IMG/VR virus record: IMGVR_UViG_3300040811_001959
Length of the DNA stretch: 64,000 nucleotides
Source of the DNA: a virus
Taxonomy: Duplodnaviria > Caudoviricetes
Direction: 5' to 3' (one strand)
Positions 1 to 64,000 of the stretch are shown in pieces. A model generated the notes under the pieces. That model did not search any database. It saw nothing but the letters and a program-made list of their open reading frames with translations, and was not told where the DNA came from. How positions within the stretch are numbered: the first letter of the stretch is position 1; every line of letters begins with the position of its first letter. The position numbers and the translations under genes were made by a program.

Positions 1-65
1 TTCTGAACTGTCTCCCGGGTGCGTCTGGGTTGCTATAATAGTTTCACTTGTTGCCATACCTATTC

Positions 66-830
66 CTAATTCCTTACTAAAATTTTTGTTACGGTATCAT
101 TTGGTGATGCAGTTGTCTTAAATCGTAAGTAGTTGTATACGCCTCTAAAATTAAAATAAGCAGGCATTGTTTCTGTACCATCAAATGTTATCGTGTTTAT
201 CGGTGCCCAACTAGTATCTTCATTAATGTTTACATCAAGTGTAGCTTCTAGTGTTGCATTACCTACATAATTGTTTGTATATATTGCTGCTGTATGTAAA
301 GCTTCGTTACCGTTGAGAGCAGGTTCTGCTGATATGGCCTCACTAATCCATTCTGTATTGTCTTGTACAAAAGTAGATACAGTGTGCGGTTCTGCTGGTC
401 CTGGAAATGCATAATCGTCAACAAACAGAGTGGCATTGTTATCAAAATTACTATCTGCGAAGGTTAAATGATTATCACCTTCTAAATCTGTAAGATAGAT
501 ATTGTAACGTAAGTACTGTCTTTGAATGTTTAATAAATCATTTTCTGTAATGTTAATCTCAAATTTACCTTTAGCTCCATCTTGTACAGTGCCTACTCTT
601 CTTATAACTTGTCTTTTTGTTTCGTCAAACGCTACAAATGTAGGCATATAATCGGTTATATCCATTGGTTTTTGATCTGCATTAACTATTTTAAATTGTA
701 TTTTATTGTCAATACCCCGGTAGGCTTTTATCTGTCTACTATACACTGGCATGTACTCCGTGTCAAATCCTGTTTCATTTGTTACAATTATAATTGTATT
801 TTTTACTAAATATCTTGGTATAAGCTGCAT
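66..830 (-). CDS. Putative virion structural protein (possible BppU-like baseplate N-terminal domain); start revised to ATG at 830
   Basis: ORF 66..968; MQLIPRYLV start lies 4 nt after an ATAAATA box and avoids overlap with the divergent ORF. Beta-rich sequence 'KIQFKIVNADQKPMDIT...GKFEINITENDL'. The family call is inference. Confidence 0.45.
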   Translation of the reverse strand: MQLIPRYLVKNTIIIVTNETGFDTEYMPVYSRQIKAYRGIDNKIQFKIVNADQKPMDITDYMPTFVAFDETKRQVIRRVGTVQDGAKGKFEINITENDLLNIQRQYLRYNIYLTDLEGDNHLTFADSNFDNNATLFVDDYAFPGPAEPHTVSTFVQDNTEWISEAISAEPALNGNEALHTAAIYTNNYVGNATLEATLDVNINEDTSWAPINTITFDGTETMPAYFNFRGVYNYLRFKTTASPNDTVTKILVRN

Positions 831-834
831 ATTA

Positions 835-841
835 TATTTAT
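835..841 (-). promoter_or_regulatory. T4-type late promoter box ATAAATA, 4 nt upstream of ATG 830
   Basis: Minus strand reads AATAAATA-TAAT-ATG; no Shine-Dalgarno present. Confidence 0.55.
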
Positions 842-861
842 TAGAAAGAATACTATTATTA

Positions 862-1236
862 ATGCTACGAAAAGATATAGAAGAAAAGTATCCGTTTATA
901 AGTTTAATACAATATGGTGGTAAAGAATATGTTGGAATTATAGTAAACCAAGATTCATTTATTACCACTATTTTAGATTATTCTATCTTAAAAAATCTAA
1001 AAGATAAAAAATTTTTTCTACAATTAGGAGAAATGTGGTGGATGGAAAGTAATCGAATGATTCCTATTACAATCTTTTTACGACATGATATAGTTCCATT
1101 AAAATATTGTTTAAAAAATTTGAATACAAAAGATGTTGATATAATTATTGGTCCTACAGTCAATTTAGGAAGTCTTCATTTAAAACGTGTTAAGCGGAAA
1201 AGTATTCAAATGGTAAGGAAACCAAAAAAAAATTAA
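862..1236 (+). CDS. Hypothetical phage protein; start revised to 862 (MLRKDIEEKYPF)
   Basis: ORF 751..1236; the revised start removes the overlap with the divergent gene. Confidence 0.6.
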   Translation: MLRKDIEEKYPFISLIQYGGKEYVGIIVNQDSFITTILDYSILKNLKDKKFFLQLGEMWWMESNRMIPITIFLRHDIVPLKYCLKNLNTKDVDIIIGPTVNLGSLHLKRVKRKSIQMVRKPKKN

Positions 1237-1856
1237 AAATAATTTCCGTAAACTCTATAGTCTTCTTTATATAAATTTTTTATTTTATCCACTTCATCTT
1301 TTCTAATATCAAAAAACTCAACTGCAAAAGAATTTTTGTAAAACACATTAGGAATATTTTCTGTAAGTGAAACATTTTCTACTAATGGAATAAATTTATC
1401 ACCTATATTTTTTGTTAAAATTATTTCAGTATATATAGACGGATCGCTACCATAAGACGTTATTAAAGAACGGGTGTGATTTCTGATGTCACGATAATTT
1501 AGAATAATTGTTTCATACTCGTTGACAAATTGTGTAAACGATTTTACTGTTTGTTTTATATGATCTTTATTCCTTTGTAGGACTCTATCCTTGTATGCAC
1601 TTACAAATCTCTCAACAGGGTCTCTGATTATTGCAACTCTGGTTGTAAAAGAAAAAATTTGGTCTTTTGATAATTTGACAATTTGGCCATTTGCCCAATT
1701 TTTAGTTGGAATTTTTCTAGTATCTTTTCTAAATTTAAAAGATCCTAAAAATGGATAACCTAATATAGTTATTACAGAACTTGATCCACATTTATTAGCA
1801 ACTGTAACCAAAATTTTATTTTTATTATTAAAAGTAACTAGATAAGTATCTTTCAT
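1233..1856 (-). CDS. Sulfotransferase (Sulfotransfer_2-like)
   Basis: 5'-PSB loop 'NKCGSSS', 3'-PB motif 'IIRDPVERFVSAY', C-terminal 'Y..DY...G'. Confidence 0.8.
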   Translation of the reverse strand: MKDTYLVTFNNKNKILVTVANKCGSSSVITILGYPFLGSFKFRKDTRKIPTKNWANGQIVKLSKDQIFSFTTRVAIIRDPVERFVSAYKDRVLQRNKDHIKQTVKSFTQFVNEYETIILNYRDIRNHTRSLITSYGSDPSIYTEIILTKNIGDKFIPLVENVSLTENIPNVFYKNSFAVEFFDIRKDEVDKIKNLYKEDYRVYGNYF

Positions 1857-2416
1857 TTACTGATTACATTTTCGCAAATTAAATTCATGTGTACAGTAAT
1901 TGCAACTGCATAAGATATTGCATGAGCTTTTTTAAAATAGTATTTATTGTCATCAGGTTTCGACCATACTTCTGATAGTATGGTACTCCAATTTTCATTC
2001 AATAGATATCTCTTTGCAGGTCTAATTATAGCAAGTACAGCAGCAAGTTGTTCTATGTTTTTAGGTTTAAGTTTTTTACAAATTTCTGAATGTCCTGATA
2101 AATGGAAAAGTAAATCAACAAATTCTTTGTGTTCTAATAATTCCCACAATGGTTCTTTTTCCATTAAACGAATTAAATGTTCTTCATCATTTACATCTTT
2201 GTAAATTGAAACATTTAGGAAATCTAATTTAAAATATCCTCTATCTTCTGCTTGTTTATAATCAATTGAAGCATAATTATTAATAGGATTATGCGGAATT
2301 TCTGTTACGTATATCCCAGTATTATGTTTTTTTGTGTCATCAATAGTTGCAATCCGATGTTCTATTTTTGAAAGAATATTATTCCTATCTGCAAAATCTA
2401 TATCAATATCAGGCAT
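1853..2416 (-). CDS. dnaE: Miniature DNA polymerase III alpha (DnaE/family C) catalytic-core protein
   Basis: Ordered DnaE motifs PDIDIDF, HNTGIY, FKLDFL, LAIIRPA and FKKAHAISYA in only 187 aa. Confidence 0.8.
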   Translation of the reverse strand: MPDIDIDFADRNNILSKIEHRIATIDDTKKHNTGIYVTEIPHNPINNYASIDYKQAEDRGYFKLDFLNVSIYKDVNDEEHLIRLMEKEPLWELLEHKEFVDLLFHLSGHSEICKKLKPKNIEQLAAVLAIIRPAKRYLLNENWSTILSEVWSKPDDNKYYFKKAHAISYAVAITVHMNLICENVISK

Positions 2417-2417
2417 G

Positions 2418-2774
2418 CTATTCTATGTATAAAATTATATTAGGATATAAAACCATTAAACTTATCCAAAGCCATAATGTATTAAAACTAACAAGCGTAG
2501 GCAACAGTTTTTTATTGCTTGCCCATATTAATGTTGCACTTGTAAATAGACTTAAAAAATATAATTGCCAAATTTGTATTTTCCATAATAGTCCAGGTAT
2601 AATAATAATAGCTTTTGTAAACCAACTTGCAGCTTCGATTATATTATAATTAGTCCAATACTTTTTTGTAAACCATAATTTATAACAATTTATTATTTCC
2701 TTCCACCCAGTAAAGGTGTAGAGTAAAATTGTAAATAATAACCAAATAATAATAATGATAATAACATTAGGCAT
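2418..2774 (-). CDS. Small multi-pass membrane protein
   Basis: 118 aa with about four hydrophobic segments. Confidence 0.6.
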   Translation of the reverse strand: MPNVIIIIIIWLLFTILLYTFTGWKEIINCYKLWFTKKYWTNYNIIEAASWFTKAIIIIPGLLWKIQIWQLYFLSLFTSATLIWASNKKLLPTLVSFNTLWLWISLMVLYPNIILYIE

Positions 2775-3264
2775 AATGTTTTTGTATTTTTTTTGCTTTT
2801 TTATTAGCCATTTTCCAAACTAGTGGGGATACACGATCTTTAAAAGTAATACCCTGTAAGTGATCATATTCGTGCAAAAATACTTTAACACTATAATCTT
2901 TTAAATGTGTTCTTTTCTTTTCTAAGTTTTCATCATAATACTCTACTAGGATTTCTTTTGGTCGTTTTACTTGTGCAAATACATTTGGAAAACTTAAACA
3001 GCCTTCTATGTCAATAACAATTTCTTTTGTGTGCTGAAGTACAACAGGGTTAATTAAAATCGAGTTATTCTCTTTACCGTCTCCCATAACAAACAATTGT
3101 GCATCTAAACCAATCTGATTCGCTGATAATCCAATTCCATTGTTACTTAACATAAATTCTACCATTTCATTTTTTAAGTCTACTGGATTAAAATCTACGT
3201 TATCGATATTAACCGAATTGACTTTTTTAGATAGAAATTCGTCTGGATAATATACAAGTTTCAT
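2767..3264 (-). CDS. def: Peptide deformylase
   Basis: Motifs GIGLSANQIG, EGCLS and HEYDH. Confidence 0.95.
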   Translation of the reverse strand: MKLVYYPDEFLSKKVNSVNIDNVDFNPVDLKNEMVEFMLSNNGIGLSANQIGLDAQLFVMGDGKENNSILINPVVLQHTKEIVIDIEGCLSFPNVFAQVKRPKEILVEYYDENLEKKRTHLKDYSVKVFLHEYDHLQGITFKDRVSPLVWKMANKKAKKIQKHYA

Positions 3265-3965
3265 AGTCTACTTTCTTTAATAATTTGTTTTGCTAATTCT
3301 AAATCTTTTGTTTGTCTTTTAAATTTTAGTGCCCAGTGTTCAGGATCAACAATATGATATATCATTTTTAATTGCTCTTCATTAAATTTATCAAGCATTT
3401 GTTTACCGCTGGTGCTATTTAAAACAATCCAAGGAGAAATTTTTCCATCTTTAATATGATATACAGCTCTGTTTGTACTAACTAAATTAAAATAATGATT
3501 CCATACTGCTGGCGGATTTTCTTCGGCCCATTCAGTCATTGTAAGTACACTACGTTCTAGCGCAGTAGTTACATCTTCTTTTTTAATAAGCTCAATTGCG
3601 TAACGTTCATATAATTCTTCTTTACACCATTGTTCTAACTTCACGCCACTTGTTACAACATAGTCTACATACTTTTCTGGATATAGTGGTTTGACATTGT
3701 TAAGGAAGCTACCAAATTTTACAAAACTGTTGTAGTATGGACTCTTGCAAAATTCTTCATACGTCTTATCTTTCTTAGAGCCCATACTACGTTTGTAAAA
3801 TTGATTAAATGCATAGAAGCCTAACTGTACCCTTTTCTCATCTCGCTGTAACGCTCTGCGTTTCTTTTCGCATAAATGTGCAAAAAGTGTTTTTTCTCGT
3901 GTGTATGATGTGTTACAGTATTCGCAGGTATACTTAGAGTTTGATGTCAAGCGCATGATCCTCAA
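3261..3965 (-). CDS. Hypothetical protein with N-terminal zinc finger (C-x2-C-x12-H-x-C); true start uncertain
   Basis: 'YTCEYCNTSYTREKTLFAHLC'. Confidence 0.65.
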   Translation of the reverse strand: MRIMRLTSNSKYTCEYCNTSYTREKTLFAHLCEKKRRALQRDEKRVQLGFYAFNQFYKRSMGSKKDKTYEEFCKSPYYNSFVKFGSFLNNVKPLYPEKYVDYVVTSGVKLEQWCKEELYERYAIELIKKEDVTTALERSVLTMTEWAEENPPAVWNHYFNLVSTNRAVYHIKDGKISPWIVLNSTSGKQMLDKFNEEQLKMIYHIVDPEHWALKFKRQTKDLELAKQIIKESRL

Positions 3966-4386
3966 TTAGCTGTTTAATTTCATCCTCTGTAGACAATTGA
4001 GCTAGCAATTCAATTTCGTCTGCCTTTCTTTCAGGATAAATTTTTGTAAGTATTTTTTCAAACTTTCCGGTCACGTTTGTGACATTTGATTTTAATCCTT
4101 GCCATTTATGGAATTCTATTTTGCCTGTGTTTCCGCATAAGCATAATAACTGCCATTGTAGTTCCTGATGTGAACTAACAACCATATAGTTTTTGTTATA
4201 GTATTCGTTTGTTTTTAAGACAGCAAGTTCCTGTTTTTCTCTTTTTCCTGCAACACTTGAAGCATATCTATTCATTAACCAAAAGGATATACCTTTTTTA
4301 GATTCGTCATCTAATTCTTTCCAAACAGATTTTGCGCCCATATCAACTGCAGCAAGAATATCTTTTACTGGTAGTTTATTAGCCAT
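3934..4386 (-). CDS. Probable clamp-loader small subunit (T4 gp62-like)
   Basis: 150 aa; 'FWLMNRYAS...QWQLL...FHKW...IYPERK.DEIELL' pattern and location in the replication operon. Confidence 0.5.
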   Translation of the reverse strand: MANKLPVKDILAAVDMGAKSVWKELDDESKKGISFWLMNRYASSVAGKREKQELAVLKTNEYYNKNYMVVSSHQELQWQLLCLCGNTGKIEFHKWQGLKSNVTNVTGKFEKILTKIYPERKADEIELLAQLSTEDEIKQLIEDHALDIKL

Positions 4387-4397
4387 AATATATATTA

Positions 4398-4904
4398 CTA
4401 TATAAGATTACAAAAATCAATGACTTCAGTTTGTCTCGATACATCCTTTACAAAAAAAGCACACAATGGATTATCATCGTTATTTAATGGAACAGATAAA
4501 AGTTGACCATTTTTCATTTTTGGAAAGTACCATTTTACATCATTGTAAAAATTTGTAATTTTTATTTCTCCATAATCTGCTTTAAAACTTTTTAATGGAT
4601 TGAACAAGAATGCATCAAAGCCTCTGTCGTTTAAACTCGTTAAAGGTAGTATTTCTAAATCTTTACCTGTATTACGATCACCCACAGCAATATGCCAATC
4701 AACTGGCATGATAATTTCATTTCCGTTGATATCCATAGCTATAGCAGGACTACTAAAAGATTCTAAAAAGATTAATGGAATAAAAAAGAAATCAGGATCC
4801 GACGGGTCACTGTTATCTAGTACACTAAATCTAAAATCTTCTTCGATTTCATCTGGTAAATTATTAAGATCATAAGTTTTGTTTTCTAATGTAAGTATTC
4901 TCAT
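4398..4904 (-). CDS. Hypothetical protein following UvsW (possible degenerate Hint fold)
   Basis: Intact 168-aa ORF with a 4-nt overlap with the uvsW stop. Confidence 0.55.
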   Translation of the reverse strand: MRILTLENKTYDLNNLPDEIEEDFRFSVLDNSDPSDPDFFFIPLIFLESFSSPAIAMDINGNEIIMPVDWHIAVGDRNTGKDLEILPLTSLNDRGFDAFLFNPLKSFKADYGEIKITNFYNDVKWYFPKMKNGQLLSVPLNNDDNPLCAFFVKDVSRQTEVIDFCNLI

Positions 4905-6364
4905 TGCCAGTCAACCTTTTCTATTGTAAATGGATATTGAGCGTCTCTATAAAATTTTTTCCGCTCTGTTAAATGTCTTTTTGCAAATTTGCAAGTACTA
5001 GTAAAATCCCAAATCTGTACAAAGTCTTTGTCCTTAGCTTTACGAACTCCTCGTCCAATTGATTGTATTACCCGAACAAAACTTTTGCCAGGTTCAATTA
5101 AAACAAGATTAAAAATACGAGGAATATTGATCCCCACAGCAGCAACCCCGTAAGTTGCAACGATAACCATATTGTCTGCATCTTGAATTTCATCATAAGC
5201 TGATTTTCTGTCCTTTAATTTTACATCACCTTTTATAAAAATTGAATTTTCTATACGTTCATGCAAAAGTTCGCCCGCACTAATACGATCAATTAATATA
5301 AGTGTGTTACCAGATTCCTTAATCTTATTTAACATTTTAGCAATGTAGTTTACACGATTTTCTTCGGTTACAAGATATTTTAATTCGCTTTGATAGTCTC
5401 TGTGTGCAACTGTGTCTATTAGCTGTACAATGTTTACATGACAGTTAGACAGTACACCTTTGTCCTGCAATTCTTTAGCTGTAATCTGTCCAATAACAGG
5501 TCCTATACTTGCGTGTAGTGCTTCGAATTCAAAACGTTCTTTAGGCACTGTACCTGTTAGTCCCCAACGTATCGGAGCATTACGTAGGTTGCGTGTAAGC
5601 AAATTCTTCAAGACCTCGGCCTTTGCTTGATGCACTTCGTCAATTATTATTGTGCTTACACCGTCTAAGAACTCTGCAAGTGTCAATACTGCTGTACCGT
5701 CTTTACTTTTCTTATCTAGTATGTTGAGACTTTGCCAAGTGCATATGGTATGTGTTTTGGATAGGTCTTTCCTATCGCCAAAGTATACGCCGCAGTCCAG
5801 CCCGCAATTTCGGTAATCTTCTTCAGTTTGTTGCACAAGAGATTTGTTTGGAACAACGACAAGTGTTCGTCCATATTTTTCCGCTATGTGTGAGAGTGTT
5901 GCGGTGGTAATAGTTTTACCAGCGCCTGTTGCAATCTCCTGTAGAGACTGCGGATTCTTAACAAAATTATTTATAGCTTCTACTTGATAATCTCTTAATA
6001 CAATATCTTCACCTGCTGCAGGATGTCCTTCAGGCCATTTTACTCCTTGTTGTTTCCAATAGTCTTCTGTTATAGGTTGGAAGTCTAGTGTAACAGGATG
6101 CCTGCGATCTTCTATGTCAGAGATCTCTACATTATTGTTTTGCAATATCTCTACGATTGTATTGAGATGATTGACGTATCCTGTACCGCCTATACCAAAA
6201 AATGCTACCTTTCCATCCCATCTACCGAGTTTATACTGCGGCATGTAACGTGCATATGGTACTTCAAATTTAAGTGCATTTGCAAGTTTCCTACGTATCT
6301 CAACTGGAAGTCCTTCTAACTTAATATTGACTTCATCTTCGATAATTAATTTACATGATGTCAT
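4901..6364 (-). CDS. uvsW: UvsW-like SF2 DNA helicase; start revised to 6364 (ATGA overlap)
   Basis: LRDYQ, ATGAGKT, DEVH, GLTGT and QSIGRGVR helicase motifs. Confidence 0.92.
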   Translation of the reverse strand: MTSCKLIIEDEVNIKLEGLPVEIRRKLANALKFEVPYARYMPQYKLGRWDGKVAFFGIGGTGYVNHLNTIVEILQNNNVEISDIEDRRHPVTLDFQPITEDYWKQQGVKWPEGHPAAGEDIVLRDYQVEAINNFVKNPQSLQEIATGAGKTITTATLSHIAEKYGRTLVVVPNKSLVQQTEEDYRNCGLDCGVYFGDRKDLSKTHTICTWQSLNILDKKSKDGTAVLTLAEFLDGVSTIIIDEVHQAKAEVLKNLLTRNLRNAPIRWGLTGTVPKERFEFEALHASIGPVIGQITAKELQDKGVLSNCHVNIVQLIDTVAHRDYQSELKYLVTEENRVNYIAKMLNKIKESGNTLILIDRISAGELLHERIENSIFIKGDVKLKDRKSAYDEIQDADNMVIVATYGVAAVGINIPRIFNLVLIEPGKSFVRVIQSIGRGVRKAKDKDFVQIWDFTSTCKFAKRHLTERKKFYRDAQYPFTIEKVDWQ

Positions 6365-7569
6365 ATTTCTGTTGTTTTTTGATGAATCCAAGTAGTAGGT
6401 TGAGTATCAAAGTGAATGACTAGTTCACATTTATTATAATATGTTGACACAAGTCTGCTATGTCTTATACTAGCTAAAAGTAATGTTGTGGTTGGCTGCC
6501 ATTTACTAATAAGTAAAGGCTTAGGAAGTTTTTCATTATTAATAATAATTACCTGTGTTGCTTCTGTAATTTTGTTATTTAATTTAAACTTTTTTACATT
6601 TTCGTTAAAGTCGATATTATTTCCAGATATGTTGTCTAGTCTAAACAGTACGCTTATGTCTTTTATATCTATGAATTTTTGTAAACTGTCTATCAAATCA
6701 ACTAGATCTTGATTTTCTTGTCCTTTAGATAAAATTACTAACAAAGGAAATCTTTTAAGTTCATTTATTACATTACACACATCAAAAAAAGTATGTATAA
6801 TTTTTGACATGAATATATTTTTATTTTCAAGTTTTGCAATTTTTTCTGCCAATGGCGTAAGCATCGAAAATGATCTATTTAATTCGTTACTATCAAATAA
6901 ATTTAATCCAAGAATATCTTTCCTGTCATAATATAATGCAAGATTTTTTACAGTAGGAACTCCTAAGATTTTTATTGCATATTCTTCAGCAATTTTTGAT
7001 GTATTGACAAATTTATAATTTACAATACCCGGTATAAAATCATTTTTAGACTCAATAAATTTTTGTATAATATTATAAAAATTTAGCAATTCTTCATCAA
7101 TTTCAAAATTACATTCTTTTAATCTATCTACAATTTCAAATACATTCTTCTCATTTAATTTTAAAAAATGAGTTTTCGATTTACTATCATAATCATTCCT
7201 ATCTTGCAAAGATTTTATAAAATTTATATGCTTTATCATTTTATTAGAGTAAGGAAATGTAATTCCTATCATTACTTTCTTTTCATTATCAAATAAAGTA
7301 AACGACTCTTTTTCAACCAAAAAAACTTTTTTAGATCTGTCTATTTCTCTATAGGGATGTCTTAAATTATCTAATCCGTCATTAATATCATAACCATTTT
7401 TTGAGAACTCTTTTTCATATTCTTTTACCTTCTTTTTTGCCAAGGAATGCTGTCTATCAGTTAAACCTATGTTTTTTTTAATTTGACTTGATAAACTAGT
7501 AATTAATTTTCTATCTCGTGTGTCAACATCTAATGTTGATAATATTTCAATATAATCTTCAATAGTCAT
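6361..7569 (-). CDS. Hypothetical protein upstream of UvsW
   Basis: 402-aa intact ORF translationally coupled to uvsW. Confidence 0.6.
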   Translation of the reverse strand: MTIEDYIEILSTLDVDTRDRKLITSLSSQIKKNIGLTDRQHSLAKKKVKEYEKEFSKNGYDINDGLDNLRHPYREIDRSKKVFLVEKESFTLFDNEKKVMIGITFPYSNKMIKHINFIKSLQDRNDYDSKSKTHFLKLNEKNVFEIVDRLKECNFEIDEELLNFYNIIQKFIESKNDFIPGIVNYKFVNTSKIAEEYAIKILGVPTVKNLALYYDRKDILGLNLFDSNELNRSFSMLTPLAEKIAKLENKNIFMSKIIHTFFDVCNVINELKRFPLLVILSKGQENQDLVDLIDSLQKFIDIKDISVLFRLDNISGNNIDFNENVKKFKLNNKITEATQVIIINNEKLPKPLLISKWQPTTTLLLASIRHSRLVSTYYNKCELVIHFDTQPTTWIHQKTTEI

Positions 7570-7597
7570 AAAAATCCTAACAAAATATTATTATATA

Positions 7598-8443
7598 TTA
7601 TTTGAAAGCTTTCGTCAATCTGTTTAATGGTTCGCCGGTACTAATTTCGTCTAAGGTCCATTCAGTATAGCTAAGATCATTTAACCACTGATATCTATCA
7701 GGTTTTGAAGGATTGTTAATTGTTGAAAAATTTTGATTACTTACTTCATATGCAAGGCTAGAAGAACTTGTAAAAATTGGGATTCCGTTCATTGCTGCCA
7801 GGATTGCAGGATTACTACTGTGATTTACAAGTGCTGTGTAATTTTCAAATATCAAATCATAATCATCATAAGTGTTGAATAATTTTTTTGGATACTGAAT
7901 TTTAACATTTTTAAAACCTGCTAAATCAATTCTTATAGGGTTACGAGGATGGGGACGTACTACTATCTCTTTATCAGTATGCATCCTTAAAGATTTAATT
8001 GTGTCATTAATATAATTCCTTCCATGATTAATATCTTTCCATTGTCCACTTTTTAGATGTTGGCATGCAATTAGTATAGGTCCGGTATTAGTTTTCCAAT
8101 CATGTAGTTTCAAATTTAATTTTTTTACACGTTGATCATTATTAAGTTTTTCTCCAAAATATGCATCTCTATTAACACCATTTACTGCAACTTTCCATGT
8201 AGTACCACGCCTAAAGCATCCTATCTCTAAGACAATAATTGGCTTATTTTTTTGTCTACATCTGTCCCAAATAAGTTTATTCTTCGTCATCCTTCCGGAC
8301 CAAAGTACACTCCATATAACTTCAATATCAGATTCCATATTTAAACATACAGAGTATCCAAGTTTTTTTACTCCTTGGGCAAATGCTTCAAATACAGGTT
8401 TAGAATTTAATGCTCCGTTTGCTGTCCAAAGTCCAAATTTCAT
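7598..8443 (-). CDS. Capsule-biosynthesis (KpsC/KpsS-like, GT-B) glycosyltransferase
   Basis: 'ILIACQ', 'VVRPHP', 'NHSSNPAILAAMNGIPIF'; paralog of 10037..10951. Confidence 0.65.
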   Translation of the reverse strand: MKFGLWTANGALNSKPVFEAFAQGVKKLGYSVCLNMESDIEVIWSVLWSGRMTKNKLIWDRCRQKNKPIIVLEIGCFRRGTTWKVAVNGVNRDAYFGEKLNNDQRVKKLNLKLHDWKTNTGPILIACQHLKSGQWKDINHGRNYINDTIKSLRMHTDKEIVVRPHPRNPIRIDLAGFKNVKIQYPKKLFNTYDDYDLIFENYTALVNHSSNPAILAAMNGIPIFTSSSSLAYEVSNQNFSTINNPSKPDRYQWLNDLSYTEWTLDEISTGEPLNRLTKAFK

Positions 8444-8445
8444 TG

Positions 8446-8468
8446 TTAAATACCTTTATACTATTTAA
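8446..8468. promoter_or_regulatory. Pair of TTAAATA late-promoter-like boxes, one per strand, between divergent glycosyltransferase genes
   Basis: TTAAATA at + 8446-8452 and at - 8462-8468. Confidence 0.35.
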
Positions 8469-8481
8469 GAAAGATTTGCCT

Positions 8482-9318
8482 ATGAAAAATATTTTAGCTG
8501 TTACAACTTTTAATAAAGAAGGTTTAGATTTGTATGGACAAAGATTCCTAAACTCTTTTGCAGAAAATGTAGACAAGGAAATACGATTGATTTGTTATGC
8601 AGAAAAATGCCAACCAGAAAATCCTAGCCCAAACAACATTTTAATTTTAGATCAGGAGGAAGCCCTGCCAGATTTAGTTAGATTTAAAAAGACATGGCAG
8701 GATGTTCCAATGGCAACTGGCACCTGTCCGTGGCCTCAACGGCGTCCGAGAGATCATCACAAAACTTTTAAATGGGATGCAATAAGATTTTCCAATAAAG
8801 TTTATGCAGTGTTTGATGCTTGTGAAAGAGCAGAAGATTGGTGCGTATGGATAGATGCAGACTCTTATGTTCATAGTCCGTGGTCATATGAAGAATTTAG
8901 TTCTATACTACCAGATAATGTTTGGTTAACATATGTAGGTAGAGGAAAAGCATCTGCGACATGGCCTGAATGTGGATTTTATGGTTTAAAAGTATCTGAT
9001 GCAAAATGTAGACAATTTGTTGCGAATTTTAAATACATGTATGAAAATGCCAACATAGGAATTTTTAAATTAGAAGAATGGCACGACAGTTATGTATTTG
9101 GTCATGTATTAGATAAATTTAAACAAATGTATCCAGACATGCACGATTACACTAAAGACATGATGTTAAAGCAGGCAAGTACAGGCGGAGGAGGTCATCC
9201 TCTAATTAATACTGTTCTTGGAAAATGGATTGATCATTTAAAAGGTGACAGAAAAAGATTACAAAAAAGTAAAAAGAATGACTTGACTGTACATCGAGCA
9301 GAAAAGTATTGGAACTAA
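8482..9318 (+). CDS. GT-A glycosyltransferase; start revised to 8482
   Basis: 'TTF..EG..LYG', 'FSNK', 'WIDAD', 'ECGF', 'HDSYVF'. Confidence 0.75.
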   Translation: MKNILAVTTFNKEGLDLYGQRFLNSFAENVDKEIRLICYAEKCQPENPSPNNILILDQEEALPDLVRFKKTWQDVPMATGTCPWPQRRPRDHHKTFKWDAIRFSNKVYAVFDACERAEDWCVWIDADSYVHSPWSYEEFSSILPDNVWLTYVGRGKASATWPECGFYGLKVSDAKCRQFVANFKYMYENANIGIFKLEEWHDSYVFGHVLDKFKQMYPDMHDYTKDMMLKQASTGGGGHPLINTVLGKWIDHLKGDRKRLQKSKKNDLTVHRAEKYWN

Positions 9319-10040
9319 TCTGTTAATTTAAAGCGTTTTTCTAATATTTCATTATCAACTCCGTCTTTCGCTCCAGCTTTCATGTGATCAATGTATGGAG
9401 CTAAAACACTTTTTGGAATTGGAGTTTTAAGTTTATGTAGATTTAAGTTCAACATTTTATTACCTTTTGCTTCCAAAAGTTCTACGGTCTTACCATAGAC
9501 TTCACCGTCGTAAAATCTGCGTAGTCCGTGATACTTGTCATTTACATAAATGTCTCTATATGTATCAACAAATTCTTGGAAAGCTGGATGTTTTTTGTTA
9601 AGTATAAAAAATCCTGTTTCGCAACTATGGAAAATTTTTCCATCAACGTCATGCCACACTGAAAAATGTGTACTCAACACATCCTCTGGTGCAATTAGAT
9701 TTAAAAGTTGGTCTGGTATGTCTGTTTTTATAATTGTATCAGCATCAATCCAAATTAATCTATCGCAATCTATTTCTGCACAGCCTTTTATGATCGACCA
9801 TGCTTTTTTAGAAAATTGTTTAACTTTCTTATTTTGATGCCTAGCTTGGAAATCCCAATATTCTTTTGGCATATGCCATCCCATAGATACAATAGTTTTT
9901 ACCTTAACTTCAAAATCTCCTTCATTGTATACATGCATAGGAGTATGAGCTGACCAACCATGTTTATAACTTCTTAACATAGCTCTACCTACATGATCAT
10001 AGTAGGCTCTATTCATGCTTGTTACTGCTGCAAAATTCAT
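9315..10040 (-). CDS. GT-A glycosyltransferase (paralog of 8482..9318)
   Basis: 'FSKK', 'WIDAD', 'ETGF', 'YDGEV'. Confidence 0.75.
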   Translation of the reverse strand: MNFAAVTSMNRAYYDHVGRAMLRSYKHGWSAHTPMHVYNEGDFEVKVKTIVSMGWHMPKEYWDFQARHQNKKVKQFSKKAWSIIKGCAEIDCDRLIWIDADTIIKTDIPDQLLNLIAPEDVLSTHFSVWHDVDGKIFHSCETGFFILNKKHPAFQEFVDTYRDIYVNDKYHGLRRFYDGEVYGKTVELLEAKGNKMLNLNLHKLKTPIPKSVLAPYIDHMKAGAKDGVDNEILEKRFKLTD

Positions 10041-10951
10041 ATATATTCCTTAATTATATTCCATGCTATTCCGTTTTTTAAATCAGCAAAATTAAAATGA
10101 CACATTGCAATTTTTTCAATCCATTCCTGTCGGTCGGGCAAAAGCGGACTTTCAATAAATTTTAAATCTGTATTACATATATCAAATGCTTGACTATCTT
10201 GTGGTACCGGATCTGTTACAAATACAGGAATTCCCTCAATTGCACTAGCTACTCCAGGACTGCTATTATAAGTTATGCATGCCCACGCATTTTTTAAATC
10301 ATCTTGTAGTAATTCATTTTTACTTTTTTTTACTCTATATTTCCAAATTAATTGATCTAAATTAAACTTACGATCGCCTGGATGCCCTCTTACAATTATT
10401 GGCCGGGTGGTGTACGAACGTAAATTTTTAATAACCCAATCAAACCATTCTATAATAGGTTTTCCTTTCATTGACCAACCGCCATTTCTTTGTAAACAAA
10501 TTAATATATGTTCTCCTTGTAATCTCCAAGGTTGTAAATCTATATTATAATCTTTTTTAATTTGTTGCCATCTTTCTGGTAAAATTGTTTTAGTAAAATA
10601 ATTTCCTGTTGTAGGAAATACGTCATTTAAACTAAATCTTAAATAATTTGAGGAATTTGATTTATCTAAATATAAAAATAAATTACTATCTACTGTAAGG
10701 GTTTGTTTACCTATTTTTTTTTGAGAAGCAATAATTTCTTTTCTAAACATCAAATGTGGAGTTCTTCCTGAATCTTTATGTACCCATCCTTGTATGACCG
10801 CTAAGTCAGCTGGTTCCCACGATCTTGTACGAATTTCTTTACTTTGAGCATCTACACCAACTCCAATATGAAAATTTGTTAGAACCAAAGATTTTTCTTT
10901 TTTTGTGTTAGAAGAAGGAATACCCCCATAATAAACCCTAACTTGTTTCAT
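10037..10951 (-). CDS. Capsule-biosynthesis-like GT-B glycosyltransferase
   Basis: 'ILICLQ', 'IVRGHP', 'YNSSPGVASAIEGIPVF'. Confidence 0.65.
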   Translation of the reverse strand: MKQVRVYYGGIPSSNTKKEKSLVLTNFHIGVGVDAQSKEIRTRSWEPADLAVIQGWVHKDSGRTPHLMFRKEIIASQKKIGKQTLTVDSNLFLYLDKSNSSNYLRFSLNDVFPTTGNYFTKTILPERWQQIKKDYNIDLQPWRLQGEHILICLQRNGGWSMKGKPIIEWFDWVIKNLRSYTTRPIIVRGHPGDRKFNLDQLIWKYRVKKSKNELLQDDLKNAWACITYNSSPGVASAIEGIPVFVTDPVPQDSQAFDICNTDLKFIESPLLPDRQEWIEKIAMCHFNFADLKNGIAWNIIKEYI

Positions 10952-11657
10952 AGTCTATTGTGTCTGTTCTTAAAAAATCTTTGCCAGTCATGTCCTTATA
11001 TTCATTACACCATTCGACTGAAAGATGCTGCATATAATATTTGTTAAACCAAGGTCCGCCTTCTGTATAATGTATAAGTTTAGGAGGTCCGTCATGATTA
11101 TAATAATGACCAACTAAGTAATTCCATTCATGATGTAGTGTGCCTATTTCAATGTCTTTTAGCCAACTAAACCTATGGAAGTATGCACCATCTTTTGTTT
11201 CGTCATTTACTAACTCTTTAGTCAAAATTTTATTACTAGGATGACCACAGTTAAATAACATTACACTAGACCAATTTTTTCTAGGATATCTAGACTGGGT
11301 TCTACCATCCATTTTCATTGTATGTGTTGGATGAAATTTGTGTTTAACAACCATTACAGCATATTGATCATCTGCTAATTCAAATAATTCTGTAATGTCT
11401 GATTGTAAAAGCATGTCGCAATCTATAAATAATGCCCAACCTTTGTGTTCCATTAACGCAGGTACAAGGAACCGTGTAAATGTAAATTCAGTAGAAGCTA
11501 ATTTATCTATAGGACGAGTGTACCAATTTTCTGCTTCAAGATCTTTTTTTATTAAAGGTTGTATGATTACATCTGGAGTTCTTTTTAAAATGCTATGCTT
11601 GCAAACTTGATAAGCAATGTCTTCTCTTGGATCGTAACCAATAAATATTTTTTTCAT
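10938..11657 (-). CDS. GT8-like glycosyltransferase
   Basis: 'IFIGYDPRE', 'STEFTFTRFLVP', 'FIDCDML', 'NWSS', 'HYTEGGPW'. Confidence 0.8.
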   Translation of the reverse strand: MKKIFIGYDPREDIAYQVCKHSILKRTPDVIIQPLIKKDLEAENWYTRPIDKLASTEFTFTRFLVPALMEHKGWALFIDCDMLLQSDITELFELADDQYAVMVVKHKFHPTHTMKMDGRTQSRYPRKNWSSVMLFNCGHPSNKILTKELVNDETKDGAYFHRFSWLKDIEIGTLHHEWNYLVGHYYNHDGPPKLIHYTEGGPWFNKYYMQHLSVEWCNEYKDMTGKDFLRTDTIDYETS

Positions 11658-12199
11658 AAATTAAATTTTAATTCGCATGTATGATACTTATCGCACTTGT
11701 ATAGAGTTTTAAATATTTCTACCTCAGGAGGAAGCAATATTTTTACAAAATCGCTATTCTTATATTTTCTTATTCTTATGTCAAAAATATATTTTGTATC
11801 GTCATGGCTATGTTTTTTTATAAATTCGTAGTAAGTATTTAAAGGATAATGGAATCCGCAAGACATAAAGGAAGTAATCAAATCAAATTTTATTGAATCC
11901 TCTAAATCTAAATTATCAGCATCTACTAGATGGTACTCGGTATCTTTAAAAATTATTTTTTGTTTTTCAACAAGTTTTTCTTTTATCCAGTAATGGGCAA
12001 AATTTGCAGCATCTGCATTCCATTTTGCTTTTACGGGATTAATTTTTAAATTATTATTTCTTGCATCTCCTTCTATTATCCAAACTTTAGAACTAAATTT
12101 ATCAGCTAAAATTTTAGCTTTGTGTCCATTGCCTCCGCCGATATCGCATAGTTTGTTAAATTTAAAATTATTAAAATGATCGAGTACTTCTTCTAACAT
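11654..12199 (-). CDS. Class I SAM-dependent methyltransferase
   Basis: 'LCDIGGGNG', 'FDLITSFMSCGFHY'. Confidence 0.7.
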   Translation of the reverse strand: MLEEVLDHFNNFKFNKLCDIGGGNGHKAKILADKFSSKVWIIEGDARNNNLKINPVKAKWNADAANFAHYWIKEKLVEKQKIIFKDTEYHLVDADNLDLEDSIKFDLITSFMSCGFHYPLNTYYEFIKKHSHDDTKYIFDIRIRKYKNSDFVKILLPPEVEIFKTLYKCDKYHTCELKFNL

Positions 12200-12220
12200 G
12201 TGCTACCTTTCGTTATATGT

Positions 12221-12234
12221 GTATTTAATAAATA
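12221..12234. promoter_or_regulatory. Overlapping divergent late-promoter boxes (- TTAAATA; + ATAAATA 4 nt before ATG 12239)
   Basis: 'gtatttaataaatatagtATG'. Confidence 0.5.
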
Positions 12235-12238
12235 TAGT

Positions 12239-13012
12239 ATGCAAAATGTTACAGTTGTCTGGAGAGCATGCGATGCTAGGTTTGGAGTTCATGCAAAAGA
12301 TAGATTTTTTTCAAATAGTAAAACAGAAGTTTCTATAACTTGTTTCCAAAGTTTTTATAATTCATTTAAAAATTATTTAGATAGAACTAAGTTTGTAATT
12401 ATCCTAGACCGTCCTAGTCAAAAATTATTAAATTTTTATAAAACAATAGATGCAAAAATTGTAAATTATATAGGAGATTCTAAAGGAGGATTACGACAAA
12501 ATATCCAAACAAGTTTACAAGAAGCCTATAATGTAACAACAGATTGGGTATGGATACAAGAAGATGATTATTTATTTGTAGAAAATGCTGCTGAGAGTTT
12601 TTTTAATCTCATTGATAATAAAAATAGAATACTAAAACAAAAAAATGATAAAATTAATTTAATCATCTATCCAGCTGACTATAGCGATAGATATATTAGA
12701 ACACAGGACGGCAGGAGTAGATATCAATTATTTTTAGGTGATTACGGATATTGGAGAGAGATTCACAATACAACTTTTTCTTGGTGCATTAAAACTGCAA
12801 ATTTAAATCTATTAAAAGACCAATTCCAGCAGATGTTTGTTGAAAGAAGGTATAAGAATTTCGACAGTTATTTAAGCGAAGAAATTTGGAAAGACAGTTT
12901 GATTGTTAGTCCTTTACCAAGTTTAAGTTTCCATTTAGATACGCATGTTAAACCTCCTCCGTGTATAGATTGGAAAGGATTATGGAATAAAAATGTTCAT
13001 GTATGTGTGTGA
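12239..13012 (+). CDS. GT2-like glycosyltransferase; start revised to 12239
   Basis: 'WVWIQEDDYL' motif, C-terminal 'SFH'. Confidence 0.65.
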   Translation: MQNVTVVWRACDARFGVHAKDRFFSNSKTEVSITCFQSFYNSFKNYLDRTKFVIILDRPSQKLLNFYKTIDAKIVNYIGDSKGGLRQNIQTSLQEAYNVTTDWVWIQEDDYLFVENAAESFFNLIDNKNRILKQKNDKINLIIYPADYSDRYIRTQDGRSRYQLFLGDYGYWREIHNTTFSWCIKTANLNLLKDQFQQMFVERRYKNFDSYLSEEIWKDSLIVSPLPSLSFHLDTHVKPPPCIDWKGLWNKNVHVCV

Positions 13013-13571
13013 CTGGTTTGCTAAACACAGAGCTAAAGAAAATGGTTACTTCGTAGAAATTGGCGCCTATACTGGTAAAACTCAAAATTCTACATTTGTA
13101 TTAGAAAAAAAAGGATGGCATGGATTGTGTTTTGAGCCAGTATATGGTAATTTTAGGAAACTAAAAAAAAGAAGGAAATGCGAATGTATAAATGCCGCTG
13201 TGTATGATTACACTGGGGAAATAGAATTTGTCGAAGTAGATATTTCAGGTTGGGGAGGTATTAGTGAATCTCATCAACCAAAACATAAAGAAAGATATAT
13301 AAATTCCACAAAAAAATATTCTGTACCATGCATAGCGTTTAATGATGCAGTAAAATTACAAAATATAAATTATTTACAGATAGATGTAGAAGGAGCAGAA
13401 TCAAAAATATTAAAATCTATAGATTGGAATTTTTATAATATAGATTATATTTGTATAGAAGATAACCTGCGAGTTGAAACAAAGGATAGTTACTACAGTA
13501 ATTTGATGAAAGATTTAGGATATAAAGAGATTTATTTTGAAAAGAAAGATTTTTTATATGAAAAAATCTAA
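12993..13571 (+). CDS. FkbM-family methyltransferase
   Basis: 'FVEIGAY.G...NS', 'CFEP', 'LQIDVEGAE'. Confidence 0.88.
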   Translation: MFMYVCDWFAKHRAKENGYFVEIGAYTGKTQNSTFVLEKKGWHGLCFEPVYGNFRKLKKRRKCECINAAVYDYTGEIEFVEVDISGWGGISESHQPKHKERYINSTKKYSVPCIAFNDAVKLQNINYLQIDVEGAESKILKSIDWNFYNIDYICIEDNLRVETKDSYYSNLMKDLGYKEIYFEKKDFLYEKI

Positions 13572-14049
13572 ACCTTATATGAAAAGTAAAGAATGGAATT
13601 TTTTAATTTCACATCTAAATTCAGAAGATATAATGTTAGAGTACGGAAGCGGTTCATCAACAACTCTGCTAGGACCCTTGGTAAAAAAATTAGTAAGTCT
13701 TGAACATGATAAAAAATGGTATGAAAAGGTTTTAAATGAAAATAATCTTGCTAATGTTGAATTGTGTTTTGTACCTCCAGATAGTCCAAGGACTATACCT
13801 ACACAAAAAGAACAGTTTCTATCCTACATAAATTGGGTTACAACTAGGAAAGAAATATTTACAAAAGTTTTAATTGATGGTCGTGCTAGGCAATGGTGTG
13901 CAGAGTCAATTTTAGATAATTTAGCAGAAAATCATTTAGTATTTCTTCATGATTATAATTTAATTGAACGTCCTTATTACCAAAGAGTTTTAAATTTTTA
14001 TGAGATAATAGATAAATGTCACACTATGATAATGTTACAAAAGAAGTAG
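13537..14049 (+). CDS. SAM-dependent methyltransferase (probable start near 13558)
   Basis: 'LEYGSGSST', 'SLEHD..W', 'LIDGRAR', 'FLHDY'. Confidence 0.75.
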   Translation: MKRKIFYMKKSKPYMKSKEWNFLISHLNSEDIMLEYGSGSSTTLLGPLVKKLVSLEHDKKWYEKVLNENNLANVELCFVPPDSPRTIPTQKEQFLSYINWVTTRKEIFTKVLIDGRARQWCAESILDNLAENHLVFLHDYNLIERPYYQRVLNFYEIIDKCHTMIMLQKK

Positions 14050-14771
14050 TCCTTGCTACTACATTTAGTGAAAATGGTTATAATAAGTACGGTAAATCTT
14101 GGATTGAAAGTGTTAAAAAATATTGGTCTCCGAACATCAATGTACATTTATATTTAGATTTTACAGTTCCAAACTTACCATCAAATTTTAAAATCTTATC
14201 TTTTAAAAGAAATTTTTCTACGATTCAAAAAAATTTAATTGAAAGGGTTAACGATCATTATAAGGATTCTAAAGGAAAAGGTTTAGTTATTAAAGATAAA
14301 ACAATTAAATTCAGTCATAAAATGTTTGTTGTATTAAATGAAATTAAAAACGTATCTTTGAAAAATTTTGTTTGGTTAGACGGAGATGTTGAAACGATAG
14401 ATTTTGTAGATAAAAACTTTATTTTAAAAATAAATGACGGTAAGTTTTTAGGTTGTCAAACAGAAAAACAAACACATAGATATCCGCATATAGAAAGTGG
14501 CATATTAATTTTTGATTTAGCAAATCAACATGTAAAACAATTTTATTCTTTGTTGAAATTATTTTATACGTCGGATTATTTGTTTAAATTAAAAAAACCA
14601 TATGACGGATATGTAATTGGTTTTATCCTAAAAAAATATAAGTTTTCTTTTTATGATTTTAACAAAGGATTAAAAATTGTAGGTAAAACAAGTCATGCAG
14701 ATGAGACATTTCAACACCCTCTTTTGCAAGAAAAATTTGTACATAATATAGGAGATAGGAAAAATTTATAA
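14016..14771 (+). CDS. GT-A glycosyltransferase (third paralog of 8482..9318)
   Basis: 'TTFSENGY..YG', 'FSHK', 'WLDGD', 'ESGI', 'YDGYV'. Confidence 0.7.
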   Translation: MSHYDNVTKEVVLATTFSENGYNKYGKSWIESVKKYWSPNINVHLYLDFTVPNLPSNFKILSFKRNFSTIQKNLIERVNDHYKDSKGKGLVIKDKTIKFSHKMFVVLNEIKNVSLKNFVWLDGDVETIDFVDKNFILKINDGKFLGCQTEKQTHRYPHIESGILIFDLANQHVKQFYSLLKLFYTSDYLFKLKKPYDGYVIGFILKKYKFSFYDFNKGLKIVGKTSHADETFQHPLLQEKFVHNIGDRKNL

Positions 14772-15221
14772 ACTTGCATCTTCCATTCCTGCTACCCTTA
14801 GCTTAACAATGTTAGTAATTTGCCATTGTTTCTGATCGAGACCTTTTAGTATTCCTAACCATTTATTCCTTAATAAAGCAAACTCGTTAACTATCTTTTC
14901 AAAATCAACCACATCTAGTTCTCCGTCTACATACTTTTCAACATCACGACTAGACAATGCTCGTTGATAATTTTCTAAATATTTTTTAAAATAACTGCTA
15001 CGTAATTTCCTCAGTTCAATATTCAGATAGTTTAATATAGCTTCTATTTCTTGCAATTGATTAAAACGATGTTCTACAATTCCTGGAAGTTCTGCAGCAA
15101 GTTTTTCAACATTACCTTTAACTTTGCATTCAAGTTTTGCATCTCTTAATTCAGTTTCAAAATGCAATATAGCATCCGGAATTTTTCCAATGTCTCTTGC
15201 AACTTCGCTATACCAACCCAT
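14766..15221 (-). CDS. uvsY: UvsY recombination mediator
   Basis: Helical 151 aa; 'KKYLENYQRALSSRDVEKYVDGE...KQWQI' adjacent to uvsX. Confidence 0.8.
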   Translation of the reverse strand: MGWYSEVARDIGKIPDAILHFETELRDAKLECKVKGNVEKLAAELPGIVEHRFNQLQEIEAILNYLNIELRKLRSSYFKKYLENYQRALSSRDVEKYVDGELDVVDFEKIVNEFALLRNKWLGILKGLDQKQWQITNIVKLRVAGMEDASL

Positions 15222-15229
15222 TTATCCTT

Positions 15230-15442
15230 TTAATAATCTTCATCATCTTCGTCTATGTCTAAGTAATAGGAAATTGCAATATCAAGTGTATTACAATTTC
15301 CTAATGAATTTTTCATTGCATCGTCTGTCGTTCCAAAATCTGCAAGTAGTTCTACAAAGTGTTCTGCTGCAACTGTTAACTGTTTCTTGTCACAGTGCTC
15401 ACGAAACAGGCTCCAAATCTCGACTATCTGTTGTTCCGTCAT
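15230..15442 (-). CDS. Small acidic hypothetical protein
   Basis: 70-aa ORF between uvsX and uvsY. Confidence 0.55.
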   Translation of the reverse strand: MTEQQIVEIWSLFREHCDKKQLTVAAEHFVELLADFGTTDDAMKNSLGNCNTLDIAISYYLDIDEDDEDY

Positions 15443-16496
15443 TTTCTATAATCTCCTCTTCCATAGATGGAGTATTTATGTCTTTTTGTTTTTTTGGATA
15501 GTCTTGCATAACCATATCTAACAGTTCGCCAGTCCAATTTTTACGATATTCTTTGTGCTCATTTCCTTCACTATCGATGTAACGCAATCTATTTCCGTCC
15601 TTAACAAGATGACCTTGTTTTTCAAATAGGTCAACAAGACCACTATACGGATTCATTCCAGTTTCATAAGGAATCTTAACTTGCACTCCTTCAAACGGTT
15701 TTGCATAACGTGTTTTCATTACCTTACAAGCTGCACGGATACCTTGTACTTCAGAGGTTTTGTTACCATCTTCATCTTCTTTTAGTTTAAGTTTCTTCAT
15801 TGCAACTACAATACTACTTGCATAGATAAAACCTTGTCCGCCTGAAATTTTATCATCAGGATCAAACATATCTTGACTTGCGTATGTGTGATTAGTTGCT
15901 ACAAGTCCTACATTATGACTGCCGAACATGTTTACACAATTCCTTACAAGTGCAGTAAGTGCTTTAGGTTTCCTACCCATATCACCTTTAAGATCGCCCT
16001 TGCCAAATTGATCAACATCAGTTGGTGTTAGTAACATGCCTAAACTGTCGATAACAAACAATACCTTAGGTTTGTCTTCTCCTTCAAGATTTTTGTAATC
16101 ATCAATAAAGACTGAGATAGTTTTAGCTACATCATCAATCATACTCATATTAAGCTTTAGTAGCTTTTTTTCGCTTGTATCAACATTTAATTTCCTAAGC
16201 CAGTCTTCGTCAAGTGCATTTTCACTGTCAATGAGCACAACAAAAATGTCTTGGTCTTGTGCTGCTTTTACAATGTTACCTGCACAGATATAGCTCTTAC
16301 CTGCACCGGACTCTCCTGCAAACACACTCACTTTGCCTAATGGAATGCCTTTGTGAAAATCTCCTGAGATAAGATAATTTAATGCATAGTTGCCAGTTGA
16401 TATCCAATCAGTTGGATCATTAAAACCAGCACTCATGCCTGTGATAGATTTTGTTAATTGTGTTCTAAATTTACTTGGATCAAATGCTTTTGCCAT
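15399..16496 (-). CDS. uvsX: UvsX/RecA-like recombinase
   Basis: Walker A GESGAGKS, Walker B VIDSLG, 'ISGGQG'. Confidence 0.93.
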   Translation of the reverse strand: MAKAFDPSKFRTQLTKSITGMSAGFNDPTDWISTGNYALNYLISGDFHKGIPLGKVSVFAGESGAGKSYICAGNIVKAAQDQDIFVVLIDSENALDEDWLRKLNVDTSEKKLLKLNMSMIDDVAKTISVFIDDYKNLEGEDKPKVLFVIDSLGMLLTPTDVDQFGKGDLKGDMGRKPKALTALVRNCVNMFGSHNVGLVATNHTYASQDMFDPDDKISGGQGFIYASSIVVAMKKLKLKEDEDGNKTSEVQGIRAACKVMKTRYAKPFEGVQVKIPYETGMNPYSGLVDLFEKQGHLVKDGNRLRYIDSEGNEHKEYRKNWTGELLDMVMQDYPKKQKDINTPSMEEEIIENDGTTDSRDLEPVS

Positions 16497-16520
16497 AATT
16501 GTGCCTTAAAAAGTCAGAAT

Positions 16521-16543
16521 GCAAGGAACAATATGTTCCTTGC
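16521..16543 (-). terminator. 10-bp hairpin between gp32 and uvsX (terminator or processing site)
   Basis: gcaaggaaca-ata-tgttccttgc is a perfect inverted repeat; the U-run lies 8 nt downstream on the minus strand. Confidence 0.6.
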
Positions 16544-16553
16544 TGGTAATGTG

Positions 16554-17516
16554 TTAGTCTGCTTGTCTTGCTCGGATCATTGCAAGGATGTCTTTTGCAT
16601 TATCCCCGCCTGCTGAAGTTTCTGCTACTACAGGTTCGCTTACTGTAACAGTTTCTTCTTTTGTTTCAACTACAGTAGTTGTTGTAGTAGGAGTAGAATT
16701 TGCATTTGTATTAGGATCTCCAGTCATTGCTGACATTCCTGCTGGACGGAAGTATTGACTCCATCGTTCGCTATCGTATGCTTCTCCGTCTACGCTAGCC
16801 TCAAACATCTGTTGAATGATTTTAAGCTCAACATCAGTTGGTTTCTTAGGAAGGAAATCATTTAGATTAAATAAGCCAAATGAATTAATTGCATGCATTT
16901 CTTTGTCGTTTAGTGGCCGCTCTCTACGTGCCCAATTACTAGTTGAATAATCGGCAAATCCACCTTTAGATGTCTTATTAAGACGGAAGTCAATACCACT
17001 TGTATAATCAGTTGGCAATTCTTCCATATCCGGATCCATTAACGCTTGTTTAATAATCTGGAAGATTTGAGGTCCAATAATAAATCTGCGGATTGGATTT
17101 TCTGGTACAGTTTCTTCTTTTAATGGATCGTCGTTCACAAAACCTTGGAAAAGATATGAACGCTTTTTCCAATACTTACGACCCATTTCTTCTAGGCTAG
17201 GATCTTTAAACCAGCCACGTACCTCATTAAGGATAGCACAACTCTCGCCATACATTTCCATACAAGGAATTTGCACCTGTACTGGTTTACTGTCGGTTTC
17301 TCCTTTTACACCTGCAAAAGGAAGTTTGATCATTAGTCGCTCTCGCCAGAAAAAAGTATTGTTGTTATCGCCATCTGGAAGGAACCTAAGAGATGCAGTA
17401 GTACCCTCTGCCATATTCCAAAAGGGATAGATACCGTTATCACCACCGGATGTGTTTCCACCTTGTCTTGATTCTTGTTCTTTGAGTTTTGCTCGAATTT
17501 CTGCTAAAGTTGCCAT
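16554..17516 (-). CDS. gp32: gp32-type single-stranded DNA-binding protein
   Basis: 'MATLAEIRAKL', 'LRFLPD', Cys pair 'PCMEMYGESC', 'YWKKRSY'. Confidence 0.9.
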   Translation of the reverse strand: MATLAEIRAKLKEQESRQGGNTSGGDNGIYPFWNMAEGTTASLRFLPDGDNNNTFFWRERLMIKLPFAGVKGETDSKPVQVQIPCMEMYGESCAILNEVRGWFKDPSLEEMGRKYWKKRSYLFQGFVNDDPLKEETVPENPIRRFIIGPQIFQIIKQALMDPDMEELPTDYTSGIDFRLNKTSKGGFADYSTSNWARRERPLNDKEMHAINSFGLFNLNDFLPKKPTDVELKIIQQMFEASVDGEAYDSERWSQYFRPAGMSAMTGDPNTNANSTPTTTTTVVETKEETVTVSEPVVAETSAGGDNAKDILAMIRARQAD

Positions 17517-17566
17517 AATATGCCTTTCTATAAATTGTTAAATGTGCCTTAGCTGTTGCCTTAAAT

Positions 17567-17592
17567 GTGTAGCACAAACATATATGCTACAC
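17567..17592 (-). promoter_or_regulatory. 8-bp stem-loop at the 5' end of the gp32 leader
   Basis: gtgtagca-N10-tgctacac, immediately downstream of an ATAAATA box. Confidence 0.55.
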
Positions 17593-17595
17593 GAG

Positions 17596-17602
17596 TATTT
17601 AT
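17596..17602 (-). promoter_or_regulatory. Late promoter box GATAAATAC upstream of gp32
   Basis: Same 9-mer as at 19580, 33102 and 37749/37763. Confidence 0.55.
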
Positions 17603-17636
17603 CAAATGTCAATAATTAAATTACTGATTTGATAGA

Positions 17637-17822
17637 TTATTTGTGTTCATCTGTGCAGTGTGTGTGCCAGTATGAACTTCCGTGTTGATCGTCATGATCA
17701 TGATGTTGCCATGAATTGCAATGATCATGATCATGCATTCGTGACATATGGTGTTCTCTGTGTGGTGTAGTACAAGCTGCGAGTAAAATAGTTGCAGCCG
17801 CTACAGTAAAAAATAATTTCAT
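17637..17822 (-). CDS. Small His-rich lipoprotein
   Basis: AAGGA RBS; signal peptide with lipobox LAA-C17; 13 His in the 45-aa mature part. Confidence 0.75.
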   Translation of the reverse strand: MKLFFTVAAATILLAACTTPHREHHMSRMHDHDHCNSWQHHDHDDQHGSSYWHTHCTDEHK

Positions 17823-17831
17823 AATTTCCTT

Positions 17832-19574
17832 TTATGCTATTCCAGCAAGCTTCAAAATATCTTGTGCTTCTGTACTGTACTTATCTTTAATTCTACCAAG
17901 CTCTTCTTGATTGGCGCCATCTCTTCCTGCTTGAGCAAGGGCTTTCATGCCATCTTTGCCATATTTCTTTTTACCAATATGATATTGTAAACCGGATTCG
18001 TCTACATCGTTTTCGTAGGTCTTTGTGAATTGCGGATCAACTTCGTGTATTTTATTGCCATACATCATTTTTAATTTATGGAACGCAGAATTAGGCAATA
18101 CCATGACTTCTGAATTTTCATCAGCAACTTCTATGTAACCGGCAAATCTTCTGTCATTCTGTATGTCATAATAATCTTCCATGTTAGGAACTACAAAATA
18201 TCGTCTATCACTTTTTGGTTTAGGATCAATTAATCTTTCTTCTACATCGTCGTCCATTAATACACCATCGGCATCAGTGTTATAACCGTTGTACTCTTGG
18301 AACTTTTGATTTATAGCTTCTATAAATTGTTTAGCTGGGTTGATTAGATTTTCGCCATAATCCTTTTCTACAGCAGTTAATACAGCAGTTTCTCCTTTTG
18401 GAAATTGTCCTGTTTCTCTATCATACATGCTTAATATAAATTCAGTTACTGGTACACTTTGCTTAGGCTTAAGATCATCTTCTGAAAGGGCATTATCTAC
18501 TATATCATCTGCCCATTCTTCAAATTCATGAAAAGTATCTTCTTCTTTTTCTGTTTCCTCTACCTCTTCGTCATTTACTTCATCAATAATATTATCAGGC
18601 GTAATTTTTTCAGCTTGTTTCTCACTAATCAATTTATAAATGTAAGGAAATACTTCTTGTAATTCTTCGTTGAATTGCTTGATAGTTAATTGATCAATCC
18701 AATTTTCTGCAACATCTTGTGGAACTTCTTGTAGATCTTCATTACTAAAATTTTCGACCATTTCTCGATATCTGTTTTCTTTTTGGATGCTTTCGATAGT
18801 TTTCTTTACAGTTGTAATACGATCATTTACAATGTCTGCATATTCAGATAAGCCTTCTGCCATAACACTTGATCGACTTACATAATTTTTAAACTTCTTA
18901 AGTTTACCTAATTCTTCGCTAAGACCTACAATGTGCTTGCCAAAATCATCATGCATTGTGCCTCCTTCTGAGACGTGTCTAGCCATTGCCCGTGCGCCAT
19001 TTAAATGCTTGATTGGATATTTAAATCTCTCTCCTTCGGCATTTTCTACATATATATTTTCTATATGTTGTGTTCGGCCACTTGCTAGATTATTATTTAC
19101 TGGTTGCGAATGCTTAATACTTAATCTAGCAGCACCTATATCTTGATAACTAGTTTTACTAGTTCCATAAAGTCGTGATTCTGTCATTGCTCCTTCTCCG
19201 GCGTTTTTAGCTAAAAATTGATAATCTCTTCTATTTAAATTACTTTTTGTTATGTCTCTTACATCAAAAGTTAATAATCTCTTTTTTGAAAAGTTTCTTA
19301 ATTCTCTTAAAAATGCATACCAATTTTTCTTTGTAGTTGCATCTTGTCCTTCTACAAAATTTTGTGCATACATAATGTTCAAACTTTTTTCATCAAGAGC
19401 TATGCTTACTTTGCCCAAACTATCGCCATTTTCTGTAAAATCAAAATCAAAAAATCTTGCTTCTTTTGGTTCGTTAGTTACATTTCCTTCTTCGTCACCT
19501 AGTGTAACACTGGGAAATTTTCCTCTAACTTTGTTAAATAGCTCTTCGCCTATAAAATTAATGTTCTTTTCCAT
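17832..19574 (-). CDS. Large acidic hypothetical protein (probable internal head/virion protein); start revised to 19574
   Basis: GATAAATAC 5 nt before the ATG of MEKNINF; C-terminal 'DILKLAGIA'. Confidence 0.55.
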   Translation of the reverse strand: MEKNINFIGEELFNKVRGKFPSVTLGDEEGNVTNEPKEARFFDFDFTENGDSLGKVSIALDEKSLNIMYAQNFVEGQDATTKKNWYAFLRELRNFSKKRLLTFDVRDITKSNLNRRDYQFLAKNAGEGAMTESRLYGTSKTSYQDIGAARLSIKHSQPVNNNLASGRTQHIENIYVENAEGERFKYPIKHLNGARAMARHVSEGGTMHDDFGKHIVGLSEELGKLKKFKNYVSRSSVMAEGLSEYADIVNDRITTVKKTIESIQKENRYREMVENFSNEDLQEVPQDVAENWIDQLTIKQFNEELQEVFPYIYKLISEKQAEKITPDNIIDEVNDEEVEETEKEEDTFHEFEEWADDIVDNALSEDDLKPKQSVPVTEFILSMYDRETGQFPKGETAVLTAVEKDYGENLINPAKQFIEAINQKFQEYNGYNTDADGVLMDDDVEERLIDPKPKSDRRYFVVPNMEDYYDIQNDRRFAGYIEVADENSEVMVLPNSAFHKLKMMYGNKIHEVDPQFTKTYENDVDESGLQYHIGKKKYGKDGMKALAQAGRDGANQEELGRIKDKYSTEAQDILKLAGIA

Positions 19575-19579
19575 AATTG

Positions 19580-19586
19580 TATTTAT
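19580..19586 (-). promoter_or_regulatory. Late promoter box, 5 nt before ATG 19574
   Basis: GATAAATAC-AATT-ATG. Confidence 0.6.
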
Positions 19587-21166
19587 CAATAGTTGGTACT
19601 TACAAAGATAGGCATAGGTGCCTGATAATCTTCCTCTTCGTCCATGCTTTTAAATGAATTATATATCCGTGGGTCCCAATCTCGCAATATACTAATAATG
19701 CGTAAACATAACAACATTGCGCTTACTAGATCGTCACTCTCTTCTGCTTTTGCCCTATATGTGGTTCCTACAGCAACAAAATTTTTCAATTCACTAATTA
19801 ACGGAGCACTTGTAATCTGTAATTTATTATTTTCAATCATTACTTTTAATTTACTACATGCGGTTAATTTACTGCTATGTGTAGTATTAAATCCTTTCCT
19901 AAACTTCCTTACATGACCTTTGCGTATAGGCTCACTAATAAATAATCCAGGAATATTTTCTTCTCCGAAATCATTAATTACAAGTAAAGCAGCTTCTCCA
20001 ATAGCATTGTTTTCAACACTCCAGTATATATTTGTTGCGTTTTTTGTATGGCTAGCAATATAATCGCAAATATCTTTTAACACACGGATCTGTCCTGGTA
20101 TTGCAGTTGTATTATGCCTCCATTCACCTACTTGTTTATATGTAGGTAATTCTATTATTTGTATAGCAGCATAATCACCACCAGTTCCCATACTAGGATC
20201 TAAACCTACTACATATGTTGCATCTGGTTTTATTTTGTCGTACCATCGTGTTTGCCCCATGTTTACAACAACTTTAGATGCTTCCATTGTAGCAAGTGTC
20301 ATGCTATTAATAAGTGTTTCATCATAAACTAAAAATTCACACCCATATTCTCTGCGGAAACGTTCTTCTCCAATGCGACCCATTTCAGCTTCGCGCCATT
20401 CTTCGTCACGATCAGGGTGTTCATCCCAATGCACTGTAAAACTATGGAATCCATTAAGTCCTAATTCTTGTTCATTTCCATGATCGTCATACTTTTGTTC
20501 TGCTTGTTTCCAAATTGTTGCAAATGTATCTTCGTCTGAGTTTGGTGTACTGGTGATAATTGCACGACCACCAGTTGCGAGGGTAGGTGATATACTGGTC
20601 CAAAATTCTTCTGCAATGTTTGGAGCTACAAACGCAAACTCGTCACAGTATAATAAAGATATACTCATACCTCTACCAGTGTTATCTGTTGTAGTTGCAC
20701 TTACAATACGAGATCCGTTTTCAAATTCAATGCTACCTTTGTTATAACTAATTACTCCTGCTCTAATATAATCTGGACACATTTCATACACATATCTAAC
20801 CCTTTGCATAATTTCTTGTGCGCCTGTATATTTGTGGGCAGCAATTAAAATTGTTTGATCAGGGTTAAACATTGCAAACCAAGTTAGATAAATTGCAGCA
20901 CAAGTAGTTTTACCTGTTTGTCTTGGCAACATGTTTATATTAAATCGATATTTGTGATATGTATCAAAAAGTCTAACTTGGTATTCAAACGGATCAAATT
21001 TTAATTTGCCTTTTACAGGATGTTGAATATATGCAAAATTTTTAGAGAAGTATAAGTATCCATCTTGAGGATTCATGCATTTCATAAGATCCTCAATTTG
21101 TTCGTTTGTAAAAGTTTCTGTTTGATTTGCTTTTTTAGTTATTACACCATCTAAAGATTTACTCAT
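19586..21166 (-). CDS. gp17: Terminase large subunit (T4 gp17-like)
   Basis: 'MLPRQTGKT', 'LLYCDEFAF', 'ITSTPN', nuclease 'GLDPSMG' and 'DDLVSA'. Confidence 0.95.
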   Translation of the reverse strand: MSKSLDGVITKKANQTETFTNEQIEDLMKCMNPQDGYLYFSKNFAYIQHPVKGKLKFDPFEYQVRLFDTYHKYRFNINMLPRQTGKTTCAAIYLTWFAMFNPDQTILIAAHKYTGAQEIMQRVRYVYEMCPDYIRAGVISYNKGSIEFENGSRIVSATTTDNTGRGMSISLLYCDEFAFVAPNIAEEFWTSISPTLATGGRAIITSTPNSDEDTFATIWKQAEQKYDDHGNEQELGLNGFHSFTVHWDEHPDRDEEWREAEMGRIGEERFRREYGCEFLVYDETLINSMTLATMEASKVVVNMGQTRWYDKIKPDATYVVGLDPSMGTGGDYAAIQIIELPTYKQVGEWRHNTTAIPGQIRVLKDICDYIASHTKNATNIYWSVENNAIGEAALLVINDFGEENIPGLFISEPIRKGHVRKFRKGFNTTHSSKLTACSKLKVMIENNKLQITSAPLISELKNFVAVGTTYRAKAEESDDLVSAMLLCLRIISILRDWDPRIYNSFKSMDEEEDYQAPMPIFVSTNY

Positions 21167-21171
21167 TTTAT

Positions 21172-22641
21172 TTAAACTAGATTTGTAAAGAAGGTTTTTG
21201 GATCTACGCCTTGCCCTTGTAAGTAGTTAACTATCTTTTTACTAACCGCTTGTATTTTTGGATCAATTTTTGGTGCTGCTCCACCTTTTGCCTGAGGTGC
21301 TGCTCCACCGCCACCTTGTGCAAAATTCGCCTGTTGTGCTGCTGGCTTAGCTGCTGGCTTAGCTGCTGGCTTAGGTGCTGGCTTGGCTGCTCCACCTGCA
21401 CGTTGCTGTTGGAAATAATTTGCTTGATCATTTGTTGCTGGCTTGGCTGCTCCACCACTTTTCTCTGCTCCTGTAGGTTGTGTTTGTGAAACATCTGGTT
21501 GAGTTGCCGGTTCTGCTGTTGGCTCTTGTCCTTTTGTCGGAGTAGGAGGCGGACCTGCTTGGGGATTTGCTTGTCCTGCTGGTGGTTCTTCAGCTGGAGT
21601 TGGTGCTATATCGGGTGTATATTCTGCTGTAGGATCGTATGCCTGCTGACCAGCTGCTGGTTCTTCTGCTGCTGCTGGTTCTGCTGCTGCTGGTTGTTGT
21701 TCAGGTGGTGTTTGTTCTTCAGGTGGTGTTTCAGGTGCTGCTGCTGGTTGTTGTTCAGGTGGTGTTTGTTGACCACTACTTTGTTGAGTATTATCGTCTG
21801 TAGCAGAAACCTTCTGCGCTTGAGTTTGATCTTGTTTTTCTGCATCTTCGGCCCCTTTGTCTGCAGATCCAACACTTTGAGCATTTTTTATAAATTCATC
21901 CTCTTTGTCCATTAAGCTAAATTGATCGCCGCCACCTTTATAATGATCTCTCTTTTGCTCTAAATATTTTATCATTTGTTCTTTATTTAACTCGACTGTT
22001 TTACCAGTTCCATAATTCATTGTTGCTTTATAAGTATCAGGCTGGTTTTTTACATTTGCAATCTGTGCATCAAGCTGTGCTGCAGGGTCCTTTTTCTTTT
22101 TCTTTTTTTTTGCCGTAGGTTTAGCTGCTGTTTTTGTTTGCGTAGTTTGCGGTTGCTGATTATTATCTGATCCTCCACCGGTAGCCTTGTTGAATAAGTT
22201 CTTACCGGCTGATACTACATCATTCCAACTGAATTCATCTAGTTGTTCGTACTTTTCATACAAGTTTTTTTTTAACTGTGCTTTTAATTTTTGCTCATAT
22301 GTTATTGCAGGATCTTTAGCTCGTAACGCACCTTTATCTTTTTTCCTATTTAAGCCACCAGATAAATCCTGTAGCATGTATGAATCATCTTGATATTCTT
22401 CGTCTGGAGAATTAGCATATTCTTCTTCTACTGCTTCTCCACACGGTGTATCCATGCTGTGGGCTGCAGCACAAGCAGGACACATATGATCACCTTCATC
22501 AGGCATAGGTTGATTAATGTCCATGTCTGTAACTAGATGTGCAGTGTCTAAACCTGCATTTTTTAGAATTGCCATTAATTCTAAGACTTCGCTGCTGGTG
22601 TTTCCAGTCATTGATATATTCATACTTGCTTCTTTTAACAT
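21172..22641 (-). CDS. Hypothetical protein with long P/Q/A/E low-complexity C-terminal half
   Basis: 489 aa; AAKP and TPPEQQPAAA repeats; N-terminal 'ILKNAGL'. Confidence 0.6.
   Translation of the reverse strand: MLKEASMNISMTGNTSSEVLELMAILKNAGLDTAHLVTDMDINQPMPDEGDHMCPACAAAHSMDTPCGEAVEEEYANSPDEEYQDDSYMLQDLSGGLNRKKDKGALRAKDPAITYEQKLKAQLKKNLYEKYEQLDEFSWNDVVSAGKNLFNKATGGGSDNNQQPQTTQTKTAAKPTAKKKKKKKDPAAQLDAQIANVKNQPDTYKATMNYGTGKTVELNKEQMIKYLEQKRDHYKGGGDQFSLMDKEDEFIKNAQSVGSADKGAEDAEKQDQTQAQKVSATDDNTQQSSGQQTPPEQQPAAAPETPPEEQTPPEQQPAAAEPAAAEEPAAGQQAYDPTAEYTPDIAPTPAEEPPAGQANPQAGPPPTPTKGQEPTAEPATQPDVSQTQPTGAEKSGGAAKPATNDQANYFQQQRAGGAAKPAPKPAAKPAAKPAAQQANFAQGGGGAAPQAKGGAAPKIDPKIQAVSKKIVNYLQGQGVDPKTFFTNLV
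21338..21385. repeat. 12-bp tandem repeat (3 perfect + 1 variant) encoding AAKP
   Basis: gctgctggctta x3 followed by ggtgctggcttg. Confidence 0.9.
21682..21770. repeat. 35-bp exact direct repeat (21682-21716 and 21736-21770)
   Basis: tgctgctgctggttgttgttcaggtggtgtttgtt occurs twice. Confidence 0.9.
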
Positions 22642-22652
22642 TGTTTTTCCTC

Positions 22653-25600
22653 TTAATAAAACTCTTTTAATAAACCTGCGTTCTTTAATAATCTTGTAAA
22701 ATCTGTGCTGGAATTGTCTTTCTTTCTTAGATTTTTTTGGTACTGCTCATAATCTTCTTTCCCACTACTAGATAGCTCGTCTTTTGCTTTATTAATCACA
22801 TCTTTAAGTGGTCCTTCCGGACGTTTGTTTGCAGCAGACTGCACCGATGAATCCGGAGCGTCATTAACTTTATTTGCATCTTGATTTTGTACAGGAATTT
22901 TTTTATCAACCTTGTCATTTACTGTAGATGTTTGTTTTCGTTGTCCAAGTTCGCTGTGGAATTGGTCTAGCCTGTTTACCCGCTCCCGCTCTGTGTCACT
23001 ATCTGCCGGAACTACCCTGTCTGTTGCCTTGTATTGATTTTCCGTAGGTAAATTTGTTGGCTGCTCTCGTACAGTTTTAATCACCGTCCCATCTGCGCTA
23101 TGTATTTTAAACCTGCCCCCTTGTAGAGGTCCAGTGTAGTATGCTGGTCTTCTACCTCCTAGATTGTTTCCACCTTGCCCGCCTTGTAAATGATTTGTAG
23201 TTCCAGCTTCTTGTCTATTCCGGTATTCATTTTTTGTGGGTAGTGTACCTGTGTATTTTTGACCCTCTTTTCCTCTGTCAACTTCTGTATCATTTGCATC
23301 GTATATGGCCCATACTTTTTTCCTCATCTGTCCGCTTGAATTTATGTAGTCGTAATATACAGCTTTGCCTGGGGTTTTGCCTGTGCCCATCGCAGATGCT
23401 GGACGAGACCCAGTCCCAGGAGATCCTAATCCTGATCCAGTTGAGTCAGGATCTGCGGCATAATTAAATTTACGTTCTCGTTCAGCTTTCTTTTTGGCTA
23501 ATGCATCTTTACCAAATTGGCTTTGGCTCCATAAGTCACCTGTTTCACCTGGGTCACCCTTGTTTGCGTCTAGCTCTGCATTAGTTGCTTGAAATTTTGC
23601 AAACTTATCTGCTTGAGCTTGATCAATTAATGAAGTATTATTGTCCTTTAAGAATTGCATAATTGCATCACGAGCCCTGTTAAATTTAGTATCGTGTACA
23701 GTTTCAAATCCAGTGCCTTTTGTATCTGAAGTAATCTGCAGTTGATTACTCATCAAGCCTCTTCCAGGAATAGGTAATCTATCTACATAATACTGGGTTT
23801 TTTTATCACCTCTAAACAGCCTATTCAAGTTTTTTGGTATTGGCACATATCTAACATAAGCATATTTGCCTGTTGGCATTTTGTCTTTATTATATTTTTG
23901 TCCAAACTTTTTACCAAACTCACTACCTACTTTATTTGCTGCCAGTCCGCCATCAGCTGAGGGTCGATCTGACCGACCGCTAGTTGATGTAGTTTGACCG
24001 GTATCAGTAGTTGCTTGTCCGGCTGCTTGCAATTCATCTGCTGTGTCTAGATCAGCAGGTTTAGTTCGTTCTCCACTCTTAACCGTTGGACTTACATCAC
24101 CTGTTTTTTCAGGTTCTTGTGGTTCTTGCTTTGTAATACCAAATCTTTTGTATACATCATCAACTGTATTAGTGCTGCTCATTTGTATAGAAGCAGGTAA
24201 TAAGTTTTTATTAAGCTGAGCTTGTGCAACTGCTTTGTGTTGTGGATTATCAAAATCAACTGCTTCAACACTGTACTCGCCAAATGGTAACATATCTGGC
24301 ATTTTATTACTGAAGTCAGTTTTCCTTGCTTTTGAAGAAACAACCATAGGACTATTCATAAATGAGTTTCTATGAGTGATCAACCCTGTCAATCCCATAG
24401 CTTTCGCTACATGTCCGTAAAATGCGCTAAATTTCATTCGGTCTGTGTCAAACCCATCTAAATCCATTGCTGCTGCTGCCTCAGCTTGTTTTATTAAATT
24501 CTCAGGTGAAGGATTATTTATAACAGCCATTACTTGATCGTTAAATACACCATAATTTGTATCGCTACCAGGTGCTTTGATATCCATTGCTTTTTTAAGC
24601 GTATCAGGTGTACTACCTTTTGTACTTGCAGATTGTTTAGTTATTTCATCTCTTTGCTGTAATACTTTTTTGAAAATATCATGTTCTGCAGGTTTAATAG
24701 TCTTTCGCTTTGCCGCAGTCTGAAAGGCTTTCTCAATTGCAGCTAGGTCATATGCATCAGTCTGATTTATTTTCATAGGTTGTTCTACTAAAAATAAATT
24801 AAGTGTGTGTCTAATTTGTTCTGCAATAGATTCTTTTGAGAGATCTTTATACCCGCCGCCTTTTCCGCTGCCTGATTTATATTTTCTCAATATTTTTTGG
24901 TAAGCTGTTACATATTCTTTATAAGTATCAGATGTTAGAGGAGGCAATGTTTTTGAAGTTCCTTTTAATTTCAATTCCCCTGTATTTTTAAAACCTTTTG
25001 TTCCAGCTTGCATCTGCTGTGACATGCCGCTTTGAGAAGGTAGATCGTTCAACCCAAAAAGATCTACTAATTTGTTTGCTTTTGTAGAATCTATTAAATC
25101 TAAATCAAATTGAGCTTGGACAATTTCTTTGTGCGTGTCATTATTTGCATCAACTTTTTCAGTTGATCCATCTGCAAAAACTATACGGTCTGATCTTACG
25201 AATCCCTGGAGTCCTAATTTTGTTGCTAATAATGAATAAAATATTGTGCTGTATTTTGCTGCTTCGGCGTTTGGCAACTGAGCTGTGATATTTCTTAAAT
25301 CTGTTTTTGCCTTACGTACACTATTTTTCAAATCGCCCATATTTAACGAATACATTATACGTTGAATTCTTTCTGTATATCCGTCACGATTTTTTTGATC
25401 TTTTGCTACTCTATTGCTAGGATCTATCTGGCTCTGCATACCCATGCCGCTTTGCTTAGGTAAATTTGCTAGCATTGCATCTGCTTCAACATCATCTCCG
25501 CTACCTGTAAACGTTCCTGAAGATTTTGTGCCAGGATCAAATCCACTTGATCCTCCTAATGCTGGATCAGAAGAATCTGTTGCTGCAAAATAAATTTTAT

Positions 25601-25946
25601 CTCTTCTACGAATAATATTTTTGAATGCATCTTTTGCAGGTCCGGGAACAGTTTTATAAGCCTGTCTAATTACCTTTTTCCAGTAATTCCATCTATCATC
25701 TAAATCTTTACGTTTTTGTCGTTTCTTAAAAGCAGATTCAGCCTCTAATAAGGCAAACATATCTTTGACACTTGTTATAGAATCTCTAATTTTATCTCTA
25801 ATTTTATCTCTATATCCAGTATCATCAATTTCTGGTTCGGATAAGCCTAATATTTCTTCATATTCGTCAATTAAATCATTTCCAATGTTTACCCACAATT
25901 TCCAATTATCCTTAGAAGGCTTTGCAACTTTTCGTAAATCTTTCAT
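22653..25946 (-). CDS. Large hypothetical protein with internally duplicated modules (probable internal virion protein)
   Basis: 1097 aa; C-terminal 'LLKNAGLL'. Confidence 0.55.
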   Translation of the reverse strand: MKDLRKVAKPSKDNWKLWVNIGNDLIDEYEEILGLSEPEIDDTGYRDKIRDKIRDSITSVKDMFALLEAESAFKKRQKRKDLDDRWNYWKKVIRQAYKTVPGPAKDAFKNIIRRRDKIYFAATDSSDPALGGSSGFDPGTKSSGTFTGSGDDVEADAMLANLPKQSGMGMQSQIDPSNRVAKDQKNRDGYTERIQRIMYSLNMGDLKNSVRKAKTDLRNITAQLPNAEAAKYSTIFYSLLATKLGLQGFVRSDRIVFADGSTEKVDANNDTHKEIVQAQFDLDLIDSTKANKLVDLFGLNDLPSQSGMSQQMQAGTKGFKNTGELKLKGTSKTLPPLTSDTYKEYVTAYQKILRKYKSGSGKGGGYKDLSKESIAEQIRHTLNLFLVEQPMKINQTDAYDLAAIEKAFQTAAKRKTIKPAEHDIFKKVLQQRDEITKQSASTKGSTPDTLKKAMDIKAPGSDTNYGVFNDQVMAVINNPSPENLIKQAEAAAAMDLDGFDTDRMKFSAFYGHVAKAMGLTGLITHRNSFMNSPMVVSSKARKTDFSNKMPDMLPFGEYSVEAVDFDNPQHKAVAQAQLNKNLLPASIQMSSTNTVDDVYKRFGITKQEPQEPEKTGDVSPTVKSGERTKPADLDTADELQAAGQATTDTGQTTSTSGRSDRPSADGGLAANKVGSEFGKKFGQKYNKDKMPTGKYAYVRYVPIPKNLNRLFRGDKKTQYYVDRLPIPGRGLMSNQLQITSDTKGTGFETVHDTKFNRARDAIMQFLKDNNTSLIDQAQADKFAKFQATNAELDANKGDPGETGDLWSQSQFGKDALAKKKAERERKFNYAADPDSTGSGLGSPGTGSRPASAMGTGKTPGKAVYYDYINSSGQMRKKVWAIYDANDTEVDRGKEGQKYTGTLPTKNEYRNRQEAGTTNHLQGGQGGNNLGGRRPAYYTGPLQGGRFKIHSADGTVIKTVREQPTNLPTENQYKATDRVVPADSDTERERVNRLDQFHSELGQRKQTSTVNDKVDKKIPVQNQDANKVNDAPDSSVQSAANKRPEGPLKDVINKAKDELSSSGKEDYEQYQKNLRKKDNSSTDFTRLLKNAGLLKEFY

Positions 25947-25949
25947 AGA

Positions 25950-26459
25950 TTATTTTTCCTTTGCAATGCCTTTAGTTGGATCATATTCGTTTTCTTTTTT
26001 TACAGTTTCTAATTCTTTTAGTAGATCCATAACCCTATTTTGTCCAACTTGATCCTGTGCAGATTCTCCGCCAAGTTCTTCTTTAGTAAGCAGTGTTTCG
26101 TATTGTGTAGGTTCTTTTTCTTCTTGATATTTTTCTGTTTCATCATTTTCTCCACGTACTCGCAAATGACTAGCAGGATAATCAGTATTAAGTGTTAGAT
26201 AACTTTCTAAAACATGACTTGTAGTTGGATAACTTACTTCAGCATCAAAAGTAGTAACTTCACAGTTAGTTAATTGAGGAAAGTCTAATGGTCTTTCAGT
26301 AATAGGAGTTGTTTTGCCTTTTGAGAAACTAACAACTTCATACTTGTTAAGAGCGGTTTCAAGCTTATCAACAAAGCCTTCTGGTAATTCTCCAGCAGCT
26401 CTAATTTTAAATTTATAAGTTTTTTTCGATTCGGTTAAAAATTCTTTAAGTGATTTCAT
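25950..26459 (-). CDS. Hypothetical head protein with a T4 internal-protein-like N-terminus
   Basis: Starts MKSLKEFLTES; late box at 26481-26487 and AGGA RBS. Confidence 0.55.
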   Translation of the reverse strand: MKSLKEFLTESKKTYKFKIRAAGELPEGFVDKLETALNKYEVVSFSKGKTTPITERPLDFPQLTNCEVTTFDAEVSYPTTSHVLESYLTLNTDYPASHLRVRGENDETEKYQEEKEPTQYETLLTKEELGGESAQDQVGQNRVMDLLKELETVKKENEYDPTKGIAKEK

Positions 26460-26479
26460 TGCAATAATCCTAGTTTTAT

Positions 26480-26968
26480 CTATTTATCCATATTTTTTAG
26501 TTTTTCTAGGAGACTGTTACGATCAGTAACAAGGTATCCCTCTCCTTGCACAACATTTTGCTCCGGATTAGCTTCTTTATCTAACTTTTCTTTCTTCAAT
26601 TGTAACTCAACCATTTTTAATTTTTTATCTAATTTTGCAACTTTACTATCTAAGTTAGTCCTAAGCATATTACCAGCAACTTCAAATATCCTGCCGCTGT
26701 ACCTTGCTTCTACATTCATACCTAGATCCATTAAGTCTTCGTATGCAGCCATTGATTTTTCACTGACTTCGTCAAGTTCTGTATCACCTAAATCTCCTAA
26801 GCCTGTAACTTGCGGCAATGCAGCAGTAATTTTATCAAATTCCTGCAATTGTTCTAGCGCATGAACTGGAATTGAAGATTTTTTTGGGCTTTTGTTTTTT
26901 TCGTTTTCTTGTTGGATTATTTCTTTTGATTCAGGCAGGTTTAATAATTCTTCTAATTTTTTGGTCAT
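26480..26968 (-). CDS. Probable terminase small subunit (gp16-like)
   Basis: Helical 162 aa; 'LMDLGMNVEARYSGRIFEVAGNML' resembles the gp16 core; located near TerL. Confidence 0.5.
   Translation of the reverse strand: MTKKLEELLNLPESKEIIQQENEKNKSPKKSSIPVHALEQLQEFDKITAALPQVTGLGDLGDTELDEVSEKSMAAYEDLMDLGMNVEARYSGRIFEVAGNMLRTNLDSKVAKLDKKLKMVELQLKKEKLDKEANPEQNVVQGEGYLVTDRNSLLEKLKNMDK
26481..26487 (-). promoter_or_regulatory. Late promoter box ATAAATA
   Basis: GATAAATAG upstream of an AGGA RBS and ATG 26459. Confidence 0.5.
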
Positions 26969-26980
26969 AGCAAAATCTCT

Positions 26981-26997
26981 AATAAATACTATTTATT
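26981..26997. promoter_or_regulatory. Palindromic double late box AATAAATA-C-TATTTATT
   Basis: 8-bp perfect inverted repeat; the minus-strand copy serves ORF 26968. Confidence 0.5.
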
Positions 26998-27435
26998 TTA
27001 CCTCCTTGCGCCATAATGAAAAATGTCATTTTCAGTAATAACTCTGAAGATTATTCCTTGTTTTTTACACCACATTTTGGCTGCTGCCCATTTAGCTTGA
27101 TTGAGTGCATAGTGTGCTTGATTGTTCTTACTACGTCCAATTTTTTCTTGTAGCGTTTGATTTGCAGGTTTTACTTCTATAAGTTCTGTTCTAACTTTTC
27201 CTGTTTTATCACTGAATTGGATTAAAAAGTCTGGTACATAGACTGTTCTTTTACCAGTTAGTGGATTAATGTAAGGAATTTTAATACCTTCTGATACCCA
27301 TTGCGTTATGCTAGGATGTTCGTCACAGAAACGCATCATAGTAAACTCCCAGCTACTCCTATATAATGGAGCATTACCACCTATATATTTTTCTGGATTT
27401 TTACAGCGAAATCTACCTTGTGCAAAACGTGCCAT
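26998..27435 (-). CDS. gp4: Head completion protein / TnsA-like endonuclease (T4 gp4-like)
   Basis: 'YRSSWE', 'YVPDF', 'IEVKP', 'NQAKW.AA'. Confidence 0.88.
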   Translation of the reverse strand: MARFAQGRFRCKNPEKYIGGNAPLYRSSWEFTMMRFCDEHPSITQWVSEGIKIPYINPLTGKRTVYVPDFLIQFSDKTGKVRTELIEVKPANQTLQEKIGRSKNNQAHYALNQAKWAAAKMWCKKQGIIFRVITENDIFHYGARR

Positions 27436-27436
27436 T

Positions 27437-29029
27437 TTAAGTATTGCTAAGTGTAAATTTACTATTTGTAGTTACGTTTAATGGTTGACGTCCGTATCTA
27501 GAATACAACATCCTATTACTTGCTCCTATTAGACTTTCATCTATAAGTTCATAGTCTGTATCTGAACCCGTTGTGTATAGCACACTCTTAGCGTCATTAA
27601 AAATTCTATCTTGCATTTCTGCAGGAGTTAGATTAGGGAATACCTGTAGGTGTTGTGCAATTACTCCACATACTTGAGGACTAGCCATTGATGTTCCGCT
27701 AATACTTGTTATTACATAATTGTTATCAGTAGGATCTGAAACAGTTGTGTAGTTATCGTTGATGTTAGATGTGCCAGCAAGTATGTTAGAACCAGGTGCC
27801 CATATATTAACACTTGGTCCTCTACTAGATGAAAATGCAGTTTTATCTTTGTATGTTGTATCAAGTATTTGTGTTGAATTAATGTTACCAACCATAAATG
27901 CATTTTGTGAACGTGGGCTTGATCCTTGATGGTAGCTTCTAGTACCTATACCAGAAAATAACACAGTGTTATTATAATCCGGTCCTCCACTTATGTCTGC
28001 TTTGTGCCAATCATTGCCTGCTGCAATGCAAACGTGTATACCGTCTAAGATCATATCTTCAACTTCAGCATCTACTGAAGCAACTCTTGCCGGAATGCTA
28101 AAATAATCATATGCAGGATTAAAAATACCGTAAACACCTTCAATTGTGTCACTTACACCTGTTGCAGCCATTAGTACTGCTCTGTCTGTATAGTCAACAC
28201 CCCAAGTCCACGCAGTGCCTCTATATACGCCACTTGTAGGATTGCCTGATGCTGTAGCACTGTAGCCCCAGCTCATATTAACTACAGTTGGACGCCCGTT
28301 AGTTTTAGCATTGTGCCAAAGACGTATAGCATCAAATGCATCTGCTAAAGGAATGCCTGTTCCACTATCACCTGCACCTTCAAGTCCGCCTAGTTTCTGT
28401 GAGTACACATGAGCGCCCTTAGCCCATCCGTATTTTAATCCTGCGGCTGTACTTGCTACGTGTGTTCCGTGTCCGTCGAAGTCTCTGTAGTGGTTAGCAC
28501 TCTGTGTTCCTGCTAGGCCACTAGCAGTGTACCAATCAATTTGTTGTAAACGACTAACACCGTTATAGTCATTCCATTCAGGATGATTTGCTTCAATGCC
28601 ACTGTCTTGTATTACTACGTCAACACCTGTGCCGTCAATTGCATACTCGTAATCGCCTGAAATGGTTGTGCCATTATTGTATGTATTTGTTTCTTCTATG
28701 CAGCGTCTTAGTCCCCAATTTACATAAGCACTATTCACTCCGCTGCCTCTTTGGAATGTTCCTTGTTGATAAGCATTTAATCCAATACTAATATCATCAC
28801 GTTGCTCTGGCGGTATCTCTACTGCACGTACTCTAGGGTCTGCACGTAGAGCTTCTGCTTCTTCATCTGTAAGCATAAAGTGTGTTTGTATACGTGAACC
28901 AGGACGTGGGTTAGCAACGTCTACTGAGCGATTAGGAATAGGGCCTGCTCCGCTACTAGCAGTAATCTCTTCTTCTAGTTCGGGCAAGTCTTCTCTAGTG
29001 TTTGCTATTACTGTGTATTCTTTTTCCAT
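27437..29029 (-). CDS. Subtilisin-family (S8) serine protease with N-terminal prodomain
   Basis: Catalytic triad motifs QDSG, HGTHVA and GTSMASP; oxyanion 'AAGND'. Confidence 0.92.
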   Translation of the reverse strand: MEKEYTVIANTREDLPELEEEITASSGAGPIPNRSVDVANPRPGSRIQTHFMLTDEEAEALRADPRVRAVEIPPEQRDDISIGLNAYQQGTFQRGSGVNSAYVNWGLRRCIEETNTYNNGTTISGDYEYAIDGTGVDVVIQDSGIEANHPEWNDYNGVSRLQQIDWYTASGLAGTQSANHYRDFDGHGTHVASTAAGLKYGWAKGAHVYSQKLGGLEGAGDSGTGIPLADAFDAIRLWHNAKTNGRPTVVNMSWGYSATASGNPTSGVYRGTAWTWGVDYTDRAVLMAATGVSDTIEGVYGIFNPAYDYFSIPARVASVDAEVEDMILDGIHVCIAAGNDWHKADISGGPDYNNTVLFSGIGTRSYHQGSSPRSQNAFMVGNINSTQILDTTYKDKTAFSSSRGPSVNIWAPGSNILAGTSNINDNYTTVSDPTDNNYVITSISGTSMASPQVCGVIAQHLQVFPNLTPAEMQDRIFNDAKSVLYTTGSDTDYELIDESLIGASNRMLYSRYGRQPLNVTTNSKFTLSNT

Positions 29030-29036
29030 AATTTTC

Positions 29037-29867
29037 TTATATTAAGTTTACCCAAGCACCATTTTCGTAACCTTGGAATTTGTTGTCGGTTACATTGTAT
29101 ATAATATCACCATTGCCTGCAGTTAAATCATTTCTTTCTGTAGTAGTTAAAACAGGTGGTCTAAAAGCACCGCCAGTTACTCTAGTTCCGTCGGCAGAAT
29201 TCAATGTTAAGGTACTTGCACTATCTAAAGTTATAGTACCAGTTCCTGACGTTTCTAAGGCACTAAAACTTAGTGTTCCTGATGTTGAAAAGTCATCGTT
29301 TATCCATTGTGTACCACTCCATTTTAGGAATTGTCCACTTTGAACTGTAGTAATATTTGTATCAGACAAGTCGTTTAATACTGCATCAATATCTAGTATT
29401 TGTTTCCAGTTGCCGTCATGAGCAAAATATGCATGACCTTCTGTGTGAGCGTGGGCAAACATTCCATGATAGGTGCTTGCATTTACTGTAGTATCTAAGG
29501 TGTTAAAATCTGCAAAAACGTTTGAATACCATAATTGGCCAGTTGTTATTAGATTACCAGTATCGTCGATTGTTATAGCAGAATTTTGCAGTGTATCACC
29601 AGTTGTGCCATCAAACCGTACAATAGCATTATCAGTTGAACTTGCTGCTTTTGTAACATCTCCAGTTGCGGTTGCACTTATTACACCATTTACATCTATT
29701 GTTATATTTGTTCCTTGCTTTACACCACCTAAAACAGTATTAGTTGCAATAGGTAAAGTATATGCAGTTGCTGCGGAAGTCCAAGTAGTTCCGTCCCATG
29801 TCCAAGTTATATCACCTACTGTAAGAGTATCGTTAAGTACTGGTGAATTTGGAAAATTAATTGCCAT
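29037..29867 (-). CDS. Tail fibre/virion surface protein
   Basis: 'ATNTVLGGVKQG' fibre motif, Thr-rich, C-terminal 'YNVTDNKFQGYENGAW'. Confidence 0.65.
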   Translation of the reverse strand: MAINFPNSPVLNDTLTVGDITWTWDGTTWTSAATAYTLPIATNTVLGGVKQGTNITIDVNGVISATATGDVTKAASSTDNAIVRFDGTTGDTLQNSAITIDDTGNLITTGQLWYSNVFADFNTLDTTVNASTYHGMFAHAHTEGHAYFAHDGNWKQILDIDAVLNDLSDTNITTVQSGQFLKWSGTQWINDDFSTSGTLSFSALETSGTGTITLDSASTLTLNSADGTRVTGGAFRPPVLTTTERNDLTAGNGDIIYNVTDNKFQGYENGAWVNLI

Positions 29868-29885
29868 GTTTATCTATTCCTTTTC

Positions 29886-30896
29886 TCATAAATCATGAAT
29901 AATTATCATGATTTCGCCTAAATCTAATGGAGTTTCATTCCAACGTCTAATTATAAATTCAACTCTGTCAACAAATCTTGTTGTGCCAATTTGTACTCCA
30001 TTTCCTGCTGTCCAGTTAGTACCATCATAAGACGCATTTACAATGTAATCTGTTCTAGCAGAGTAAGGAGATGGAAATGTAAGGGTATATACAACGTCTA
30101 AACCTTGAGCTGATCCGTCACCGCCGGACTTTGATACAGTATAACCGGTTGTGCCCATCCATGTTGGATTGTTACCATTCATATTAATACAACCGATTGC
30201 AGTTGGTGAACTTTGTGAAGGACTGGAACCACCTTGTGGTGTGGTATCAACCCATTGCAAACTTGTACCGTCATTGTAATAAATTTTTAGTAAGCCGTTG
30301 CTTGAATTCCACCAAAGATCCCCATTAGCAGCAGTCACGGGAGCTGTATCAGAAATAGATACCGCAGTAGCTGTTGTCAAATATCCAGCAGTTGAATGAT
30401 CTCCCCAACTGTAAGCTGTATTCCAATTAGAAATTTCAGTATTTCCAATATTTGCTGCAGGACTTTGGGTAAAAACTGGATCAGTTTCTGTGTAGGCAAA
30501 TGTAGATGCCACCCAAGCTGTTCCATTCCATCTTAACAATTGGTTAGTTTCAGGACTATCTGTAAAATCAACATCTTGTAATGATCCTAAATTTTGCTCA
30601 GATATTGTTGTTAGATAGCCAGCACTTGAATGATTGCCCCAGTTGTATGCGGTGCTCCAATTTGCAATGTTCAAATCAGTTATTCCAGCAGCAGGACTAT
30701 CAGTAAAAACAGGATCAGTTTCTTCATAAAAAGTTAAATATCCAGCTGCAGCATGATTGCCCCAAGTATACGCTGTGCTCCAATTTGCGCTGTTATTTTC
30801 TAATGCTGTTGTCCTAGTATTTAAATCCGTGAAATTCCCATCTAATTCTTCGTGCGTTAGAGCACCATTTTTTGTTAGTCTTAATACTATTGCCAT
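29886..30896 (-). CDS. Tail fibre-like protein with three NW.TAY.WG.H..AGYLT repeats
   Basis: Repeats visible in the translation; ETDPVFT occurs twice. Confidence 0.65.
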   Translation of the reverse strand: MAIVLRLTKNGALTHEELDGNFTDLNTRTTALENNSANWSTAYTWGNHAAAGYLTFYEETDPVFTDSPAAGITDLNIANWSTAYNWGNHSSAGYLTTISEQNLGSLQDVDFTDSPETNQLLRWNGTAWVASTFAYTETDPVFTQSPAANIGNTEISNWNTAYSWGDHSTAGYLTTATAVSISDTAPVTAANGDLWWNSSNGLLKIYYNDGTSLQWVDTTPQGGSSPSQSSPTAIGCINMNGNNPTWMGTTGYTVSKSGGDGSAQGLDVVYTLTFPSPYSARTDYIVNASYDGTNWTAGNGVQIGTTRFVDRVEFIIRRWNETPLDLGEIMIIIHDL

Positions 30897-31360
30897 TATT
30901 CTACATATCCTAATTCTACATAATCTGGTGTTATGTATGTGTTGGTATCTATTACAATATCTTCTTCTGCATTAATATTTAGTGAGGTAGATAATGGATC
31001 TTGTAGATTTCGTAACTCTACAAGATGATTTTTTCTAGTAGTTTTAAATCCTAATTGTGATGTTTTATCTCTACTTAAATTTATAACCTTAACAACTATA
31101 GAACTTAAAGCACGTTTATCTAATCCTCCTAAACTGTCTAACAATGTAAATATTTTTACACCTTCGACTTTGGCTTGGGTTAACAAAACTTGCGAAATTG
31201 TACGACTTGCAAGAGTACCAAACCCTCTTTTTTCAAAAAAACCTAATACCGCATCATATTCTGACACTGCTATTTCTACAGGTTTGTTAAAATAATTATC
31301 AAAATATTGAATAACTTTGGATTCAGATTTTGTTAAAGGTTTTTTTGGCAATGCTGACAT
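30896..31360 (-). CDS. Hypothetical virion (tail/baseplate-region) protein
   Basis: Intact ORF coupled within the tail operon. Confidence 0.5.
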   Translation of the reverse strand: MSALPKKPLTKSESKVIQYFDNYFNKPVEIAVSEYDAVLGFFEKRGFGTLASRTISQVLLTQAKVEGVKIFTLLDSLGGLDKRALSSIVVKVINLSRDKTSQLGFKTTRKNHLVELRNLQDPLSTSLNINAEEDIVIDTNTYITPDYVELGYVE

Positions 31361-31373
31361 TTTTATCCTTTAC

Positions 31374-32411
31374 TTAAAAATTTGCATTAGGCAAACCGCT
31401 TACAACATTATCATAGACACTGTCAGATCCGCTAGTAATAATATTTGTAATATCTTCGTTTATTCCAGCTTGCGTTAAGTCACCTATATTTTGTGCAAGA
31501 TTAACTCCTGCAATAACTGCCGCAATTGGGTTACTGAATCCTTTGCCTGTTGCTCCGTATTCAAATAAATCCGCTGCACCTGACAATACTGCTCCTAGTG
31601 AAACTGATCCTCCACCTAATAAAGTTATAGGACTAGGTGTGACATCGTAATGTGCTAAATCTCCAAATCCATTAGGTTCTCCATCTGCACCTGCTTCGGT
31701 ACCTCCTCTGTCAATCCAAACTGTTTCATATGCAACAGTCATAGTATTTTCATTTGTGCTACTTCCGTCAGCAGAATTTACATCTCCATGTTTCCATTCT
31801 GTTACAATAGGATTGACTAGGGTATAGGTAGTATAGGTATGTCTAGTCATTTGACTTATTTGTATGTCTATAAAAAACGGATCTGTAATTTGATTATGTA
31901 AACCAAACGTGTATTTATTTCTCTCAGCACCTAGGTAAGTATTGTCTCTTGCCGGCCAACTCTTATCATAAGCTCTACGTAATTGATCAACTCCGTAATT
32001 ACCATCAGCAAAATAATATCTATAATATGCTTCAAATAATCCTGTTGCAATTCCTAGATTGTCATCATGGAAAGATATGTTAATAGGATTATAGGTTAAA
32101 CCTGTTTGAATATTTGCTGTTCGATTGTATTTTTTCTTTGTTTCTATCTGTGCAGAAAAACTAGGTAAATCACTTGCTTTAACCAATAGGCCAGCTTCTA
32201 ACGTGTGTTTTTTCTCACTCCAGGTAGGTAAAGTTTTTTTGATGGCCGGACTAAAAGTGAAAGCTACATGATATAGGAACTTAACTTTTGGGGCTAATCT
32301 AAAACTATTTTTTACAAATGTTCTGCTTGCGTGTCGCCAATCGCCTAAATTTCCCTTAGGGTTGAGCACTCCGCTTACAAGATTATCTAAAAATCCGTCA
32401 AAAAGTCCCAT
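31374..32411 (-). CDS. Tail-tube paralog / tube initiator (gp19/gp54-like)
   Basis: 'LLVKASDLPSF...YNPINISFHDD...YTLVNPIVTEW...MTVAYE' tube-fold pattern. Confidence 0.65.
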   Translation of the reverse strand: MGLFDGFLDNLVSGVLNPKGNLGDWRHASRTFVKNSFRLAPKVKFLYHVAFTFSPAIKKTLPTWSEKKHTLEAGLLVKASDLPSFSAQIETKKKYNRTANIQTGLTYNPINISFHDDNLGIATGLFEAYYRYYFADGNYGVDQLRRAYDKSWPARDNTYLGAERNKYTFGLHNQITDPFFIDIQISQMTRHTYTTYTLVNPIVTEWKHGDVNSADGSSTNENTMTVAYETVWIDRGGTEAGADGEPNGFGDLAHYDVTPSPITLLGGGSVSLGAVLSGAADLFEYGATGKGFSNPIAAVIAGVNLAQNIGDLTQAGINEDITNIITSGSDSVYDNVVSGLPNANF

Positions 32412-32423
32412 ATTTTGTTCTTT

Positions 32424-32451
32424 AAAAAAATAAGGAGCGAAACGCTCCTTA
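32424..32451 (-). terminator. Rho-independent terminator after the tail tube gene
   Basis: taaggagcg-ttt-cgctcctta followed by T7 on the minus strand. Confidence 0.85.
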
Positions 32452-32457
32452 AATTAA

Positions 32458-33084
32458 TTAAGCACCGCCGCCTGTTGCAAGAGTACTTACATTTCTTGCA
32501 ATAGCTGTTCCAATGCCAACTCCTTGTGGAGTTTGAATTGCATTATCATAGCGTATGTTCAAGGTAATTGTTACCGGTGCTGACTCTGCATAGTTTAAAC
32601 TATTATAATTCGCACTTTCTAAGTAGCAACCAAAAAGTTCAAAAGTTTCTAAAACGGTAGGTACATTTGCTGCGTTACCGCCATCTAAGATTTCTATCAC
32701 AGTTGTAAATTTGTAATCTAAACCTGATGCTGCACTTGATTGCTCATAAAAATCAAATTGTTTCTGTAATTGTTCACCTACTAAAGTTTGTACTTCATTG
32801 TTAACATCTTCACGTAAGTTAATTGTAATAGGTTCCCAAGTATGTTTTCCTGCCAAGTATACCCTAGAGTTATAAACATCTAGGGTAATTTGATCAAAGG
32901 ATATATTTGGTTTGGTACAATCTATCACTTGTTTTGTTAATTCAGTTGTAGGTGTTTTAACACCAAAATTATTAAACGATACTCTAAATCGATATTGTAA
33001 TTTTGGCATCAATAGCCCTTGCGATGATGCTGAATCACCGGATGCTAAGGGCACTGTCATTTTAGATAATGTTGCTATAGCCAT
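32458..33084 (-). CDS. gp19: Tail tube protein (gp19-like)
   Basis: 'PKLQYRFRV', 'GKHTWEPITINLRED', 'FELFGCY', downstream of the sheath gene. Confidence 0.85.
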   Translation of the reverse strand: MAIATLSKMTVPLASGDSASSQGLLMPKLQYRFRVSFNNFGVKTPTTELTKQVIDCTKPNISFDQITLDVYNSRVYLAGKHTWEPITINLREDVNNEVQTLVGEQLQKQFDFYEQSSAASGLDYKFTTVIEILDGGNAANVPTVLETFELFGCYLESANYNSLNYAESAPVTITLNIRYDNAIQTPQGVGIGTAIARNVSTLATGGGA

Positions 33085-33101
33085 TTAATTTGCTCCTAAT
33101 G

Positions 33102-33108
33102 TATTTAT
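33102..33108 (-). promoter_or_regulatory. Late promoter box GATAAATAC followed by AGGAG RBS
   Basis: 'gataaatacattaggagcaaattaaATG'. Confidence 0.7.
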
Positions 33109-33114
33109 CCTAAA

Positions 33115-36100
33115 TTAAAGCCCGGATATTTCGCCGGTATTCTTGATTCTTAGTGGTATATAGATAAATTCAATTGCTTTTACTGGCTCTATGGCAATAT
33201 CTACATACAACTCGTTTCTATCAATTCTACTCGGAGTATTATTTGATTCATCGCATACAACTAAGAAATCATATAATGCTCTTAATCCAACAAGTTCAAG
33301 CAATAATGTTTCTACTTGTTGTTTTATTTCGTCTCTAGTAATTTTATCATTTGGCTCAAACAAGTAAGGTTTAGCTAAAACTTTCAGTTGGCCTCTTAAG
33401 TAAATGATTAATCTAGCAACATTTATCCTATCTAGCGAACTGGCTACAAGTTGTCTTGTTTTCTGTCCAAAACATACTAATCCTGCACCTGTAATAAACG
33501 TAATTGGATTAACATTATTTGAATACAATGTATCTCGCATACCTTCATTCATTGCAAGAGTTTTAAACTCGCCTTCAGCTGTAATCGTACCGCTCGATGT
33601 TGCGTTAGTAATATTACCTCTCCTTGTACCAGCAGGAGCAAACCATGGATAAGAAACTTGATCACTAAGTGCAATAGTTCTTAACATCATATGACTTGCA
33701 GGTACTACTACATTATTACCGAAATTATCACTTGTGAAACCGCTTGGATAATAAACTGCCATGTATGGGTCTGAACTTACTAACCCTACTATATTATCTT
33801 CTGCAGCACCATTAACGTTAGTTGCCCATTCATTGAGCACTGTTGCATTTGGTTCTAATCTAAAAGGCGTGTCACCAATGATAAATGCTGATAAATTTCT
33901 ATCATAATTTAGTGAATTCATTTCACCTATTAATTCTGGATATCCTGGACATGCCATTAAATTAAACAATCGTGATTCGTCATCTCTAATTTCATCATTG
34001 CTGTTTACAAGGGCTTGTAATTGTTGGACAACAACTTTACGTTGAGCAATTCTTCCAAAAGATCCACTTCCGTCAATCTGATTACCGGATTCTGTAACCC
34101 ATCTATCTGGAAAATATGTTGTATCTTCTGTTAGTCCTGTCATTGCTTCGTTGTTATATCTAATATTCTTACCAGATAATTCTAAATAATTTTTATGATA
34201 TTTTTTAACATTAAACCCGCTTCGTCTTAGATTGAATAACAACATTCCTTTTGGATATAATGCTGGATCCGGACTGTCTGGATCAACATAATCGCTTGCT
34301 AATAAATCAGCAATATCGCCTGGTTGATCACTATTCACACCTGATGTGTTGTATCTTGCATCAGCAAATAAAACGCCATCCTCTGTGGTTTGATCGGTTG
34401 TATCTAGAATGAACCATCTATTTGCTTTTGGTAGATCTGTTCTATCGTTATTATAGCGATAAATTTGAGGATACTTTTCAATATCTGATGTATCAATCCA
34501 TAAATCTCCTGTAACCAAAGCTGTATTATCGCTTTGAACTTTTGGCATAGAAGCACTGACAATTGGTCCATTTGGATCGGTTTTTTCGCTATCTACTACG
34601 GTGTAGAACGGACTTGCAGTTCCGCTCATGCCACTTGTACCGTCGTATTGATATCCTACAAATTCGCTACCGTTGTGGACAAGTATGTCAACTTCGTCAA
34701 TTATTGAACTATACCATAATGTACCGTCTGCTGTGTCTGCTACAACTTCTGTATCGCTAGCGGTATAATTTAAAACTTTCCATAAAGTAGCAGTAAAATC
34801 TAAAGGATTTGTAGACGAATCTGTCCCTGGAGAATAATATAAATTTGGAGTGCCTGTTGTTTCGTCAACGTAACCACTAAATCCAGCTGCAGTAAGCACA
34901 CCGTTAGTGTCGATGAATTTTATATCTCCTCCAAGTGTATGTGAAATTACAACTTTATTTTGAGCATTTACAGCGGCACTTAAATTTTTTATACCAGCGT
35001 CATTGATCGCATCGGCTAAAATTGTTGCATCAGATGCAGCTCCTGCATAATCTGCAGAAATTGTAACTACATCTGTGTAATCTAATGTACCTGCATCAGA
35101 CACTTGGACTGTAAATGCTTGCGCATTACCTGAAAGTTGATTTGTAATCCTTACACCAACAATTTGTGTAGGAGCTACATCATCTCTTCTATAAAATTTT
35201 ACTGTTCCAACAGGACGTGATGCATTTCCTATGTTTGTTTGAGCATACAAATCTCCAGTTAATAAGCCAAGACCTCCCTGTGATCTATCTAATGTGTACA
35301 AAGCCTCTAAATTTGAGTCATAAACTGGAATATCTTGTTGTTCCCAAATTTTTGTTCCGTCGTTCCATTTGGAAACAGAAAATGCCATTCCTTTGTTTGG
35401 ACTAGTTGTTTTTAACCATAAAGATCCTGTAGGTCTTGGATTTGCTGCAGTTGACTTATATTCAGGTACATTTGTATGCGGACCAATTTGTAACATTGGA
35501 ACATAAAATAATGCATTGCCTGTTCCTACATCAAATGAAATTCCAAGTTCGTCTAGTGGATTAATATCAGCATTTGCATTATTATGAAGCAATAGTGTTT
35601 CAATTGCTCCACCTGCGCCATTTGTTCCATCACTGTAAATTTCTAATTTACCATCAACATTTGCAGCAGATACATTTCCATTTGGATGAGCAGTAATAAT
35701 TGATGCTACTACATCGTCAACTGTATCTCCAGGATTAACTGCAATAACAACTCCATTAATTTCAAAATCTGCTGCAACAGCACCTACATCATTTGAAAAT
35801 ACCGTGTTTACTGCTGTTCCTGCAACAGTAGCCCAGCTTTTCATCCATGCATTACTACCAACTAGTACCCATTCTGTGGTGTTTCGGTAGAAAATTTTGT
35901 TTAAGGTAGTTGTTGCTACAACTGCATATGATCCAGATAATCCTACGGATTTTTTAGGAATTTCTCCTGCAAATCCATTAAGGCTAAGTGAACCTGTATT
36001 TGTTAAATTTGTTGTATCGGTAATTACAACCGGAACTTGATTTGTAAAATTTTGTCCGCCATTTAATATACTTGCCCCATTCCATTCTTGTATACCCCAT

Positions 36101-36528
36101 AACGAAATGCTTGTATCTAGCCAATACGTACCGTCGGCTGGATCTGCTCCTGGTGCTGTAGCAGACCCTTCTAATGCGCCTAAATCTACATCGGCTCTTA
36201 CAATATAGGCTCTGTTTGCTATTCCCAAATATGAATAAGCTGCTTGTAATCCATATTCATTTAATTCACCACCGTGAATAGGATTATTGTTTGTATCAGT
36301 TTTAAAAATTGGGTCTCCAAAAGTATCTACAAGATCTCTTTGAGATGTAATCAGGTACGGTGTACCAGCATTTGCTGATAAAGTTCCAGGAGCTGTACCT
36401 GTACCGGCTCCGTTTGGTTTATTTGAAGCTGTTGCTACAAAAATACAAGGTAAGGTACCAGGTGTTGCCGGAGTATAAAAACTTTCGTCAACTACTTTAA
36501 CCTCTACCCCTGGTGATACTAGTGCCAT
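33115..36528 (-). CDS. gp18: Contractile tail sheath protein (gp18-like), 1137 aa
   Basis: 'MALVSPGVEV', 'PWFAPAGTRRG', 'GQKT', 'DRINVARL', 'VVCDESNNT'. Confidence 0.95.
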   Translation of the reverse strand: MALVSPGVEVKVVDESFYTPATPGTLPCIFVATASNKPNGAGTGTAPGTLSANAGTPYLITSQRDLVDTFGDPIFKTDTNNNPIHGGELNEYGLQAAYSYLGIANRAYIVRADVDLGALEGSATAPGADPADGTYWLDTSISLWGIQEWNGASILNGGQNFTNQVPVVITDTTNLTNTGSLSLNGFAGEIPKKSVGLSGSYAVVATTTLNKIFYRNTTEWVLVGSNAWMKSWATVAGTAVNTVFSNDVGAVAADFEINGVVIAVNPGDTVDDVVASIITAHPNGNVSAANVDGKLEIYSDGTNGAGGAIETLLLHNNANADINPLDELGISFDVGTGNALFYVPMLQIGPHTNVPEYKSTAANPRPTGSLWLKTTSPNKGMAFSVSKWNDGTKIWEQQDIPVYDSNLEALYTLDRSQGGLGLLTGDLYAQTNIGNASRPVGTVKFYRRDDVAPTQIVGVRITNQLSGNAQAFTVQVSDAGTLDYTDVVTISADYAGAASDATILADAINDAGIKNLSAAVNAQNKVVISHTLGGDIKFIDTNGVLTAAGFSGYVDETTGTPNLYYSPGTDSSTNPLDFTATLWKVLNYTASDTEVVADTADGTLWYSSIIDEVDILVHNGSEFVGYQYDGTSGMSGTASPFYTVVDSEKTDPNGPIVSASMPKVQSDNTALVTGDLWIDTSDIEKYPQIYRYNNDRTDLPKANRWFILDTTDQTTEDGVLFADARYNTSGVNSDQPGDIADLLASDYVDPDSPDPALYPKGMLLFNLRRSGFNVKKYHKNYLELSGKNIRYNNEAMTGLTEDTTYFPDRWVTESGNQIDGSGSFGRIAQRKVVVQQLQALVNSNDEIRDDESRLFNLMACPGYPELIGEMNSLNYDRNLSAFIIGDTPFRLEPNATVLNEWATNVNGAAEDNIVGLVSSDPYMAVYYPSGFTSDNFGNNVVVPASHMMLRTIALSDQVSYPWFAPAGTRRGNITNATSSGTITAEGEFKTLAMNEGMRDTLYSNNVNPITFITGAGLVCFGQKTRQLVASSLDRINVARLIIYLRGQLKVLAKPYLFEPNDKITRDEIKQQVETLLLELVGLRALYDFLVVCDESNNTPSRIDRNELYVDIAIEPVKAIEFIYIPLRIKNTGEISGL

Positions 36529-36549
36529 ATTACTTTCTCCTATTAAGGC

Positions 36550-36611
36550 TATAAATATTCTAAAAGTATTTAGCAGAATATTGGGAATTTATTGGTTTCA
36601 AAACATAAATA
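36550..36611. promoter_or_regulatory. Cluster of late boxes between the sheath and HNH genes
   Basis: + TATAAATA 36550-36557, - CTAAATA 36567-36573, + ATAAATA 36605-36611. Confidence 0.5.
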
Positions 36612-36635
36612 GGAAAGGGGCAAAAAGGTGAGCTA

Positions 36636-36974
36636 ATGAGACCATTATGTATCTGTGGTATACGACCAGCAGCAATTAATTATAGAAAAAACAACAAAAC
36701 TTATTATAGAAAAAAATGTGAGATTTGTTTAAAAACGGATGAGGTAGCTGTCGGTATTCCGTTATGGCAAATTAATGGATATACAAAAAAAAATTACTGT
36801 GAAAAATGTAAATTTTCTAGCCATTACCAAGAACAATTTAACGTTTATCATATTGATGGTAATTTGCGAAATTGTAAATTTTCTAATTTAAAAACTATCT
36901 GTGCAAATTGTCAAAGAATTTTGTCTAAAGAGGGATTAAAGTGGAAACAAGGCGATTTAATACCGGATTTTTAA
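36636..36974 (+). CDS. Cys-rich HNH-like zinc-binding protein
   Basis: CxC, CxxC, CxxC and 'HIDGNLRN...NLKTICANCQ'. Confidence 0.7.
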   Translation: MRPLCICGIRPAAINYRKNNKTYYRKKCEICLKTDEVAVGIPLWQINGYTKKNYCEKCKFSSHYQEQFNVYHIDGNLRNCKFSNLKTICANCQRILSKEGLKWKQGDLIPDF

Positions 36975-37729
36975 CCTATAATAAATCCATAGCCGGTTCC
37001 ACCTGCAACTGCTGTAGAAATTTCTTGTTCTAATTTTTCCATTTCTGCCTGCGCTTCGCTTTTTAATGCATCACCATTAAGTTGTCCTCCGCCTTGGGGA
37101 CCTGCGATTGTAGCAAATTTAGATCTTGCTTCTCCTAACATCATTTTACTAATAGCTAATGCATAATCTCTAATCCATACTTTTGCCATGTAATCACTTA
37201 ATAATTGATCATCTGGTCTATAGTTATAGCATTCAAGTAATAAAGTTTCTTCTGCTCTAGGACGTTGGAGTATTGTTAAGACATGTCTTGTCCTGTTCCA
37301 ATTAAATTCTATAAAAGATCCAAACATCCTGCCTACAAGTTCTTGGAATTGACTAAAAAAATCGTAAGTTGCTAATCCACCTAAATTAGAACTTGCAAGT
37401 AAATATGTGTTAGTGTATGCTAGGTTAAATGGTTCAAATATACTGCCACCGTCGCCGCCACCTGTTCGAGAGCCTATACTACGTCTAAATATTCGGCGCA
37501 CTTCTAAAATTTCTTTTGGTAAGGTGTAGGTATTCTGATCTACAATTGTTGGCATAAAAAAATAACTTTCTTCTGTGCTATTTTCAGTTCGTTGCCTATA
37601 TCTTGATAATGCTTTATCCAAAGCAGTTTCATAATGTACAGGATCAAGTTCTACATCTACCATTCCTCCGCCTAGCATGTTGTGAATGTAATCGTAAACT
37701 TCTTGTCTCAATGTAGCTATTTCAGTCAT
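36971..37729 (-). CDS. gp13: Neck protein (gp13-like head-tail adaptor)
   Basis: 'LGGGMVDVELD', 'LGEARSKF', 'LNGDALKSEA'. Confidence 0.8.
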   Translation of the reverse strand: MTEIATLRQEVYDYIHNMLGGGMVDVELDPVHYETALDKALSRYRQRTENSTEESYFFMPTIVDQNTYTLPKEILEVRRIFRRSIGSRTGGGDGGSIFEPFNLAYTNTYLLASSNLGGLATYDFFSQFQELVGRMFGSFIEFNWNRTRHVLTILQRPRAEETLLLECYNYRPDDQLLSDYMAKVWIRDYALAISKMMLGEARSKFATIAGPQGGGQLNGDALKSEAQAEMEKLEQEISTAVAGGTGYGFIIG

Positions 37730-37743
37730 ATTTTTATGTCTCC

Positions 37744-37774
37744 TATAGTATTTATCGACTCGATAAATACTATA
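37744..37774. promoter_or_regulatory. 14-bp perfect inverted repeat made of two back-to-back late promoters
   Basis: tatagtatttatcg-act-cgataaatactata. Confidence 0.8.
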
Positions 37775-38940
37775 TGCCTAGAATATCTTTATACAAACCC
37801 AGTAAAGGGAACGATTACAATTTTATAGATGCAAGAATATTTGAAATGTTTACTGTTGGCGGAACAGATGTAAATATCCACAAATATTTAGGACCAAAAA
37901 ATCCAACTGAGGAAGATGCAACTGCAGATATTCCTCGTTATGATGCTATAACTGAAACTAACATACAAGATTTATTATTTTTAGAAAATAGAGATAGGAA
38001 ATATGATCCGGATATCTATACAATTAGAGGAATTTATAGCGTTCAAGATATTGATTTTAATTTAAGTCAATTTGGATTATTTTTAAACAATGACACTTTG
38101 TTTATGACTATTCATATTAATAGTTCAGTAAAAACAATAGGTCGAAAAATAATGAGTGGAGATGTAATTGAATTGCCTCATATGAAAGATGAATATGCGG
38201 CAAACGATTTTCATGTTGCACTTAAGAGTTATTATGTTGTAGAAGAAGTTAGTAGAGCAGCAGAAGGATATAGTCCTACATGGTATCCGCATTTGTATAG
38301 ATTAAAATGTAAACAAATTGTCGATAGTCAAGAATTTAAAGAAATACTTGATTTACCAATGGACGAAGAAGTTCCTGCAGCAGGTAGTCTACGAGACTTA
38401 TTATCAACATATGAAAAAGACATGCAAGTTAATAATGCAGTAATTGCACAGGCAGAAGCTGATGCAAAGAAAAGTGGTTACGAAACTGGACATTATTTTA
38501 CATTGCAAACAAATGACGAAGGTAGGGTAGAGTTAGTTACAGCTGATTTAACAGAATTAGATGCAAGTGTTGCAAATGAATTGGCTGATAGAGTTATGCA
38601 AACTCCAGAAAGGACAGGCTATACTGGTTATTTACTTGGTGATGGAATAGCCCCTAATGGTGAAATTTTTGGTCATGGTACTCTTTTTCCTGAAGGTAGT
38701 GTAACAGGAGATTATTTTTTAAGGACAGATATGGTTCCTAATAGATTATTTAGATACGACGGAAGACGCTGGATTAAAATGGAAGATAATGTTCGTATGA
38801 CAATGACTCAAACCAATGATAGAAGTACGCAAAAAGGCACGTTTATTAATAATACAAATGTTACAACTGTCGCCGGCGAGTCTGTGCCTGAAAGACAGAG
38901 TGTAAGTAAAGCTCTTAAGGCTAAAACCGATAATGTGTAA
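37774..38940 (+). CDS. gp14: Neck/head-closure protein (gp14-like)
   Basis: 'DLLFLENRDRKY', 'FGLFL..DTLFMT', 'GDVIELPH'; divergent from gp13. Confidence 0.75.
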   Translation: MPRISLYKPSKGNDYNFIDARIFEMFTVGGTDVNIHKYLGPKNPTEEDATADIPRYDAITETNIQDLLFLENRDRKYDPDIYTIRGIYSVQDIDFNLSQFGLFLNNDTLFMTIHINSSVKTIGRKIMSGDVIELPHMKDEYAANDFHVALKSYYVVEEVSRAAEGYSPTWYPHLYRLKCKQIVDSQEFKEILDLPMDEEVPAAGSLRDLLSTYEKDMQVNNAVIAQAEADAKKSGYETGHYFTLQTNDEGRVELVTADLTELDASVANELADRVMQTPERTGYTGYLLGDGIAPNGEIFGHGTLFPEGSVTGDYFLRTDMVPNRLFRYDGRRWIKMEDNVRMTMTQTNDRSTQKGTFINNTNVTTVAGESVPERQSVSKALKAKTDNV

Positions 38941-38948
38941 GGTGAACA

Positions 38949-40415
38949 ATGCAACATTTTTATGATGGTCAAATAAGAAGATACATAACTCAAATTGTTA
39001 GGATGTTGAGTAATTTTAGTCATAAAGATATTGAAGGAAATTTAAAAACTATTCCTGTAGTTTACGGAGATCTGGCTAGGCAAGTTGGATCTATCCTTAA
39101 AGATAATTCTGAATTAAAAATTATAGGAGCGCCTAAAATTTCAGTTTACATAACTGGTTTAGAATTAGATAGATCTAGATTATCTGATAGTAGCTTTGTA
39201 AGTAAAGTTAATATTAGAGAACGAGCATATGATTCTAATAACGAAGAATATTTAAACATGCAAGGAAAAAATTATACAGTTGAAAGATTAATGCCAACTC
39301 CATATAATTTATCAATTAATGCAGATATTTGGTCAACAAACACAGACCAAAAATTACAAATCTTAGAGCAAATTCTTATGTTGTTTAATCCAAGTTTAGA
39401 AATACAAACAACAGATAATTTTGTAGATTGGACGAGTTTAAGTGTAGTTAATTTAGAAAATATAACTTTCAGTAGTAGGAGTATAGGAACAAGTACAGAA
39501 AGTGAAATAGATATAGCAACTTTAGGATTTAGTACTCCTATATACATTTCACCTCCTGCTAAAGTTAAAAAACTCGGCATTATCCATACAATTATTACAA
39601 GTATTTTTAATGAATCTTACGGTAACGTAGATTTACATCAAACAATGCCAGAATTATTAGCTTACGCAGATAGTAGATATAAATCAGATGCTATCCATAA
39701 AACAGGTATTAACGAAGACGGAACAACAGTAGACGAATTCGGAAATTTAGTTGCAACAAGACCTGATACTGATGCAGTGATTGCCACCACGTATAAGGAT
39801 TATGATTTGTTTGTAATGAATGATACATTAAAATTAATACCAAATACTGCTTCTGCAAAATCAGTTACCTGGAAAGAATATCTAGATGCTTATCCTGATA
39901 TTTTTAATCCTGGCATCTCAGAGATACATTTGTATAGGAATGATTTAGATACAGATATTGTAGGAAGTATTACAATTAGTTCATTAGATGATTTTATTAT
40001 GAGTGTTAATTGGGATTATGATACTTTACCAAGTGATACTATCATATCAGGTCCTACAGGTGATAAAACAAAGATCGACTACATTATTGATCCCATAAAA
40101 ACTAATCCAACTAATTTAAAAACTGTTGGACTAAGGTTATTGCTACTAGATACAAATATTGGAAATACTAATAACACAGACGGTGCTGATGCATGGAAAA
40201 ATGACAACGGAACCGATTTTATAGCAGGAGCAAATGACATTATAGAATGGGACGGAAATACATGGCATGTGGTATTTGATTCAAGTGAACACGGAAATGA
40301 AATAGTGTATACTACTAATTTAAACACAAATATACAATACAAATTTATTAACAATGAATGGATCTTATCGTTTGAAGGCGAATATCCACATGGTTCATGG
40401 AGGATAAATTTTTAA
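38949..40415 (+). CDS. gp15: Tail terminator / sheath stabiliser (gp15-like) with C-terminal extension
   Basis: 'HFYDGQIRRY', 'PVVYGD', 'MPTPYNL', 'EQILMLFNP'. Confidence 0.8.
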   Translation: MQHFYDGQIRRYITQIVRMLSNFSHKDIEGNLKTIPVVYGDLARQVGSILKDNSELKIIGAPKISVYITGLELDRSRLSDSSFVSKVNIRERAYDSNNEEYLNMQGKNYTVERLMPTPYNLSINADIWSTNTDQKLQILEQILMLFNPSLEIQTTDNFVDWTSLSVVNLENITFSSRSIGTSTESEIDIATLGFSTPIYISPPAKVKKLGIIHTIITSIFNESYGNVDLHQTMPELLAYADSRYKSDAIHKTGINEDGTTVDEFGNLVATRPDTDAVIATTYKDYDLFVMNDTLKLIPNTASAKSVTWKEYLDAYPDIFNPGISEIHLYRNDLDTDIVGSITISSLDDFIMSVNWDYDTLPSDTIISGPTGDKTKIDYIIDPIKTNPTNLKTVGLRLLLLDTNIGNTNNTDGADAWKNDNGTDFIAGANDIIEWDGNTWHVVFDSSEHGNEIVYTTNLNTNIQYKFINNEWILSFEGEYPHGSWRINF

Positions 40416-40428
40416 GATAACTATTTTT

Positions 40429-40866
40429 ATGAAAGAAATAGTTTGTAGTGGGGCGCTAATTTACAGTAAAAAAGAAAAAAGGTTTTTATTTTTGCATAGG
40501 ACAAAAGGCAAAAATAAAAACTTTTGGGGGTTAGTGGGTGGTATTACCGAAAAAGAAGAAACTCCTTGGACTGGCTTGCAAAGAGAAATTGTTGAAGAAA
40601 TTGGTCCTATTAGTATTTGTAAAAGTATACCATTAGAAACTTTTGTAAGTAATGACAATCATTTTCATTTTTATACCTATCTCTGTTTAGTAGAAGAAGA
40701 ATTTATTCCGCAATTAAACGATGAACATGATGGGTATGCATGGACATCATTATCAAAATGGCCTAGACCGCTACATCCTGGTCTTAGAAATACCTTAAGT
40801 GTTAAAATTAATCAAGTAAAATTAGAAACAGTAATTAAATTATTAGATTTATTAGCAAGTACCTAA
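40429..40866 (+). CDS. NUDIX hydrolase
   Basis: Nudix box GGITEKEETPWTGLQREIVEEIG. Confidence 0.9.
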   Translation: MKEIVCSGALIYSKKEKRFLFLHRTKGKNKNFWGLVGGITEKEETPWTGLQREIVEEIGPISICKSIPLETFVSNDNHFHFYTYLCLVEEEFIPQLNDEHDGYAWTSLSKWPRPLHPGLRNTLSVKINQVKLETVIKLLDLLAST

Positions 40867-41453
40867 ACCTTTAACTGTGTCATTGACTGGTTGTTTACTA
40901 TTCCTCTGATAAAAGTATTAAAAGATAAACTAATCCTAGGTAAATCTGATACATTTGGCGTAACTAGATGTTCTAAATTGCTAGGAAAAATTAATATTGT
41001 TCCCGGATCAGGGCAAAAAGTCATAGATTTAGCATTAAATAAATTTGGAGTTTCAATTTCATATTCAAGAGTTTGATATTGTCCAGTGATAAAATTTAAT
41101 AATCCAGTATCTTTATCGGCCTGTAATATAACTATACCTGAATAAACAGAATTAGGATGCCAATGTCTATGGTGCATTTGATCTCTAATAGATTTGTTAA
41201 GCCAACTTTCTGTTATATAAATTTCAGTCTGTTTTTTGACACTTAAAACATCATAAAAATAATCTTGTAAAGAAAGCATTACTTGCTCTTTGAGTATTGA
41301 AAATTCTGGCATTTCTAACACGTCGGTGCTCGTGCTTATAAAATTGTTATAATTTTCTGCCCATACAATATTATCAAGATTGACACTATCTATATCTATA
41401 CGTCCCTCGTATAATGGTTGGCTAAAAAGCGGATGAATACCTAATTCATTCAT
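40863..41453 (-). CDS. Fe(II)/2OG oxygenase-like (TIGR02466-type, HxH)
   Basis: 'HWHPNSVYSGI', 'FPSNLEHLV', 'RISLSFN'. Confidence 0.8.
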   Translation of the reverse strand: MNELGIHPLFSQPLYEGRIDIDSVNLDNIVWAENYNNFISTSTDVLEMPEFSILKEQVMLSLQDYFYDVLSVKKQTEIYITESWLNKSIRDQMHHRHWHPNSVYSGIVILQADKDTGLLNFITGQYQTLEYEIETPNLFNAKSMTFCPDPGTILIFPSNLEHLVTPNVSDLPRISLSFNTFIRGIVNNQSMTQLKV

Positions 41454-41483
41454 ATTGTTTTCCTTTTATTATATATACTTTAT

Positions 41484-41840
41484 ATGGAAGAAAAAGTTAA
41501 AAAAACTGATTGGGGATACGAATTAATATGGGCATCACATCCTACCTATACGGGAAAAATTTTAGTATTCGAAGGTTTAAATGCTCGTACAGATATGTAT
41601 CTTCATAAAACAAAAAATAAAAGTTTGTTTGTAAATAGTGGAAAATTTAAAATTAGATGGATTGAAACCAGTAATGGCGAAATTAAAGAAGTAGAATTTC
41701 TAGAAGGTAATACTTTTGATGTTCCTGCAATGATGCCAATACAAATTTGCAGTCTAGCATACAATGGATCGATTGCAGAAGTTTCTGATAACAATCAAGA
41801 CGATGTTTGTATAATTTTACAATCAAAAAATATTGGATAA
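41484..41840 (+). CDS. Cupin protein (mannose-6-phosphate isomerase type II-like)
   Basis: 'KKTDWGYE..W', 'GKIL', 'HKTK'. Confidence 0.6.
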   Translation: MEEKVKKTDWGYELIWASHPTYTGKILVFEGLNARTDMYLHKTKNKSLFVNSGKFKIRWIETSNGEIKEVEFLEGNTFDVPAMMPIQICSLAYNGSIAEVSDNNQDDVCIILQSKNIG

Positions 41841-41843
41841 ATT

Positions 41844-42119
41844 ATGTTGCCTTCTTTACAAAATTCGTCTAATGTTAGAAATAATTTAGCTAGGTACAGT
41901 CATAAAATACAATATATTAAAAATATTAAAGCAAAAAATAAAGCACTTATAGCCTTAGAAAATTTAAAAAATGCTATCGCAGATATTGAACAAGCTCATC
42001 GAATTAGAACTTCAGGCGATTTACGTCCAAATTTGTTTGATTACCACAGAGAAAAAATTTTTTTATTTAGAAAAGAAATTGAAAAATTAATTAAAGAAAA
42101 TACTCAAAAGAAAAAATGA
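41844..42119 (+). CDS. Hypothetical helical protein
   Basis: 91-aa ORF in operon. Confidence 0.5.
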   Translation: MLPSLQNSSNVRNNLARYSHKIQYIKNIKAKNKALIALENLKNAIADIEQAHRIRTSGDLRPNLFDYHREKIFLFRKEIEKLIKENTQKKK

Positions 42120-42940
42120 TATTTAAATCAAAAAAAAAATGGGTTAGATTTTATTGTTTAGACGAAAATGTTGCAACATTATATCCTTTAATTAAATCAA
42201 AAGCAGTAATTCGAAACTGGAATAATTTAGCAAGCACAGAAAGGAATCGTCCTGAACAAGGATCACAGACTGTTTTAAATTGTCCTGCTATTAAATTAGT
42301 AAAAGATTTTGGATATGTATTAACTGCTCCTGCAGATTTTGTTATAAAATCTGGAGATGAGTCTGCTTATTTTTCCTGGGAAACACCTTTTATATTTAAA
42401 AGGTCAAGTGAACGGTATACTTTTGGGGGTACCGATTATTACATCGATTGGCATAGTCATGCTCAGGTTGAACCAATTATTCCAAAGAGCAATACCCAAG
42501 TTAATAAACCATATTTACACACTGCAGTAAAAGTAGAAACTCCATGGAGGATAAAGGCAAGCAGTGATATAGTTTTATTACAAATTCCTGTTACATACAA
42601 TAATGAAGAAAGATTTACTGCTGCTATAGGAATCGTTGATCCAGAATATATGCATGCGGTCACTGTACAGTTGTTTTGGCATGTAACTAACAGCGAAACA
42701 CTTGTAAGAGCAGGAACTCCACTAGCACAATATGTTCCAATTCATAGGAACTTTTTAGAAAAAAACAGTATAGATTTTATTGTGGATAAAGCTACAGATG
42801 TAGAAAAAGAACTAGAAGATGCGTATGCCTTTGCCAATCATAGCAGATTTCCTCGGACGGATACTGCAAACAATAAAATTAAAATTATAAAAAATTTGTT
42901 CAACTATTTTAGAAAAAAATATCCTAAACAAAAGATTTAA
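42116..42940 (+). CDS. Hypothetical protein, possibly dUTPase-like beta fold; paralog of 55289..56077
   Basis: 'NCPAI...GYVLTAPADF', 'ETPWR', 'AGTPLAQYVPI'. Confidence 0.55.
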   Translation: MIFKSKKKWVRFYCLDENVATLYPLIKSKAVIRNWNNLASTERNRPEQGSQTVLNCPAIKLVKDFGYVLTAPADFVIKSGDESAYFSWETPFIFKRSSERYTFGGTDYYIDWHSHAQVEPIIPKSNTQVNKPYLHTAVKVETPWRIKASSDIVLLQIPVTYNNEERFTAAIGIVDPEYMHAVTVQLFWHVTNSETLVRAGTPLAQYVPIHRNFLEKNSIDFIVDKATDVEKELEDAYAFANHSRFPRTDTANNKIKIIKNLFNYFRKKYPKQKI

Positions 42941-42942
42941 AA

Positions 42943-43521
42943 ATGAAAATAGAAAATTCGGTTGGTATTTTTGATAACGTTTTAAACACAGACGAATGCA
43001 AAAAAATAATTGATCAATACAATTTATTAGCAGGACTTAATTTATCTTTTAATCGTATAGATTTAGGTTCTTTTGATAGTCATAGAATTAAAGATAACGC
43101 TGTATTTTTACTAGAAGAAAAATCTATGCGTCTTTTGCCTACAATGGATTTTTTAGAAACTTTTTTGAATAAATTTTGGAATTGTTACAAACAATACACA
43201 GATCATTATAGTGTTATAAAAGAAGCAGGTAATCATTATATTAGATCAATGAAATTACAAAAAACTCTACCAGGCGAAGGTTATCATATATGGCATTTTG
43301 AAAATGATAGTGCCGAAAAGTGCTCTAGATTGTGTGCGTGGGGATTATATTTAAATACAATAAATGACGGCGGAGAAACAGAATTCCTTTATCAAAGTAT
43401 GCGGGTTTCTGCGTTAGAAGGAAGGTTAATATTATGGCCTGCAACCTACACGCATACTCACAGAGGAAATCCTCCTTTAAAAGGAGAAAAATATTTACTA
43501 ACAGGTTGGCTAGAGTACTAA
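42943..43521 (+). CDS. Prolyl-4-hydroxylase-like Fe(II)/2OG oxygenase
   Basis: 'YHIWHFE', 'GGETEF', 'HTHRG', 'KYLLTGW'. Confidence 0.88.
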   Translation: MKIENSVGIFDNVLNTDECKKIIDQYNLLAGLNLSFNRIDLGSFDSHRIKDNAVFLLEEKSMRLLPTMDFLETFLNKFWNCYKQYTDHYSVIKEAGNHYIRSMKLQKTLPGEGYHIWHFENDSAEKCSRLCAWGLYLNTINDGGETEFLYQSMRVSALEGRLILWPATYTHTHRGNPPLKGEKYLLTGWLEY

Positions 43522-44132
43522 TGGAAATTTTAAAACTTTTTCCTATAGATTTTTTTGTTTTTTATAACAAAAATTTTGATAATAAAAAGCTAATTGCAAA
43601 TTTAGAAACATTAGAAGATATACAAATAAAAAAAACTACTCAAATTAGTTTACTAATTAATTTAAAAAACAATAAAAACTTTCAAGATTTATTTAATTGG
43701 TTTAGTGACTGTTTAAAAGAAGTAAAAAAAATTAAGCAATATGATTGTGATCAAATAAAAATAACAAATAGCTGGGTAAATGTTTCATTAGCAGATTACA
43801 ACATGTATTTAGATACACACAAACACAGTATGAGTTTTTACAGTGGTATATATTACTTAACAGACGGATCTGCTACAACCTTCATTGATCCATTTGAACA
43901 AGCTATTGATACACAATTGCAGGTATTAAAATTTAATTATCACCCAGAAGAAAAAATTAGTCCCGAACCAGGAAAATTAATAATTTTTCCTAGTTACATT
44001 TATCATAAGAGCGATATACATATCGCAAATACTTCAAGATACATTATAAGTTTTAATACAATGCCAACGGGTAAAATTAACTATAATTTAGCAACAGACT
44101 CAAAAATTAATATTAAAATTGAAGATGATTAA
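43521..44132 (+). CDS. Fe(II)/2OG oxygenase-like (TIGR02466-type); start revised to 43521
   Basis: 'HKHSMSFYSGIYY', 'FPSYIYH', 'RYIISFN'. Confidence 0.8.
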   Translation: MEILKLFPIDFFVFYNKNFDNKKLIANLETLEDIQIKKTTQISLLINLKNNKNFQDLFNWFSDCLKEVKKIKQYDCDQIKITNSWVNVSLADYNMYLDTHKHSMSFYSGIYYLTDGSATTFIDPFEQAIDTQLQVLKFNYHPEEKISPEPGKLIIFPSYIYHKSDIHIANTSRYIISFNTMPTGKINYNLATDSKINIKIEDD

Positions 44133-45615
44133 CGATATAATTATTTTAGGAGGAGGAAATGCAGGATTAATGGCTGCTATATATCTAAAAACTGCTATTC
44201 CTTCTTTAAATTTGTCAATAATAAAATCTGATAAAATTGGAACTATAGGTGTTGGCGAAGGTTCTACAGAACATTGGAAATTATTTGCAGATGCAGTTGA
44301 CATTAGCATGGTAGATCTCGTAAAAGAATGCGGTGCAACGATTAAAATTGGTATTAAATTCGAAAATTGGCACGGTGATAACACAAGTTATTTCCATAGT
44401 TTGCCCGAGTTTTTAGTAAATACAGATCCGTATTGCGGTGCACCATATACTTTAATGCGACTTATAGGCAATGGAATTTCCTCAGAAAAATTACATTGGG
44501 ATTTACCGTTACAAGGTTATGTTAAAGAACCTTTCACTGATTATTATCAATTCCATTTTGACAGTGAAAAATTAAATCTTTTTTTAGAAAATAAAGCAAA
44601 AGCATTAAATATTAAATTTGTAATTGCTGATATTGTCGATGTTTCTGTAGATAATGAAGGATTTGTAGAATCTATAATAGATAATAACAACAATAAATAT
44701 TTTGCTGATTTTTTTATAGATAGTAGCGGGTTTAGGCGGGTTATATCATCTAAGTTAGGGTCTACTTGGACAGACTGGTCAAAATATTTACCATTAAACT
44801 CAGCTGTTGCGTTTCAAACACCCAGTCAAAAAGATATTCCAGTTTTTACTTTAGCAAAAGCCATGGATGCAGGATGGCATTGGCGGAGTCCAGTACAAGA
44901 TCGATTTGGTAATGGATATGTATTTAGCGATGCTTTTATTAATGAAGAAACTGCAGTCAACGAAATACAAAAATATTTTCCTGATACTATCAACATTGGT
45001 AGGAAAATTAATTTTATCTCAGGAAAAATTGACAAAGCATGGACTAAAAATTGTGTATCAATTGGATTAAGCAGTAATTTTGTAGAACCTTTAGAAGCAA
45101 GCAGCATCAGTACAACTATACAACAAGTCAGATTATTAGCAAGTTCGTTATGGAATTGGTCTCGGAAAGATGTATCTACCAGTAAAAATTATAATAAGAT
45201 TTTTGATGATATGTTATATAATATTTTAGATTTTATACAACTGCACTATTTTACAAAACGTGACGATACTGCATTTTGGAAATGGTGTAGTAATGAAATG
45301 ACTGTAACAGATTTTAATAAAGAAAATTTAGAACTATTTTCAAATAATTTTGTAAATCAAATTTTATTACCTGAGGATTTTACTAACCGTACATATAGGA
45401 TTTATGATTGCTTAAATTGGATACAGGTAATGCACGGCTTAAGAATGTTTAATCAAACAAATATATTACAACTCTTTAAGACAAGATTTTCGCAATATCA
45501 AGAATATGACGAATTGCAAATTTCTTATGTTCCTAACAAATTAACAGAAGAATGGTATTCTAGTAGAGAAGCATTAGAGTACATGAAATCTATTTCAACT
45601 AATTATGTATTATGA
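44125..45615 (+). CDS. Flavin-dependent halogenase 1 (tryptophan-halogenase family)
   Basis: GGGNAG, 'GVGEGS', catalytic-Lys 'ATIKIGIKF', WHWRSP, FVEPLEASS. Confidence 0.9.
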   Translation: MINDIIILGGGNAGLMAAIYLKTAIPSLNLSIIKSDKIGTIGVGEGSTEHWKLFADAVDISMVDLVKECGATIKIGIKFENWHGDNTSYFHSLPEFLVNTDPYCGAPYTLMRLIGNGISSEKLHWDLPLQGYVKEPFTDYYQFHFDSEKLNLFLENKAKALNIKFVIADIVDVSVDNEGFVESIIDNNNNKYFADFFIDSSGFRRVISSKLGSTWTDWSKYLPLNSAVAFQTPSQKDIPVFTLAKAMDAGWHWRSPVQDRFGNGYVFSDAFINEETAVNEIQKYFPDTINIGRKINFISGKIDKAWTKNCVSIGLSSNFVEPLEASSISTTIQQVRLLASSLWNWSRKDVSTSKNYNKIFDDMLYNILDFIQLHYFTKRDDTAFWKWCSNEMTVTDFNKENLELFSNNFVNQILLPEDFTNRTYRIYDCLNWIQVMHGLRMFNQTNILQLFKTRFSQYQEYDELQISYVPNKLTEEWYSSREALEYMKSISTNYVL

Positions 45616-47120
45616 TAGATAAAATCTGTATAGTAGGTGGCGGAACAAGTGGATACATTGCAGCGTTAATGCTTAGATCTGCATATCCTAATTTAGATAT
45701 ACAATTAATTGAAAGTTCTAAAATTGGAATTGTAGGAGTGGGCGAAGGAACTACAGAACATTTCCGTAAGTTCATTATACATTCGAACATCAATATCTTT
45801 GATTTATTTAGAGAAACAGATGCAACTTTTAAAATTGGAATCAAATTTCAAAATTGGTTAGGAAATAATAAACATTATTGGCATAATCTTACTGAATTTT
45901 TTGTTACACAATCTGATACTAATGGTCTTTTTACATCATGGTTACAATTAGTGATGGATAATGTAGAGCCAGATAAAACTGTTTGGGATTTAGCTATTAA
46001 TGGTAAACATATTGCTCCTTTAGATAAAATTATATCACAATTCCATTTTAACACTTTTAAATTGAATTCTTTTTTTAGGAATCTTTCAATAACAAGGAAT
46101 ATCCATATTGTTGACACTGAAATAGTTGATACTATACTAGATGAAAATAATAATATTAACCATATTATCGACAAAGATAACAAAATTTATGCTGCAGATT
46201 TTTTTATTGATTGTACAGGTTTTGCAAGGATACTGGCTAGAAAATTAGAAGTTAAATGGCATACTATATTTGATAAACTTCCAATGAATAGTGCCTTGGC
46301 ATTTTCAACCGATATTACCGAAGTAATACCAAATTATACATTATCGACAGCAATGTCTAGTGGATGGGCATGGAGGATTCCTACACAGGAAAGGTATGGC
46401 AATGGATACGTTTTTTGTAACAATTTTATAAATCCTGATAGGGCGTTAGATGAAATAGAAAATTATTATGTAACCAACAATATTACAAAAAAAATTACAG
46501 ATGCAAGATATTTTAACTTTACAAGTGGGTTTTCTGATAAATTTTGGTATAAAAATTGTGCATTTGTTGGGCTAAGTGGATTGTTTGTAGAACCACTAGA
46601 AGCAACTTCTATAGGAGCCGTAATACAACAATGTTTTTTATTAACTAATTCTTTGTATTTTTTCCACAAAAATGATACCAAAGTAAGTAAAATACACAAT
46701 GACAGGATGAATAAGATTGTTAGTAACATAATTGACTTTATTCAACTTCATTACCTTACAAGTAGAAAAGATTCAAATTTTTGGAAATTTTGCAAAAATG
46801 ATTTAAAATTAACTGATTTTAATGCAGAGTATCTTGATTATATGTCTTATAATTTTCCTGATAGTCAACTTTTTCAAGATACTATGTTAATGTTTAATTG
46901 TTTAAATTTTGGCCAAGTTATGTTAGGTTTGAATTTAATATCAAAAAAAGGACAGGAAAATATTAAACAGCAATTTCAAAAACATTTATATATCAATTCT
47001 TTAAAATTAGAAGATATATATAATGACATGTCAAATCCAGATTTGCAAACCTATTCACACAATGAAGCTATTGAATTATTAAAAGAATTAGATAAACATG
47101 AATACAAATACAAGTTATGA
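45612..47120 (+). CDS. Flavin-dependent halogenase 2
   Basis: GGGTSG, 'ATFKIGIKF', WAWRIP, FVEPLEATS. Confidence 0.92.
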   Translation: MIDKICIVGGGTSGYIAALMLRSAYPNLDIQLIESSKIGIVGVGEGTTEHFRKFIIHSNINIFDLFRETDATFKIGIKFQNWLGNNKHYWHNLTEFFVTQSDTNGLFTSWLQLVMDNVEPDKTVWDLAINGKHIAPLDKIISQFHFNTFKLNSFFRNLSITRNIHIVDTEIVDTILDENNNINHIIDKDNKIYAADFFIDCTGFARILARKLEVKWHTIFDKLPMNSALAFSTDITEVIPNYTLSTAMSSGWAWRIPTQERYGNGYVFCNNFINPDRALDEIENYYVTNNITKKITDARYFNFTSGFSDKFWYKNCAFVGLSGLFVEPLEATSIGAVIQQCFLLTNSLYFFHKNDTKVSKIHNDRMNKIVSNIIDFIQLHYLTSRKDSNFWKFCKNDLKLTDFNAEYLDYMSYNFPDSQLFQDTMLMFNCLNFGQVMLGLNLISKKGQENIKQQFQKHLYINSLKLEDIYNDMSNPDLQTYSHNEAIELLKELDKHEYKYKL

Positions 47121-48615
47121 TGTTGTAATATTAGGAGGAGGTATAGCAGGATGGCTAACGTCCTTATTTGTGAAAAGAATTTATCCAAACTTAAAAATTT
47201 TAGTTATTGAGAATTCTAAACATTTACCAATTATAGCAGGCGAAAGTGGCGCCACTACGTTTAATGATATTTTAAACTACTTAAATATTGATTTACAAGA
47301 TTTTCAAAAAAAAACAAATGCTACTCCTAAGCTAGGAGGAAAATTTTACAACTGGAGTAAAAATACCGAGTTTATTCATGCTTTACAAACTGATTATTCA
47401 CCATGGCTCGATAACTATAAAACATTTAATAATGAGTTTAGTTTTAAAAGTATGAATAATTTTTTACAAAAAGAAAGAGCTGGTTATTTTGTAGAATTGC
47501 ACTGTATTAAGAATAAAATACCTTTGTCAAAATTATTTTTTGCTGATGCTTTTATAGAGCAAAATAAAGTTCCTAAATCTAATGATAGTCGTTTACAGCC
47601 TATGTGGCACTATGAAAGTAGAGCAACTGCTGCTTATCTTAAAGAAATCTCTTTTAATAGAGGAATTATTTATAAAGATGCAATATTTGTAGATGCAGAA
47701 CGTAACTCTAATAACGGTAATATAAGCTTTTTGCAATTAAAAAATGGCGAAAAAATATACAGTAAATGGTTTTTTGATTGTACTGGCTTTGCACGATTAT
47801 TATTAGGAAATACGTTAAAAGAACCAATAATTGATAATAGTTATTATTTTCCAGCTCATTCTGTAGTAGCATGGTGGGGAGAAACAGAACCTAATGTTGT
47901 CACAAAAGCATATGCAATGGATTATGGGTGGTCTTGGAATGTAAATTTAAAAAATCGTAATGGTAGTGGATATATATATGATAGCAACCATACAACTTTA
48001 GATAATGCAATTCAAGAAGCTGAAAAAAAATTTAATAAAAAAATTGATCCTGTAGCTAATTTTACGTATCAACCAGGATTTATGGAAAACTCCTGGAAAA
48101 ATAATGTTATAGGCATAGGATTAAGCACTGGATTTTTAGAACCTTTAGAGGCAAATGGTATTGCTTTAATTTGTGAATCTTTATTTGCTTTAGACGATTT
48201 ATGGAATCCATATGAAGTTAATACTACACTACAAAATAGATATAATGAAAGATTGTATACTATTACAGTTGATATAAGAGATTTTTTATTGTTGCATTAT
48301 ACAGGACAAAAAAATAATACAGATTTTTGGAATATGTATCTTAATGAGATAGATTTAAGCGAATCCTTAAAAAATAAAATCTATTTGTTAACTGAACATG
48401 TCGAACATTCCAAAGAAAAACCTTTTTTTAATGGTTACTCGCCGACTGCATGGTTAATGGTAATGCAGGGTATGAATTATTTTGATAAAGAGTACAATAT
48501 AAACAATTCAGTAATAAATAATTTTTCTAATGTGTTAAATACAATTACAAATATTTATAGTAAAGAAATTGATAGCCATATTACTATAACAAAATGGCTT
48601 AATAATGAAAGGTAA
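47098..48615 (+). CDS. Flavin-dependent halogenase 3 (divergent)
   Basis: GGGIAG, 'ATPKLGGKF', WSWNVN, FLEPLEANG. Confidence 0.85.
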   Translation: MNTNTSYDVVILGGGIAGWLTSLFVKRIYPNLKILVIENSKHLPIIAGESGATTFNDILNYLNIDLQDFQKKTNATPKLGGKFYNWSKNTEFIHALQTDYSPWLDNYKTFNNEFSFKSMNNFLQKERAGYFVELHCIKNKIPLSKLFFADAFIEQNKVPKSNDSRLQPMWHYESRATAAYLKEISFNRGIIYKDAIFVDAERNSNNGNISFLQLKNGEKIYSKWFFDCTGFARLLLGNTLKEPIIDNSYYFPAHSVVAWWGETEPNVVTKAYAMDYGWSWNVNLKNRNGSGYIYDSNHTTLDNAIQEAEKKFNKKIDPVANFTYQPGFMENSWKNNVIGIGLSTGFLEPLEANGIALICESLFALDDLWNPYEVNTTLQNRYNERLYTITVDIRDFLLLHYTGQKNNTDFWNMYLNEIDLSESLKNKIYLLTEHVEHSKEKPFFNGYSPTAWLMVMQGMNYFDKEYNINNSVINNFSNVLNTITNIYSKEIDSHITITKWLNNER

Positions 48616-48621
48616 AAAATA

Positions 48622-48825
48622 ATGAATTACTATGTAAAAATAATTAGGGTTCCAGAGCTAGAGAATACAGCTCAAAAAATGAATATTAAAAAAGTTTATG
48701 CAAAAGCTAACACAATTGCAGACGCAGAAATTATATTTGAGAAGGCATATCATCCTAAATATACAATAGCAGGTCCAAATAGAATAGATTCTGTTCCTAG
48801 TGGAGAATCAATTTTACAATTATAA
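48622..48825 (+). CDS. Small hypothetical protein
   Basis: 67-aa ORF with AAGG RBS. Confidence 0.5.
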   Translation: MNYYVKIIRVPELENTAQKMNIKKVYAKANTIADAEIIFEKAYHPKYTIAGPNRIDSVPSGESILQL

Positions 48826-49443
48826 TTTAACTAATTTTGATAAAGTATTTGTTTTAAACATGTTATCTTGCATTTCAGTAGATGCATATTCAAAAGGAAG
48901 GCCTAATACAGGTCTAGTATCAAATTTTAGATTACTGTGAGGTCCTTCTGCATCTACATATTGCAAAAAACATTGCGTGTGACTTTGTTCTTGTAAAGGG
49001 TCTCTCCAATGCTGGTTTTCGTGACCTTTATAAATTACCCCATCGCCTATATTCAATTTAATTTCATAAATCTTATCAGATTTGTTTCTAATATACAAAG
49101 GCCATATATCTGTCTGCTCTAATGCTATGCTGACGGTATATTCAGAGCTTTGTCTATCAAAATGTTTTTGTAAAAAACTATCTTTGTAATATATTCGTGC
49201 ATATGAATATGTAGGATATAATTTTACTTTTAATTTTTTTTCTATTATTGGTAAAATTTTTACAGACAATGCTTCCATCATTAAAGGAGCGTATCTTGCA
49301 AATGTGTTTTCTGTTAAATCGGCAAAGTCTGTATTAGGATAAATTATTTTGCAAACATCTTCCATCATTTTAAATTCTAATGAAATAAAATTTGCTAACT
49401 CTAATGAAATAATATTTTTTACTGTAATAAAATCTTTTTTCAT
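48820..49443 (-). CDS. PKHD-type Fe(II)/2OG hydroxylase
   Basis: 'YARIY', 'HFDRQSSEYTVSI', 'HWRDP', 'QCFLQYV'. Confidence 0.85.
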   Translation of the reverse strand: MKKDFITVKNIISLELANFISLEFKMMEDVCKIIYPNTDFADLTENTFARYAPLMMEALSVKILPIIEKKLKVKLYPTYSYARIYYKDSFLQKHFDRQSSEYTVSIALEQTDIWPLYIRNKSDKIYEIKLNIGDGVIYKGHENQHWRDPLQEQSHTQCFLQYVDAEGPHSNLKFDTRPVLGLPFEYASTEMQDNMFKTNTLSKLVKL

Positions 49444-49994
49444 ACTAATGGTATAAATCCTAGATTAAAAAATGGTTTTTCATTAAATGTCCTATATAAT
49501 TTACCAGTTGGAATTGTATGCACATCAAACCCAATTGTAATTCTTTTATAACCGAAATTTTCTAACGCTACTACCTTGTGTTTAATGTGCCCATGTCCAA
49601 AATAAATTTGACCAGGTTTATTTTTTACAGTATGCGACTCAAAAACTGTTTCAGTTTTTTCACAATTTAAATTAATATATCCATGATAAGGCCATTCATG
49701 ATCGTGCCAATCTAATAAATCCTGATGAGTATGATAATTAATCCATGATTGTAACCAAAGTTCTTTATTTTCTGTTATATTTGTAAGTATTAAATTTTTT
49801 AATTCTTGGAAAATATACCAGAAATGACTTGAAGGTGCGAGTAGACTGAATGTATTATATTTAGGATACGTCCATGTTGTATCTTCGTAAGGAAATAATT
49901 CTTGATGTAGTCTCAAACCAATTTTAATATCTTCTAAAATACCTTCAATATTATTTGTGATGTAAGAACTTTGATGTAAAATATAATCTTTCAT
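49440..49994 (-). CDS. Fe(II)/2OG oxygenase-like
   Basis: 'SWINY', 'WHDH', 'KHKV', 'RITIGFD'. Confidence 0.75.
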   Translation of the reverse strand: MKDYILHQSSYITNNIEGILEDIKIGLRLHQELFPYEDTTWTYPKYNTFSLLAPSSHFWYIFQELKNLILTNITENKELWLQSWINYHTHQDLLDWHDHEWPYHGYINLNCEKTETVFESHTVKNKPGQIYFGHGHIKHKVVALENFGYKRITIGFDVHTIPTGKLYRTFNEKPFFNLGFIPLV

Positions 49995-50605
49995 AATATA
50001 ATATTAGATAAATTTGTATTAATGACGCATCTAAATTTACTTTTTTTACAAAAACTTGCAGTATGATAGTAGTATCCTGGAAAAACTAAAATTTTACCTT
50101 TCTCTGGTTTTACTCTTTTTTTAATAGTAAAATCTCTAGAGGAAATTTTTTCAATGTCTTTACTTCCTGGATCATAATTTTCATTTATTTCATTAAAAAT
50201 TATTGTATCTCCGTCGCTATCATTTACATAATAAATGGCTACAATATGTTTAAAAAAACTATCTATATGTGGCATAAATGCATTTTCATTAATTGCAGGA
50301 TTTTTAAAAACTAAATTAGCCCTCATTCTTATTAGCCTTGATATGTCTTGGTCTTTGATTTTATCTTGTAAATTTAAAATGATTGGATACACCATATCAA
50401 AGAAAGTGCTTGTAAAAGAATTTTGCTCATAAAAAAAGTGATTACATCCAGCAGGGTTGTCTAAATCATTAATAAAACATTTATCTCCTGATACAATGTT
50501 TTTATTTAATGCCCAAGAAAAATTAAATCCGGTCATTACAGTTTCAATATAATCAGCCTGACTTTTTGGAATAATATTTTTTATTTCAATAATTTCATTT
50601 ATCAT
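49991..50605 (-). CDS. Fe(II)/2OG oxygenase
   Basis: 'PHID', 'YYVNDSDGDT', 'YHTA', 'RCVIN'. Confidence 0.85.
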   Translation of the reverse strand: MINEIIEIKNIIPKSQADYIETVMTGFNFSWALNKNIVSGDKCFINDLDNPAGCNHFFYEQNSFTSTFFDMVYPIILNLQDKIKDQDISRLIRMRANLVFKNPAINENAFMPHIDSFFKHIVAIYYVNDSDGDTIIFNEINENYDPGSKDIEKISSRDFTIKKRVKPEKGKILVFPGYYYHTASFCKKSKFRCVINTNLSNIIL

Positions 50606-51123
50606 GTGACTTGTCCAAAAAATCTTAATATTACTAATTTATCATTTTCGTTTGGCATAAAAGAATTATGTATTTTAAAATATTCTTTTGGAGAAAAAAA
50701 TATACATCGGTTCTCTTTAATTTTTATTGTAATTGAAGGAGTAAAATTGCTATCAATAGAATTGTAAAATACAATATCATCGTTTTCATTTGAATTTAAA
50801 AAAATTATACCTCCAATATCAAAATTAGGATAGTAAATATTAATATCAGTATTATCTTCTAATTTAGTTATGTAATTAAAAACCATATACAATTGGTTAA
50901 AATCTTCTTTACCATTTGCATGTATAATAATTTTTTTAGCAATGTTATGAAATATTTTTTCGTTAATTTCATTAATTGGTTTAGATATATTGCCAGGAAA
51001 AATATGTTCTGTTGTTATATACTCTTCATCTAAAGCTAAATTTTTGTATAATGTATAAAATTCAAAAAAATCATCTATAATTTTTACAGGCTGGTTAAAA
51101 TAACGCATATTAGATTTTAACAA
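50602..51123 (-). CDS. Degenerate 2OG-oxygenase-like paralog lacking the HxD motif
   Basis: 'IIDDFF...FPG', 'GGIIFLN', 'NRCIFF' align with the neighbouring gene. Confidence 0.55.
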   Translation of the reverse strand: MLKSNMRYFNQPVKIIDDFFEFYTLYKNLALDEEYITTEHIFPGNISKPINEINEKIFHNIAKKIIIHANGKEDFNQLYMVFNYITKLEDNTDINIYYPNFDIGGIIFLNSNENDDIVFYNSIDSNFTPSITIKIKENRCIFFSPKEYFKIHNSFMPNENDKLVILRFFGQVT

Positions 51124-51814
51124 AAAAAACTTGGGTTAGTCTAGCATCTTTTCCTTTACCAAAAAAGTTTTCAGCAGAATGCCAATTTCTAGTATCAAAC
51201 ATAATAAATCTATTAAACTTTGATTCAATTACTATGTCAGTATCAAACTTTGATCTTTGATCTTTCCTATATTTTTCAAATTTATTACTATCTATTTCAT
51301 CAGTTTGATTTACATCTTGCTCAAATAAATCTTTAAAAAACTCTCCATTATGATCGTTGCAATCTTTGTAAATACAGGTACCAGAACCTAAAGGTGCATC
51401 ATTGTTAAGATAGATAACACCGGCAACTTGATCTTGCGGATCGTCATCATGAACCCATCCGTTACCGTAGTTTTCGTCAGTTAATTGAAATCCGGTTTCT
51501 AATCTTTCAATTTTTGTAATGCCGTAATCTTTTAATATAAACAGGATTTTTTTTAGAAAAATTTGAAAGAAATCATAATTTAATTCGTGCAATAATGTAG
51601 TGCGTAATCCGGGCCAGTTACCTCTATCTCCTTTGTAAAATTCTTGCTGTAGAGCAAAGTGTCTTATTATATCACAGTCTTCATAAAAATCATCAATTAT
51701 TATTGTAGGAAAATATGGATATAAAAATCTATTTTTGACATCATGTAATTCCATGAATTGAGATACTGGCAAATTGTGTTTATTGTTGAAAATATTAATG
51801 TACCAATTATCCAT
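51110..51814 (-). CDS. Fe(II)/2OG oxygenase-like (DUF6445-type)
   Basis: 'IIDDFY', 'WPGLR', 'VHDD', 'AGVIYLN', 'WHSA', 'RLTQVFF'. Confidence 0.8.
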   Translation of the reverse strand: MDNWYINIFNNKHNLPVSQFMELHDVKNRFLYPYFPTIIIDDFYEDCDIIRHFALQQEFYKGDRGNWPGLRTTLLHELNYDFFQIFLKKILFILKDYGITKIERLETGFQLTDENYGNGWVHDDDPQDQVAGVIYLNNDAPLGSGTCIYKDCNDHNGEFFKDLFEQDVNQTDEIDSNKFEKYRKDQRSKFDTDIVIESKFNRFIMFDTRNWHSAENFFGKGKDARLTQVFFVKI

Positions 51815-52391
51815 TTATTTTTCCAGTAAAATTAAATGTAATTACAATTCTTTTCGTACACATTTTAGGACAAGTGCTTGCGTGATAATGCCATCCGTTA
51901 AACAATAACAATTTTCCAGCCTTGGGTGTACACGTATGCATAGGATAGTATTTTTCAGCTTTATCAATTTCATGGAATATAATTGTATCTCCATCGCTGT
52001 AATTTACATAATAAATTACAACAAAATGTTCTTGATCAAAGTCTCTATGCGGAGTATTGTACTTATATGGCAAGCTTGGCAATGAAAATTTTGTGTTCAA
52101 TAAAAATCCAGCCCTAATTCTTTTTAAATCAATTATTGTTAGAGAAAATTGTTTTTCTATTATAGATAACAAAGGCTTAAAAAAATCTAAATGCAGATTA
52201 CTTATGTTATTTTCATTATAAATTAAGTTACCAAAAGCAGGAGTTGAGTGTTGAGGCATATTAGAATTTTCAAAAGTTGTATCTTCCATAAAATGCCAGT
52301 CAAAATCTATATTTGTAAGATAATTATAAATTTTTTTAACATATTCTTTATCTTCTATATTTTTTTCGATAGGTTTAAAAATGTTACTCAT
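51807..52391 (-). CDS. Fe(II)/2OG oxygenase (paralog of 49991..50605)
   Basis: 'PHRD', 'YYVNYSDGDT', 'YHAS', 'RIVITFN'. Confidence 0.85.
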   Translation of the reverse strand: MSNIFKPIEKNIEDKEYVKKIYNYLTNIDFDWHFMEDTTFENSNMPQHSTPAFGNLIYNENNISNLHLDFFKPLLSIIEKQFSLTIIDLKRIRAGFLLNTKFSLPSLPYKYNTPHRDFDQEHFVVIYYVNYSDGDTIIFHEIDKAEKYYPMHTCTPKAGKLLLFNGWHYHASTCPKMCTKRIVITFNFTGKING

Positions 52392-53124
52392 AATTTAATT
52401 TGTACCTTTCTCTATCAATAGAAAAATGTTTTGGATCAGTTTTATATTTATTCCAACACGGTATGCTCATACTTAATCGCTTACTACATGGATTTGCATA
52501 ATGATACATTCTTGACGGAATATACAAAACATCTCCTGGTTCTAACACAACATCTAAAGCAATAGATAAATCTTTTTCTTTAATAAAATTATTCATAGTA
52601 CCGGTAGGAAACAAATTTGATAATCTATTATTATAGACTTTCCACGGAGTTGTTCCTTCTACTTGAATAATAAAATTAGACGGATAATCTTCATGTATGT
52701 AAAAAGAACCATTTTTTTTAATGTTACAGTACACATGAATAGCTGCATTCACATAAAATTCTTGTTCAAAATATTTTAACAGTTGATTAGTGGCATCGTT
52801 GAATGATCCATAATTTAAAATTACAAGTCCAAATCCATTGTTAATTTTATCAAATATAAATGATTTGTCTTGTACAGTTTTTGACCAAACCCAAGTTTTA
52901 TTATAAGTTGGTATTTCTATTTTACTATTTGTTTGCGGATCAATAACTTCAAAGTCGAATAATTCAGGATAATTTAAACATTGTTCTACGTTGTGCCAAT
53001 TTAGATATTTTTCTGGTGCAGGAAAAATATTTTTCATATATAACGGATTATCATTTAAAAATAAATTACTTTGTTTTTTAAAATTTTCAAAAAAATTATT
53101 CATATATCCTATCAATCCTAACAT
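52384..53124 (-). CDS. JmjC/cupin-4-type oxygenase
   Basis: 'HED', 'NFIIQVEG', 'LEPGDVLYIP', 'YHYA', 'RLSMSI'. Confidence 0.85.
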   Translation of the reverse strand: MLGLIGYMNNFFENFKKQSNLFLNDNPLYMKNIFPAPEKYLNWHNVEQCLNYPELFDFEVIDPQTNSKIEIPTYNKTWVWSKTVQDKSFIFDKINNGFGLVILNYGSFNDATNQLLKYFEQEFYVNAAIHVYCNIKKNGSFYIHEDYPSNFIIQVEGTTPWKVYNNRLSNLFPTGTMNNFIKEKDLSIALDVVLEPGDVLYIPSRMYHYANPCSKRLSMSIPCWNKYKTDPKHFSIDRERYKLNYE

Positions 53125-53695
53125 TAAATGCTATTGATATTCTATCTTCGTCAGTAGGATTTCTAGAAACACCGTGAGCTAAATGTCCTGGAAATAATAA
53201 TAATTTTCCAGTTTTTGGTTTATAACTAATAGCACCGCAACTAATTTGAGTATAATTTTCGATAAAACTTTGACTTGTAATAATATAATCTGCTAGACTA
53301 TTTTTATAAAAAGTAATATCTCCTTGATTTTCTGTTGCTTTTAGATAAAATGCTCCAGATAAAAATGAATTATCATGTATGTGATGTGAGTTAGAATGTC
53401 CTTTTTTATTAATATTAAACCAATAATTTTCAATTTTTACTTTTGATAATTTTTCTATATATCCATAATCTCTGACGCATTGTTCTGCTTGTTCTAATAT
53501 TTTATTATTTAAAATTTGTAATGGTTTAAATGCTGTAGGTAAAAAATCTTTACTTTGCCATCCTCCGTCATTACTAAGTTCGCGACCTGTTGGGTCATAT
53601 TTGTATATATCGTAACACAAATTAAGTAAATCAGTTGTATCTATATTAGTCTCTTCCCACCATATCGGCGTCGGAAAATAAAGGTCAAAATGCAT
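53096..53695 (-). CDS. Fe(II)/2OG oxygenase-like (TIGR02466-type)
   Basis: 'WFNIN', 'HIHDNSFLSGAFY', 'FPGHLAHGV', 'RISIAFN'. Confidence 0.85.
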   Translation of the reverse strand: MHFDLYFPTPIWWEETNIDTTDLLNLCYDIYKYDPTGRELSNDGGWQSKDFLPTAFKPLQILNNKILEQAEQCVRDYGYIEKLSKVKIENYWFNINKKGHSNSHHIHDNSFLSGAFYLKATENQGDITFYKNSLADYIITSQSFIENYTQISCGAISYKPKTGKLLLFPGHLAHGVSRNPTDEDRISIAFNVRIDRIYE

Positions 53696-54488
53696 ATCTT
53701 AAATCATTTAAAGTTTTTGGCACAGGTATAAAGCTAAAAGCAAACGAATGACTCCATCTAAAATCAACTTCAGGATCTACATATGCTAGGTGCGGTATGT
53801 TTGCTTTGTACATTGTCATAGTTTTTTCGTTTGTAGGTATTGACGCTAACAAATTAAATCCCCATTTCTTTAATTCCTCATCTGGCATGTTAAACCAATT
53901 ATTTGCCCTAGTAGCATTCCTGCTTATTTCTACCCATTGTTTATGAAATTTGTGGGTTTCGTCAACTTGAAAATCATAAACAGTTTCATACATTTTTCCT
54001 TCATAATGAAATAACTTTGTACATGACATGTCAAGAGAATGATCTGTAAACCATAAATTAGTAACTAAGCCATTAACATAATCTACGTGAGGAATTCTCC
54101 AGCAACTTATAGGTTTAGTTAATTCACGAAAGTATAAATTGCCCCATTCGTGTATTTGCTCTAAATATATATCATTAGAAATATTTTTTGAATAAAAATC
54201 AATAAGTAAATAGCAAATATCTTTATAAATCCATTCTGGTAAGTGTATGCTATCAAATGGGTTAGGATCAAAATTCGTTAATGCGCTATTGTCTTTTTGT
54301 ATTGGAAAAGATGCTATAAGATTTTTAAAAATTTCAAAATGCTTTATGTCAAACGGCGGATCAGTTATCCAATAACCATAATCTTTATCAATTGAAAAAT
54401 ATTTACAATTCCAATTGTCAACATTGTGAATTTTAATTACTTTGTCAAAATTATTTGCATCAGGATAGCATCTTTTAAATTCTGTCAT
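53685..54488 (-). CDS. Fe(II)/2OG oxygenase-like
   Basis: 'RIPHVD', 'NLWF', distal 'PHLAY'. Confidence 0.65.
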   Translation of the reverse strand: MTEFKRCYPDANNFDKVIKIHNVDNWNCKYFSIDKDYGYWITDPPFDIKHFEIFKNLIASFPIQKDNSALTNFDPNPFDSIHLPEWIYKDICYLLIDFYSKNISNDIYLEQIHEWGNLYFRELTKPISCWRIPHVDYVNGLVTNLWFTDHSLDMSCTKLFHYEGKMYETVYDFQVDETHKFHKQWVEISRNATRANNWFNMPDEELKKWGFNLLASIPTNEKTMTMYKANIPHLAYVDPEVDFRWSHSFAFSFIPVPKTLNDLRYAF

Positions 54489-55066
54489 CTTATGTTAAAA
54501 GTAAATATAATTCTTTCGTGATCACTTAAATTGGGTTGGACTCTGTGTTTTAACCAGCCGGGAAATATTAAAACATCATTAGTGGTTACAGGTAATTCTT
54601 TATAAAGAGATTCTTCAGGAAAAATAGGATATATAGATTTATGATATTCTAATGGGTCTTTAAACTCTATATATCCAGAATTATCAGGAACTTGTAAGTA
54701 AGCCGTAACTACAAATGTTATAAAATTATGACTATGTTCTAAAGTTTGTCCACCTTTATAATGAATGTTAATCCATGATTCTGTAACTTCATTATATTCA
54801 TAAATAAATTTATTTTCTTTCCTAATAAAATAAATCATACTTCCTAGCCATTCTTGGAATTCACTTAGTTCTTCCCAAGTATGTGGCTGTTCAGTGTTGC
54901 TAGCTTTAATTGACGATTTTGAATTTCCTATTTCTAATAAACTTGTTTCTGAATTATTTTCTAATAGGTTATAAATTTTAGGTTTTAATATTTCAAATTC
55001 AAATGGAAATTGAAATTTGTAAATATAAGGAGTAAAAAGATTAACTCCATTATTCAATAGGTTCAT
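54485..55066 (-). CDS. Fe(II)/2OG oxygenase-like (TIGR02466-type)
   Basis: 'SWINI', 'EHSH', 'FPGWLKHRV', 'RIIFTFN'. Confidence 0.85.
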   Translation of the reverse strand: MNLLNNGVNLFTPYIYKFQFPFEFEILKPKIYNLLENNSETSLLEIGNSKSSIKASNTEQPHTWEELSEFQEWLGSMIYFIRKENKFIYEYNEVTESWINIHYKGGQTLEHSHNFITFVVTAYLQVPDNSGYIEFKDPLEYHKSIYPIFPEESLYKELPVTTNDVLIFPGWLKHRVQPNLSDHERIIFTFNIR

Positions 55067-55292
55067 TTTCTATTAGCTCCAACGCTAATTGTAGACCCAT
55101 TATTGTTCCTTCTATTTTAAGTAAATCAGAACTTAGTTCTTGTCTGGATGCAAAATCTATACTAGTAATACCGTATGGGTTAAGTTTTAAATCATTAAAC
55201 TCATTTTCAATACGTTCTAAGTCATTTTTTATTTCTAATGACTTATTTTCAAGATTTTTTAATGCATTGTTTATTTTATCAACATAAATCAT
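55050..55292 (-). CDS. Small coiled-coil hypothetical protein
   Basis: 80 aa with a heptad-like pattern. Confidence 0.55.
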   Translation of the reverse strand: MIYVDKINNALKNLENKSLEIKNDLERIENEFNDLKLNPYGITSIDFASRQELSSDLLKIEGTIMGLQLALELIENEPIE

Positions 55293-56077
55293 TTTTTTCC
55301 TTTTGATAATATTCTATTTAGTCTTTTAATTCTAGCCAAAACAGAATCTTTCCTGTAGATTGAAGAATTTGAAGCATAAACAAAATCTCTTTCAAGTTTA
55401 TAATCAGCATTAGTTGCTTCTTCAACTGTTAAAGTGTAAGTAGAATCTTGCAATATCTTTTTATCTATTGGTAAAATTTGACAAAGAGGAGTGCCTGCTT
55501 TAATCAAAATTTCGTCATTTAATTTTTTCCAATACAACTGGACATTTAAAACATGCATGTAACTTGGATCTAAAAAACCAGTTGCAGCTTCAAACCTATC
55601 TTCATTATTATAAGCAACTGGCATTATAAGCAGTATGATATTATTTGAAACTTCAACCCTCCACGGAGTTTCAACTTTAATTACAGTCTTAAGGATATTA
55701 TCTTTATCATTTAATAAAGGTTCGGTTTGTATAGAATTGTGTGTATTTATATATGCATATTCTGCCATTTGTCCACATTTATTAAACTGATAACTTTCGT
55801 CCCAATAAACACTTACTCCATCTCCGTTTGTTTTTATTATAAAATCAGCAGGTGCAGTTAAAATATATCCTGTGTTTATTATTTTCTGTATTCCTGGACA
55901 ATTTTGAGAACTTTTAGTATTAGTATCTACTTCTTGTTTTATTTTTAACCAATCTCTTTTTACAAGTCGGGATTTTTGTATTGGATACAATTTTGCAACC
56001 CCTGGTTCAAGAGTATAAAATCTAATAAATTGTTTTTTTTTAAAAAAAGAGGTCAGTTTACTTGTTAATATATTCAT
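55289..56077 (-). CDS. Paralog of 42116..42940 (possible dUTPase-like fold)
   Basis: 'NCPGI...GYILTAPADF', 'ETPWR', 'AGTPLCQILPI'. Confidence 0.55.
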   Translation of the reverse strand: MNILTSKLTSFFKKKQFIRFYTLEPGVAKLYPIQKSRLVKRDWLKIKQEVDTNTKSSQNCPGIQKIINTGYILTAPADFIIKTNGDGVSVYWDESYQFNKCGQMAEYAYINTHNSIQTEPLLNDKDNILKTVIKVETPWRVEVSNNIILLIMPVAYNNEDRFEAATGFLDPSYMHVLNVQLYWKKLNDEILIKAGTPLCQILPIDKKILQDSTYTLTVEEATNADYKLERDFVYASNSSIYRKDSVLARIKRLNRILSKGKK

Positions 56078-57674
56078 CTATGCCATTATATATATTATCT
56101 TTTAAAAAATCATAATGACTAGGAAGTGTAAGAACATGTTTTGTAATAGCCTCTCTATATTTAAAATAAGCACGTTTAGTAAAACCAATTTGTTCTTTTT
56201 TTGTTGCTAAATTTTTTGTATCATTAAAATTAAATATAAGATTTTTTGTAGCAATAGATTTTAACCCCATTCCAGCTGCAATGTACATATTTCCTATATA
56301 ATCGCTATGATAATGATGATTTATCATGCTTCCTAGAAAATTTGTATATTGATTTTGATTTAAAACAAATTCATTAAATTGTTCCGGAACATACTCATTA
56401 ATTTGTGTACACCATCTCCAATAAGGTGTATCAGTTCTCTGTGACAATGCATAATGTTGCGATACAAAATCTCTAAATTTTGTTACATCAAAATCAACTG
56501 CTAAATTGTAGGCATCTTTTTCTGCCCTTGTTACATATCCATTTCGTCTATTTAAAACATCTAATAATTTTACTATATTTTCGTGAGTGGTTAGCAAACC
56601 TGTTGATTCTAACGGCTCTACAAATCCGTAACTAAGTCCTATTCCTAAAACATTATTCAACCATGCTCTTCTTCTTTTACCGTGTCTAATACTAATAGGA
56701 AATAGTTCTGCTTTATCTGCTATTTTTTTACCATAAATTTTTTCTAAATGTTTACTAAATTCAATAGCGGCATTCTCTTTTTCAATAAATCTTTTAGAAT
56801 AAACATATCCTGTTCCTATTCTGTTCCATAACGGAATAGTCCAAACCCATCCATTATTTAGAGCAAAACAATCTGTTACATTTAGCATCTGCTTTTTTCT
56901 ATCTGTGTAGGGCAAACGACATGCCCATGCGCTATCATTAGCCAAATATTTTGTAAATGGCATAAATGCAGAACCCATCCAATCTTCTAATAGAAGTGAT
57001 TTGAATCCTGTGCAATCTATCCAAAGATCAGCAGTTAGAGTTCTTCCGTCGATTAAAAGTATGTCTGTTATATTGTTTAAGTGATCTTTTTTAAATGAAT
57101 GAGCATCACCTATTATGTGCTCAACACCATTTGGTATTGCTACATTATCTTTTAAATATTGACCAAATAATTGCGCATCAAGATGATATGCTGTGTCAAA
57201 ATCAAAATCAAAATTTCTTAATAATTTATCTTTGTTTTTTGTTTGTTTATTATATTTTGCTAATAATGTGTTTCCGGTGCAAAAAAATTCAGCAAATGAT
57301 TCCGGAGGAAACTCGTCAGGATAAAGCGTTGCTAATTCAGACCAGGAATCAGTTCCTCCGGGTTTATCTGTATAGTCTAATCCTTCTGAGAATGGATATT
57401 CAAACGATTCGCCTTGCCCAATCCTAAAATTTGTAAAACGTATTGAATTTTTATATGTTGCATTGCATTTTGGCATCCAATCTTCATCTTTTAGATCTAA
57501 AAGCCGCAAAAATCTATTAATATGTCCTAGTGTACTTTCACCTACACCAACTGTTCCTATTATTTTAGATTCTACAAGTGTTATAGATAAATGGGGACAA
57601 CATTTGCTTAAAGCGGCTGCTGTCATCCAGCCTGAACTTCCGCCGCCTATAATTACAACTTTTTTAATGTGCAT
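56058..57674 (-). CDS. Flavin-dependent halogenase 4
   Basis: GGGSSG, 'GVGES', 'ATYKNSIRF', WVWTIP, FVEPLESTG. Confidence 0.93.
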   Translation of the reverse strand: MHIKKVVIIGGGSSGWMTAAALSKCCPHLSITLVESKIIGTVGVGESTLGHINRFLRLLDLKDEDWMPKCNATYKNSIRFTNFRIGQGESFEYPFSEGLDYTDKPGGTDSWSELATLYPDEFPPESFAEFFCTGNTLLAKYNKQTKNKDKLLRNFDFDFDTAYHLDAQLFGQYLKDNVAIPNGVEHIIGDAHSFKKDHLNNITDILLIDGRTLTADLWIDCTGFKSLLLEDWMGSAFMPFTKYLANDSAWACRLPYTDRKKQMLNVTDCFALNNGWVWTIPLWNRIGTGYVYSKRFIEKENAAIEFSKHLEKIYGKKIADKAELFPISIRHGKRRRAWLNNVLGIGLSYGFVEPLESTGLLTTHENIVKLLDVLNRRNGYVTRAEKDAYNLAVDFDVTKFRDFVSQHYALSQRTDTPYWRWCTQINEYVPEQFNEFVLNQNQYTNFLGSMINHHYHSDYIGNMYIAAGMGLKSIATKNLIFNFNDTKNLATKKEQIGFTKRAYFKYREAITKHVLTLPSHYDFLKDNIYNGIDEYINK

Positions 57675-57694
57675 AAATTATTCCTGTTATGGGA

Positions 57695-57701
57695 TATTTA
57701 T
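57695..57701 (-). promoter_or_regulatory. Late promoter box upstream of halogenase 4
   Basis: 'cATAAATAtcccataacaggaataatttATG'. Confidence 0.55.
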
Positions 57702-57716
57702 GCAAAGATATTTAGA

Positions 57717-58211
57717 TTATGAATTAGAATTGAGCCAAACGGAATATCTACGCCATGCTGGTAGTTCCATAGTTGACGGAACTGGAGATCTATCAATAGA
57801 AGGTTCTGTATTTTCTAGTGCAGCCTGTTGATCCTCTGCAGTTAAAAATTCTTCTTTAACTGTTGGTTTGTCTATTATATCTTTTACCAAACTAATATGC
57901 TGGTACCATGTGCCATTTTGGCTTATTGTACCAGATTCTTTTAGTTCATGATAAAGCATGTCTAATTGTTCGCCAACTGTTCCATATGCAACTTGCCTTG
58001 CAACTGCGGTATTGGTAAAACCGCCATCTCTTTCTACCCATACCATATCTTGTTGTGCCGGACTCCATTCTAGTGTCCAATCTAAAGTAACATTATCCGG
58101 AGCATTAACCCATGCTATAGTTGCATCTGGGCCGTCATAAATTTCATATTCTTCTCCAGGATCGCGAATTTCACTTACAAAACCTTGATACGACATTAAA
58201 ACTTTTTTCAT
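57717..58211 (-). CDS. Probable tail-fibre assembly/associated protein
   Basis: 'ARQVAYGTVGEQLDMLY...W..HI..VK' directly after the fibre genes. Confidence 0.5.
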   Translation of the reverse strand: MKKVLMSYQGFVSEIRDPGEEYEIYDGPDATIAWVNAPDNVTLDWTLEWSPAQQDMVWVERDGGFTNTAVARQVAYGTVGEQLDMLYHELKESGTISQNGTWYQHISLVKDIIDKPTVKEEFLTAEDQQAALENTEPSIDRSPVPSTMELPAWRRYSVWLNSNS

Positions 58212-59065
58212 TTGTATTCCTCTATAACGATTATGCCTGGTCTACCATCTGATCCCCTGTGACCATGAAAATATCCTCCGGTACCGCCTGTGCCAGGAGC
58301 AGAGTGACCTTGATGATTATGAGCAAAATGACCACCTTGGGGATGTCCTCCTGGTGCTGCTCCTCCAAAATAACTGGTGCCACCTGGTCCAAAACTGTGA
58401 TGGTGGGCACCGCCACCGCCTTGATGTATATTTAAATTGCCACCTGATCCGTTTCCGCTCACACCGCCAGAGTGTTGATTCTGTCTGTTAGCTCCATGGC
58501 CTCCACTTGCGCTTACATATGGTCCAAAAGATGTTGTTCCGCTATTTCCTCCTGCACCAGAATAATAAGTACCACTGCCACCGCCACCTATATTACAACT
58601 TACAGAACTGATGCTATCTACGTTCATTATTCTCTCTGCATACCCTCCGGCTCCACCTGACTCTCCGTGCCCACTTGCACCACCACCAGGACCTTGTACT
58701 TTTACCCTAATATACCTAACTCCGGCTGGTTTATTCCATGTTCCGTTTGATGTAAATACTGAAATTCCACTGAACCCTAAATTAGCATATTCTAGAGCGC
58801 TACCCGAAGCACTTGTTCGTCTTAGGAGTTGTTGATTACTTCCTATTGTTGATAATCCAGTTCCTCCCTTATCTCGTGGCATTGTTCCTGCCACCGTTGA
58901 AGTGCTATAATCAATTGCTCCATCTTTGATATTATCTTCTATAATAGTATTATCTTCTATGTTAGCAGTGGCAATAGTATTATTGGCAAAACTTGTTGTT
59001 TCTAACGATTCGTTTGTTACAGATTGATTTGTTAGATTTTTTAGTAGTTGATAATTAAACGCCAT
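58208..59065 (-). CDS. Gly/His-rich fibre-tip-like protein, paralog C
   Basis: 'FTSNGTW.KP', 'GGG', 'HPQGGHFAHNHQG', 'G.PGIIVIEEY'. Confidence 0.7.
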   Translation of the reverse strand: MAFNYQLLKNLTNQSVTNESLETTSFANNTIATANIEDNTIIEDNIKDGAIDYSTSTVAGTMPRDKGGTGLSTIGSNQQLLRRTSASGSALEYANLGFSGISVFTSNGTWNKPAGVRYIRVKVQGPGGGASGHGESGGAGGYAERIMNVDSISSVSCNIGGGGSGTYYSGAGGNSGTTSFGPYVSASGGHGANRQNQHSGGVSGNGSGGNLNIHQGGGGAHHHSFGPGGTSYFGGAAPGGHPQGGHFAHNHQGHSAPGTGGTGGYFHGHRGSDGRPGIIVIEEYK

Positions 59066-60086
59066 AATTAACTTTCAATAAAATTCTGTTATAACAATAA
59101 TGCCTGGTTTACCATCTGATCCTCTGTGACCCGAATAATATCCAGATGTACCGCCTGTGCCAGGAGCAGAGTAACCTTGATGATTATGAGCAAAATGACC
59201 ACCTTGGGGGTGTCCGGCAGGTGCAGGTCCTCCCCAAAATGAAGATCCTCCCATTCCAGAAGATCTTTGTTCGTGGCTTCCGCCACTACCACAATGTAAA
59301 TTTAAACTACCACCAGATCCTCCTCCACTAAGTCCGCCATTATGTTGATTATGTCTGTTCGCTCCATGGCCTCCACCTGCACTAAGATAAGGTCCAAAAC
59401 TACTTCCAGCTCCGTTACCTCCTGCACCAGAATAATATGTACCACCGCCGCCGCCACCTATAGTTACTGCTACGCTTGAAATATTTGCATTTTCAACTTC
59501 TAAAATTCTTTCACTATAACCCCCGGCAGCTCCTGACTCTCCGTGGCCACTTGCACCGCCACCGCCTGCTTGCACTTGTACCCAAATAAAACGAACATTT
59601 GACGGTCTAGTCCATGTACCATTACTTGTAAAAACTACCATTCCTTTTATACCATATGGTCTAAATGATAAAGAATTGTTAGCACTATTTGACATTAAAA
59701 TTTCAAAAGGATTTCCACTGGCAGTTGTATTAGTTCCGCCTTTGTTTACAGGTAATGTACCTGACACACTAGTTGATGTGAGATTAACACTATTGTCTGC
59801 AAATTTTGCAGCTTCGATAGTATTACTGGCAATTTCTGTATTTGTAATTTCTTCATTTCCTATATCTGTTCCTGTTATTGAACCACTTATAAATGAATCA
59901 TTTGTTAATTTTTTTAATAGTTGATAATTAAATGCCATTGAAATTGCCTTAATAATATTCTGTGATAATTATAATACCTGGTTTTCCGTCTGATCCTCTA
60001 TGACCATGAAAATGAGCGCCTGCTCCGCCTGTGCCGGGTGCAGAGTAACCTTGATGATTATGAGCAAAATGACCACCTTGGGGATG
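58307..60086. repeat. 36-39-bp identical segment shared by the three fibre paralogs (58307-58345, 59174-59209, 60048-60086)
   Basis: accttgatgattatgagcaaaatgaccaccttgggg. Confidence 0.9.
59075..59938 (-). CDS. Gly/His-rich fibre-tip-like protein, paralog B
   Basis: Same architecture as its neighbours. Confidence 0.7.
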   Translation of the reverse strand: MAFNYQLLKKLTNDSFISGSITGTDIGNEEITNTEIASNTIEAAKFADNSVNLTSTSVSGTLPVNKGGTNTTASGNPFEILMSNSANNSLSFRPYGIKGMVVFTSNGTWTRPSNVRFIWVQVQAGGGGASGHGESGAAGGYSERILEVENANISSVAVTIGGGGGGTYYSGAGGNGAGSSFGPYLSAGGGHGANRHNQHNGGLSGGGSGGSLNLHCGSGGSHEQRSSGMGGSSFWGGPAPAGHPQGGHFAHNHQGYSAPGTGGTSGYYSGHRGSDGKPGIIVITEFY

Positions 60087-60800
60087 ATTTCCTGGAGCAC
60101 CACCTCCAAAGAATGTGTTTGCACAACTTTGGGCACTATATGCATGATGGTTAAATCCGCCACCTGAATGTAAATTTAAATTGCCACCCGATCCGTTTCC
60201 GCTCACTCCTCCTGAGTGTTGATTCTGTCTATTAGCTCCATGACCTGCACTTGCACTTACATATGGTCCAAAACTACTTCCGCCTCCATTACCTCCTGCA
60301 CCAGAATAATATGTACCACTGCCACCGCCACCTATAGTTACTCCTACAGAACTGATTCCTGTTACATCAAGATATCTCTCAGCATAGCCACCGGCACCAC
60401 CGCCTTCTCCGTGACCACTGCCACCACCGCCACCGCCTTGTACTTGAACTTTGATATATCTTACATTTGCAGGTCTAGTCCATGTACCATTCCCTGTAAA
60501 AACACTCATTGATCTTAAACCATGTTCGTGGTAATCTAATGAGCTACCTGTACTTCGTATAGCTTTGAAGGCTCCTCCTAAAGATGTTAATCCGGTTCCG
60601 CCTTTTGAAGTTGGTAATGTACCAGTTGTTTTGCTATTTGAATTTACAACAGCATCGTCGGCAAATTTGTTTGCGGTTATAGAATCATCAATCAAATTTG
60701 CATTTACTATTTGATCTGTTCCTATATTTGATTGTAGTAAAGTGTTATCAATTAAGCTGTCGTTTGTATAATTTTTTAAAGTCTGATAATCAAACGCCAT
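59949..60800 (-). CDS. Gly/His-rich fibre-tip-like protein, paralog A; start revised to 60800
   Basis: Same architecture; AGGA RBS before MAFDYQ. Confidence 0.7.
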   Translation of the reverse strand: MAFDYQTLKNYTNDSLIDNTLLQSNIGTDQIVNANLIDDSITANKFADDAVVNSNSKTTGTLPTSKGGTGLTSLGGAFKAIRSTGSSLDYHEHGLRSMSVFTGNGTWTRPANVRYIKVQVQGGGGGGSGHGEGGGAGGYAERYLDVTGISSVGVTIGGGGSGTYYSGAGGNGGGSSFGPYVSASAGHGANRQNQHSGGVSGNGSGGNLNLHSGGGFNHHAYSAQSCANTFFGGGAPGNHPQGGHFAHNHQGYSAPGTGGAGAHFHGHRGSDGKPGIIIITEYY

Positions 60801-60808
60801 AGTCATCC

Positions 60809-61270
60809 TTAAATATTTTCAACTCTCCATCCTTCGGTATTATCGAACCATATAAGAGTAAAAGATGCACCAGTTGTGGTAACTTCCATGACATCAGTTG
60901 TGCCCATAATTGGATTAGATCCTGGATTAATTCTAAATATTCTGATGTTGTTAATTGAATTATTTTTATCAGTAAAAGTAATTTTGTCGTACTTTGATGG
61001 TGATGTTGGAAGTGTAACTGTAAATCCAGAGTTTGGTAAGCAGTCTACCCAATAATGTTTATTGACCACAACATTTGTATCGCTTTGTATATCAACACTG
61101 TGCATATCTCGAATTGAATGCCAACCGTCTCCGTCATAAATTTCTAGAGTATGTTTATCTGTATTGAAAAACAATGCTCCTTGAACTGCAGGATCCGGTC
61201 TGGTGCTATCTACTCCATATCCAACTGGTAATGATACAAAACTAGATCCATATTGTACTCTTCTACCCAT
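60809..61270 (-). CDS. Virion structural protein (fibre-associated)
   Basis: 'GALFFNTD...EIYDG..W', 'TVTLPTSP...D.ITF.D', 'LIWFD...GW'. Confidence 0.6.
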   Translation of the reverse strand: MGRRVQYGSSFVSLPVGYGVDSTRPDPAVQGALFFNTDKHTLEIYDGDGWHSIRDMHSVDIQSDTNVVVNKHYWVDCLPNSGFTVTLPTSPSKYDKITFTDKNNSINNIRIFRINPGSNPIMGTTDVMEVTTTGASFTLIWFDNTEGWRVENI

Positions 61271-61279
61271 TAATCATCC

Positions 61280-61600
61280 TTATAATGTTGATGTTTCTAT
61301 TCCGTATGCTATGGCTGTAATATTTGCTACATCAGACCGAACCATTACTGAATAACCGTCATGAACAACAATTCCTGTTCTTTCTAAAACTCCATTTGGT
61401 ACAATTTGTGTATTGAATTCAATATAATCAGCAACACCAATTGTTCCGGTTTCACTTATTGCAACATTAATTCCAGCTGTTGCTGTAGATCTATTACAAA
61501 TATTTAAAGTAACAATTGCAAATGTGTTATCAGGGCAGGTATAGATTATAGTATCAGTATCAACTACAACATCAAATTTGCCTAAAACTCCAGTAGCCAT
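61280..61600 (-). CDS. Small virion structural protein
   Basis: 106-aa beta-rich ORF; late box and AGGAG RBS upstream. Confidence 0.6.
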   Translation of the reverse strand: MATGVLGKFDVVVDTDTIIYTCPDNTFAIVTLNICNRSTATAGINVAISETGTIGVADYIEFNTQIVPNGVLERTGIVVHDGYSVMVRSDVANITAIAYGIETSTL

Positions 61601-61621
61601 TAAATCTCCTTATCTTTGTAT

Positions 61622-61628
61622 TATTTAT
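61622..61628 (-). promoter_or_regulatory. Late promoter box ATAAATA
   Basis: 'gataaataatacaaagataaggagatttaATG'. Confidence 0.6.
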
Positions 61629-64000
61629 CATCTCAAAAAGTAATTTAATGCTAATGGGACTCCTGTTATGCCTCTAGTAAAATTAGTTGTAACATTAAAT
61701 GTAATTGATGTTCCTGTTACTGTATTGATCTCATTTGTAGCAATGTAAATATCTCCAGCTGTCAACGAGTTAACATTTAATGCAGCACCACCACCACCAA
61801 TCTGGGCTTCAATGTAAGCTTTTATAGCTCTTTGAGTTGGTATAACTGTATCACTATTAGCAGTCATAAATGGATCTGTTGAGAATTCACTGACTGTTGC
61901 AGAACTACCACCAAGTGTTACTTCTCCTAATGTCAACTCTTGTAATCCTGCAATATTAAATGCATCTGCATTTAAAGTAGCAATACCTGTTGATTGTTCA
62001 ACATTAAATAAATTTCCTACCCTAAAGTTTCCGTCCTGATCTGTTGCTGTAAAGAAAACCCTACCGCCATTTGACTCAACAGTTTCTTGAGCTTGGACAG
62101 GATCTTGTAAAGGCAAATTTGGATAGTTTGTAGTTATAAAATTTCCAGTACCAATGTCAAGGAAGTCATGACCAGTAAGTCTTACTTGAGAATATCTAAT
62201 ACGCATTGTTATAGGCGTACCGTCTTCAGGGGATTGTATAGCTTCAACGGAAGGAGAAAGATTTAAAAATCCTGTGTAAGATCCATCGGTATCTCCTAGG
62301 AAAGAAACAGTGTTTACAAGTTTAAATACAGTGTCTGGTAAATGATCAAAAACTACATTTGATCCAGCAATAGGTCTTTCTGATAATCTTCTAACAGCAA
62401 TATACAAACCACTTTGATAAAAATCAGCATACCCATTTGACGATTCTGCTGCAATAGATCCTGATGCTGCTTCGTAACCTTGCCCTCTATCTATAAAAGT
62501 TGGGTTAGCCAGCACGCCGTTACCCATTCTTACTGTATATGTAACATCATAGATGTTATTAGGATCAGTTATTGTCATTGTAGGTGCTCCTTCATAGTAT
62601 CCGCTGCCTGGTTCAACTAAACGCACAGCAAATATTTTTTCATTTGCTATGCTCGGTCGTCCTATTGCTCTTACACCTAACTTTATCATAGAAATATGAT
62701 CGTCTACGTCTGCTCCTTTGACTACCCAACATCCTTGATGATTTGGATTGCCAAATGCCAGTGCATCAAATCCATTATTAGCAGTCGGAGCTGCTGTTAC
62801 AGTTCTTAACACCCAATTAATACCATCAGTTGATGTTCTTAAATTTTCACCTTGTACATCATCAATAACAACAAATTGACCTTGACCATATTTAATTTTG
62901 TTGCCCGATCCTTTACTTGATCCATCAGATGGTAAATCAACAAGTGTCCAAGTTTCTCCTCTGTCTATTGAGAATAATGCGTCATTTTGATCTTCTGATA
63001 TAATTATAAATCGGTTGTTGCCATACGCTATGTTAGCATAATTTCTTATTGCCGGAGCAACAATTTGAGTCCAAAGTCCTGGATTTTGATGATTAGCCCA
63101 AATAATTTCATCACTATTGTATTTTACTGCAACTAACCGGTCAGATCCAAATGTTAAGCCTACAAATCCCACACTTGGCAATGCATCTGTATATTGTAGC
63201 CACGATAAGCCTGCATCATCAGATACAAATATATGTCTAGAATTTTCAAATCCTAAATAAAATTTATTCCTTCCGTATGTGATAAATGGTTCACTATCTT
63301 GGGCTGCAGGAAGCGATACTGCAGCCCAATTGTCGTTATCATTACTTACAAAAATTTGATTTGGACTTGTACTTTGAGTTACAATTATTGTAGCACTAAC
63401 AGCATATTCACTTGAGCCATCATTGAATATAGCATTTGCTATTTTAGCTGGCCCTGACTGCCCGGTTCCTCCTACAATTTGTTGCGTCCACATCATACCA
63501 TCGGTGCTTTTTTCAATATTTTGACTTGAATTACCTACTGCAATAAATGATCCACTGCAACCTAAACCTTCCTGATCAAAATAAATAATTGCTCCAGTTG
63601 TACTATCAATTGATGTAACTGTTAGCACAAGATCGTTTATAGGGGTCATTCCTCCTAATTGTGTTCCTATAATTGTTATTGTATCACCTCTTGCATAGTC
63701 TTGACCTGCATTAACAATTGAAACTAAATATTTGCTTCCTTTTCTAATTACTGTAAATGTTGCACCAAACCCTACAACAGATACTTCTAAATCAGGTGTT
63801 AAATTACTGTATTCTACAGTGGTATAACACCATGCAATATCTGAAGTTGGATGACTTGCACTTAAAGTTGCGCTTGTTGAGCTGTATGGCGGATCAGTAA
63901 ACGAAACTTTTGGTTCAATTTGATAAATTGAACTTGCATTTGGAGCAACAATAGGTGTTCCAGGAAATAAATGTTCCCACCCTGGTGAATCGTCGTCTTT
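61628..64000 (-). CDS. Large virion structural protein with Asp-box/BNR beta-propeller (5'-truncated by the window end)
   Basis: The frame stays open from 63649 to 64000 (KDDDSPGWEHLFPG...); repeated S-x-D-x(3-4)-W motifs. Confidence 0.75.
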   Translation of the reverse strand, partial: KDDDSPGWEHLFPGTPIVAPNASSIYQIEPKVSFTDPPYSSTSATLSASHPTSDIAWCYTTVEYSNLTPDLEVSVVGFGATFTVIRKGSKYLVSIVNAGQDYARGDTITIIGTQLGGMTPINDLVLTVTSIDSTTGAIIYFDQEGLGCSGSFIAVGNSSQNIEKSTDGMMWTQQIVGGTGQSGPAKIANAIFNDGSSEYAVSATIIVTQSTSPNQIFVSNDNDNWAAVSLPAAQDSEPFITYGRNKFYLGFENSRHIFVSDDAGLSWLQYTDALPSVGFVGLTFGSDRLVAVKYNSDEIIWANHQNPGLWTQIVAPAIRNYANIAYGNNRFIIISEDQNDALFSIDRGETWTLVDLPSDGSSKGSGNKIKYGQGQFVVIDDVQGENLRTSTDGINWVLRTVTAAPTANNGFDALAFGNPNHQGCWVVKGADVDDHISMIKLGVRAIGRPSIANEKIFAVRLVEPGSGYYEGAPTMTITDPNNIYDVTYTVRMGNGVLANPTFIDRGQGYEAASGSIAAESSNGYADFYQSGLYIAVRRLSERPIAGSNVVFDHLPDTVFKLVNTVSFLGDTDGSYTGFLNLSPSVEAIQSPEDGTPITMRIRYSQVRLTGHDFLDIGTGNFITTNYPNLPLQDPVQAQETVESNGGRVFFTATDQDGNFRVGNLFNVEQSTGIATLNADAFNIAGLQELTLGEVTLGGSSATVSEFSTDPFMTANSDTVIPTQRAIKAYIEAQIGGGGAALNVNSLTAGDIYIATNEINTVTGTSITFNVTTNFTRGITGVPLALNYFLR

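Follow-up and report, generated by a model that had tools for sequence, protein, structure and literature searches.

A core and accessory glycosyltransferase locus in a marine jumbo phage, with a predicted role in virion glycosylation

Introduction

What does a phage build with ten clustered genes for glycosyltransferases and methyltransferases, and on what would the product be placed? The question is raised by a locus in a 144-kb genome fragment from an uncultured marine jumbo phage related to PA5oct, of which a window of 64,000 nucleotides was analysed here. PA5oct itself lacks the glycan island. An earlier note on this DNA had read the island as a complete pathway that modifies phage DNA, the virion or the host surface.

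Results

Gene content and location of the island

All ten ORFs of the island were present and are also predicted as genes in an independent assembly (Table 1, which gives corrected likely starts for A1, G2 and MT3). The island had been placed inside a UvsW-UvsY module. The arm ending in A3 runs antisense to uvsY; direct contact with uvsW is interrupted by a 402-aa gene for which no confident family match was found. The site between uvsY and the uvsW-adjacent gene is the same in 80 relatives. A recent single horizontal insertion was considered and rejected, since almost all UvsY-anchored relatives have the locus.

Table 1. Genes and promoter motifs of the glycan island and its flanks.
Feature	Position	Strand	Remarks
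UvsW-like helicase, flank	4901..6391	-	
402-aa gene, left flank	6361..7569	-	family not assignable; fast-evolving, often exchanged jointly with B1
Sigma-70 promoter TTGACG-17-TATAAT	7590..7618	-	overlaps B1 stop; left boundary of island, starts 6361-uvsW operon
B1, core KpsC-fold GT-B protein	7598..8443	-	Glu73, QxxxS for QxxxD, HP
Divergent TAAATA late-type boxes	8447-8452 (A1); 8462-8467 (B1)	+; -	kept in relatives; putative function
A1, core GT-A glycosyltransferase (WIDAD)	8482..9318	+	best-conserved island gene
A2, accessory GT-A paralog of A1	9315..10040	-	orthologs in minority of relatives
B2, core KpsC-like GT-B paralog	10037..10951	-	Asp88, QxxxG, HP
GT8-like GT-A enzyme, core	10938..11657	-	PF01501, E 9.5e-7
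MT1, accessory class I SAM methyltransferase (weak)	11654..12199	-	PF13489, E 7.5e-5, below cut-off
Divergent TAAATA boxes	12222-12227 (MT1); 12229-12234 (G2)	-; +	
G2, accessory probable GT-A/GT2-like protein (lead only)	12239..13012	+	Atlas feature match 0.98
FkbM-family methyltransferase, accessory	12993..13571	+	PF05050, E 2e-15; TIGR01444 above cut-off
MT3, accessory class I methyltransferase, Methyltransf_24-like	13558..14049	+	Atlas features and structure
A3, accessory GT-A paralog of A1 (WLDGD)	14016..14771	+	24.5% GC; convergent with uvsY
UvsY, right flank	14766..15221	-	phrog_231, E 7.7e-16

The three proposed GT-A paralogs were confirmed, with the motifs WIDAD, WIDAD and WLDGD in A1, A2 and A3; the other two are each 24% identical to A1 (E values of 1e-9 and 1e-11), the model of A1 (pLDDT 92) has a GT-A fold, and A1 has 428 viral relatives. 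The GT8-like assignment is likewise sound (PF01501, 29.1 bits against a cut-off of 24.3; FIDCD motif). The GT2-like call for G2 is a lead only, based on PF00535 on 30% of one Atlas cluster, and there was no Pfam match. Three methyltransferases had been proposed, of which the FkbM-type enzyme is secure, while the other two are weaker than claimed: the match of MT1 is to Methyltransf_23, below cut-off, and MT3 is Methyltransf_24-like by Atlas features and structure only. Scans with Pfam, PHROGs, NCBIfam and PADLOC gave no name for A1-A3, B1, B2, G2 or MT3, and hydropathy predicted no transmembrane segments in the ten island proteins.

The B proteins have a KpsC fold but lack the catalytic nucleophile

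B1 and B2 are 27% identical to each other (E 2e-15). The best fold match of the B1 model (pLDDT 95) was KpsC (6MGB; Z 14.0, rmsd 3.6, 229 aligned), and the top four matches (Z 14.0-10.6) were to the retaining beta-Kdo transferases KpsC/KpsS (GT107), WbbB (GT99) and KrkA. The reduced GT-B fold of KpsC is thus seen in the model of B1 and, through homology to B1, is attributed to B2. As in the KpsC group, the B proteins retain the motif Gln, an invariant acidic residue and an invariant HP motif (H165-P166 in B1, H190-P191 in B2); residues E73, Q128, S132, H165 and P166 of B1 are invariant in 27 orthologs. Unlike that group, they have Ser (B1, QHLKS) or Gly (B2, QRNGG) in place of the nucleophile Asp of QxxxD, a column mapped via alignment to accessory paralogs rather than by residue-level superposition on KpsC, and neither protein matched Capsule_synth (PF05159) nor is accompanied by capsule export genes. 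The QxxxD motif is retained in an accessory paralog class in the relatives (38 sequences), one member of which matches PF05159 weakly (E 0.003, below cut-off). The nucleophile Asp is invariant in GT107 (PMC10148158), and B1 and B2, which lack it, are therefore not members of this family. The earlier description of a KpsC/KpsS-like pair thus stands for the fold and fails for the catalytic motif. Searching PDB sequences with a profile built from the B alignment gave no match, and a B1:B2 complex prediction scored 0.00, which is evidence neither way.

A conserved core with exchangeable accessory genes

Across the clade, the locus has a fixed site and four core glycosyltransferases (A1, GT8-like, B1 and B2) combined with varying accessory genes, drawn from a pool whose chemistry is that of surface glycans and that includes methyltransferases, sulfotransferases, GT25, pyruvyltransferases, GDP-mannose dehydratase and CMP-sugar synthetases. 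The accessory genes turn over even between relatives with uvsY sequences that are 95-100% identical. In 33 of 80 relatives the GT8-like enzyme is fused to a third GT-B paralog; this paralog and a cytidylyltransferase-cupin are present in most relatives and absent from the source genome. The kdsA and kdsB genes lie near the locus in many relatives (kdsB in 23/35), and none was found in the source fragment. Apart from 3 doubtful cases, hydropathy identified no membrane proteins among 772 island ORFs, and no flippase, GtrABC-type membrane glycosyltransferase, polymerase or exporter was found among the island genes. The suggestion of a complete pathway is thus not supported: there is no gene for nucleotide-sugar synthesis, priming, flipping or export, and two common genes are missing. 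What is upheld is a locus for building and decorating a glycan under late-type promoters.

Promoter motifs and the location next to replication genes

The divergent late-box-like pairs reported at 8446-8468 and 12221-12234 are both genuine TAAATA pairs, with a joint chance of about 1e-4 in a composition shuffle. TAAATA precedes A1 in 49/74 relatives (36/39 where A1 heads a unit) and B1 in 38/69 (27/31 where B1 heads a unit). The box was also found upstream of all 12 structural genes inspected in the source genome, a set picked after viewing the data; the fair test is therefore the terminase control in the relatives, where it occurs in 22/28. It is rare before the replication genes of the relatives (uvsX 2/89, uvsY 1/111, gp32 1/74). 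For PA5oct, only sigma-70-like motifs have been reported (PMC7318152). A genome-wide sigma-70 scan was overall not above chance (73 vs 62 +/- 8), and we used from it only the conserved site at the left boundary, which is near-consensus in 54 of 55 relatives. The promoter-motif class shared with terminase suggests that the island is expressed late.

Related modules occur in other phages. Caulobacter phages C2 and Colossus have a B/B/GT8-like module between tail and endolysin genes, on which a literature search found no publication, and A1-, B1- and GT8-like homologues are found together in Mosig.

These data bear on whether the enzymes could attach a methylated oligosaccharide to phage DNA as a hypermodification ahead of packaging. 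The earlier note had taken the location in the replication module to suggest DNA glycosylation. The location, between uvsY and uvsW, does not support this, because the uvsW operon starts from a sigma-70 promoter of its own and the island has late boxes; moreover, one arm is antisense to uvsY and the related modules lie among tail and lysis genes in unrelated phages. Several glycosyltransferases near replication genes are also a feature of known phage DNA glycosylation (T4 AGT/BGT, C5-MT/5mYOX clusters, ThyS-type arabinosylation of RB69/DLP3). Phage GT-A and GT-B enzymes are known to glycosylate DNA with up to three sugars, and late timing would be compatible with modification before packaging. 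However, the known systems cluster with a C5-methylase and 5mYOX/TET or with a thymidylate-synthase homologue, and the fragmentary clade records searched contained no Tet_JBP (10 records), ThyA-family (6) or C5-methylase (5) gene, the genomes tested being just 21-72% complete. The complete genomes of Mosig, C2 and Colossus have no Tet_JBP or ThyA-family gene, while Stenotrophomonas phage DLP6, which has the GT8-like gene, carries a Tet_JBP gene about 88 kb from it. The island further differs from the DNA systems in its GT-B subtype, in late-type promoters of a class separate from the replication operon, in its sulfo/pyruvyl/methyl accessory pool and in that no base-hydroxylating partner was found. 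T4 BGT/AGT were not among the top 50 fold matches of B1, which is not an exclusion, and the source genome still avoids palindromes (CGCG O/E 0.17), a weak argument. Taken together, we regard DNA modification as very improbable.

Discussion

Our best reading, to which we give a probability of roughly 0.6, is that the island is predicted to glycosylate the virion. Soluble cytoplasmic enzymes would be made late in infection from four short transcription units, and the constant core would assemble the inner, conserved part of the glycan, using nucleotide sugars that in the source phage are probably host-derived. The swappable accessory glycosyltransferases and methyltransferases would extend and cap this glycan, so that every strain would have a glycotype of its own. 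Among possible acceptors, virion proteins (one or several) are the most likely. Since B1 and B2 retain the fold of KpsC, an acidic residue at the general-base position and HP and lack the nucleophile, they probably handle a CMP-activated acidic (Kdo-like) sugar by a mechanism other than that of KpsC, or else serve as binding subunits. The donors, linkages, acceptor and purpose of the glycan are in all cases predicted. In its architecture the locus resembles bacterial serotype loci, and its product is probably a sugar coat that differs from strain to strain.

Soluble glycosyltransferases with a structural-gene-type promoter are indicated by the sequence, namely by hydropathy and by the TAAATA box common to terminase; no obvious Ser/Thr-rich C-terminal extension was seen on the structural proteins (capsid, tail tube). 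Virus-encoded soluble glycosyltransferases act on structural proteins in PBCV-1 (A64R, PDB 2P6W) and in mycobacteriophages, where capsid and tail-tube subunits are glycosylated (Freeman 2023, as cited in PMC12619734). In comparison, the predicted enzyme set of the island is larger and strain-variable and includes KpsC-fold proteins. The top fold match of A1 is this PBCV-1 capsid enzyme (Z 13.7), a GT-A fold in common for which sequence-level homology is not shown. We rejected the match as evidence for a capsid acceptor because it is tied with BoGT6a (Z 13.1) and because DNA-modifying phage GT-As match the same enzyme (10.1101/2023.12.21.572611). A bolder version, in which virions are coated with a methylated Kdo-type acidic glycan made by nucleophile-less KpsC-fold enzymes through a chemistry not yet described, and in which cassette exchange varies the glycan between strains to give phage 'serotypes' like O-antigens, is possible, though doubtful. 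PBCV-1 also methyl-caps its glycan.

Alternatively, the enzymes may work at the inner membrane on lipid-linked intermediates and thereby remodel the LPS or capsule of the host, which would alter receptors or the way in which grazers recognise an infected cell. The KpsC fold, the Kdo-pathway genes in relatives and the LPS-type accessory families are in line with this, and O-antigen glycosyltransferases are frequently soluble or peripheral. The T4 imm/sp exclusion functions act early, whereas the promoters here are of late type, and neither a flippase nor a polytopic periplasmic glycosyltransferase as in gtrABC-type serotype conversion, nor a polymerase or exporter, was found at the locus; remodelling for superinfection exclusion, as the earlier note had envisaged, thus fits poorly with late timing and all-soluble enzymes. 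The same module is moreover found in phages that infect unrelated hosts (Caulobacter, Pelagibacter), which a phage-made acceptor suits better. The closest known systems are found in pelagimyophages and T4-like cyanophages, as clusters called LPS-like or 'cell-wall synthesis and modification' (PMC7029224; S-SCSM2R, PMC12801897), for which host O-chain modification is the published, untested proposal. They share with our locus GT8-like and other glycosyltransferases, methyltransferases, epimerases, kdsA/kdsB and an occurrence in large marine myophages, but differ from the fixed site, four-gene core, KpsC-fold paralogs, late-type boxes and PA5oct-related lineage seen here. On balance we consider host remodelling unlikely.

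Also unlikely is a product that serves as a decoy or signal rather than a coat, whether lysis sets free a glycan (unattached or with a lipid anchor) or a small glycoconjugate, or non-virion proteins are modified. This would agree with enzymes that are all soluble and late and with the lack of a linked acceptor gene, and the natural acceptor of KpsC is a glycolipid primer. However, no precedent was found in the literature searched, and the simplest explanation for the strong strain-level turnover would be a surface that is exposed and recognised.

Marine phage glycan clusters are usually counted, without test, as host-modifying auxiliary metabolic genes. The core and accessory layout and the promoter class point instead to a structure that belongs to the phage and varies between strains, and the Asp-less KpsC-fold proteins may represent a new glycosyltransferase family. 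Because related modules are present in cultured Caulobacter and Pelagibacter phages, the question is testable now. Should the glycan sit on the virion, a widespread lineage of ocean phages would have glycosylation among its core traits, with possible effects on adsorption, grazing and decay.

Gene content and setting of the island

The ten-gene glycosylation/methylation island at 7598-14771 is a real locus: all ten open reading frames were found, and an independent assembly calls them genes too. They form four units running from two divergent junctions. The three proposed GT-A enzymes are indeed paralogs with a GT-A fold. Among the remaining assignments of the earlier note, only the GT8-like and FkbM proteins passed curated family cut-offs, and the other two methyltransferases and the probable GT2-like protein have weaker matches. 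The GT8-like protein may resemble the RG-II galactosyltransferases of the family of plant Cdi (At1g64980); its cellular homologues are rare (5 genome loci). The island is embedded in the UvsW-UvsY module as claimed, except that a 402-aa gene separates it from uvsW.

Genes of the island and the flanking 402-aa gene
Gene	Position	Strand	Assignment
402-aa gene	6361-7569		24.6% GC
B1	7598-8443	-	GT-B paralog of B2; KpsC-like fold
A1	8482-9318	+	GT-A fold; paralog of A2, A3
A2	9315-10040	-	Paralog of A1, A3
B2	10037-10951	-	Paralog of B1
GT8-like	10938-11657	-	Above curated cut-off
MT1	11654-12199	-	Methyltransferase; weaker match
G2	12239-13012	+	Probable GT2-like; weaker match
FkbM	12993-13571	+	Above curated cut-off
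MT3	13558-14049	+	Methyltransferase; weaker match
A3	14016-14771	+	Paralog of A1, A2

The record harbouring the window spans 144,118 bases and is an estimated 39% complete. Its terminase is nearest to PA5oct-like jumbo phages (54%) and its UvsY is 53-54% identical to those of PA5oct and Atu_ph07. Over the whole record CGCG (O/E 0.17) and GGCC (0.60) are strongly avoided, and the mean O/E of 6-mer palindromes is 0.76. Elsewhere lie a peptide deformylase gene (PF01327; 2767-3264) and two candidate fragments of a DnaE-type (family C) DNA polymerase, one at 1853-2416 and the other a 547-aa ORF that precedes the window by about 6-7 kb. An AT-rich stretch (40863-57674) holds about 25 genes whose products, by eye, resemble 2OG-Fe(II) oxygenases and, in four cases, flavin halogenases. 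The tail-fibre genes are followed by three Gly-rich paralogs in tandem, each of 285-287 aa (58208-60806).

A conserved core with strain-level accessory turnover

We compared loci from the best 80 of 428 IMG/VR relatives of A1. In all 59 that extend to both flanks, uvsY and the 402-aa gene bracket the island, which holds 6-14 genes (median 8). In a separate UvsY-anchored search, 66 of 69 loci had an island-type gene directly downstream, and 16 of the 17 complete loci had the whole four-gene core (B1, A1, B2 and GT8-like). PA5oct has no island, its uvsY and uvsW being separated by 12 bases; the 402-aa gene is likewise absent between them. Where phages share 96-99% identity in UvsW, this gene retains just 44-50%. 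In most of the best 80 there is also a third GT-B paralog of more degenerate sequence, standing alone in 34 and fused to the GT8-like gene in 33, and 53 carry a cytidylyltransferase-cupin gene; neither occurs in the present genome.

Among phages with near-identical UvsY (95-100%) and UvsX (97-99%), a single relative (L001) has all ten genes, while in the others most accessory genes are replaced and B1/B2 alleles are mostly 45-60% identical. The accessory pool consists of methyltransferases, sulfotransferases, GT25, polysaccharide pyruvyltransferases, GDP-mannose dehydratase, epimerases and CMP-sugar synthetases. From what is established for O-antigen and capsule loci, such turnover would match their behaviour.

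Promoter classes

The late-box-like motifs noticed at both divergent pairs were borne out: TAAATA lies within 35 bases of every unit head at both junctions (joint chance about 1e-4). Counted within 60 bases upstream in relatives (background 3.5%), it precedes A1 in 49/74, B1 in 38/69 and the terminase in 22/28, rising to 36/39 and 27/31 where A1 and B1 head a unit; the replication genes gave 2/89 (uvsX), 1/111 (uvsY), 1/74 (gp32) and 1/51 (uvsW). In contrast, a near-consensus sigma-70 promoter precedes the 402-aa gene and uvsW in 54 of 55 relatives (background 3%). The island thus has a separate promoter class within the replication module, which undercuts the earlier suggestion of DNA glycosylation from its location. 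Judging from the T4 gp55 boxes and its position before virion genes, TAAATA is probably a late promoter. Another copy (15473-15478, minus strand; 33/72 relatives) lies within the 3' end of uvsX, just upstream of a 70-aa gene; late transcription from it could read through into uvsY and the island genes of the same orientation.

KpsC-like proteins

The top fold matches of the B1 model were KpsC modules (Z 14.0 and 12.7), WbbB (11.7) and KrkA (10.6). In such enzymes the nucleophile is the Asp of an invariant QxxxD, and an HP motif is common to them and the CMP-sialic acid transferases of inverting type (PMC10148158). Distinct island sequences fell into Q-Ser-HP (B1, 75), Q-Gly-HP (B2, 84) and Q-Asp-HP (accessory, 38) classes, and about 90 more had neither Q nor HP. 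The proposed KpsC/KpsS-like pair stands as paralogs with a KpsC-like fold in B1, but the nucleophile Asp is replaced in both, which by sequence places them outside GT107. A CMP-activated acidic sugar may still be their substrate, given that 23 of 35 relatives have kdsB, mostly alongside kdsA, at a second variable site close to uvsW. This site, between two genes at 3934-4904, is empty here; in many relatives it holds kdsA, kdsB, epimerase, UDP-sugar dehydrogenase-like and other genes. Neither kdsA nor kdsB was found in the 144,118-base fragment; CMP-Kdo could come from the host if that is Gram-negative. Inverting transfer and a non-catalytic role are hypotheses for B1/B2.

Acceptor of the glycan

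We favour the virion as acceptor (probability roughly 0.6) because the enzymes are soluble, the promoter motif is common to the terminase, turnover is at strain level, and the related module of Caulobacter phages is flanked by genes for tail and endolysin. No acceptor was evident among structural proteins, and the fold match of A1 to the PBCV-1 glycosyltransferase A64R does not help the choice. Host-surface remodelling, published for similar clusters as a proposal (PMC7029224, PMC12801897), could proceed by peripheral action on lipid intermediates, yet the island lacks membrane, priming and export components and an exclusion role fits the inferred late timing poorly, making it unlikely. A free glycan or other product is also improbable. 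Known phage DNA glycosylation systems cluster glycosyltransferases with a C5-methylase and 5mYOX/TET, or with a thymidylate-synthase homologue; neither this record nor relatives of up to 72% completeness yielded any of these, and Tet_JBP and ThyA-family genes are absent from the complete genomes of Mosig, C2 and Colossus, cultured phages with related modules. Stenotrophomonas phage DLP6 is a counter-example, with a Tet_JBP-domain protein (KU682439.2:27833-28279, E 1e-20) far from its glycosyltransferase cluster. Overall, we rate DNA as a very unlikely acceptor. Glycan clusters in phages are already known, as is glycosylation of virions; our literature search turned up no description of this locus or of the KpsC-fold family without the Asp. 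What is added here is the contrast between sigma-70 and late-box promoters, the UvsY-anchored universality of the island and its vacant site in PA5oct, together with swapping at strain level, motif-class counts and cultured test systems.

Follow-up and report, generated by a model that had tools for sequence, protein, structure and literature searches.

A halogenase and dioxygenase island beside Gly/His-rich tail-fibre genes of an uncultured phage and its possible role in late fibre tailoring

An enzyme island was found at positions 40863-57674 of the window (the whole 64,000-nucleotide stretch of DNA analysed here), and we tentatively regard it, at a little short of an even chance, as a late-expressed putative tailoring system for the neighbouring Gly/His-rich tail-fibre proteins. 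Its two arms converge and together encode 13 oxygenases of the Fe/2OG type, four flavin-dependent halogenases, a pair of paralogous dUTPase-fold proteins, and a single small cupin. The island corresponds to the dioxygenase-halogenase cluster of the Syn9 type, to which this phage has a second, converging arm added. An earlier interpretation made without database searches (the sequence-only reading) had treated the system as undescribed; however, the island itself is not new, as its enzyme set is already known from cyanophage Syn9, whose gp41-gp54 cluster was described by Iyer, Abhiman, de Souza and Aravind (2010, NAR; PMC2938197) with another proposal, the synthesis of halogenated secondary metabolites. 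What is added here is the fixed order in IMG/VR loci, a conserved late-type promoter box, a minimal fibre-embedded module, and a two-arm layout in related records, and the constant placement beside fibre genes allows a testable guess as to the substrates of VirX1 and other viral halogenases.

The features concerned are as follows.

40429-40866: NUDIX gene
40863..41453 (-): lone 2OG-FeII_Oxy_5 oxygenase, diverging from the plus arm (Pfam, E 2e-19)
41484..48825 (+): whole plus arm (Pfam/PHROG searches and reading of translations), beginning with a 118-aa cupin at 41484 and a 91-aa helical protein and ending with a 67-aa ORF
42116 (+): second dUTPase-fold protein (phrog_7084), following the 91-aa protein
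42943 (+): 2OG oxygenase
43434 (+): 2OG oxygenase, true start probably the ATG at 43521
44119-45615 (+): halogenase (Pfam Trp_halogenase)
45612-47120 (+): halogenase (Pfam Trp_halogenase)
47098-48615 (+): halogenase (Pfam Trp_halogenase)
48820..55066 (-): run of ten Fe/2OG-type oxygenase genes (Pfam and PHROG), namely 54485, 53685, 53096, 52384 (JmjC), 51807, 51110 (DUF6445), 50602, 49991, 49440, and 48820
55050..55292 (-): 80-aa helical protein of the Syn9 gp44 family, 45-55% identical to same-position Syn9/S-CREM1 counterparts
55289..56077 (-): dUTPase-fold protein with an invariant Cys, Syn9 gp43 family, phrog_7084 (PHROG, model, Foldseek)
56058-57674 (-): halogenase 4, VirX1-type flavin-dependent, 538 aa (Pfam Trp_halogenase, E 8e-103)
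57695-57702 (-): T4-late-type promoter box CATAAATA, 21 nt before the ATG of halogenase 4
57717..58211 (-): 164-aa Trp-rich protein, Syn9 gp40 family, phrog_1787 (PHROG)
58208..60806 (-): three paralogous fibre proteins of 285-287 aa (Pfam Gly_rich_2; phrog_863, E about 1e-52)
60809..61600 (-): two small fibre-associated genes, 106 aa and 153 aa (PHROG tail-fibre phrog_11338 and phrog_31104)
61628..64000 (-): large tail-fibre/baseplate-type protein (PHROG phrog_9851 tail fiber protein, E 1e-51)

The phage that carries the island is large, uncultured, and of marine or marsh origin. Both arms are packed tightly with mostly overlapping genes and meet at 48820/48825, and the gene coordinates bear out the two converging operons of the sequence-only reading as well as the continuity of the minus arm with three Gly/His-rich fibre paralogs, after which (and after the 164-aa gene) this arm comes. 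The enzyme counts claimed there also stood: four tryptophan-halogenase-family enzymes were confirmed by Pfam (E 4e-79 to 8e-103) and are the only halogenases in the 144-kb record (Pfam), about 13 2OG/JmjC oxygenases became 13 when Pfam or PHROG matches were combined with the HxD/HxH...H motif read from translations, and the two paralogous beta-fold proteins, 42116(+) and 55289(-), are 37% identical. Its statement that neither a flavin reductase nor a biosynthetic core was recognised in the window was borne out as well, as Flavin_Reduct has no match anywhere in the 144-kb record (Pfam) and family searches detected no NRPS/PKS-type families among the island ORFs.

Linkage to fibre genes in relatives, examined by comparison, holds. 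Syn9 gp38-gp54 and S-CREM1 both show gene-by-gene collinearity with the minus arm (30-61% amino-acid identity), and the order of fibre, about-150-aa gene, halogenase, and oxygenase also occurs in S-RIM44, P-TIM40, and P-RSM6; the linkage is found in five cultured cyanophage genera. Flanks permitting, 80 IMG/VR loci show fibre paralogs, the 164-aa gene, the halogenase, the dUTPase-fold gene, and about ten oxygenases (9-11 where flanks are full); fibre paralogs are present in all 74 loci with at least 1 kb upstream and the halogenase in all 72 with at least 0.9 kb downstream, counts that are not independent because many of these loci are related phages and that represent about three to five separate lineages. 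The linkage was seen in three metagenomic contexts, one of which is a minimal module in another phage type (L009), where a Gly_rich_2 fibre gene, a 129-aa gene, one 2OG gene preceded by a CTAAATA box, and a halogenase of the VirX1 clade (45% identity) are followed by a fibre-like gene. The two-arm, four-halogenase layout is common to four to five related records, and the converging set of three halogenases is present in related records G001-G003 and G005. The collinearity with Syn9 and S-CREM1, the adjacency of the 164-aa gene, the order in the 80 loci, and the L009 module all argue for fibre tailoring. Partial recurrence outside the clade points in the same direction, together with the conserved late-type box: S-SSM7 has three Gly_rich_2 genes just upstream of a halogenase/2OG/sugar cluster, and in HTVC008M two small genes stand between a Gly_rich_2 gene and a run of four 2OG genes with a 'ferrochelatase'-type one. 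The Gly_rich_2 genes of P-SSM2 and S-B64 lie far from the halogenase, which counts against this reading, and the fibre and enzyme units of relatives have a terminator between them, so adjacency could reflect a shared accessory-gene slot after the fibre module.

The fibre block itself is headed by the 61628 gene (673 aa from the first ATG, with the frame open to the window end), whose same-position counterparts in L022, L066, L078, and L089 are 47-48% identical, and the order of the 106-aa and 153-aa genes is kept in relatives. The three paralogs are mutually 59-62% identical and consist of a variable N-terminal 95 aa and a nearly invariant C-terminal Gly/His-rich domain, which we count in favour of tailoring. 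There are 11-14 His within their last 190 residues, and an alignment of 30 sequences (mean column identity 75%) shows H133, H190, H198, H221, H241, H249, H251, Y142, Y168, and W110 as invariant or at least 90% conserved; across the domain, one Trp and many His, Tyr, Asn, and Pro positions are fixed. The position of the 164-aa gene, after the last fibre paralog and before the halogenase, is constant, and in all 20 phage records that have a homologue it is directly upstream of a halogenase. This protein has 114 metagenomic homologues, its model (pLDDT 83) has no fold match in PDB, XkdW and Caudo_TAP_N appeared only as weak Atlas leads, and it is possibly a fibre chaperone.

The late-promoter box that the sequence-only reading placed directly before halogenase 4 was confirmed. 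Between 30 and 64 kb of the window, seven of 16 ATAAATA matches are in the correct orientation and at most 60 nt ahead of a gene start, versus 3.6% expected (rough binomial P about 7e-7), and the box is enriched before structural genes. Regarding late versus early expression, comparison of 48 distinct upstream regions of relatives revealed an exact box before the halogenase in 35, located 27-46 nt before the ATG and usually after a hairpin and T-run terminator, and (C/G)TAAATA in the rest. Unlike these relatives, the window has no terminator before halogenase 4. Near-identical contigs from two DNase-treated marsh metatranscriptomes cover chiefly the fibre genes, with some stretches of both enzyme arms, which we count as weak evidence for tailoring, as these are contigs only and DNA carry-over is possible.

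The iron-binding motif is kept in 12 of the 13 oxygenases, the 50602 protein being without the first (HxD) His. The ten minus-arm enzymes are mutually only 20-40% identical; each has its own best-match counterpart in near-collinear order in S-CREM1 (39-51% identity) and Syn9 (30-49%), except that the counterpart of 49440 is elsewhere in the run and 50602 matches only the counterpart of 51110 (22-25%), and their order is identical in L078 and L089. Judged by similarity, the nearest characterised relatives of two island oxygenases hydroxylate protein residues, namely NO66 (E 7.5e-9) and JMJD5 for the JmjC protein 52384 and Bacillus prolyl 4-hydroxylase for 42943, which argues for fibre tailoring.

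GxGxxG, the catalytic Lys (..AT.K..), and the EPLE Glu are kept in all four halogenases; two also have an unaltered WxWxIP, which reads WHWRSP and WSWNVN in the remaining ones. Halogenase 4, a predicted halogenase in which all four of these elements are kept, aligns over its full length with VirX1 of cyanophage Syn10 (PDB 6QGM; residues 3-531, E 1.8e-191) and is 54% identical to the Syn9/Syn10 gene, from which the identity to VirX1 is taken, and 61% to that of S-CREM1. VirX1 groups with the peptide/indole halogenases MibH and BrvH (PMC8269204) and forms trimers whose active site is large and open (PMC8407142), features that favour the tailoring of fibres, whereas its in vitro activity on small heteroaromatics (PMC8407142) counts against it. 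The plus-arm halogenases are only 26-30% identical to halogenase 4 and 34-40% identical to the P-SSM2, S-SCSM2R and HTVC008M type. They form a separate clade that is not fibre-linked in cultured phages and in this respect weigh against the sequence-only reading; halogenases of other clades, including plus-arm relatives, are found in AMG, sugar or terminase contexts, which also speaks against tailoring.

If the tailoring reading is right, distinct oxygenases would each hydroxylate particular residues of the fibre C-terminal domain during virion assembly, the VirX1-type halogenase would iodinate, brominate or chlorinate an activated side chain of the aromatic or imidazole type, and a receptor-binding tip that is chemically hardened or altered might result. 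Reduced flavin would probably be supplied by a host reductase; the absence of a flavin reductase from the 144-kb record counts against this reading. The sequence-only proposal of virion tailoring is partly supported, by the fibre linkage and the late box, which hold in relatives, but leaves the dUTPase-fold pair, with its dUTPase-like fold and motifs, unaccounted for. The roles of the 80-aa protein, the dUTPase-fold protein, and the three plus-arm halogenases fall outside the tailoring model.

It is rather unlikely, but deserves consideration, that successive steps by the oxygenases and halogenases convert a free amino acid, short peptide or host metabolite into a halogenated hydroxylated compound (e.g., a toxin, siderophore-like molecule, or signal), the fibre-gene neighbourhood being incidental. 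This is the published proposal for the Syn9 cluster and as such counts against fibre tailoring; bacterial genes related to these dioxygenase families are accompanied by halogenases, TonB receptors, and NRPS genes (PMC2938197), many small aromatics are halogenated by VirX1 in vitro (PMC8407142), the constant order of several distinct oxygenases that are not paralogs is reminiscent of a stepwise pathway, and other phage halogenases occur among auxiliary metabolic genes. However, in the loci whose gene families were examined, the cassette contained no recognisable scaffold-forming enzyme (NRPS, PKS or ATP-grasp), resistance gene, transporter, or precursor peptide, the lack of NRPS, PKS or ATP-grasp being counted for tailoring; the late-type promoter is conserved, and fibre-gene adjacency is strict, including the minimal module between two fibre genes. 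Late-infection modification of host proteins or the host envelope, such as ribosomal/translation-factor hydroxylation or receptor alteration that blocks superinfection or aids release, appears improbable. In its favour, the characterised enzymes nearest to the JmjC protein act as hydroxylases on ribosomal proteins, each of the many different oxygenases could be directed at a protein of its own, and a 2OG oxygenase has been detected in a cyanophage virion preparation (PMC12801897). Nevertheless, this reading leaves the fixed position after fibre genes and the minimal fibre-embedded module unexplained, and late rather than early expression would be unusual for takeover functions.

The model of the 55289(-) protein (pLDDT 90) matches the beta-barrel of trimeric dUTPases (Foldseek E 6e-5, TM by target about 0.65, identity 11-15%). 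Its family has invariant C60, APxDF, G..D.P.Y, and AGTPL..Q, and segments resembling dUTPase motifs 1, 3, and 4, in which the Asp and Tyr of G..D..Y are kept, point to a nucleotide or other small ligand and count against fibre tailoring. True dUTPase membership was rejected, considering the low identity, about 100 extra residues, the absence of motif 5 in comparison with trimeric dUTPases, and an extra invariant Cys that dUTPases lack. The same fold and conserved Cys were recorded for the Syn9 counterpart by Iyer et al. (PMC2938197). These motifs bear on nucleotide or DNA modification. Such a route, with (deoxy)nucleotide binding by the dUTPase-fold protein and a base or nucleotide-linked group as the target of the halogenase and oxygenases, is highly improbable: the fold and motifs, the NUDIX gene, the preference of VirX1 for azaindole-type heterocycles (PMC8407142), and the fact that 2OG enzymes include the base modifiers AlkB and TET/JBP are in its favour, but the cassette has a late-type box whereas nucleotide-pool enzymes of T4-type phages are early or middle genes, no island oxygenase matches the AlkB or TET/JBP families (Pfam), motif 5 is absent and identity to dUTPases low, and ten different oxygenases far exceed the number used by any known DNA hypermodification route.

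For the tailoring of fibre proteins, two distant parallels may be considered. The mimivirus collagen lysyl hydroxylase/glycosyltransferase is a virus-encoded 2OG oxygenase acting on the virus's own glycine-rich structural proteins (see PMC9546862), as proposed for the island; this is analogy, not homology, and that system involves other enzyme families, a eukaryotic virus, and true Gly-X-Y collagen, with no halogenase or ten-oxygenase array. The Nereis jaw protein Nvjp-1 is an animal protein with no known dedicated flavin halogenase, and it is His/Gly-rich, halogenated, and cross-linked at the surface (PMC13120676, citing Birkedal 2006 and Broomell 2008), a purely chemical analogy to the island fibres as a Gly- and His-rich structural protein of a marine organism. 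Much closer is the Syn9/Syn10 cluster, which shares a VirX1-type halogenase, a dUTPase-fold protein with conserved Cys, a small helical protein, and some ten dioxygenases from several families, one of them a JmjC of the MINA/NO66 clade (per-gene identity 30-61%), with Gly-rich fibre genes and a gp40-like gene coming first. In contrast, the window phage has a jumbo-type 1137-aa sheath, not a Kyanoviridae-type one, and lacks the terminator before the halogenase; its minus arm has one halogenase where the Syn9 arm has two, an extra degenerate DUF6445 paralog, and one moved oxygenase, and it adds the converging arm with three other-clade halogenases, a second dUTPase-fold gene, and two more oxygenases.

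The data favour a function for this enzyme island that is tied to fibre proteins and exerted late. The source contig (144 kb, approximately 39% complete according to CheckV) is assigned to a T4-superfamily myovirus, for which terminase, neck, sheath-stabiliser, tube and gp32/UvsX-like genes were found, and the G+C content of the window varies between 26 and 41% with its minimum over the enzyme genes. The island consists of two converging arms, in which the stop and start codons of neighbouring genes mostly overlap, and 5' of the minus arm lie a gene for a 164-aa protein, three 285-aa Gly_rich_2 paralogs and three further fibre genes, of which two are small and one is large. The features needed below are as follows (ORFs are otherwise named by their start coordinate).

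27437-29029, minus strand: subtilase-family (Peptidase_S8) gene within the structural region, flanked by fibre-like genes
33115-36528, minus strand: tail sheath, 1137 aa, with best matches in the jumbo phages Vibrio 2.275.O, PA5oct and Atu_ph07, not in Kyanoviridae
41484-48825, plus strand: plus arm
57674-48820, minus strand: minus arm
42116-42940, plus strand: dUTPase-fold paralog of the plus arm
55289-56077, minus strand: dUTPase-fold paralog of the minus arm
43434-44132, plus strand: oxygenase whose listed ORF overlaps the preceding gene by 88 nt
50602-51123, minus strand: DUF6445-type paralog of 51110-51814, in which YYPNFD replaces VHDDD and the first metal-binding (HxD) His is lost

The combination of a jumbo-type sheath with a cyanophage-like fibre/enzyme block suggests that this block moves between phage lineages. 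The gene inventory of the sequence-only reading was borne out by Pfam, PHROG and motif reading. Its four halogenases correspond to four ORFs that match the full-length Pfam family Trp_halogenase (267-345 bits; cut-off 21) and are the only such ORFs in the whole 144-kb record; the GxGxxG FAD motif, the catalytic Lys (PrnA K79) and the Glu (PrnA E346) could be read in all four sequences. The WxWxIP motif is intact in two of them (WVWTIP in 56058, WAWRIP in 45612) and variant in the other two (WHWRSP in 44119, WSWNVN in 47098). Halogenase 4 (56058-57674, minus strand) matches VirX1 (PDB 6qgm) with an E value of 1.8e-191, and G10-G15, K75 and E353-E356 are invariant in a 28-sequence alignment of its family. 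The sequence-only reading recognised no flavin reductase in the window, and the 144-kb, about 39% complete record has no Flavin_Reduct match; a host enzyme could stand in as the reduced-flavin partner. One VirX1-type and three tandem halogenases in two arms are also present in four related records (G001-G003 and the 278-kb G005), and the two-arm layout is thus a lineage trait and not a quirk of one contig.

The approximately 13 Fe/2OG oxygenases proposed earlier were recovered as 13 ORFs by Pfam, PHROG or motif, and an HxD/E (or HxH)...H metal triad could be read in 12 of them. Six score at or above the cut-off of a 2OG or JmjC family, one does so for DUF6445 and two have sub-cut-off matches, and the oxygenases beyond these nine were assigned through PHROG matches and synteny. 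Pairwise identity among them is only 20-40%, implying that they are not recent duplicates. The ten oxygenases of the minus arm belong to several families and include one JmjC protein of the MINA/NO66 clade (JmjC_2, 60.9 bits; NO66, E 7.5e-9), whose closest relatives are NO66, JMJD5 and a putative Asn hydroxylase; the 42943 protein is closest to a Bacillus prolyl 4-hydroxylase, and all structure matches of the Oxy_5-type oxygenase are uncharacterised. The 50602 paralog is retained at the equivalent position in three related loci (L078, L089 and L066), and from its altered metal site its product may be a non-catalytic partner. For the oxygenase listed at 43434, the ATG at 43521, with a one-base overlap with the upstream stop, is the likelier start and would give a 203-aa protein. 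The labels 'ferrochelatase', 'DNA endonuclease V' and 'minor coat protein' that PHROG attaches to some oxygenase-like genes were put down to annotation carry-over and not adopted, since the proteins hold 2OG motifs and their S-CREM1 counterparts are annotated as 2OG oxygenases.

The three fibre paralogs (58208-60806, minus strand) match Pfam Gly_rich_2, taken as the sign of a polyglycine (PGII) gp38-type adhesin or Gly_rich_2 fibre domain, with 29-42 bits (cut-off 24.3), and a sequence search for a solved homologue of this domain found none. They are variable over the first 95 residues and nearly invariant in the C-terminal domain, which in 30 sequences has a mean column identity of 75% and where positions with His, Tyr, Asn, Pro and, in one case, Trp are fixed. 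Linkage of the enzymes to fibre genes in relatives, proposed as a test in the sequence-only reading, holds in a survey of 80 IMG/VR loci recovered by a search with the 164-aa family: the fibre paralogs are present in 74/74 loci with enough upstream DNA (three copies in 72 of the 74) and a halogenase in 72/72 loci with enough downstream DNA, counts whose weak point for a fibre-tailoring role is the phylogenetic non-independence of the loci. Where the flanks are complete, the loci also have the dUTPase-fold gene, along with 9-11 genes for oxygenases. The 164-aa gene has homologues in about ten distinct cultured phages (20 records), in every case directly 5' of a halogenase, and three metagenomic contexts picked for divergence have an identical gene order. 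Related-locus searches with a single protein returned near-identical contigs only, and tblastn with a whole fibre paralog as query returned S-CREM1 alone because of the low-complexity filter. A PDB fold search with the model of the 164-aa protein gave no match, and Atlas leads hint weakly at a chaperone.

The most divergent of the three metagenomic contexts (L009) is a minimal module, in which a Gly_rich_2 fibre, a 129-aa gene, a single 2OG gene and a halogenase of the VirX1 clade (45% identity) precede another fibre-like gene. Outside this clade, the link to fibre genes is partial. Three Gly_rich_2 paralogs of S-SSM7 (L101, 98.2-100.8 kb) are located directly 5' of a halogenase/2OG/carbamoyltransferase/heptose (sugar) cluster, and two small genes separate the Gly_rich_2 gene from the 2OG run in HTVC008M. 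P-SSM2, S-B64 and S-MbCM6 do not have the fibre-enzyme link. Within the last 190 residues, the S-SSM7 paralogs contain 22-24 Cys in place of many His. High His content was considered as a marker of cassette-linked fibres and is a tendency only, as 9 His also occur in S-B64, where there is no local linkage. The suggestion that enzyme number follows fibre paralog number did not hold up, there being no simple proportionality among the few genomes compared.

Numbers of fibre paralogs and oxygenases in the compared phages and loci
Window: 3 fibres, 10+3 oxygenases
Syn9: 2 fibres, 10 oxygenases
S-CREM1: 1 fibre, 9 oxygenases
S-RIM44: 3 fibres, about 6 oxygenases
L009: 1 fibre, 1 oxygenase

A T4-type late unit is recognised by a TATAAATA-like -10 box shortly 5' of its first gene, and the late-promoter box reported before halogenase 4 is indeed found there as CATAAATA, 21 nt 5' of the ATG. 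ATAAATA matches are concentrated just 5' of gene starts (7/16 versus 3.6% expected), mostly those of structural genes. An exact ATAAATA lies 27-46 nt 5' of the halogenase ATG in 35 of 48 distinct relatives, and the other 13 have CTAAATA or GTAAATA at the equivalent site. In most of the loci L021-L097, a terminator made of a strong GC hairpin and a T-run separates the 164-aa gene from the late box, 40-90 nt 5' of the halogenase ATG; it is absent from the window and from L018 and L020, the closest relatives, where the gap is only 42 nt, and the window retains the box. The conserved box and the preceding terminator imply that the cassette may form its own late-type transcription unit beside the fibre unit. 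Near-identical contigs (0-7 differences over window positions 57600-62450) were detected in two DNase-treated marsh metatranscriptomes, densest over the fibre genes and patchy over both enzyme arms. They are weak evidence of transcription, silent on its timing, and point to activity of this phage, or of a close relative, in a marsh habitat.

Strict, lineage-spanning coupling to a near-invariant Gly/His-rich domain, together with the conserved late promoter, provides a concrete candidate substrate. That the island tailors fibre proteins has, in our estimation, a little short of an even chance. The oxygenases would hydroxylate, and the halogenase would halogenate, the fibre C-terminal domain; the fuller version, in which approximately ten oxygenases and one to four flavin halogenases act as a dedicated, late-expressed cascade that hydroxylates and halogenates the tail-fibre tips (I, Br or Cl on Tyr, His or Trp), is put forward more tentatively. 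Complex prediction for halogenase 4 and the fibre C-terminal domain gave a score of 0.00, which is evidence neither way. Weak points of fibre tailoring are the terminator between the two units in relatives and the plus-arm halogenases (44119, 45612 and 47098), which belong to a clade without fibre linkage in cultured phages. Another is that VirX1 works on small molecules in vitro (PMC8407142), which favours the published proposal that the cluster synthesises halogenated secondary metabolites (Iyer et al. 2010, PMC2938197). However, consistent with the earlier statement that no biosynthetic core was recognised, no RiPP, NRPS or PKS Pfam family was detected in the island ORFs (unknowns searched to E 5), and neither a core scaffold enzyme nor a recognisable precursor peptide was found among them. 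No Radical_SAM match was obtained in the 144-kb record. Small-molecule synthesis is the main rival to fibre tailoring, and we regard it as rather unlikely. VirX1 clusters with MibH and BrvH, not with free-Trp halogenases (PMC8269204), and is a trimer whose active site is large and open (PMC8407142). Modification of host proteins by these enzymes appears improbable.

The two paralogous beta-fold proteins described in the sequence-only reading (262-274 aa, 37% identical) occur one per arm, each beside a small helical ORF (91 aa in the plus arm, 80 aa in the minus arm); a 67-aa ORF is helical as well. The 55289 model (pLDDT 90) has dUTPases as its top PDB matches, in independent agreement with Iyer et al. 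2010 (PMC2938197). Pfam searches with E up to 5 gave no match for the dUTPase-fold, 164-, 80-, 91- or 67-aa proteins. Homologues of the dUTPase-fold gene occur in 15 records, and in all 14 whose neighbourhood was inspected (all but the weakest match, S-RIM4 with 26% identity) the gene lies directly 3' of a halogenase. In the family alignment, C60 is invariant and segments resemble dUTPase motifs 1, 3 and 4, but the C-terminal P-loop-like motif 5 (of five) is absent from the sequence, and we rejected these proteins as dUTPases proper. A nucleotide-type role, for which the presence of this fold in the cassette speaks, is very improbable.

Cyanophage halogenases have been on record since 2005 and VirX1 is prized as a biocatalyst for iodination, and we know of no natural substrate of these enzymes or of the Syn9 dioxygenase array. 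If the fibre domain is that substrate, the natural role of VirX1-type halogenases would have been found, and viruses would have their first example of a structural protein that is halogenated post-translationally by an enzyme. Fibre tailoring would also mean that a new chemistry plays a part in how marine phages recognise their hosts and in how stable their virions are, and would connect phages with the cycling of iodine and bromine. Should this reading fail, the cassette would be a large, widespread, late-expressed viral small-molecule pathway, which is interesting too. The candidate substrate is open to test in the cultivable phages Syn9, Syn10, S-RIM44 and P-TIM40.

Exactly this neighbourhood of Syn9 was described by Iyer, Abhiman, de Souza and Aravind in 2010 (PMC2938197), who termed it unprecedented; in the literature searched, we found no statement on its coupling to Gly/His-rich fibre genes and no functional test. 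A Megablast search of cultured phages with the island as query gave no match, and relatives are visible at the protein level only. Neighbourhoods of the best phage matches (Syn9, S-CREM1, S-RIM44, P-TIM40 and P-RSM6) are annotated with the same layout, namely a large fibre, two to three Gly-rich 'tail fiber assembly' genes and a gene of approximately 150 aa, then one to two halogenases, a hypothetical gene and an oxygenase run. By BLASTP, the minus arm is collinear gene by gene with its counterparts in S-CREM1 (at 39-61% identity) and in Syn9 (at 30-54%). The oxygenases pair one to one, with 49440 relocated and 50602 present as an extra paralog. Virus-encoded collagen hydroxylases and the halogenated jaw protein of Nereis, which is rich in His and Gly, serve as chemical precedents by analogy only. 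Like the minus arm, the Syn9-type cluster (Syn9 gp41-gp54) combines an array of about ten dioxygenases of several families, one of them a JmjC protein of the MINA/NO66 clade, with one or more Trp-halogenases and a dUTPase-fold protein with a conserved Cys, and by this gene content the island in the window is identified as a Syn9-type cluster in a different, larger phage, with a second arm added.
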